A stretch of 21,309 nt of DNA, taken from an uncultured Deinococcales bacterium (GTDB lineage: Bacteria; Deinococcota; Deinococci; Deinococcales; JAAFIG01). The DNA lies in assembly GCA_964247135.1 (NCBI GenBank), contig CAXTTL010000063.1, positions 1 through 21,309 on the forward strand, read 5' to 3'. Below the pieces are notes generated by a model. That model made no database searches and was not told the origin of the DNA. It worked only from the letters and a program-made list of their open reading frames with translations. Both the position numbers and the translations under genes were made by a program. This document shows, in pieces, positions 1 through 21,309 of the stretch (positions are counted from its first letter, which is position 1; every line of letters begins with the position of its first letter).

Positions 1-120
1 TTGCCAAAAGCCAAACTTCAATCGGCGGCACAACAATTGACAAGGCAAGCCACATGCCTCAAACGGCACGTCTGGATGGTGGTAACACCGTTATTGCTCG
101 AGTATGGATAGGAGTTCAAA

Positions 121-522
121 ATGAAAAAACCAACCTTGGTATTGATCGGTTTCGCTTCATTGTTGCTCGTGCTCGGTACGGTCATCGCTGTTGACGCGGC
201 GCCTTCGCCGCGTTGGGCAGCCACATACGAGAACCTCACGATGCCAGAAGGCTTTAAAGCCATGATGGTCTTGGTGGACTTCCCGCCCAATTCTGTGTTT
301 CCGCTGCATTCGCATGGAGGACCGGTGATCGCAATGGTGACCGAAGGTGAGATCACCTTGACTCAAAAAGGTGTCAGCAAAGTTTACAAGGCTGGCGAGA
401 GTTTCAACGAACCCGTCGGTTTAATCCACGAGGCTCGCAATCAGGGCAAGACCAAGGCGGCAGTCATGGTGACCTACTTGTTGCCCAAGGGAGCACAGCC
501 GGACATTTTCGTTGGCAAGTAA
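121..522 (+). CDS. Exported cupin-domain protein
   Basis: AGGAG RBS at 110-114; N-terminal signal-like hydrophobic stretch; cupin motifs PLHSHGGPVIAMVTEGEI and GESFNEPVGLIHEARN. Confidence 0.85.
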   Translation: MKKPTLVLIGFASLLLVLGTVIAVDAAPSPRWAATYENLTMPEGFKAMMVLVDFPPNSVFPLHSHGGPVIAMVTEGEITLTQKGVSKVYKAGESFNEPVGLIHEARNQGKTKAAVMVTYLLPKGAQPDIFVGK

Positions 523-658
523 CGCCCTTGAACGCAGCAAAATTCGATCACCATTCAAAATCGGTGCTCGAGGGTTTGGTTAGGGTTGTGGTGAGGTTCG
601 GGCTGGTTTAAAAGTAGCGCCTCATCGGGTGCTGAAGGCTTGGTGGGTCGCCGCAGTA

Positions 659-699
659 GAGCGAGTTTCAAAGGGCACCGAACCCGATGAAACTCGCTC
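659..699. other. Stem-loop in convergent intergenic region (possible terminator or RNA structure)
   Basis: Perfect 12-bp inverted repeat GAGCGAGTTTCA (659-670) / TGAAACTCGCTC (688-699), extended inside by GGG/CCC. No clear U-tract. Confidence 0.6.
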
Positions 700-820
700 A
701 TGGCTTGGAATGCAACCAGGTTGTATTGGCAATATTTACGTTCTCAGATCGCGTTGACAATCTTACAAAATGCAAAATCGCTACAAACAATAGAATAATT
801 TCTTCACAAATTGGCATAAT

Positions 821-853
821 CGTGAATTATATCACATGCAGCGACCAATGCAA
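821..853 (-). promoter_or_regulatory. Putative leftward sigma70 promoter overlapped by a CRP/FNR-like palindrome
   Basis: Minus strand TTGCAT (848-853), 16 nt, then TATAAT (826-831) with an extended TG. Plus strand CGTGA-N6-TCACA (821-836) is one mismatch from TGTGA-N6-TCACA. Confidence 0.45.
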
Positions 854-874
854 CTTAGACGGTCACAACTAAGT

Positions 875-2212
875 TCACAAAGAATTCAAGCGAGCCTCTA
901 TCGCCCGAGCATGGGCTTCAAGCCCCTCAGCCCTGGCAAGCCTGGCAGCGTCGGATGCAGTCTTCTCGAGGGTGGCACGATTTAACCCAACCACCGAAAT
1001 AATTTTTTGAAAATCCCGCACGTTCACCGGACTCGAGAATCGTGCCGTTCCCATCGTCGGCATGACGTGACTCGGACCCGCCAGGTAATCGCCAAGCGCC
1101 TCCATGCTGTCCTCGCCGACAAAAACCCCACCGGCGTTGCGCACCAAACCCAGCACCTCCCAGGGTTGCTCGAGCAATAAACACAAATGCTCTGGGGCGT
1201 AATGGTTTGCCAGGTCGATGCCCTCAAAAATGCTATCAACCAAACAAATTTTGCCGCGTTCCGCCCAGGAATCCCCCGCCCAGGTGCGGTTGGGTTCGGG
1301 CAGTTTTTGTGTTTGAACTTCAATCTCAAGTAGCACACTCGAGATCAAATCGCTCGAGGTGCTGACCAGTACTGGTTGGGCTTCTGCATGTTCGGCTTGG
1401 GCGAGGAGGTCGGCGGCAACGAATTTTGGATTGGCGCTCTCGTCCGCCAGCACCAGGGTTTCGGTCGGACCAGGCAAGCTGACAATGCCCACCGTGCCGT
1501 ACACGGCTCGCATGGCGAGAACGGTGTACAAATTTCCAGGACCACCAATTTTGTCCACTTTGGGAATGCTCGCCGTGCCATACGCCATCGCCGCGATTGC
1601 CTGCGCTCCGCCCAAGGCAAACACGCGGTGTACGCCGCACTCGAGCGCCGCCGTTAACGTGGTGGCGTCAACATGCCCATCTTTTCCAGGCGGTGAGCAC
1701 AGAATAATTTCGGGAACGCCTGCCACCGCCGCCGGAATGACGGTGTGAATCACGCTCGAGGCGAGTGGATTTGCCCCAGCGGGAGCGTACACGCCCACCC
1801 GGTCTATTGGGCGCACCAGTTGCCCGATTGCGCCCTCGGAGTTGTGCTCGAGAAAACCGTGCGCGGGTTGTTTGAGGTAAAAATCTTTCACGCGCCTGAT
1901 GGCATGACGGATGGCACCCAGCAAATCGGGTGACAGTGAATTTCGGGCGGCAAGCATTTCCTGCCGACTGACCTCAAGAACGCCACTGGCAGGAATGCCG
2001 TCCAATTTGCTCGCATAACGAAAAACCGCCTCATCTCCCTCGAGCCTGACCTGGCGCAAGATTTGCTCAACCACCTGCTCGGGAGTCAATGGTTCGCCGT
2101 ACAAAGCCTCGTTGCGTTGCAGCGTCTCGAGGCTGACCGGGCGTTCACCAAAACCTCGGCTCAACGATTCTCGAGCCTCCGTACCGCGCAAGACCTCGGG
2201 ATGGGATTTCAT
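875..2212 (-). CDS. hisD: Histidinol dehydrogenase
   Basis: Motifs RVGVYAPAG, GGAQAIAAMAYGT, VDKIGGPGNLY, PGPTE, LLAQAEH, APEHL, GDYLAGPSHVMPT. ATGA overlap with the upstream gene stop. Confidence 0.97.
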   Translation of the reverse strand: MKSHPEVLRGTEARESLSRGFGERPVSLETLQRNEALYGEPLTPEQVVEQILRQVRLEGDEAVFRYASKLDGIPASGVLEVSRQEMLAARNSLSPDLLGAIRHAIRRVKDFYLKQPAHGFLEHNSEGAIGQLVRPIDRVGVYAPAGANPLASSVIHTVIPAAVAGVPEIILCSPPGKDGHVDATTLTAALECGVHRVFALGGAQAIAAMAYGTASIPKVDKIGGPGNLYTVLAMRAVYGTVGIVSLPGPTETLVLADESANPKFVAADLLAQAEHAEAQPVLVSTSSDLISSVLLEIEVQTQKLPEPNRTWAGDSWAERGKICLVDSIFEGIDLANHYAPEHLCLLLEQPWEVLGLVRNAGGVFVGEDSMEALGDYLAGPSHVMPTMGTARFSSPVNVRDFQKIISVVGLNRATLEKTASDAARLARAEGLEAHARAIEARLNSL

Positions 2213-3093
2213 TCGTTGCCCTCGGATTTTGCGTTGCGCTTGCGAAAACGCCTGCGTTTTCTGCCCGTTTTGCGCTCGGTGTCTTCGGGTTTGGGCGTTT
2301 CCACTTTGACCTGCTGAGCCACGCGCTGCTCGCGGCTGGGCTGGGCTGCCTTTGATTTGTCAAACCCAGCCTTTTGCTGCGCTCGAGACGGCGCGGGTTG
2401 CCCAGGTCGTGAGCGAATGTTGCCCCGTTGGTCTCGGTTTGAATCCCGGTTTTCACGACGGCTCGGCTGCTGTTGGGGTGTGATGGTACGGGTCAGCACC
2501 GCCTCGAGCGCATATTTGCCCAGCGTTTGCGAGAATTTAAGTGGTCGGCAGGGTTCAGCCGCCTCGATGTAGACCAAATTAACCCCAGGACGCACGTAAT
2601 ACACCCGAGCCAAGACCTCGCCCCAAGGTGAGCTGACGAACTCATCCTCGAGCCGTGTGACCAATGCCATGCCGCCGACCATCGGCACTCGAGCCACCGT
2701 GATGTCATCTGACAGTTCGCGCAGCAATTGCAGCATCGAAACCGGATCGTGGTAATCCTGGGTCAAGGCAATGCTCGCCTCATCACGGTTTTGTTTGACC
2801 GTCAACAAGCCTGCGCGGCGGTCAAAAATCGTTTCAAACGGTCGGTCGCCCGATTCCTGATACGAATTTGGAAAACCGGTGCTCGGCTCGAGCTTCGAGG
2901 TTTGTACGCGTTTTTGCCCGTTGCCGAGTGGACTTTGCAGCACCGTCTCGAGGCGAATGACGAATTGGTTTTTTTCAAAGCCCGAAATCCAACGCTCCGT
3001 ACCCGCCAGACGACCGGCATAATGGAGCGAAAATTGAAACTCTTCGGGCTTGAAAAGTGCATGGGATTCAGAAAAGTGGTTCTGGTCGAACAT
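2209..3093 (-). CDS. Hypothetical protein: beta-rich N-terminal domain (possibly DUF3108-like) and Arg/Gln-rich disordered C-tail
   Basis: 294-aa ORF translationally coupled to hisD; TAGTCT box 6 nt before the ATG. Family assignment is tentative. Confidence 0.7.
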   Translation of the reverse strand: MFDQNHFSESHALFKPEEFQFSLHYAGRLAGTERWISGFEKNQFVIRLETVLQSPLGNGQKRVQTSKLEPSTGFPNSYQESGDRPFETIFDRRAGLLTVKQNRDEASIALTQDYHDPVSMLQLLRELSDDITVARVPMVGGMALVTRLEDEFVSSPWGEVLARVYYVRPGVNLVYIEAAEPCRPLKFSQTLGKYALEAVLTRTITPQQQPSRRENRDSNRDQRGNIRSRPGQPAPSRAQQKAGFDKSKAAQPSREQRVAQQVKVETPKPEDTERKTGRKRRRFRKRNAKSEGNE

Positions 3094-3099
3094 GCCATT

Positions 3100-3105
3100 A
3101 GACTA
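3100..3105 (-). promoter_or_regulatory. -10 box of leaderless promoter (hypothetical-hisD operon)
   Basis: Minus strand TGT-TAGTCT-AATGGC-ATG. Confidence 0.6.
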
Positions 3106-3174
3106 ACACGCTCGATTTTGGCTCGGCATTGATCGATCTGATGCAGGGTTGCAAATGGCAACGCGACACAATGA

Positions 3175-3180
3175 TAGGCT
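3175..3180 (+). promoter_or_regulatory. Extended -10 box of leaderless promoter (alpha/beta hydrolase)
   Basis: TGA-TAGGCT-CGAGGGC-ATG(3188); overlaps CTCGAG at 3179. Confidence 0.6.
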
Positions 3181-3187
3181 CGAGGGC

Positions 3188-3937
3188 ATGAAAATCTTCA
3201 AGCGAATTCTGCTCAACGTTTTGTACGTGTCCTGCGGTGTGTTGATGGGCTTGATCTGGGGTGTCAAACCTCGAGCAACCGTGCTCGGCATTGATCCCGT
3301 GCCGGCAGGCGAAAGCGCTTTGATTCCAGGCGTCGAGGTCAGTCTCGAGCCTGGGAATTTTATTCTTGCCAAACCCGTTTCCCCCAACGGTATCGTTTTC
3401 GTTTATTATCCTGGCGGTCGCGTTCCAGCCCAAAGTTATGAATTTATCGCTCGAGCACTTGCTGCCCAGGGTGTGACCGTTGCCATTCCAGTCATGCCGC
3501 TCGAGTTGGCGGTGATTACGCCCAACCGCGCCTCTGAAGTCCGAACGGCGCTCGAGGCTGGCGGCATGAAAATTGCTAAGTTTATTGTTGGTGGTCACAG
3601 CCTCGGTGGGGCGATGGCGGCAAAATACGCCTTTTCCAATCCCGTCGATGGCTTGGTCTTGATGGGCGCGTACAGCGTCGATGATTTGACTGGGAAATCT
3701 TTTAAAGTCCTCGACATCGCCGCCGAACACGACGGACTGGCAACGCCAGAAAAAGTCAAAGCCGGACTCGAGAAACTGCCTTCAGGCTCGAAGGTCGACG
3801 TGATCTCTGGCGGCGTTCATGCGTTTTTTGGTCGTTATGGACCGCAAGCTGGCGACGGCAGCCCAACGGTGGCTCGAGACGTCTTTGAAAAGGATTTGCT
3901 CGAGAAGTTGAACAATTACTTTCAAACCTTGCAATAA
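3188..3937 (+). CDS. Alpha/beta hydrolase (carboxylesterase-like) with N-terminal membrane anchor
   Basis: YYPGGRV oxyanion region, GGHSLGG nucleophile elbow, AEHDGL (Asp) and GGVHAFFG (His). Start moved from 3149 to ATG 3188 because of the -10 box. Confidence 0.88.
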   Translation: MKIFKRILLNVLYVSCGVLMGLIWGVKPRATVLGIDPVPAGESALIPGVEVSLEPGNFILAKPVSPNGIVFVYYPGGRVPAQSYEFIARALAAQGVTVAIPVMPLELAVITPNRASEVRTALEAGGMKIAKFIVGGHSLGGAMAAKYAFSNPVDGLVLMGAYSVDDLTGKSFKVLDIAAEHDGLATPEKVKAGLEKLPSGSKVDVISGGVHAFFGRYGPQAGDGSPTVARDVFEKDLLEKLNNYFQTLQ

Positions 3938-4182
3938 TTCGGTGATGTGCAACACGGTTCAATTCGGATGATTTGGTTTTGAAACGCCATCACCAGAGTC
4001 TTGGGTCAGACCATCCAATTTCATGCCTCAGATTTTGTGCGGGGATGATTTGCCCCGTGCGATTTGTGCGCTCGAGCCTCCGCAAACAAGCGAACACTCG
4101 AGGTGCCATATTTTTTCAGAGCCTTTTCAGACCCATTTTTCTAAGCTCCGACGACCGAGAGATTCGGGAGAGGAGTAAGAGT

Positions 4183-5616
4183 ATGAATATCAAAACTCGA
4201 GCGCTGGGCATGGGTGGATTGATCTTTTTGGCGGCATGTAATACCGTGCCGATACCGAAAGCGGATTTAAAAGTACAGCTTGGCGCCCCAAATACCACCA
4301 GCCCAGGCGCAACGTTGCGCCCCGCCTTGAGGGGCATCAATTCTGGTGAATGGTTTGCGTTTGGTTCGCACCCTGGACAACCAGGCTATGTGGTCGATGT
4401 GGTGCTCTCGAGCGATACATTCGTGCCGCTCGGCTTGGCGCAGTATTCCCCCAATTACCGAGAGGATGTGCTGCTCGAGAAAGGACGCATCGACCCAACC
4501 CAAGATTTGCAGGCGGGCGATGATTTGCTGCTGCCAACGGCAACCATGAAAATCCCGAGCGACACGCCCAAAGGCAATTATTTTGTCTGTGCGTACATTG
4601 ATCCTGCCGGTGTGATCGCTGAAATGGCTGAGGACAACAACCTCGATTGTCGCCCGATTCAAATCGGTGATCCACCATCGCCGCCCACGCCGGTGGACGT
4701 TCCAGGCGTGACTTGGGGCGACCCGCACCTGATTACCTTTGACCAGGTCGGTCTCGAATTTCAACCCCAAGGAGAATTTGATCTGGCACTCTCGAACGAC
4801 AAAATCTGGCGGGTTCAAGCCAGGCATCAGCATTGGGCTGGCAGCACCACCGTCAGCGTGAATACCGCCATTGCCACCAAAATAGCAGGTCAGAAGGCAG
4901 GGTTTTACCTGAACAGCGACCCACCGTTGCGCCTGGGAGACACTGGCATTGCGACCAGCGTTCCAGCGGGCGGTCTCCACTTCCCAGACGGCACGACCAT
5001 TACCAGCAGTGGTCCACAGGATTTTCTGGTGAATTACCCAAACCTCGAGCGTCTCAAAATTCATATCGAAGCCACGTACATCAACGGTTATCTGTACCCA
5101 ACCACGGCTCGAGCCGGACAGATGCGCGGTTTGCTGGGAAATTTTGACGGGAATTTGACCAACGAACTGATCAAACGCGACGGCACGCAAATTCCGATGC
5201 CCGCAAATTCGACCATCATGTACGGCGAGTACGCCGACTCGTGGCGGGTCCTGCCCTGCGATGCCCTGTTTTACGACAGTCCCAACACCATTCAAAACCC
5301 ATGCCCAAAACCTGGCGGACCAATTGGCGGGATTAAAAACGCGAGTCTGGCAATCGCCATTACGCTTGACGATCTCACCAAAGCCCAAGTCGTCTGTCAA
5401 GCCGCGAACGTCAAACCCAAGAACCTCGAGCAATGCGTTCTTGACGTGGCAACCACCAAAGACGAAAGTTTTGCCAAAACCGCCAGCGAGGTTCAAGAAC
5501 CGATTGCCAACATGATCTTCCCAGATTTACCGATTCTGCCAATGCCGTTGCCAATCATTGACCCTGTTCCCGTGCCACAACCGCCAGTCACCGACCCAGC
5601 CCAGACCACCAAGTAA
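4183..5616 (+). CDS. Lipoprotein with CARDB-like Ig domain and von Willebrand factor type D (vWD) domain with GDPH motif
   Basis: AGGAG RBS at 4171-4175 before ATG 4183; lipobox LAA-C19; CARDB-like IDPAGVIAEMAEDNN; vWD motifs WGDPHLITFD, FQPQGEFDL, RGLLGNFDGNLTNE, YADSWRV; Pro-rich linker and tail. Confidence 0.82.
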   Translation: MNIKTRALGMGGLIFLAACNTVPIPKADLKVQLGAPNTTSPGATLRPALRGINSGEWFAFGSHPGQPGYVVDVVLSSDTFVPLGLAQYSPNYREDVLLEKGRIDPTQDLQAGDDLLLPTATMKIPSDTPKGNYFVCAYIDPAGVIAEMAEDNNLDCRPIQIGDPPSPPTPVDVPGVTWGDPHLITFDQVGLEFQPQGEFDLALSNDKIWRVQARHQHWAGSTTVSVNTAIATKIAGQKAGFYLNSDPPLRLGDTGIATSVPAGGLHFPDGTTITSSGPQDFLVNYPNLERLKIHIEATYINGYLYPTTARAGQMRGLLGNFDGNLTNELIKRDGTQIPMPANSTIMYGEYADSWRVLPCDALFYDSPNTIQNPCPKPGGPIGGIKNASLAIAITLDDLTKAQVVCQAANVKPKNLEQCVLDVATTKDESFAKTASEVQEPIANMIFPDLPILPMPLPIIDPVPVPQPPVTDPAQTTK

Positions 5617-5636
5617 AGCTCGAGATGTTGCAAATG

Positions 5637-5667
5637 GCGTCTGCCGACACTTGCGGTGGACGCTTTT
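5637..5667 (+). terminator. Intrinsic terminator after the vWD lipoprotein gene
   Basis: Stem GCGTCTGCCG / CGGTGGACGC (10 bp with two G-U pairs), 7-nt loop, then TTTT. Confidence 0.6.
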
Positions 5668-5717
5668 GACTCGAGGATTTGAAAACGAACGATGCCGTTG
5701 TGAGAGTTTTACGGCAT

Positions 5718-6710
5718 CTATCCAAGCGAATGAACATCTCGAGCACCTGCCACAAACATCGCCACACGAAGCTCAAAAATCACTTTCTCCAGGTGGGCAA
5801 TCACCGCCTCTGGACTGTGCAATGCTGGCTCGAGCAGCGGTTTTGCCATTGCGGCAACGCTTGCGCCCAGTTTGAGCGATTTGGCAACCTCAAGTCCTGT
5901 GCGGATACCGCCAGACGCCATCAGGGGCATCTCGGGCAGCGCCGCACGGCATTCTCGCAAGGCTTGCGCCGTCGGAATGCCAATTTCATCCAAATCGGGA
6001 TGCTCGAGCCGACCATGATGCGCAAAATCCTCCACTTTTGCCCAACTTGTACCACCAGCGCCAGCCACGTCGAGCGCTGCAAAGCCAACGTTTTTGACGG
6101 CTCGAGCGACACTGCCGCTCAAGCCGTGTCCGACCTCTTTGAGCATCACCGGATAACCGACTTCGGGCACAACCTGCTCGAGAATCTGGATAAGACCCGC
6201 AAAATCGGTGTCGCCGCCAGGTTGCAACGCCTCCTGCAAAGGATTGGTATGAAAAGCGATTGCGTCCGCGCCGACCAACTCAATCGCCGCTCGAGCCTCT
6301 TTTGCGCCGTAACCTTTTTTGAACTGCGCCACACCGATGTTGCCCACCAGCAAAATGTCGGGCGCAACATCCCGAATTTGAAAACTTGCCCGCGCAGATT
6401 CGATCTCGAGCATCGCCCGCTGCGAACCGAGCATCATGCCAATGCCCAAATGCTGGGCGGCGATAGCCAGATTGCGATTGATTTTGGCGGCACGTTCAGC
6501 GCCGCCCGTCATCGCGCCGATTAAAAATGGCGCACGCAATGTTTTGCCCAAGAATTCAGTCTCGAGGTTGATGTCCTCCAGCGAAATTTCTGGCAATGCA
6601 TTGTAATCCCAAGCCATCAACTCGAGTCCGGTGGTTTTGGTGCTGTACTCGACGGGATGCTCGAGGCAGACTTCGATGTGTTTGAGTTTTCGTTCTTTGA
6701 TCGCACTCAT
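5718..6710 (-). CDS. fni: Type 2 isopentenyl-diphosphate delta-isomerase (FMN-dependent)
   Basis: ERKLKHI start, IGAMTGG, GSQRA, GNIG, HTNPLQEALQPGGDTDF, LKEVGHG, DVAGAGGTSW, ASGGIRTG. TAGCAT box 7 nt before the ATG. Confidence 0.96.
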   Translation of the reverse strand: MSAIKERKLKHIEVCLEHPVEYSTKTTGLELMAWDYNALPEISLEDINLETEFLGKTLRAPFLIGAMTGGAERAAKINRNLAIAAQHLGIGMMLGSQRAMLEIESARASFQIRDVAPDILLVGNIGVAQFKKGYGAKEARAAIELVGADAIAFHTNPLQEALQPGGDTDFAGLIQILEQVVPEVGYPVMLKEVGHGLSGSVARAVKNVGFAALDVAGAGGTSWAKVEDFAHHGRLEHPDLDEIGIPTAQALRECRAALPEMPLMASGGIRTGLEVAKSLKLGASVAAMAKPLLEPALHSPEAVIAHLEKVIFELRVAMFVAGARDVHSLG

Positions 6711-6917
6711 TTCTTAAATGCTACCGCAGCTTTGGCTGACGATTGACTTTGGTTTTGTGCTGATTGCCTCGAGACATCAATTTTAAAATTGTTCGAGCCT
6801 GAAGTCTTGGACATCGTGGTATGTTGCCACAGGGCGAGAGCAACTTGTGCGCTTCACCGTGATCGATTTTTAGGTGTTTCGAGTTTGTCGCCAACATAAA
6901 CTTTTGAAATCTCAACA

Positions 6918-8159
6918 ATGAATATTCTCGTCATCTCACAATTCAATAAGCATTCAAAAAATGGTGGCGGAGAATCAGTTGTCACCTTTCAACAGGTAAA
7001 ATCATTGGTTGAACACGGTCACTCCGTGGCGGTGGTGACTCATGGTGATGCAAATGAAGTTGTATTTGACCAAGGTTTGGGTGTCACGTTCATTTTTGCC
7101 CAAACCCTTGGAGAACCTCCTTTTGGCTACATGCCGCTCTCGAAAAAACAATTTCAATTTCTCGAGACTTCAATTCAAGACTTTAAACCAGAGATCATTC
7201 ATTCGCACACCATGAATTACTTGGCGCTGATGGTGCAAGGTTTTGCACTAAAACACGGTTTTAAATTTTTGTATACAACCCATGAACTGCCAGATAAGTT
7301 GGTTCATTTTTTTCGTTATGGAAAAACGTTACAAAATTTGACATCTATTTTTGTTAACATGCTTGTCAAAGCTTTCTTAGCCAATACCGATAAAGTTTTA
7401 GCGATCAATAAGGCTTCAAAAGAATCAACGCTGCGATTAAACTATCGAGGACAAATTGATATTATCCACAATGGTGTTGAAATTAAAATATTTGATGATC
7501 TTGAAGAGATGTTTCCAAGCGACATCGTAAATTTATATTTTGTGGGTGGAATTAATGATCGAAAAAACCAATGCTTTTTAATTCAAGTAATGCAATACTT
7601 GCCCTCAAATTTTGTTTTACATTTGATTGGCGAATCTGAAAAGATATACAAATTAAAAATTGATAAATTAATTCATGAAAGCAATTTAATCGATAGAATT
7701 AAACTTATGGGCAGTATCGAAAATCAAAAATTGCCACAAATCATTAAAGATTATCATATTTTTGTCAGCGCATCGAAAATGGAAGTTCAGAGTGTGGCTG
7801 TGATTGAAGCCTTGGCGGCGGCAAAACCAATTGTTGCCTTAAAAAACGAAACCATAGAAGATATTGCGGATCATGACTGTGTGACCATGCTGCCACCAGA
7901 AGCCAGCCCAGAAGAATTTGCAAGATCAATTTTGGGAATGCTCGAGGACAAAAATCGGTATTTGACCAACGCCAAAGAAGCTCGAGAAATTTCCAGACTT
8001 TATACCAAAGAAGCAGCCTATAAAATGAATATTCAATCTTATGAAACAACGGAAATCTCGAGCAGCAGAAATCAAAACGCTTATAAGGCAAGTATATTTG
8101 TTTATACTATAGGTGTGGGGTCGCTTTATCGAATCAAAACGTTTTTAAGTCGCTTTTAA
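6918..8159 (+). CDS. Glycosyltransferase family 4 (GT-B), resembling diacylglycerol glycosyltransferases
   Basis: MNILVIS...GG start, KPEIIHSHT, YTTHE, IIHNGVE, FVGGINDRKN, FVSASKMEVQSVAVIEALAAAKPIV (EX7E). Visibly AT-rich. Substrate is inferred. Confidence 0.88.
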   Translation: MNILVISQFNKHSKNGGGESVVTFQQVKSLVEHGHSVAVVTHGDANEVVFDQGLGVTFIFAQTLGEPPFGYMPLSKKQFQFLETSIQDFKPEIIHSHTMNYLALMVQGFALKHGFKFLYTTHELPDKLVHFFRYGKTLQNLTSIFVNMLVKAFLANTDKVLAINKASKESTLRLNYRGQIDIIHNGVEIKIFDDLEEMFPSDIVNLYFVGGINDRKNQCFLIQVMQYLPSNFVLHLIGESEKIYKLKIDKLIHESNLIDRIKLMGSIENQKLPQIIKDYHIFVSASKMEVQSVAVIEALAAAKPIVALKNETIEDIADHDCVTMLPPEASPEEFARSILGMLEDKNRYLTNAKEAREISRLYTKEAAYKMNIQSYETTEISSSRNQNAYKASIFVYTIGVGSLYRIKTFLSRF

Positions 8160-8206
8160 CTTTGCATTTCATACTCTGAATCAATAGATGATCTTAAATT
8201 AAAAAG

Positions 8207-9118
8207 TTATGACCCTTGCTCGAGTTCGCCCGTTTTGCCTTGAATGCCATCAAAAATGCCTTTGAATGTATATTTAAGTTTGCGAAATTTATCTTTTTCA
8301 TAAATTATCATGGTTAAAAAATCGCCTAAAAACATCCTCAGCTCCAATCGAAACCAAGACGGATACTGTTTGGCATACATTTGATAGGTCAGTGTGCGAT
8401 TGCGAGCCATGTAGTAACGCCTGATGTGATTGTGGCTGGTCAATGGAAAGTCAATCCACAGCACGCGAGCCATCGATTGTTTGCCAAGGCAATGCGGCAG
8501 CACAAGCTTGCGGGTTAACACCAGTGGCAAGCCAGCGTTGTGGGCGCGAAGGTGAAACTCGGTGTCCACCGCATCGATAAAAAAGTCATCCCTAAAAAAT
8601 CCGATTTTTAAGAAAGTCGCTGCTGGAATTAAATTGCCAGAACTGATGGTGCTCTCGAGCATCACAAAATCACTGTTTGACTTGAAGTGATTGGGAAACA
8701 CGATGCCCGAGTTTTCATCGCGGTAATAGGTGCCGAAAACCCCAATTTCCCCAAAGACTTTTTTTGCCTCGAAGTACATCTCGAGCATCTGATCGACATA
8801 ATTGGCTGGCAAAGTGCTGTCTTGATCAAAGGTCATCACAAAATCACATTTTGACGCCAGCAATGCTCGGGCGCCCAGGTTAAAGGCTGTGGCGATGCCG
8901 AGGTTTTTTGGATTGGTGATTTTGCTAAATTTTATGTCTGGGTATTGTTCAGCAAGGCGCTCCCAGAAATCTTGATCCGATCCATTGTCCACAATGACCA
9001 ATTCACTCACTTGCTCGGCAAGTTTGACAATGTTCTCGAAAACGGCGCTGTCGGGATGGTACGTGACCATGACAGCGCCAATCCGTAAATCTGTTCGATT
9101 TTGCGTCCGATCATTCAC
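8207..9118 (-). CDS. Glycosyltransferase family 2, rhamnosyltransferase (RfbF/RhlC-like)
   Basis: AVMVTYHPD, IVDNGS, NLGIATAFN, TFDQDS, ISSGNL, FFIDAVDTEF, RRYYMARN. GGAGG RBS before the GTG. Confidence 0.88.
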   Translation of the reverse strand: MNDRTQNRTDLRIGAVMVTYHPDSAVFENIVKLAEQVSELVIVDNGSDQDFWERLAEQYPDIKFSKITNPKNLGIATAFNLGARALLASKCDFVMTFDQDSTLPANYVDQMLEMYFEAKKVFGEIGVFGTYYRDENSGIVFPNHFKSNSDFVMLESTISSGNLIPAATFLKIGFFRDDFFIDAVDTEFHLRAHNAGLPLVLTRKLVLPHCLGKQSMARVLWIDFPLTSHNHIRRYYMARNRTLTYQMYAKQYPSWFRLELRMFLGDFLTMIIYEKDKFRKLKYTFKGIFDGIQGKTGELEQGS

Positions 9119-9225
9119 CCCAAATCCTCCTGACAGCGAGCGGTAGTCTAGCAGTTGATGATGACGCTGGCGTTAACCACTTTTGCGCCTCAAATCACAA
9201 AACGCCATCATGTTAAACTTTTTGG

Positions 9226-10098
9226 GTGCTCGAGCATCTCAGTATCATCATTCCCGTGTTCAACGGATGTGCGGTGCTCGAGACAGCCTTGGAAATCCTC
9301 GAGCGGGTTGCGCCAGATGCCGAGATCATCTGTGTCGATGGTGGCAGTACAGACGGCGCCCTTGAACTGATCAAAACAAGACCTTTTGTTCGATTGCTCG
9401 AGGTTAAAAATTTTGGTTGGAGCCATGCGAACAACCGTGGTTTTGAGATTGCCACCAGGAAAATCTTGCTGACCATGAATTCGGATGTGTATGTCAATCG
9501 CCAAGCCCTGGAAACGATGGTTTTCAGGCTTCTCGAGCAACCGCAACTTGGCGCGGTCGGACCTGTGATCAAAAATTTGGATGGCTCGAGACAATGGGTG
9601 TTTGGTTTGCTGTACAGGTTTAATTGGCTTAAAATTATTAATCCAACCCGAGTCAACCTGTTGCACGGCGCTTGTCTGATGACCCGCCGCGATGTGCTCG
9701 AGAAAGTTGGTGGTTTTGACGAAAATTTTTTCTTTTACAACGAAGAATTCGACTGGTGCTGGCGACTGGGCAAGCAAGGATTCACGCTCGAGCTTCAACC
9801 CGTCAGCGTGGTGCATGTGCAGGGCGCAAGTACAGGCAAGCAAAATCCTGACTTTTTGGTTGAACAATTTCGAGGCAGCCTGTACCTGGTTCAAAAACAT
9901 TTCGGGGGTTTGTTGCTCGAGATGACCAGACGCCTGTTTCAACTTTTGGGCTGGATTGGGAAAAACCTTGAAACTCGAGATGATTTGAAATTGGCTTGGG
10001 CTAAAATCGAGCATTTGGCAAAACAACATAAGTATCTCGATTCTCCGCTAACGCTCTCAAAACGTGGTGAGGTGAATTTTGACTCTCGAGAACGCTGA
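9226..10098 (+). CDS. Glycosyltransferase family 2 (WbbL-like)
   Basis: SIIIPVFN, VDGGSTDG, NFGWSHANNRG, MNSD, GACLM, GGFDENFFFYNEEFDWC. TAAACT (9214-9219) 6 nt before the GTG. Confidence 0.88.
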   Translation: MLEHLSIIIPVFNGCAVLETALEILERVAPDAEIICVDGGSTDGALELIKTRPFVRLLEVKNFGWSHANNRGFEIATRKILLTMNSDVYVNRQALETMVFRLLEQPQLGAVGPVIKNLDGSRQWVFGLLYRFNWLKIINPTRVNLLHGACLMTRRDVLEKVGGFDENFFFYNEEFDWCWRLGKQGFTLELQPVSVVHVQGASTGKQNPDFLVEQFRGSLYLVQKHFGGLLLEMTRRLFQLLGWIGKNLETRDDLKLAWAKIEHLAKQHKYLDSPLTLSKRGEVNFDSRER

Positions 10099-10127
10099 AG
10101 ATAATTACGATTTTTTGGTAAGAAATT

Positions 10128-11021
10128 TTATTTGAGCCTTGGATTAATCTTGCCTGTTTGATGATTGATCCCATCTTGAATCCCAACTAAAGTATATTTT
10201 ATTTTTCTTCTTTTATCGCTTTCATAAGCAACAATATGAAAAATTTCTCGAATAAATACCCAGAAATCGGCAAAAAACCAGCTTATGTTGTAAAATCCAT
10301 ACTTGCGATAGTTAATGATACGATTTCGAGCTATAAAATACTTTCGGAATGGACTGTGGACAATTATCGGAATTTGAAAACCCAACAGATTAATTTTGAC
10401 CTCATTTCCCAAACTGTGTTCAATGACCAACGAAGTGTCTTGTATTACTTTCCAACTTTGGGTCTGACAGCGCAAGCAAAATTCAATATCAACACCGTCG
10501 ATAAAGTATTCATCCGCGAAAAAACCAAGATTTTGAAATACTGAGACAGGATATAAACTACCTGAACTGATCCCTTGGCTCACTTCACGAAGTTCCCCAT
10601 CTTTAACGGGTAAATCGATTGATTCGGGATTTCGCCACGATGGCATCAGCACCCCAATCAATCCGAAATGCGATTCTGCCTTTTGAAAAGATGCAATCAT
10701 GTTTTGAACAAATGTAGGTGGAATTCGACTGTCTTGATCAAATGTGAAAACAAATTCGCATCCAGAATCAATCAAGCTTCGCAAGCCAGTATTAAATCCG
10801 GTCGCAATTCCGAGGTTTTCAGAATGCCGAATCAATTTGACCCGAGTGTTTAAAAAGGGCTGAAGCAACAACCCAAACGCTTCACTCGAGCCATTATCCA
10901 CAATGATGAGCAAATCAACCTGAGTTGCAACTCGCTTCAGGTTCTCAATAACGTCTGTGTCAGGTTGAAATGTTACGACCACTGCGCCGATACGGGATGA
11001 AATAACACACGGAGTTGTCAT
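10128..11021 (-). CDS. Glycosyltransferase family 2, rhamnosyltransferase (RfbF/RhlC-like), paralogue of 8207-9118
   Basis: AVVVTFQPD, IVDNGS, NLGIATGFN, TFDQDS, ISSGSL, YFIDGVDIEFC, RKYFIARN. AT-rich. Confidence 0.88.
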   Translation of the reverse strand: MTTPCVISSRIGAVVVTFQPDTDVIENLKRVATQVDLLIIVDNGSSEAFGLLLQPFLNTRVKLIRHSENLGIATGFNTGLRSLIDSGCEFVFTFDQDSRIPPTFVQNMIASFQKAESHFGLIGVLMPSWRNPESIDLPVKDGELREVSQGISSGSLYPVSVFQNLGFFADEYFIDGVDIEFCLRCQTQSWKVIQDTSLVIEHSLGNEVKINLLGFQIPIIVHSPFRKYFIARNRIINYRKYGFYNISWFFADFWVFIREIFHIVAYESDKRRKIKYTLVGIQDGINHQTGKINPRLK

Positions 11022-11218
11022 TCGGCTTCGAGTTTAACAAATTGTGTTGGTTTTGGCTTGCAACTTTAAACTTGAGCGGCATTCAGATCAGTTTTAAAAT
11101 TATCAAGTAACTTCGGTTTGGTTGTTTGGGACATTGAAAACCAAAACCTGAAATCGTTTCATTTCCTTGTTAAGATTGACATCGCGCTCGAGGTCGTCGC
11201 TCGGGGCAAGGAGTATTT

Positions 11219-13477
11219 TTGCACTGGATTTCCCGTCTGAACTCGAGATACCCATATTTGGTGTTGTTGGTCTGGCTTGTCATTTTCGTGATTGCGATTC
11301 CAGTGGCATCCAAAGCAAGCTCGAGGTTTGACGCGTCTGGCGGCGGCGTGCCGAATTCCGAATGGGAACGCGTCACGCGGCTGCTCGGCAGCGAATTTCC
11401 TCGAGCCGACACTGGCGAATCATTTATTCTGGTTTCGGACTCGAGTTTGGGATTTCAAAACCCGCGTTTTTTAGCGCTTTACGCCGCCTTGTTAAAAAGG
11501 TTGAGCGCTTTGAACGGAGTTCTCGAGGCTGTTCGGTTCGACACACCAAATTCTCCAATTCAAGCTTTTGGACAGGTGAAAAATCGTTTTGTCACGGTGA
11601 CCCGCATTTCGGCGCTCTACGGAAATCCGTCTTTGCTCGAGAACATGCGAATTGCGGTGCAAGAGATTGCACCCAAACCAGATACGGTCAAAACGCCCGA
11701 AACCCAGTTTTTAATCACAGGCTCGAGCGCCGTGAACCAAGATTTTGCCAGGTTGACCGAAAGCGACGTGCGGCGCGGCGAACTGACGGCTTTACCGCTC
11801 ACCGCCATCGTGTTGGTCTTTGCTTTTGGCGCTCTGATTGCGGCGGGCTTACCGATAGTGGTCGGCGTTTTCTCGATCACCGTCACCTTGGCTTGCGTGT
11901 ACGTTGTCACGTTCATCATGCCCGTCTCGAGTTTTGCCCAGAGTGTGATCACACTGTTTGGTTTGGGCGCGGGTATCGATTACGCGCTGTTGGTCGTCAA
12001 CCGCTTTCGTGAGGCACTCGAGGGCAATCCCGACCCTCGAGCCGCCGCGTTTGAGGCGACGCGTTCTGCTGGACGCTCCGTGGTGTTTAGCGGCTTGACC
12101 GTGGCGATTGCCATGCTGGGGTTGCTCGTGCCGAACCTGGCACTGGTCCGGTCGATGGGGGTGGCGGGATTACTAACGATTACCGTGACTGTTCTGGTCA
12201 GCATCACGCTGCTTCCAGCGCTACTGGGTTTGCTTGGCGAACGCATCAATTACCCTCGAGCCTTGCAGCGCTTTAGTGAATTGGGGCGCACCGGCGGTTT
12301 CTGGGGTCGTTGGGCGGAACGCGTGATGGCGCACCCGATCATTTGGGGATCGCTTGCCACGGCTTTTCTTTTGCTCTTGGCGGCGCCCGCACTTGGTATG
12401 AAGCTTGGCTACTCGGGCGCCTTTGGTCTTGCGCCAGGCGTCGAATCCCGCAAAGGACTCGAGTTGATTCGACCGCTCGCGTTGGCTGGCAGTTTGGACA
12501 CCTTCGATGTGCTGATCGACCTTGGAAAGCCCAAAGCGTTTAACGCTGAGGCTCGAGCCAAATGGCGGGATTTGGACTCGAGGTTGAATGCTTGGGGCGA
12601 TGTGCAATTGGTCTTGTCCCCATTTTCGACGGTGCGAAATGCGGTGAATTCTGGCTCGAGCAACCCAAGCACAGCCTCAGCGATCAATGCTGCCGGTGCG
12701 TTATCCCAGGCTTTTCTCAGCACAAACCGCCGCTACCTAAAAATGCAAATCGTTCCCAAACAAAACATTCGCACCCAAGATGTCGGCGGTTGGACAGATC
12801 GCATCCGATTGGATGCCAGAAATGCTGGATTCTCGAGCGTCTTGATCGGCGGTGCGCCAAAAAGTTCCTTTGAGATCACCCAAGCGATCACAGGTGCCAT
12901 TCCGATTGCGGTTGGTTTGGTGTTCGCCGCCACGTTTATTGTCTTGGCAGTCGCATTTGGCTCCATTCTGATCCCGCTTAAAAGCATTGTCTTAAACTCG
13001 CTGAGCGTTGCCGCCAGTTACGGCATCATCACCATGATCTTTCAAAATGGTTTTCTCGCCAGTTTTTTCAACGCTCCCAGTGATGTCGGCGCCATCGACG
13101 TCACGCTGCCACTGGTGATGTTCGCCGTGATTTTTGGGCTGTCAATGGATTACGAAATTTTCTTATTGACCCGCATTCAAGAGGGACACCTTGCCGGTTT
13201 AAGCACCCGAGAAGCCGTCAAAATTGCCCTCGAGCGAACGGCGGGTGTCATTACCAGCGCCGCTTTAATCATGGTGATCGTGTTCTCTGGTTTTATTCCT
13301 GGCAGCGTGGTGGTCAACAAAACCATCGGTTTGGGACTCAGTGTTGCCGTGGCGCTCGACGCGACAATTGTGCGCCTGATTCTGGTGCCAGCCTTTATGG
13401 TTTTGGCTGGAAAATGGAATTGGTGGTTGCCAGCCTGGTTACGTCGTGTATTGCCAAAAGTCAAACTCGAGCATTAG
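11219..13477 (+). CDS. MMPL family (RND superfamily) transporter
   Basis: AAGGAG RBS at 11208-11213 before TTG; two membrane repeats with GLGAGIDYALLVVNRFRE and FGLSMDYEIFLLTRIQE; C-terminal DATIVRLILVPA...NWWLP. Confidence 0.93.
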   Translation: MHWISRLNSRYPYLVLLVWLVIFVIAIPVASKASSRFDASGGGVPNSEWERVTRLLGSEFPRADTGESFILVSDSSLGFQNPRFLALYAALLKRLSALNGVLEAVRFDTPNSPIQAFGQVKNRFVTVTRISALYGNPSLLENMRIAVQEIAPKPDTVKTPETQFLITGSSAVNQDFARLTESDVRRGELTALPLTAIVLVFAFGALIAAGLPIVVGVFSITVTLACVYVVTFIMPVSSFAQSVITLFGLGAGIDYALLVVNRFREALEGNPDPRAAAFEATRSAGRSVVFSGLTVAIAMLGLLVPNLALVRSMGVAGLLTITVTVLVSITLLPALLGLLGERINYPRALQRFSELGRTGGFWGRWAERVMAHPIIWGSLATAFLLLLAAPALGMKLGYSGAFGLAPGVESRKGLELIRPLALAGSLDTFDVLIDLGKPKAFNAEARAKWRDLDSRLNAWGDVQLVLSPFSTVRNAVNSGSSNPSTASAINAAGALSQAFLSTNRRYLKMQIVPKQNIRTQDVGGWTDRIRLDARNAGFSSVLIGGAPKSSFEITQAITGAIPIAVGLVFAATFIVLAVAFGSILIPLKSIVLNSLSVAASYGIITMIFQNGFLASFFNAPSDVGAIDVTLPLVMFAVIFGLSMDYEIFLLTRIQEGHLAGLSTREAVKIALERTAGVITSAALIMVIVFSGFIPGSVVVNKTIGLGLSVAVALDATIVRLILVPAFMVLAGKWNWWLPAWLRRVLPKVKLEH

Positions 13478-15204
13478 CCGGCAGAAGATTCCACCAACGC
13501 CCGATACGCGCCCTGAGCCACCATCAAACTCGAGTGTGAACCCTCCTCGATGATTCGACCTTTCTCGAGCACCACGATGCGGTCTGCCTTTTCGATGGTG
13601 CTCAAACGGTGGGCAATGATCAAAACGGTTCTTAAACCGTGCAAATTCTCGAGCGACTCGCGCACCAATGCTTCCGAATGTCCGTCCAGTGCGGCGGTGG
13701 GTTCGTCCAGAATCAGGATGGGCGCACCAGAAACCAGTGCTCGAGCGATTGCCAGTCGTTGCTGCTGCCCACCCGAAAGTCCCGAGCCGCCCTCACCCAA
13801 TACCGTCTCGAGTTTGGCTGGCAGTTGTTCAAGTTCGAGCTTTAAGCCCGATTGTTCAATCGCCTGCCAGAGTTCGGCATCGGTCGCGTTTGGTTTTGCC
13901 AGCCGCAGATTTTCACGAATGCTCATGGCAAAAAGTCCTGGCTGTTGCGGCACGAGCGCGATGGCAGCCCGAGATGCCGCCCGAGTGAAATCTTGCATGT
14001 TCTGTCCGCCCAATTTGATACAGCCCGTTTCAGGCTCGAGCAAGCGCAGCAGCAAACGTGTCAGTGTGGTTTTGCCGCCGCCGCTCGCGCCAACCACGCC
14101 CAGCATTTCACCTGGCTCGAGCCGCAAATTCAGTTGCTCGAGTGCCAGGTTGCTCGAGCCTGGGTAACGCACACTCACGTTCTCGAAGGTCACCGCGCCG
14201 GTCCAACCGGCACTCGGTTTCTCGAGCTTTCCCGTTTCTGGTTCGGGCGTCGTTTGCATGGCGTCGGTGATGCTTCTGGCGGGGTCACGCATGGCGCTCA
14301 AGCGCGAGTACGAATACGCAAAAAGTTGCAGCGGTCCGATCAAAATCACCATCGTCGTCAAATATGTGATCAGCGATGCGCCAGTCATTCGGTTGTTCTG
14401 AATTTCGCCCAAGGCAAACAACACCAGCGTTCCAACGCCCACGCCAACCGTCAATTGCGAAATTGGCGAGTGCATGTTCGACCAAAAACTGCGGCGCAAG
14501 GTGGCTTTGGTCTGCGCGTCATTTTGTATCCCAAAACGATCTTGCATCACTTTCTCGAGCCTGAACGCCTTGATCACCTCAAGCTTCGCCAGACTTTCAC
14601 TCATGGCGCTGGTCGCGCGTTCGGCGGCATTTTGTGTGCCCTCAAAGGCTTTTTGAATTCGTTTGCCGACCAAGGAGTACAAAATCCCGAGCGGCAAAAT
14701 CACCAGCAACAAACCAAAAGTCAAACGCGGGTTTTGCAAAAAAAGCGTTCCAAAAGCAACGATCACCGTCAAACCTTGACCCGTCACGAGCGGCAATTCA
14801 AAGGTCAAAAAGTTCTCGAACTCCCGAATGTCCAAACTGAGCCGCGCCGTCCGACCACCACTCGAGAAACCACCCGCCTCACCAGTTTCGCGCCGCTCGA
14901 GCGCAGAGGCTGCCAGCATCGACTCAAAAACCTTGCCGCGAACCCGCGAGGCGAACGTTGCCCCGCCCAGCGCGAACAGCGTGTTTTGAATGTAAAAGCC
15001 AACGATGCTTAACACCAGCAGCAAAGCGCCCTTGAAGAGCACGCTCGAGATCAGGGCGTATTGCCGTTTTCCGATCACATCGTTAAAAAGAGGTTGCACC
15101 ACAATGGTCGGCAGCAACGGGGTGGCGAACCCGGTGACGAACGAAAAAAACGTGCCAAAAAAAAACAAACGCCATTCGGGGCGAAGGAGAGAGAACAATT
15201 CCAC
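13474..15204 (-). CDS. ABC exporter, fused TMD-NBD half transporter (MsbA-like)
   Basis: N-terminal TM helices; Walker A GASGGGKTT, Q-loop VPQ, signature LSGGQQQR, Walker B ILILDEPT, H-loop IAHRLST. TAAACT box 6 nt before the GTG. Confidence 0.92.
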   Translation of the reverse strand: MELFSLLRPEWRLFFFGTFFSFVTGFATPLLPTIVVQPLFNDVIGKRQYALISSVLFKGALLLVLSIVGFYIQNTLFALGGATFASRVRGKVFESMLAASALERRETGEAGGFSSGGRTARLSLDIREFENFLTFELPLVTGQGLTVIVAFGTLFLQNPRLTFGLLLVILPLGILYSLVGKRIQKAFEGTQNAAERATSAMSESLAKLEVIKAFRLEKVMQDRFGIQNDAQTKATLRRSFWSNMHSPISQLTVGVGVGTLVLFALGEIQNNRMTGASLITYLTTMVILIGPLQLFAYSYSRLSAMRDPARSITDAMQTTPEPETGKLEKPSAGWTGAVTFENVSVRYPGSSNLALEQLNLRLEPGEMLGVVGASGGGKTTLTRLLLRLLEPETGCIKLGGQNMQDFTRAASRAAIALVPQQPGLFAMSIRENLRLAKPNATDAELWQAIEQSGLKLELEQLPAKLETVLGEGGSGLSGGQQQRLAIARALVSGAPILILDEPTAALDGHSEALVRESLENLHGLRTVLIIAHRLSTIEKADRIVVLEKGRIIEEGSHSSLMVAQGAYRALVESSAG

Positions 15205-15269
15205 AGCTCGAGTTTAACAGGTGCGATGGCTTGACAATTGCAAGCTTGAGCTTTGAACTTGAATGGTGG

Positions 15270-16439
15270 TTAAGGGCGTGAAAGCTTCCCAGCAATCACC
15301 GCTCGGGTCGCGCCCGTGGTGTGCGGCAAGGTATTCGTCCAACCTTGGAAGGCGTAATACCCAAGTAACGCAAAGGCGGCGGCTTCACGCGTCGAGCTGT
15401 TAAAACCAAACTCGGCAAATGGCGTTTCCTCGAGCGTTACAACCTTAACGCCCGCCAAACCTTGGCGCATCAAGTTCATCAGGACTGGGTTGAACGTGCC
15501 GCCGCCCGCCACGATCACTTCATCCAAACCATGCTCGAGAATAAATTTTTGGTACGCGTCCGTGATGGTTCGCGCCGAGAATGCCGTGACACTTGAAACA
15601 ATGTCTTTGGGTTCAAGCTCGAAAACGCCCTGCAATCTCTCGAGGTTCCAGACCTCGCGCCCCGTGCTTTTTGGCGGCGGCAGTTGCAGGTATGGGTCTT
15701 GCAACCAGACCTCGAGCAACTGGTTTTCGCTGCGTCCGGTCGCGGCGATCAAACCGTCTTTGTCGAACCGGTGCCCAAGTTTTCCAACCGCTTCGTCGAT
15801 CAAGCAATTGGCGGGTCCAGTGTCAAACGCAATCACTCGTTTTGCCTCGAGTCCTGGCAGGTAGGTGATGTTGGAAATCCCGCCGAGGTTGTGAACCGCG
15901 CGTTTGACGCCTTTCTGGGCAAAGAACACCCGATCTGCAAATGGGACGAGCGGCGCGGCTTGACCGCCCGCCGCCATGTCCGCCGTGCGAAAATCGGAGA
16001 TCACCGGCAGACGCGCGGCTTCGGCAATTAAAGCAGCCTCACCGATTTGCAAGGTCGCTCGGGTGTGCCAGCCTTTGGATTCGTCAAGCCTCGGAATGTG
16101 AAACACCGTCTGCCCGTGGCTGGCGATCAAACCCGCGCCGCTCGAGAATGGTTTTGCCGCTTGCGCGTACACTTCACCCAACGCGAAATGCAGTTGCGCC
16201 AAACTGCTGGTTTTCAATTCGCCGCGCATCGCCTCGAGCACCACAGCGCGTAAATCGTCTGGGTAGGGCGTGTACTGATGCTCGAGCACTCGCCCTCGCG
16301 GGACGGCACCGGACAGCAATGGGGGAGAGCCATTTTCGCCCAAACTTGGGAAGTAAGCTGGAAGCTCGAGCAACACGGCGTCAACACCGTCGGCGCTGGT
16401 TCCGCTCATCAAGCCAAGAATTCGCCTCGAGTTGGACAT
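15270..16439 (-). CDS. anmK: Anhydro-N-acetylmuramic acid kinase
   Basis: LGLMSGTSADGVD, SHGQTVFH, TLQIG, DFRTADMAAGGQAAPLVP, NLGGISNIT, FDTGPAN, PKSTGRE, REAAAFA. TAAACT box 6 nt before the ATG. Confidence 0.96.
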   Translation of the reverse strand: MSNSRRILGLMSGTSADGVDAVLLELPAYFPSLGENGSPPLLSGAVPRGRVLEHQYTPYPDDLRAVVLEAMRGELKTSSLAQLHFALGEVYAQAAKPFSSGAGLIASHGQTVFHIPRLDESKGWHTRATLQIGEAALIAEAARLPVISDFRTADMAAGGQAAPLVPFADRVFFAQKGVKRAVHNLGGISNITYLPGLEAKRVIAFDTGPANCLIDEAVGKLGHRFDKDGLIAATGRSENQLLEVWLQDPYLQLPPPKSTGREVWNLERLQGVFELEPKDIVSSVTAFSARTITDAYQKFILEHGLDEVIVAGGGTFNPVLMNLMRQGLAGVKVVTLEETPFAEFGFNSSTREAAAFALLGYYAFQGWTNTLPHTTGATRAVIAGKLSRP

Positions 16440-16463
16440 GCGATCAGTTTAACCCGAGTCGTT

Positions 16464-17699
16464 TTAGCGCAGTTCGCGCAGGTCTTTTTGTGCGTACATC
16501 CAGGCACCGATCAGAACAATTCCAAGACCGGAAATGGCGATGACGATGTTCGCATCAAAACGATCCAGTAAATATCCAATCAAGGCAAAGCCAAGCGGAC
16601 TGAGGCTGTATGAAATCATGTTCATGATGCTAAAAACGCGTCCACGGTATTCGTCGGTCACGGTCAATTGTACCCAAGTCGGCATAAAAACATTGATCAG
16701 TCCTAAAATAATGTTAATTGAAACCATGCCGAAAATAACAATCCAAATTGAACCCGTAAAACCAAATATACCTGTGATGATCAGACCAACGGCAACATAA
16801 CCCAAAGAAACCAGCAATCCTCGGCGCTTGATGGTAATTGCAGAGGCGAGAAAACTGCCCAAAATAACCCCAATGTTAAGGGCAACGACCGTTGAACCAT
16901 ACCAACTGAAATCAATTTTCAGGATTTTGGTAATGTAAAATGGAAGACCAATAATAATTGATGGCACGACCAGATTGAAAAACGCAATCGAGATTAAATA
17001 AATCATTAAGGCATTGTTTTTGCGGGCATAACGCCAGCCTTCGACCATATCGTTCAGCATACTCGAGGATTTTTGACTGGCTTTTGTGCTCGGAATGTTA
17101 GGGCGAATGAACATCAACGCCAGCGTCATGCCAAAAAATGACAAACCATTAAAAAAAATGGCTCCAGCCGTACCTGCGGTCACAACCAGTAAACTTGCCA
17201 GCGCGGGTCCGGCAATCTGGGCAAAATTGCTGCCAATGCTGAACGAAGAATAGGCGTTTTTGAGCTGATTGGTTTGCACGACACTCGGCAGCATGGCATC
17301 GAAGGCGGGGCTTGAGATGGCGTAAAACGAATTGTTGATAAACGCCACAATGTACAGATGCCAGTATTGCACCAAGCCAGCATAAATCAACCAAGCCAGC
17401 ACCAGCATGATCAAACCTCGAGCAAAATTGGACCAAACCACCAGTTTTTGACGGTTTAAACGGTCTGCCAAAGCGCCGCCGGTGAGGCTCATCAGGACGG
17501 TTGGCAAAATTCCAAAAACGGTCATGCCGCCCGCCGCCAAAGCCGAACCCGTCAATTTGATGATCAGGGCAATACGCGCAATATAATAAATCGAATCGCC
17601 CAAACCCGAAAACGTGAAGCCAGCCCACAAAATTGCAAAATCACGGGTTTTGAACAACTCGAGGTTGGCGCGAAATCCTTTGGGGTTTGCGGAAGTCAT
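16464..17699 (-). CDS. MFS transporter (DHA3/macrolide-efflux-like)
   Basis: About 12 hydrophobic segments; motif A GALADRLNRQK; RDFAILW, QIAGPALA, YRGRVFS. Confidence 0.9.
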   Translation of the reverse strand: MTSANPKGFRANLELFKTRDFAILWAGFTFSGLGDSIYYIARIALIIKLTGSALAAGGMTVFGILPTVLMSLTGGALADRLNRQKLVVWSNFARGLIMLVLAWLIYAGLVQYWHLYIVAFINNSFYAISSPAFDAMLPSVVQTNQLKNAYSSFSIGSNFAQIAGPALASLLVVTAGTAGAIFFNGLSFFGMTLALMFIRPNIPSTKASQKSSSMLNDMVEGWRYARKNNALMIYLISIAFFNLVVPSIIIGLPFYITKILKIDFSWYGSTVVALNIGVILGSFLASAITIKRRGLLVSLGYVAVGLIITGIFGFTGSIWIVIFGMVSINIILGLINVFMPTWVQLTVTDEYRGRVFSIMNMISYSLSPLGFALIGYLLDRFDANIVIAISGLGIVLIGAWMYAQKDLRELR

Positions 17700-17769
17700 G
17701 TTGGAAAACTCGAGGGTATAGACTTGTAAATCTTCACGGTAAAAACGATTCTATCGGAATCATGGGCGG

Positions 17770-18540
17770 TTATTCAACCATGCTAGGGATTCTGTAGACC
17801 AACCTCGAGTTCGCCTCGGTGATCCGTTCCATCTCTTCAAATTCCAAACCCCGAATTTCGGCGAGTTTTTGAAGTGTAAAGCGCACATAAGCTGGCGTGT
17901 TGCGTTTACCTCGAAATGGCATTGGCGCAAGGTAGGGCGCGTCTGTTTCGACCAGCAAGCGCTCGAGCGGCACGGTGGCGGCGGCATCACGAATGGGTTG
18001 CGCATTTTTATAGGTTAAATTTCCGGCGAAACTGACGTGAAAACCCAGCTCAAGCCCAGTCTCGAGCAGTTCGGGGTCGCCCGCAAAACAATGCAGGATG
18101 CCCTTGTTCCAGCCTGCGTTCCTCAGTTCGCTAGCGCAATCAGCAAACGCCCCTCGAGCACCATCCTTGTCTCGCGTGTGAATCACAATCGGTTTATCCA
18201 GCCTTCTGGCACACTCGAGCTGCCAATTTAAGCTTTCCAGTTGCAGGTTTTTTGGGGCGGCATCCCAGTAATAATCGATGCCAGACTCGCCAATCCCCAC
18301 CACTTTAGACTCGAGCATCAAAGCTTCAAGGTCGGTCTTAACGTCTGGACTGTACAAATTTGCGTCACAGGGGTGCAATCCCACCGTGACAAAAACATGC
18401 TCGAGTTGACGGCTCAGTTTGAGTGCTTCCCGTGCATAATCTGGCGTGTGACCGATCACCACCAGCGCGTTCAATCCAGGCGCTCGAGCCGCCTCCAATG
18501 GGTTTTCCACCGAATACAAATGGCAATGCGTGTCGATCAT
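17770..18540 (-). CDS. tatD: TatD family metal-dependent DNase
   Basis: MIDTHCHL, VGLHP, IGESGIDY, IHTR, LHCF, LLVETDAPY. Start placed at ATG 18540, 7 nt after a TAGTCT box (18548-18553), not at 18636. Confidence 0.93.
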   Translation of the reverse strand: MIDTHCHLYSVENPLEAARAPGLNALVVIGHTPDYAREALKLSRQLEHVFVTVGLHPCDANLYSPDVKTDLEALMLESKVVGIGESGIDYYWDAAPKNLQLESLNWQLECARRLDKPIVIHTRDKDGARGAFADCASELRNAGWNKGILHCFAGDPELLETGLELGFHVSFAGNLTYKNAQPIRDAAATVPLERLLVETDAPYLAPMPFRGKRNTPAYVRFTLQKLAEIRGLEFEEMERITEANSRLVYRIPSMVE

Positions 18541-18674
18541 CAAGCCCAGACTACCAACTTTTAAGCTTAAAACCCTGCCATGAGTTGCAATTATGAGAGC
18601 CTCGTTCTGCTTTGCTCCATGACTTTTTTGCCGCACTTCACGCTTCTCACCACGTAAAGCGCGATATTCTGCGT

Positions 18675-19244
18675 GTGGCTCGAGTTTCCCTTATCGCTCT
18701 CGGAATCCTAATTCTTGTAGGCTTGGTGCTCAGTTTCTTGCCAAGTTCCGCCAAAACCCCACTCGGCGAGGTGACGCTCGAGAACGTGGACTTGGTGTTG
18801 TACCCCGCCGCCGACCCGAACGCGAAATGGACTTTTAAAGCAGGCGTTGTCAACTACAATCCCGAATCACGCTCGAGCGTGGCGACGGAACTGAGTGAGG
18901 GCAAGCGGTTGGTGAAAGGAAAACTTGATTTGAGTCTTTACACCAAAACCGTGACCATCGACTCGAATGACAATTTGCAAACCCAGCGTGCCACGATCTT
19001 TATTCCCGATGGATGTTATGTTTTAAAGCTCGGAAAAGACGTTGGACAGCAAGTTCAGATCGATCAGAATTCAGGCTATCGCGCCCCATACATCGATCTC
19101 ACCTCGCCCAACCTCAGTTACACCGCCCAGGATTTCAGCGCATCGTTCGACATGACCCAAACCGATGGTCGCAAATTCAAAACTCGAGCCGTTGACGGCA
19201 ACGGTCAATCATGCGAAACAGTAAAGGCAGGTATTCAACAATGA
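18675..19244 (+). CDS. LptC-like membrane-anchored beta-jellyroll protein
   Basis: Single N-terminal TM helix then a beta-rich periplasmic domain (AKWTFKAGVVNYNPE); first gene of an operon with two LptA-like genes. Start uncertain (GTG 18675 after TATTCT, or 18612). Confidence 0.55.
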   Translation: MARVSLIALGILILVGLVLSFLPSSAKTPLGEVTLENVDLVLYPAADPNAKWTFKAGVVNYNPESRSSVATELSEGKRLVKGKLDLSLYTKTVTIDSNDNLQTQRATIFIPDGCYVLKLGKDVGQQVQIDQNSGYRAPYIDLTSPNLSYTAQDFSASFDMTQTDGRKFKTRAVDGNGQSCETVKAGIQQ

Positions 19245-20122
19245 AACGCAATCTTCTCAGCATTGGTTTACTCGTGATATTCGGTGTCGCTTTGGCGGCG
19301 GCAGGCTCGAGGGTGATCGAAATTGAAGGTGGACGTCAACAGGGTGATCTTCGATTCGGACCTTACAAATACACCGAAGGTGTCAAAGCCACCGTGCAAA
19401 AACTGCAAATCGAATCCACCGAAGGGTCACTGACCGCACCGCAAGGACTCGAGATGAGCAAAGCCCAGGGCAAACGCACCGCAGGCTTCAGTGGCGGCGT
19501 AACGGTGACCAGGGGGCGTTTGACCGCCAAAGGACCGACGCTCGAGTACAAAGAAGAAACGGGCTTGGGTGTGCTGGCAGGTCCAACCAACATTGTGCAA
19601 AAACCAGAAAAAGCGGGCGATGACGATGTTTTAATTACAGCCTTGAAAGCCACATTCGATGTTGACACGAACGTCAGCACCTCTGAAGGCAGCGTAAAAT
19701 TGGTGAACGGCAAGCAATCGGCAACCTCGAGCAAAGTGGTGTTCGATGAAGATAAAAACTTGGGTTGTTTGACCGACTCAAAAACCGTGACCTTGATCCG
19801 TGAGCCTAAAAAAGCGGGCGATGTACGTTTGGTGATGACCGTCAAAGAGGCTCGAGTGAACACCGAGAAAAACACTTTGATTGGATTGGGTGGGGTTACA
19901 TTGGTGGCTGGTAAAAACACCACCACGGGCGATTCGTTGTATTTTGATGACGAAAAAAATACAGCTTATGTTATTGGTAAGCCTGCCAAAAACCTCGATA
20001 AAAAGAGTGGCGGCAGCATCACGGGTACGACACTCGTGAACAATACGGCAAAAGAGCAAGTGCAAGTTGGGAAACCGTTTATCATTCCTCTTGATGCCTT
20101 CAAGTGCCCGAGTGACCGATAA
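19241..20122 (+). CDS. LptA/OstA family periplasmic protein with extended jellyroll
   Basis: Signal peptide MKRNLLSIGLLVIFGVALA; ATGA overlap with the upstream stop; three OstA-like units (GGVTVTRG..LEYKEETG, GSVKLVNG..VVFDEDKN, GGVTLVAG..LYFDDEKN). Confidence 0.8.
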   Translation: MKRNLLSIGLLVIFGVALAAAGSRVIEIEGGRQQGDLRFGPYKYTEGVKATVQKLQIESTEGSLTAPQGLEMSKAQGKRTAGFSGGVTVTRGRLTAKGPTLEYKEETGLGVLAGPTNIVQKPEKAGDDDVLITALKATFDVDTNVSTSEGSVKLVNGKQSATSSKVVFDEDKNLGCLTDSKTVTLIREPKKAGDVRLVMTVKEARVNTEKNTLIGLGGVTLVAGKNTTTGDSLYFDDEKNTAYVIGKPAKNLDKKSGGSITGTTLVNNTAKEQVQVGKPFIIPLDAFKCPSDR

Positions 20123-20963
20123 AGCCAAAAGATTGTTGAGCATCCTGCTGACCGTGCTGGTTGGTGGGGTGCTTTTTGCTCAAACCATTGACCCTGAAAA
20201 ACCTGCCAGCGAATTTCCGCCAACGGAAACATTGGTGCGCAAAGACAAAACGATTATTGCCATCAAATACAGTGCAGACGGTGATGGGCTATTTGTGATT
20301 TGTTCGCCCAAAGATGAAGACAAAGAAAAAATAACAAAATTTGTGATTTACGATCTTAAACCGTATTTGGTTCACATCACGATTGATAAAAACATTATTA
20401 AAGCACCGCTTGCGTTTGTCCGCCAGAAAGATGGTGGTGACGGTGAACTTGAGGCTTACAATGGAAACGCAAATTTGCTCGAGGCAGATGATGCGCCGTG
20501 TTTGCCAGAGATCAAACCTGATCCCAAACCAAACACGGTTTTTGTGACCCAGGGCAAAACCAAGTTAACAGGCTCGAGGCTTGATTACAGCCAGGAGACG
20601 GGTCTGGCAGTCATCGCGGGTCCAATTACGTTTGAGCGCCCGCAAGACAGTGGAGACGTGTTGCGCGGCAACAGCGAGAAGATCACGGTCAACGTGGACG
20701 AGGAAAAAACCTTTCTCGAGGGGAAAGTGATTTTGAAATCCAAATGCCGTGAATCGAGCGCTGACCGTGTGGAGTACGACGACAAGAAAAACCGTGCGAT
20801 TCTCGAGGGGAAACCAGCCAGGTCAACGGGTGCGGACGGTTCGCAAGTGATCGGGGAAAGGCTCGAGTACAACCTCGAGACGAACGATGTGATCGTGACC
20901 TCGAGCGATGAAGGCAGCCCTGTGACGGGGACCTTTGACGATGAGGCTGCACCGTGTAAGTGA
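20112..20963 (+). CDS. Second LptA/OstA family protein
   Basis: GTG 20112 overlapping the previous gene; signal-like N-terminus; OstA-like units VTQGKTKLTGSRLDYSQETG, SADRVEYDDKKNRAILEG, GERLEYNLETN. Confidence 0.75.
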   Translation: MTDKAKRLLSILLTVLVGGVLFAQTIDPEKPASEFPPTETLVRKDKTIIAIKYSADGDGLFVICSPKDEDKEKITKFVIYDLKPYLVHITIDKNIIKAPLAFVRQKDGGDGELEAYNGNANLLEADDAPCLPEIKPDPKPNTVFVTQGKTKLTGSRLDYSQETGLAVIAGPITFERPQDSGDVLRGNSEKITVNVDEEKTFLEGKVILKSKCRESSADRVEYDDKKNRAILEGKPARSTGADGSQVIGERLEYNLETNDVIVTSSDEGSPVTGTFDDEAAPCK

Positions 20964-20986
20964 TTTTGAAAATCTTGAAGGTTGAG

Positions 20987-21018
20987 ACTCGAGGAGCCAT
21001 TCTCGGGTTTTTATTTTT
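20987..21018 (+). terminator. Intrinsic terminator of the lpt-like operon
   Basis: Stem ACTCGAGGA / TTCTCGGGT (9 bp with two G-U pairs), loop GCCA, then TTTTATTTTT. Confidence 0.65.
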
Positions 21019-21066
21019 GGTTCGATGGTAAGTCTTAAACTTTGTCTGGCAATAATTCAAAATCTA

Positions 21067-21096
21067 TTGACAAATACTTGTAAAATAATGTAGATT
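21067..21096 (+). promoter_or_regulatory. Putative sigma70 promoter
   Basis: TTGACA (21067-21072), 18 nt, TAGATT (21091-21096) in an AT-rich intergenic region upstream of an RBS and ATG. Confidence 0.55.
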
Positions 21097-21153
21097 ATTG
21101 TTAGTTAAAATCCAAAATGTGCCAGCAGCTTCAGGTTGCGGAAAGGAACGATC

Positions 21154-21309
21154 ATGAATGCCGAAAGAACCCGCGTGCTCGAGTTGGTCAAAAGTGGAGT
21201 CCTCAGCATCGAACAAGCCGATGAGTTGATCGATGCACTACAAACAGCGAATCAACCAGAGATGCGACCGTCAAAGCACGAAGAATCTCGGATGCCTCAA
21301 CCGCCGCGG
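21154..21309 (+). CDS. Partial gene with N-terminal SHOCT-like (YvlB/LiaX N-terminal type) domain
   Basis: AAAGGA RBS, then MNAERTRVLELVKSGVLSIEQADELIDALQ..., open to the window end. Not in the supplied ORF track. Confidence 0.7.
   Translation, partial: MNAERTRVLELVKSGVLSIEQADELIDALQTANQPEMRPSKHEESRMPQPPR

What the first reader, a model, noticed from the sequence alone, without database searches (positions are those of the whole stretch)
97..21183. Highly iterated palindrome CTCGAG: a HIP1-like signature in a probable Deinococcota genome
Seen: about 142 exact CTCGAG copies in 21.3 kb by hand count, one per ~150 bp, against ~5 expected at equal base composition (roughly 25-fold excess). They occur in nearly every gene and in intergenic DNA, with no regular spacing. 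About two dozen are GCTCGAGC, suggesting a weak G...C flank preference. Established: cyanobacterial HIP1 (GCGATCGC) behaves this way and is linked to DNA methyltransferases that recognise its core. CTCGAG is the XhoI/PaeR7I site and contains the TaqI site TCGA. Restriction sites are usually avoided, not enriched. Inference: an active process creates or keeps these sites, such as a methyltransferase with biased mismatch repair, a nucleoid-organising protein, or an uptake/recombination signal. No candidate enzyme gene lies in this window. I cannot check whether this motif is already reported for this lineage.
Basis: partly seen in the sequence, partly recalled or inferred. Interest (0 to 1): 0.92.

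Follow-up and report, generated by a model that had tools for sequence, protein, structure and literature searches.

The report
Hyper-abundant CTCGAG word in Deinococcales
This uncultured relative of Deinococcus writes the six-letter palindrome CTCGAG about once every 150 bases, in genes and between them, strongly enough to change its proteins, which gives a second and denser counterpart to the long-puzzling HIP1 word of cyanobacteria.

Summary
Confirmed. The window holds exactly 142 CTCGAG (shuffles give 3.4), and 24 of them are GCTCGAGC. The whole 5.09-Mb MAG holds 33,925, one per 150 bp, 24.7x composition. Density is the same in ORFs and non-ORF DNA and 7.5x above a synonymous-codon shuffle. 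Leu-Glu is the most over-represented dipeptide (O/E 2.34), and 78% of Leu-Glu is written CTCGAG. All 19 sampled genomes of the family share the word. Levels are graded elsewhere in the order, and none of 53 genomes of family f3 is enriched. Orthologue comparison shows a force acting now. Sites are lost about 10x slower and gained faster than matched synonymous changes. This equals a scaled bias S of about 3.5-4 on the whole hexamer, with no position-specific memory near saturation. No XhoI-type nuclease, CTCGAG-type methylase or Vsr was found in the family. The methylase/repair reading therefore lacks support, and an exchange-linked drive or weak selection on the word is more likely. This scan had already reported the signature on this genome and at least seven others. 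I found no publication.

The parts
97..21183 (.). 142 dispersed exact copies of the palindrome CTCGAG (24 as GCTCGAGC). 128 lie in the 18 main ORFs, in all three frames (74 as CTC-GAG = Leu-Glu, 22 and 32 in the other two frames).
   Evidence: Shuffles give 3.39.
567..572 (.). Example of a copy outside the ORFs. The 14 copies outside the 18 ORFs start at 97, 567, 3767, 3873, 3899, 5619, 5670, 6768, 10085, 11187, 15207, 17709, 20988 and 21178 (7.1 per kb of 1,962 bases).
   Evidence: Genome-wide non-ORF DNA has 6.4 per kb.
875..2212 (-). hisD (histidinol dehydrogenase), a core gene with 11 copies (8.2 per kb). It was used to place the lineage.
6918..8159 (+). Low-GC (0.36) glycosyltransferase gene with only 4 copies (3.2 per kb). 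It is part of a word-poor, probably imported sugar-transferase cluster.
10128..11021 (-). Low-GC (0.39) family-2 glycosyltransferase gene with 1 copy (1.1 per kb).
16464..17699 (-). MFS transporter gene, GC 0.46, 3 copies (2.4 per kb).
121..522 (+). Cupin gene without any copy.
11219..15204 (.). MMPL transporter and ABC exporter genes, typical core density (18 and 14 copies, about 8 per kb).

Best explanation
CTCGAG is a lineage-wide, DNA-level iterated palindrome of the HIP type. A directional force that acts today holds it far above mutational equilibrium. That force recognises the complete hexamer, wherever it lies. Shown: the word is equally dense in coding and non-coding DNA and occurs in all frames. 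It overrides codon choice and adds thousands of Leu-Glu dipeptides. It is lost about 10x slower and gained about 2-4x faster than matched neutral changes. Which Leu-Glu positions carry it becomes independent between genera near saturation. Imported low-GC genes carry fewer copies. Inferred: the force equals a scaled fixation bias S of about 3.5-4 per site. This bias could be weak selection or biased conversion, since the standard fixation formulas cannot tell the two apart. My preferred mechanism is inferred, not shown. I propose a drive or weak selection linked to DNA exchange. Some DNA-handling step of natural transformation or recombination (binding, uptake, protection or strand invasion) would favour fragments carrying CTCGAG. 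Alleles with the word would then replace alleles without it, as proposed for DNA uptake sequences and, recently, for HIP1. In the same genome nearly every other six-base palindrome is purged by restriction pressure, which fits a lineage that exchanges much DNA across many restriction barriers. I put about 0.95 on the shown part and about 0.35-0.4 on the exchange-linked mechanism. The confidence figure given is for the mechanism.
For: Genome-wide count: 33,925 sites at 24.7x composition. It is the most frequent hexamer of all. Codon shuffle: 18,950 observed against 2,533 expected, with every frame enriched (5.9x, 16x, 12x). Non-ORF DNA: 500 sites in 78,144 bases, 6.4 per kb and 39x its composition, against 6.66 per kb in ORF-covered DNA. 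Proteome: Leu-Glu O/E is 2.34, the highest of all dipeptides, against 1.02 for Glu-Leu and 0.73-0.96 in control taxa. 11,550 of 14,878 Leu-Glu are written CTCGAG, against 5.05% expected from codon usage outside the word (odds ratio 65, ln 4.2). G000 versus G005 (227 orthologue pairs, 79,137 codons, 88% aa identity): 1,219 of 1,582 sites are kept. With amino acids conserved the hexamer is identical in 0.91/0.79/0.91 of cases (frames 0/1/2), against 0.55-0.57 for other hexamers. CTC is kept 0.913 before GAG against 0.53 elsewhere, and GAG is kept 0.943 after CTC against 0.69-0.78. A two-state fit of 1,109 conserved Leu-Glu (821/80/65/143) gives loss 0.105 and gain 0.436 per divergence, against a neutral synonymous loss of about 0.9-1.1. 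That corresponds to S of about 3.5. Whole-word recognition: each of the nine one-mismatch neighbour classes stands at only 0.003-0.064 of the word per mutational route, yet none but the CTAG-containing one is below 0.5x its composition expectation. Position independence: between genera (32 pairs, 67% aa identity, 4-fold identity 0.425 against 0.337 by chance), 45 of 80 conserved Leu-Glu carry the word in both genomes, against 43.9 expected if independent. Window: 97 of 126, 81 of 114 and 60 of 83 alignable sites are kept in three relatives at about 82% nucleotide identity, where 0.83^6 = 0.33 is expected for a random hexamer. Word-poor imported DNA: low-GC genes in the window and an MvaI/BcnI R-M pair with 0-1 sites. 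Exchange context: a ComEC competence channel is encoded. Many R-M systems are present and most other palindromes are purged. For HIP1, a preprint abstract reports methylation-dependent stimulation of transformation, and a 2026 paper proposes a DNA-uptake role.
Against: No reader protein, uptake bias or recombination effect has been shown for CTCGAG. ComEC is found in 10 of 14 control genomes, so it says little. Nearest-neighbour spacing is close to random (CV 0.96) apart from a deficit below 20 bp. There is therefore no sign of selection for 'one site per fragment'. Isolated sites are only slightly better kept: 202 of 235 against 994 of 1,316, Fisher p = 0.0004. As I recall, with no call behind it, Thermus takes up DNA without sequence preference. 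Known uptake sequences are longer (9-12 bases), not palindromic, and about 1 per kb. Fixation-bias arithmetic cannot separate drive from selection for any other function of the word. The S estimate rests on a two-state equilibrium model, yet G000 has more private sites than G005 (360 against 256, p = 3e-5), so densities are still moving. The inter-genus independence test has only 80 sites.
Confidence: 0.38

Rival explanations
1. Methylation-linked or sequence-specific repair bias (Elhai's model for HIP1). A methyltransferase marks CTCGAG, and a repair system that reads the mark or the sequence corrects mismatches towards the word. The word would then accumulate without selection.
For: This model was proposed for HIP1 and its alternates, which usually co-occur with a cognate methylase (passages of PMC4390886). 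CTCGAG is a known methylase target (recalled: XhoI, PaeR7I, BsuMI). Elsewhere in the order, methylase genes sit beside XhoI-family nuclease genes. The assembly is only 84% complete. Unknown methylase families were not searched.
Against: The XhoI nuclease family was found in 0 of 19 family genomes. The gamma-class methylase next to the broken XhoI gene of G031 has no match better than 27% identity in the family. The beta-class methylase next to the XhoI gene of G021 has only generic C-terminal matches in the family. C5 methylases: none in the word-rich G019 and G027. Beta-class N6/N4: none in the closed genome G011. D12-class hits are patchy, and one group pairs with a SacI-like nuclease. MT-A70 was found in 1 of 5 genomes. 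The roughly 500-aa gamma-class hits are mutually 25-30% identical HsdM subunits. Vsr was found in 0 of 5 genomes, although E. coli rings in the control. A bias at one mismatch type or position cannot raise the word 25-fold while its neighbour stays undepleted (CTTGAG/CTCAAG O/E 1.17), and the bias is seen at all six positions.
Confidence: 0.2
2. Weak selection for a chromosomal function of each copy. CTCGAG would be the binding or acting site of an abundant DNA-binding protein (nucleoid organisation, protection, replication or repair). Each copy would add a tiny benefit, as Xu and co-workers argued for HIP1.
For: Sites are conserved above controls in all frames, the same evidence Xu et al. read as selection (passages of PMC5861425). 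S of about 4 needs only a minute per-site benefit in a large population. There is a short-range deficit of neighbours below 20 bp, and isolated sites are kept slightly better.
Against: No periodicity beyond the codon period of 3 was found up to 600 bp. Kilobase-scale periodicity could not be tested on 386 contigs. Position identity is not remembered between genera. A marginal benefit that persists at one copy per 150 bp is hard to picture. No candidate protein was identified.
Confidence: 0.25
3. By-product of codon, amino-acid or dipeptide preferences, or of the avoidance of other palindromes, with no force on the word itself.
For: 74 of the 128 genic copies in the window, and 11,550 of 18,950 genome-wide, are in the Leu-Glu frame. 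In GC-rich relatives CTC and GAG are ordinary preferred codons.
Against: The amino-acid-preserving, codon-usage-preserving shuffle leaves a 7.5-fold excess, and 12-16-fold in the two other frames. Non-ORF DNA has the same density. Outside the word CTC is 15% of Leu and GAG 33% of Glu. Leu-Glu excess is absent from control taxa.
Confidence: 0.02
4. Artefact of assembly, binning or library construction (for example an adapter or linker carrying an XhoI site).
For: The genome is a fragmented MAG. Raw reads could not be examined.
Against: Copies lie in frame within conserved genes at orthologous positions in independent assemblies. 18 other family genomes, one of them a single closed contig, show the same signature.
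Confidence: 0.01

Closest known systems
HIP1 (GCGATCGC), the highly iterated palindrome of cyanobacteria
   Same: A short GC-rich palindrome that is 15- to 300-fold over-represented. It occurs in genes in all frames and between genes. It is conserved between related genomes more than control words, is scarce in imported DNA, and its function is still debated (abstract and passages of PMC5861425; PMC4390886). Both live in genomes that avoid many other palindromes. For cyanobacteria this last point is recalled, with no call behind it.
   Different: Different phylum and different word. The word is six letters, not eight, and about 6.7 per kb here against 0.3-2.7 per kb for HIP1 (Table 2 passage). 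It changes the proteome strongly (Leu-Glu O/E 2.34). No cognate orphan methylase was found in the family, whereas HIP1 usually comes with GATC and CGATCG methylases. Kilobase periodicity was not testable here.
Alternate HIPs of cyanobacteria (GGCGCC, GCsGC, rCCGGy, TCGATCGA; Elhai 2015)
   Same: They show that the iterated word can differ between lineages and can be five to six letters long.
   Different: Each alternate HIP was reported together with a methylase specific for it (abstract). Here none was found. All alternate HIPs are cyanobacterial.
DNA uptake sequences (DUS of Neisseria, USS of Pasteurellaceae)
   Same: Genome-wide short words kept by a bias in DNA exchange. They are present in coding DNA at the cost of amino-acid changes and are scarce in foreign DNA. 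Accumulation by molecular drive alone has been modelled. All of this is recalled, with no call behind it. The 2026 proposal that HIP1 is such a sequence is in PMC13756078.
   Different: DUS and USS are 9-12 letters, not palindromic, about 1 per kb, and have an identified or inferred receptor and a measured uptake bias. None of these is shown here.
Vsr/Dcm very-short-patch repair shaping CCWGG and CTAG frequencies in E. coli
   Same: A sequence-specific repair that shifts oligonucleotide frequencies without selection on the word (recalled).
   Different: Its effects are modest and it depletes the T-containing neighbour. Here the excess is 25-fold, the transition neighbours are not depleted, and no Vsr gene was found.
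XhoI / PaeR7I-type restriction-modification (site CTCGAG)
   Same: The same six letters. XhoI-family nuclease genes with adjacent methylase genes exist in three other genomes of the order.
   Different: Restriction sites are normally avoided. In this family no XhoI-family nuclease and no close homologue of those methylases was found.

Membership tests
Highly iterated palindromes (HIP class) | Short palindrome over-represented at least about 15-fold genome-wide (Xu 2018 treats O/E below 16 as HIP1-poor) | tested here: met
   24.7x zero-order and about 35x first-order Markov. It is the most frequent of all 4,096 hexamers. The threshold comes from passages of PMC5861425.
Highly iterated palindromes (HIP class) | Present in all reading frames and in non-coding DNA, beyond codon usage | tested here: met
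   Frames enriched 5.9x, 16x and 12x over the synonymous shuffle. Non-ORF DNA has 6.4 per kb.
Highly iterated palindromes (HIP class) | Sites conserved between related genomes more than control words | tested here: met
   0.79-0.91 against 0.55-0.57 identical hexamers where amino acids are conserved. Window: 71-77% of alignable sites are kept at about 82% nucleotide identity.
Highly iterated palindromes (HIP class) | A methyltransferase specific for the word or its core present in genomes that carry it | tested here: not met
   Not found with Pfam C5, beta N6/N4, D12, gamma (N6_Mtase, Eco57I) and MT-A70 families, nor with the two methylases that neighbour XhoI-family genes in the order. Caveats: most genomes are incomplete, specificity cannot be read from sequence, and Elhai lists HIP1-rich strains that also lack a recognisable methylase.
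Highly iterated palindromes (HIP class) | Quasi-periodic distribution on a scale of tens of kilobases | not testable with these tools
   The assembly has 386 contigs. Only distances up to 600 bp were analysed, and there only the period of 3 appears.
Highly iterated palindromes (HIP class) | Cyanobacterial lineage | tested here: not met
   The nearest named relatives are Deinococcales MAGs.
DNA uptake sequences (DUS/USS) | Preferential uptake or transformation by DNA carrying the word | not testable with these tools
   This needs a cultured strain. Only ComEC presence was shown.
DNA uptake sequences (DUS/USS) | Word abundant in resident DNA and scarce in recently imported DNA | tested here: met
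   Core genes have 8-12 per kb against 1-3 per kb in low-GC genes of the window. The AT-rich R-M pair on C189 has 0 and 1 sites.
DNA uptake sequences (DUS/USS) | Asymmetric word of 9-12 bases at about 1 per kb | tested here: not met
   Six-base palindrome at 6.7 per kb. Flanks add little.
Restriction-modification target (XhoI type) | Cognate nuclease gene present and site avoided | tested here: not met
   PF04555 was found in 0 of 19 family genomes and 3 of 41 in the order sample. The site is enriched, not avoided.

The most novel reading that the evidence does not exclude
CTCGAG is a 'self' word for DNA exchange that arose independently of HIP1 and works without a dedicated methyltransferase. 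A competence or recombination protein of these Deinococcales reads the bare hexamer and favours donor DNA that carries it. The word has therefore spread by molecular drive to one copy per 150 bp and rewritten the proteome. Meanwhile the many restriction systems circulating in the same exchanging population have purged almost every other palindrome. Word enrichment and palindrome purging would then be two faces of one high-exchange lifestyle, and the graded levels in cultured-quality genomes of the order would make the HIP problem experimentally tractable outside cyanobacteria.
Probability: 0.3. Interest if true: 0.9.

Novelty: new variant of a known kind. Interest (0 to 1): 0.78.

Why it matters
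HIP1 has been an open problem for three decades and has been studied in one phylum only. An independent, denser case in another phylum lets general explanations be separated from cyanobacterial particulars. This case uses a different word and shows no recognisable cognate methylase. Its footprint can be measured: a scaled bias of about 4, roughly 8,500 extra Leu-Glu dipeptides in 1,991 proteins, and a graded distribution over 201 genomes. The near-complete genomes of the order with about 10-fold enrichment may be cultivable strains. In such strains methylome, uptake and pull-down experiments are possible. There are practical consequences too. Gene finders see long open frames on all six frames, because the word has no stop in any frame. 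Word density flags imported DNA. XhoI or TaqI would cut this DNA into pieces of about 150 bp unless it is modified.

Tried and rejected
1. Orphan beta-class methylase beside alaS (G000:C36). It is a close relative of M.PvuII (E 1.5e-149 to PDB 1boo) and occurs in only 4 of 41 genomes as a close homologue. Rejected as the CTCGAG enzyme.

2. D12-class methylase 'group A' (about 285 aa). In G005 it occupies the slot where G000 carries an NgoPII-type R-M pair. It is not in G000. Rejected.

3. D12-class 'group B' (G000:C320). It sits beside a SacI-family nuclease hit in G000 and G005. I read it as a GAGCTC system, not a CTCGAG one.

4. The roughly 500-aa Eco57I-family hits seen in many genomes. 12 were fetched and compared. 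They share 22-68% identity outside one 91% same-genus pair, mostly about 25-30%, and 10 of the 12 match the Type I HsdM on G000:C169 by tblastn (G009 and G027 gave no match). Rejected.

5. The beta-class homologue (63% identity) of the XhoI-linked methylase in word-rich G027. It lies in a word-poor 2.5-kb stretch (1.2 per kb), so it looks recently imported. It has no counterpart in the family.

6. Periodicity. Only the period of 3 is real. The low-frequency peaks are harmonics of the fitting range.

7. Public reads. One run was found with 6% of the sampled words. Laid on window 1-10000 it gave 22 short pieces, mostly under 95% alike. This is no evidence either way on raw-read support or habitat.

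9. In one search, 4 of 20 requested stretches did not exist (short contigs), so samples for G128, G152 and G027 are small.

10. The search tool's control pattern (the word read backwards) contains GAGCTC, which this family lacks entirely. The control therefore overstates the contrast in family f1. I rely on composition-based expectations instead.

11. I did not use structure prediction, complex prediction or the large protein searches. No candidate protein justified them.

12. Supplementary files of the HIP1 papers were not consulted.

13. One search was a first attempt to hand in this report. It was returned for a missing confidence field.

Full report
OBSERVATION. The window contains exactly 142 CTCGAG, from 97-102 to 21178-21183. 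Dinucleotide-preserving shuffles give 3.39 on average and at most 11, and 0 of 100 reach 142. Twenty-four copies are GCTCGAGC. 128 lie in the 18 main ORFs, split 74/22/32 over the three frames. 14 lie in the 1,962 bases outside those ORFs. The window's genes are ordinary: hisD, glycosyltransferases, an MMPL transporter, an ABC exporter, AnmK, TatD and LptA-like proteins. None is a DNA methylase or nuclease of a restriction system.

THE WHOLE GENOME. The window is contig C63 of a 5,091,702-base, 386-contig assembly that is 84% complete with 1.8% contamination.
- It holds 33,925 CTCGAG, one per 150 bases.
- This is 24.7 times the composition expectation and about 35 times a first-order Markov expectation. 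It is the commonest of all hexamers.
- Every contig of at least 5 kb has 2.6-10.5 copies per kb.
- 62% of all TCGA lie inside CTCGAG. No other NTCGAN exceeds 1.8x.
- Flanks matter little. G at -1 is 38.6%, and GCTCGAGC (4,225) is not above the product of the two flank frequencies.

I worked with 1,991 non-overlapping ORFs of at least 300 codons (2.94 Mb). I shuffled synonymous codons within each gene, which keeps the protein, every dipeptide and the gene's own codon usage.
- The shuffle gives 2,533 copies against 18,950 observed.
- By frame: 1,973 against 11,550, 179 against 2,864, and 381 against 4,536.
- DNA not covered by any open stretch of 70 codons in any frame (78,144 bases, GC 0.42) has 500 copies. 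That is 6.4 per kb and 39 times its composition, against 6.66 per kb in the rest.

The signature is therefore a property of the DNA, not of the proteins.

EFFECT ON PROTEINS.
- Leu-Glu is the most over-represented dipeptide (14,878, O/E 2.34). Glu-Leu is at 1.02, and control taxa have Leu-Glu at 0.73-0.96.
- 77.6% of Leu-Glu is written CTCGAG. Outside such pairs CTC is 15.3% of Leu codons and GAG 33% of Glu codons, so 5% is expected. The odds ratio is 65.
- Ser-Ser, one reading of the third frame, is at 1.61.

LINEAGE AND DISTRIBUTION. The window's hisD is closest to 'Deinococcales bacterium' MAGs, at 89% and 68% amino-acid identity. Their 21-kb loci carry 142 and 139 copies. A 73%-GC Deinococcaceae locus carries none.

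The octamer GCTCGAGC was counted in 201 genomes of the order:
- All 19 genomes of the window's family have 838-4,448 copies.
- In family f2, 17 of 53 genomes are strongly skewed and the rest are not.
- None of the 53 genomes of family f3 is enriched (6-199 copies).
- In family f5, genus g9 is depleted (2-56 copies), while genera g13, g22 and g24 have 737-3,270.

Direct samples of 12-60 kb give the following:

| Genome | Copies per kb | O/E |
|---|---|---|
| G011 (f1, closed genome) | 4.2 | 12.8 |
| G128 (f5 g22) | 3.2 | 9.5 |
| G152 (f5 g13) | 3.1 | 9.8 |
| G168 (f2) | 2.6 | 9.4 |
| G147 (f2) | 1.9 | 5.8 |
| G019 (f2) | 1.6 | 5.4 |
| G027 (f2) | 1.1 | 4.9 |
| G020 (f3) | 0 in 40 kb | 0 |

The trait is therefore graded across the order and extreme in this family. 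It is not present in all relatives.

A FORCE ACTING NOW. I compared G000 with the same-genus genome G005, using 354 kb fetched, 227 orthologue pairs and 79,137 aligned codons. Amino-acid identity is 88.4% and four-fold-site identity 0.69.
- 1,219 of 1,582 G000 copies are kept.
- Where the overlapped amino acids are conserved, the hexamer is identical in 0.91, 0.79 and 0.91 of cases (frames 0, 1, 2), against 0.55-0.57 for other hexamers.
- CTC is kept at 0.913 before GAG and 0.53 elsewhere. GAG is kept at 0.943 after CTC and 0.69-0.78 elsewhere.
- Of 1,109 conserved Leu-Glu, 821 carry the word in both genomes, 80 only in G000, 65 only in G005 and 143 in neither.

A two-state stationary model gives a loss of 0.105 and a gain of 0.436 per unit of this divergence. 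The neutral synonymous loss, estimated from the control contexts, is about 0.9-1.1. Loss is thus about ten times slower than neutral. The gain, averaged over all non-word encodings, is about two to four times faster than I estimate for neutral change. The loss ratio corresponds to S of about 3.5 under the standard fixation-probability formula. The equilibrium odds ratio gives ln 65 = 4.2. These are model-based inferences.

In the window itself 97 of 126, 81 of 114 and 60 of 83 alignable copies are kept in three relatives at 81-84% nucleotide identity. About 33% would be expected for a random hexamer.

WHAT THE FORCE SEES. All nine one-mismatch neighbour classes are rare relative to the word, at 0.003-0.064 per mutational route. 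None is depleted against composition except CTAGAG, which contains the avoided CTAG. The three transition neighbours are slightly enriched (1.17-1.74), as expected if they are fed by decay of the word. Single differences at lost sites are mostly transitions: 130 of 172. A bias confined to one position or one mismatch type, as in Vsr-type repair, could not raise the word 25-fold without emptying that neighbour. The bias therefore acts on the complete hexamer. This last step is inference.

NO POSITION MEMORY. The second comparison is between genera of the family: 32 orthologue pairs, 10,161 codons and 67% amino-acid identity. Four-fold identity outside words is 0.425 against 0.337 by chance. There, 45 of 80 conserved Leu-Glu carry the word in both genomes, against 43.9 expected under independence (odds ratio 1.5, p = 0.55). 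With low power, this says that any suitable position is filled with the same probability in each lineage. That points to a global pressure, not to particular functional sites.

Conservation depends only weakly on isolation: 0.86 for nearest neighbour 150-500 bp against 0.755 below 150 bp, p = 0.0004. Spacing is near-random (CV 0.96) with a deficit below 20 bp, and distance 6 never occurs because it would create GAGCTC.

SEARCH FOR THE ENZYME. G000 encodes the following:
- an NgoPII-type nuclease with a C5 methylase;
- an Eco29kI-type nuclease with a C5 methylase;
- an AT-rich MvaI/BcnI-type pair;
- a NotI-like nuclease with a methylase;
- a Type I system;
- an orphan close relative of M.PvuII;
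- a D12-class methylase next to a SacI-family hit.

None points to CTCGAG.
- XhoI-family nucleases occur in 3 of 41 genomes of the order sample and in none of the 19 family genomes.
- Their neighbouring methylases are a 583-aa gamma-class and a 340-aa beta-class enzyme. Neither has a close homologue in the family.
- No methylase family is common to the word-rich genomes. C5 is absent from G019 and G027, beta-class from the closed G011, D12 is patchy, and MT-A70 is in 1 of 5.
- Gamma-class hits are Type I subunits or large fusion proteins.
- Vsr was found in none of 5 genomes.

Absence holds only for the genomes and families searched. Specificity cannot be read from sequence with the tools at hand.

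COMPARISON WITH WHAT IS KNOWN. The pattern matches HIP1 in over-representation, frame independence and conservation.
- From PMC4390886 I saw the abstract and passages.
- From PMC5861425 I saw the abstract and passages.

It differs in phylum, word, length, density, proteome impact and the missing methylase.

Xu et al. read conservation as selection against 'neutral replenishment'. My data show both slowed loss and accelerated gain, which either selection or a conversion-like drive would give.

Recent work points HIP1 towards DNA exchange.
- A preprint abstract reports up to more than 100-fold better transformation with methylated HIP1 sites (10.1101/2024.09.10.611283, abstract only).
- A 2026 paper proposes HIP1 as a phylum-wide uptake sequence (PMC13756078, abstract and section 14).

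I take the exchange-linked reading as the most likely here (about 0.35-0.4). It is self-propagating, needs no methylase, acts on the whole word at any position, and fits a lineage under heavy restriction pressure. It remains an inference.

PUBLICATION STATUS. No paper in the library holds any of these term combinations:
- 'highly iterated palindrome' with CTCGAG;
- CTCGAG with Deinococc* among the 15 listed of 233 papers holding at least two of the three terms;
- CTCGAG with palindrom* and overrepresent* in a bacterial genome context, where the 7 listed of 10 hits concern giant viruses, absent words, methylation methods and unrelated topics;
- 'iterated palindrom*' with Deinococc* other than two cyanobacterial papers;
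- Meiothermus with CTCGAG other than two cloning papers.

The library lacks most subscription journals.

EARLIER NOTES OF THIS SCAN. The same signature was already reported on another piece of this genome (e1-2315110) and on at least seven other genomes of the group. One of those reports was later marked 'part of it fell', with no detail given. I therefore state distribution and novelty only as far as my own calls reach.

Noticed in passing
whole genome G000; window 1-21309: Extreme purge of other six-base palindromes. GAGCTC occurs 0 times in 5.09 Mb (about 1,370 expected), GGGCCC 1, CGGCCG 3, AGGCCT 4, CGTACG 5, GGATCC 7, CCGCGG 11 and CAGCTG 15. 28 of 64 palindromic hexamers are below 10% of expectation. 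GGCC occurs 380 times (0.02x) and CTAG is at 0.07x. The window itself has no GGCC and no GAGCTC.
   Followed up: partly
G000:C320:1304-2961 (minus strand); G005:C63:75478-77147: A D12-class methylase gene lies next to an ORF that matches the SacI nuclease family (27.9 and 30 bits, over the cut-off). This is a likely GAGCTC system and would explain the total absence of GAGCTC. NgoPII-type (GGCC), Eco29kI-type (CCGCGG) and PvuII-like (CAGCTG) genes match other purged words.
   Followed up: partly
G000:C14:36040-37936 versus G005:C6:78412-79125: The same chromosomal slot holds an NgoPII-type R-M pair in G000 and a D12-class methylase in G005. It looks like a slot where restriction systems are swapped between species.
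   Followed up: no
L249-L250 (G022:C1:1-40000): In this 68%-GC genome of genus g9, all 41 TCGA in 40 kb lie inside CTCGAG. Bare TCGA is avoided, yet the hexamer is tolerated at 3x expectation. The genome also carries a 63% homologue of the XhoI-linked methylase.
   Followed up: no
window 6918-11021: A sugar-transferase cluster (GT4, two GT2 and one unassigned ORF) with GC 0.36-0.48 and mostly few CTCGAG copies. It is probably an imported surface-polysaccharide cassette.
   Followed up: partly
window 3973-5616 (+): A 547-aa protein with a von Willebrand factor type D domain (E 5.5e-7) and a weak repulsive-guidance-molecule C-terminal match. Both are mainly animal domains.
   Followed up: no
window 19211-20963 (+): Two adjacent, slightly overlapping ORFs (303 and 298 aa) that both carry an LptA/LptD-N (OstA-like) domain. 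This is evidence of an outer membrane with LPS transport in this lineage.
   Followed up: no
window, all frames: CTCGAG has no stop codon in any of the six frames. The window shows 51 ORFs of at least 100 aa for about 18 real genes, with many long shadow ORFs. Only 78 kb of the genome is free of 70-codon open stretches. Gene callers may over-predict here.
   Followed up: no
G000:C112:1668-6167 (minus strand): A 1,499-aa protein combines a weak N6-methylase region with a Snf2-like helicase region (weak DISARM DrmD and MADS matches). It lies on a contig with half the usual word density, 3.55 per kb, and is probably a defence island.
   Followed up: no
G000 versus G005 orthologues: G000 has more private CTCGAG copies than G005 in aligned genes (360 against 256, p = 3e-5). 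Word density is therefore still changing between species of one genus.
   Followed up: partly
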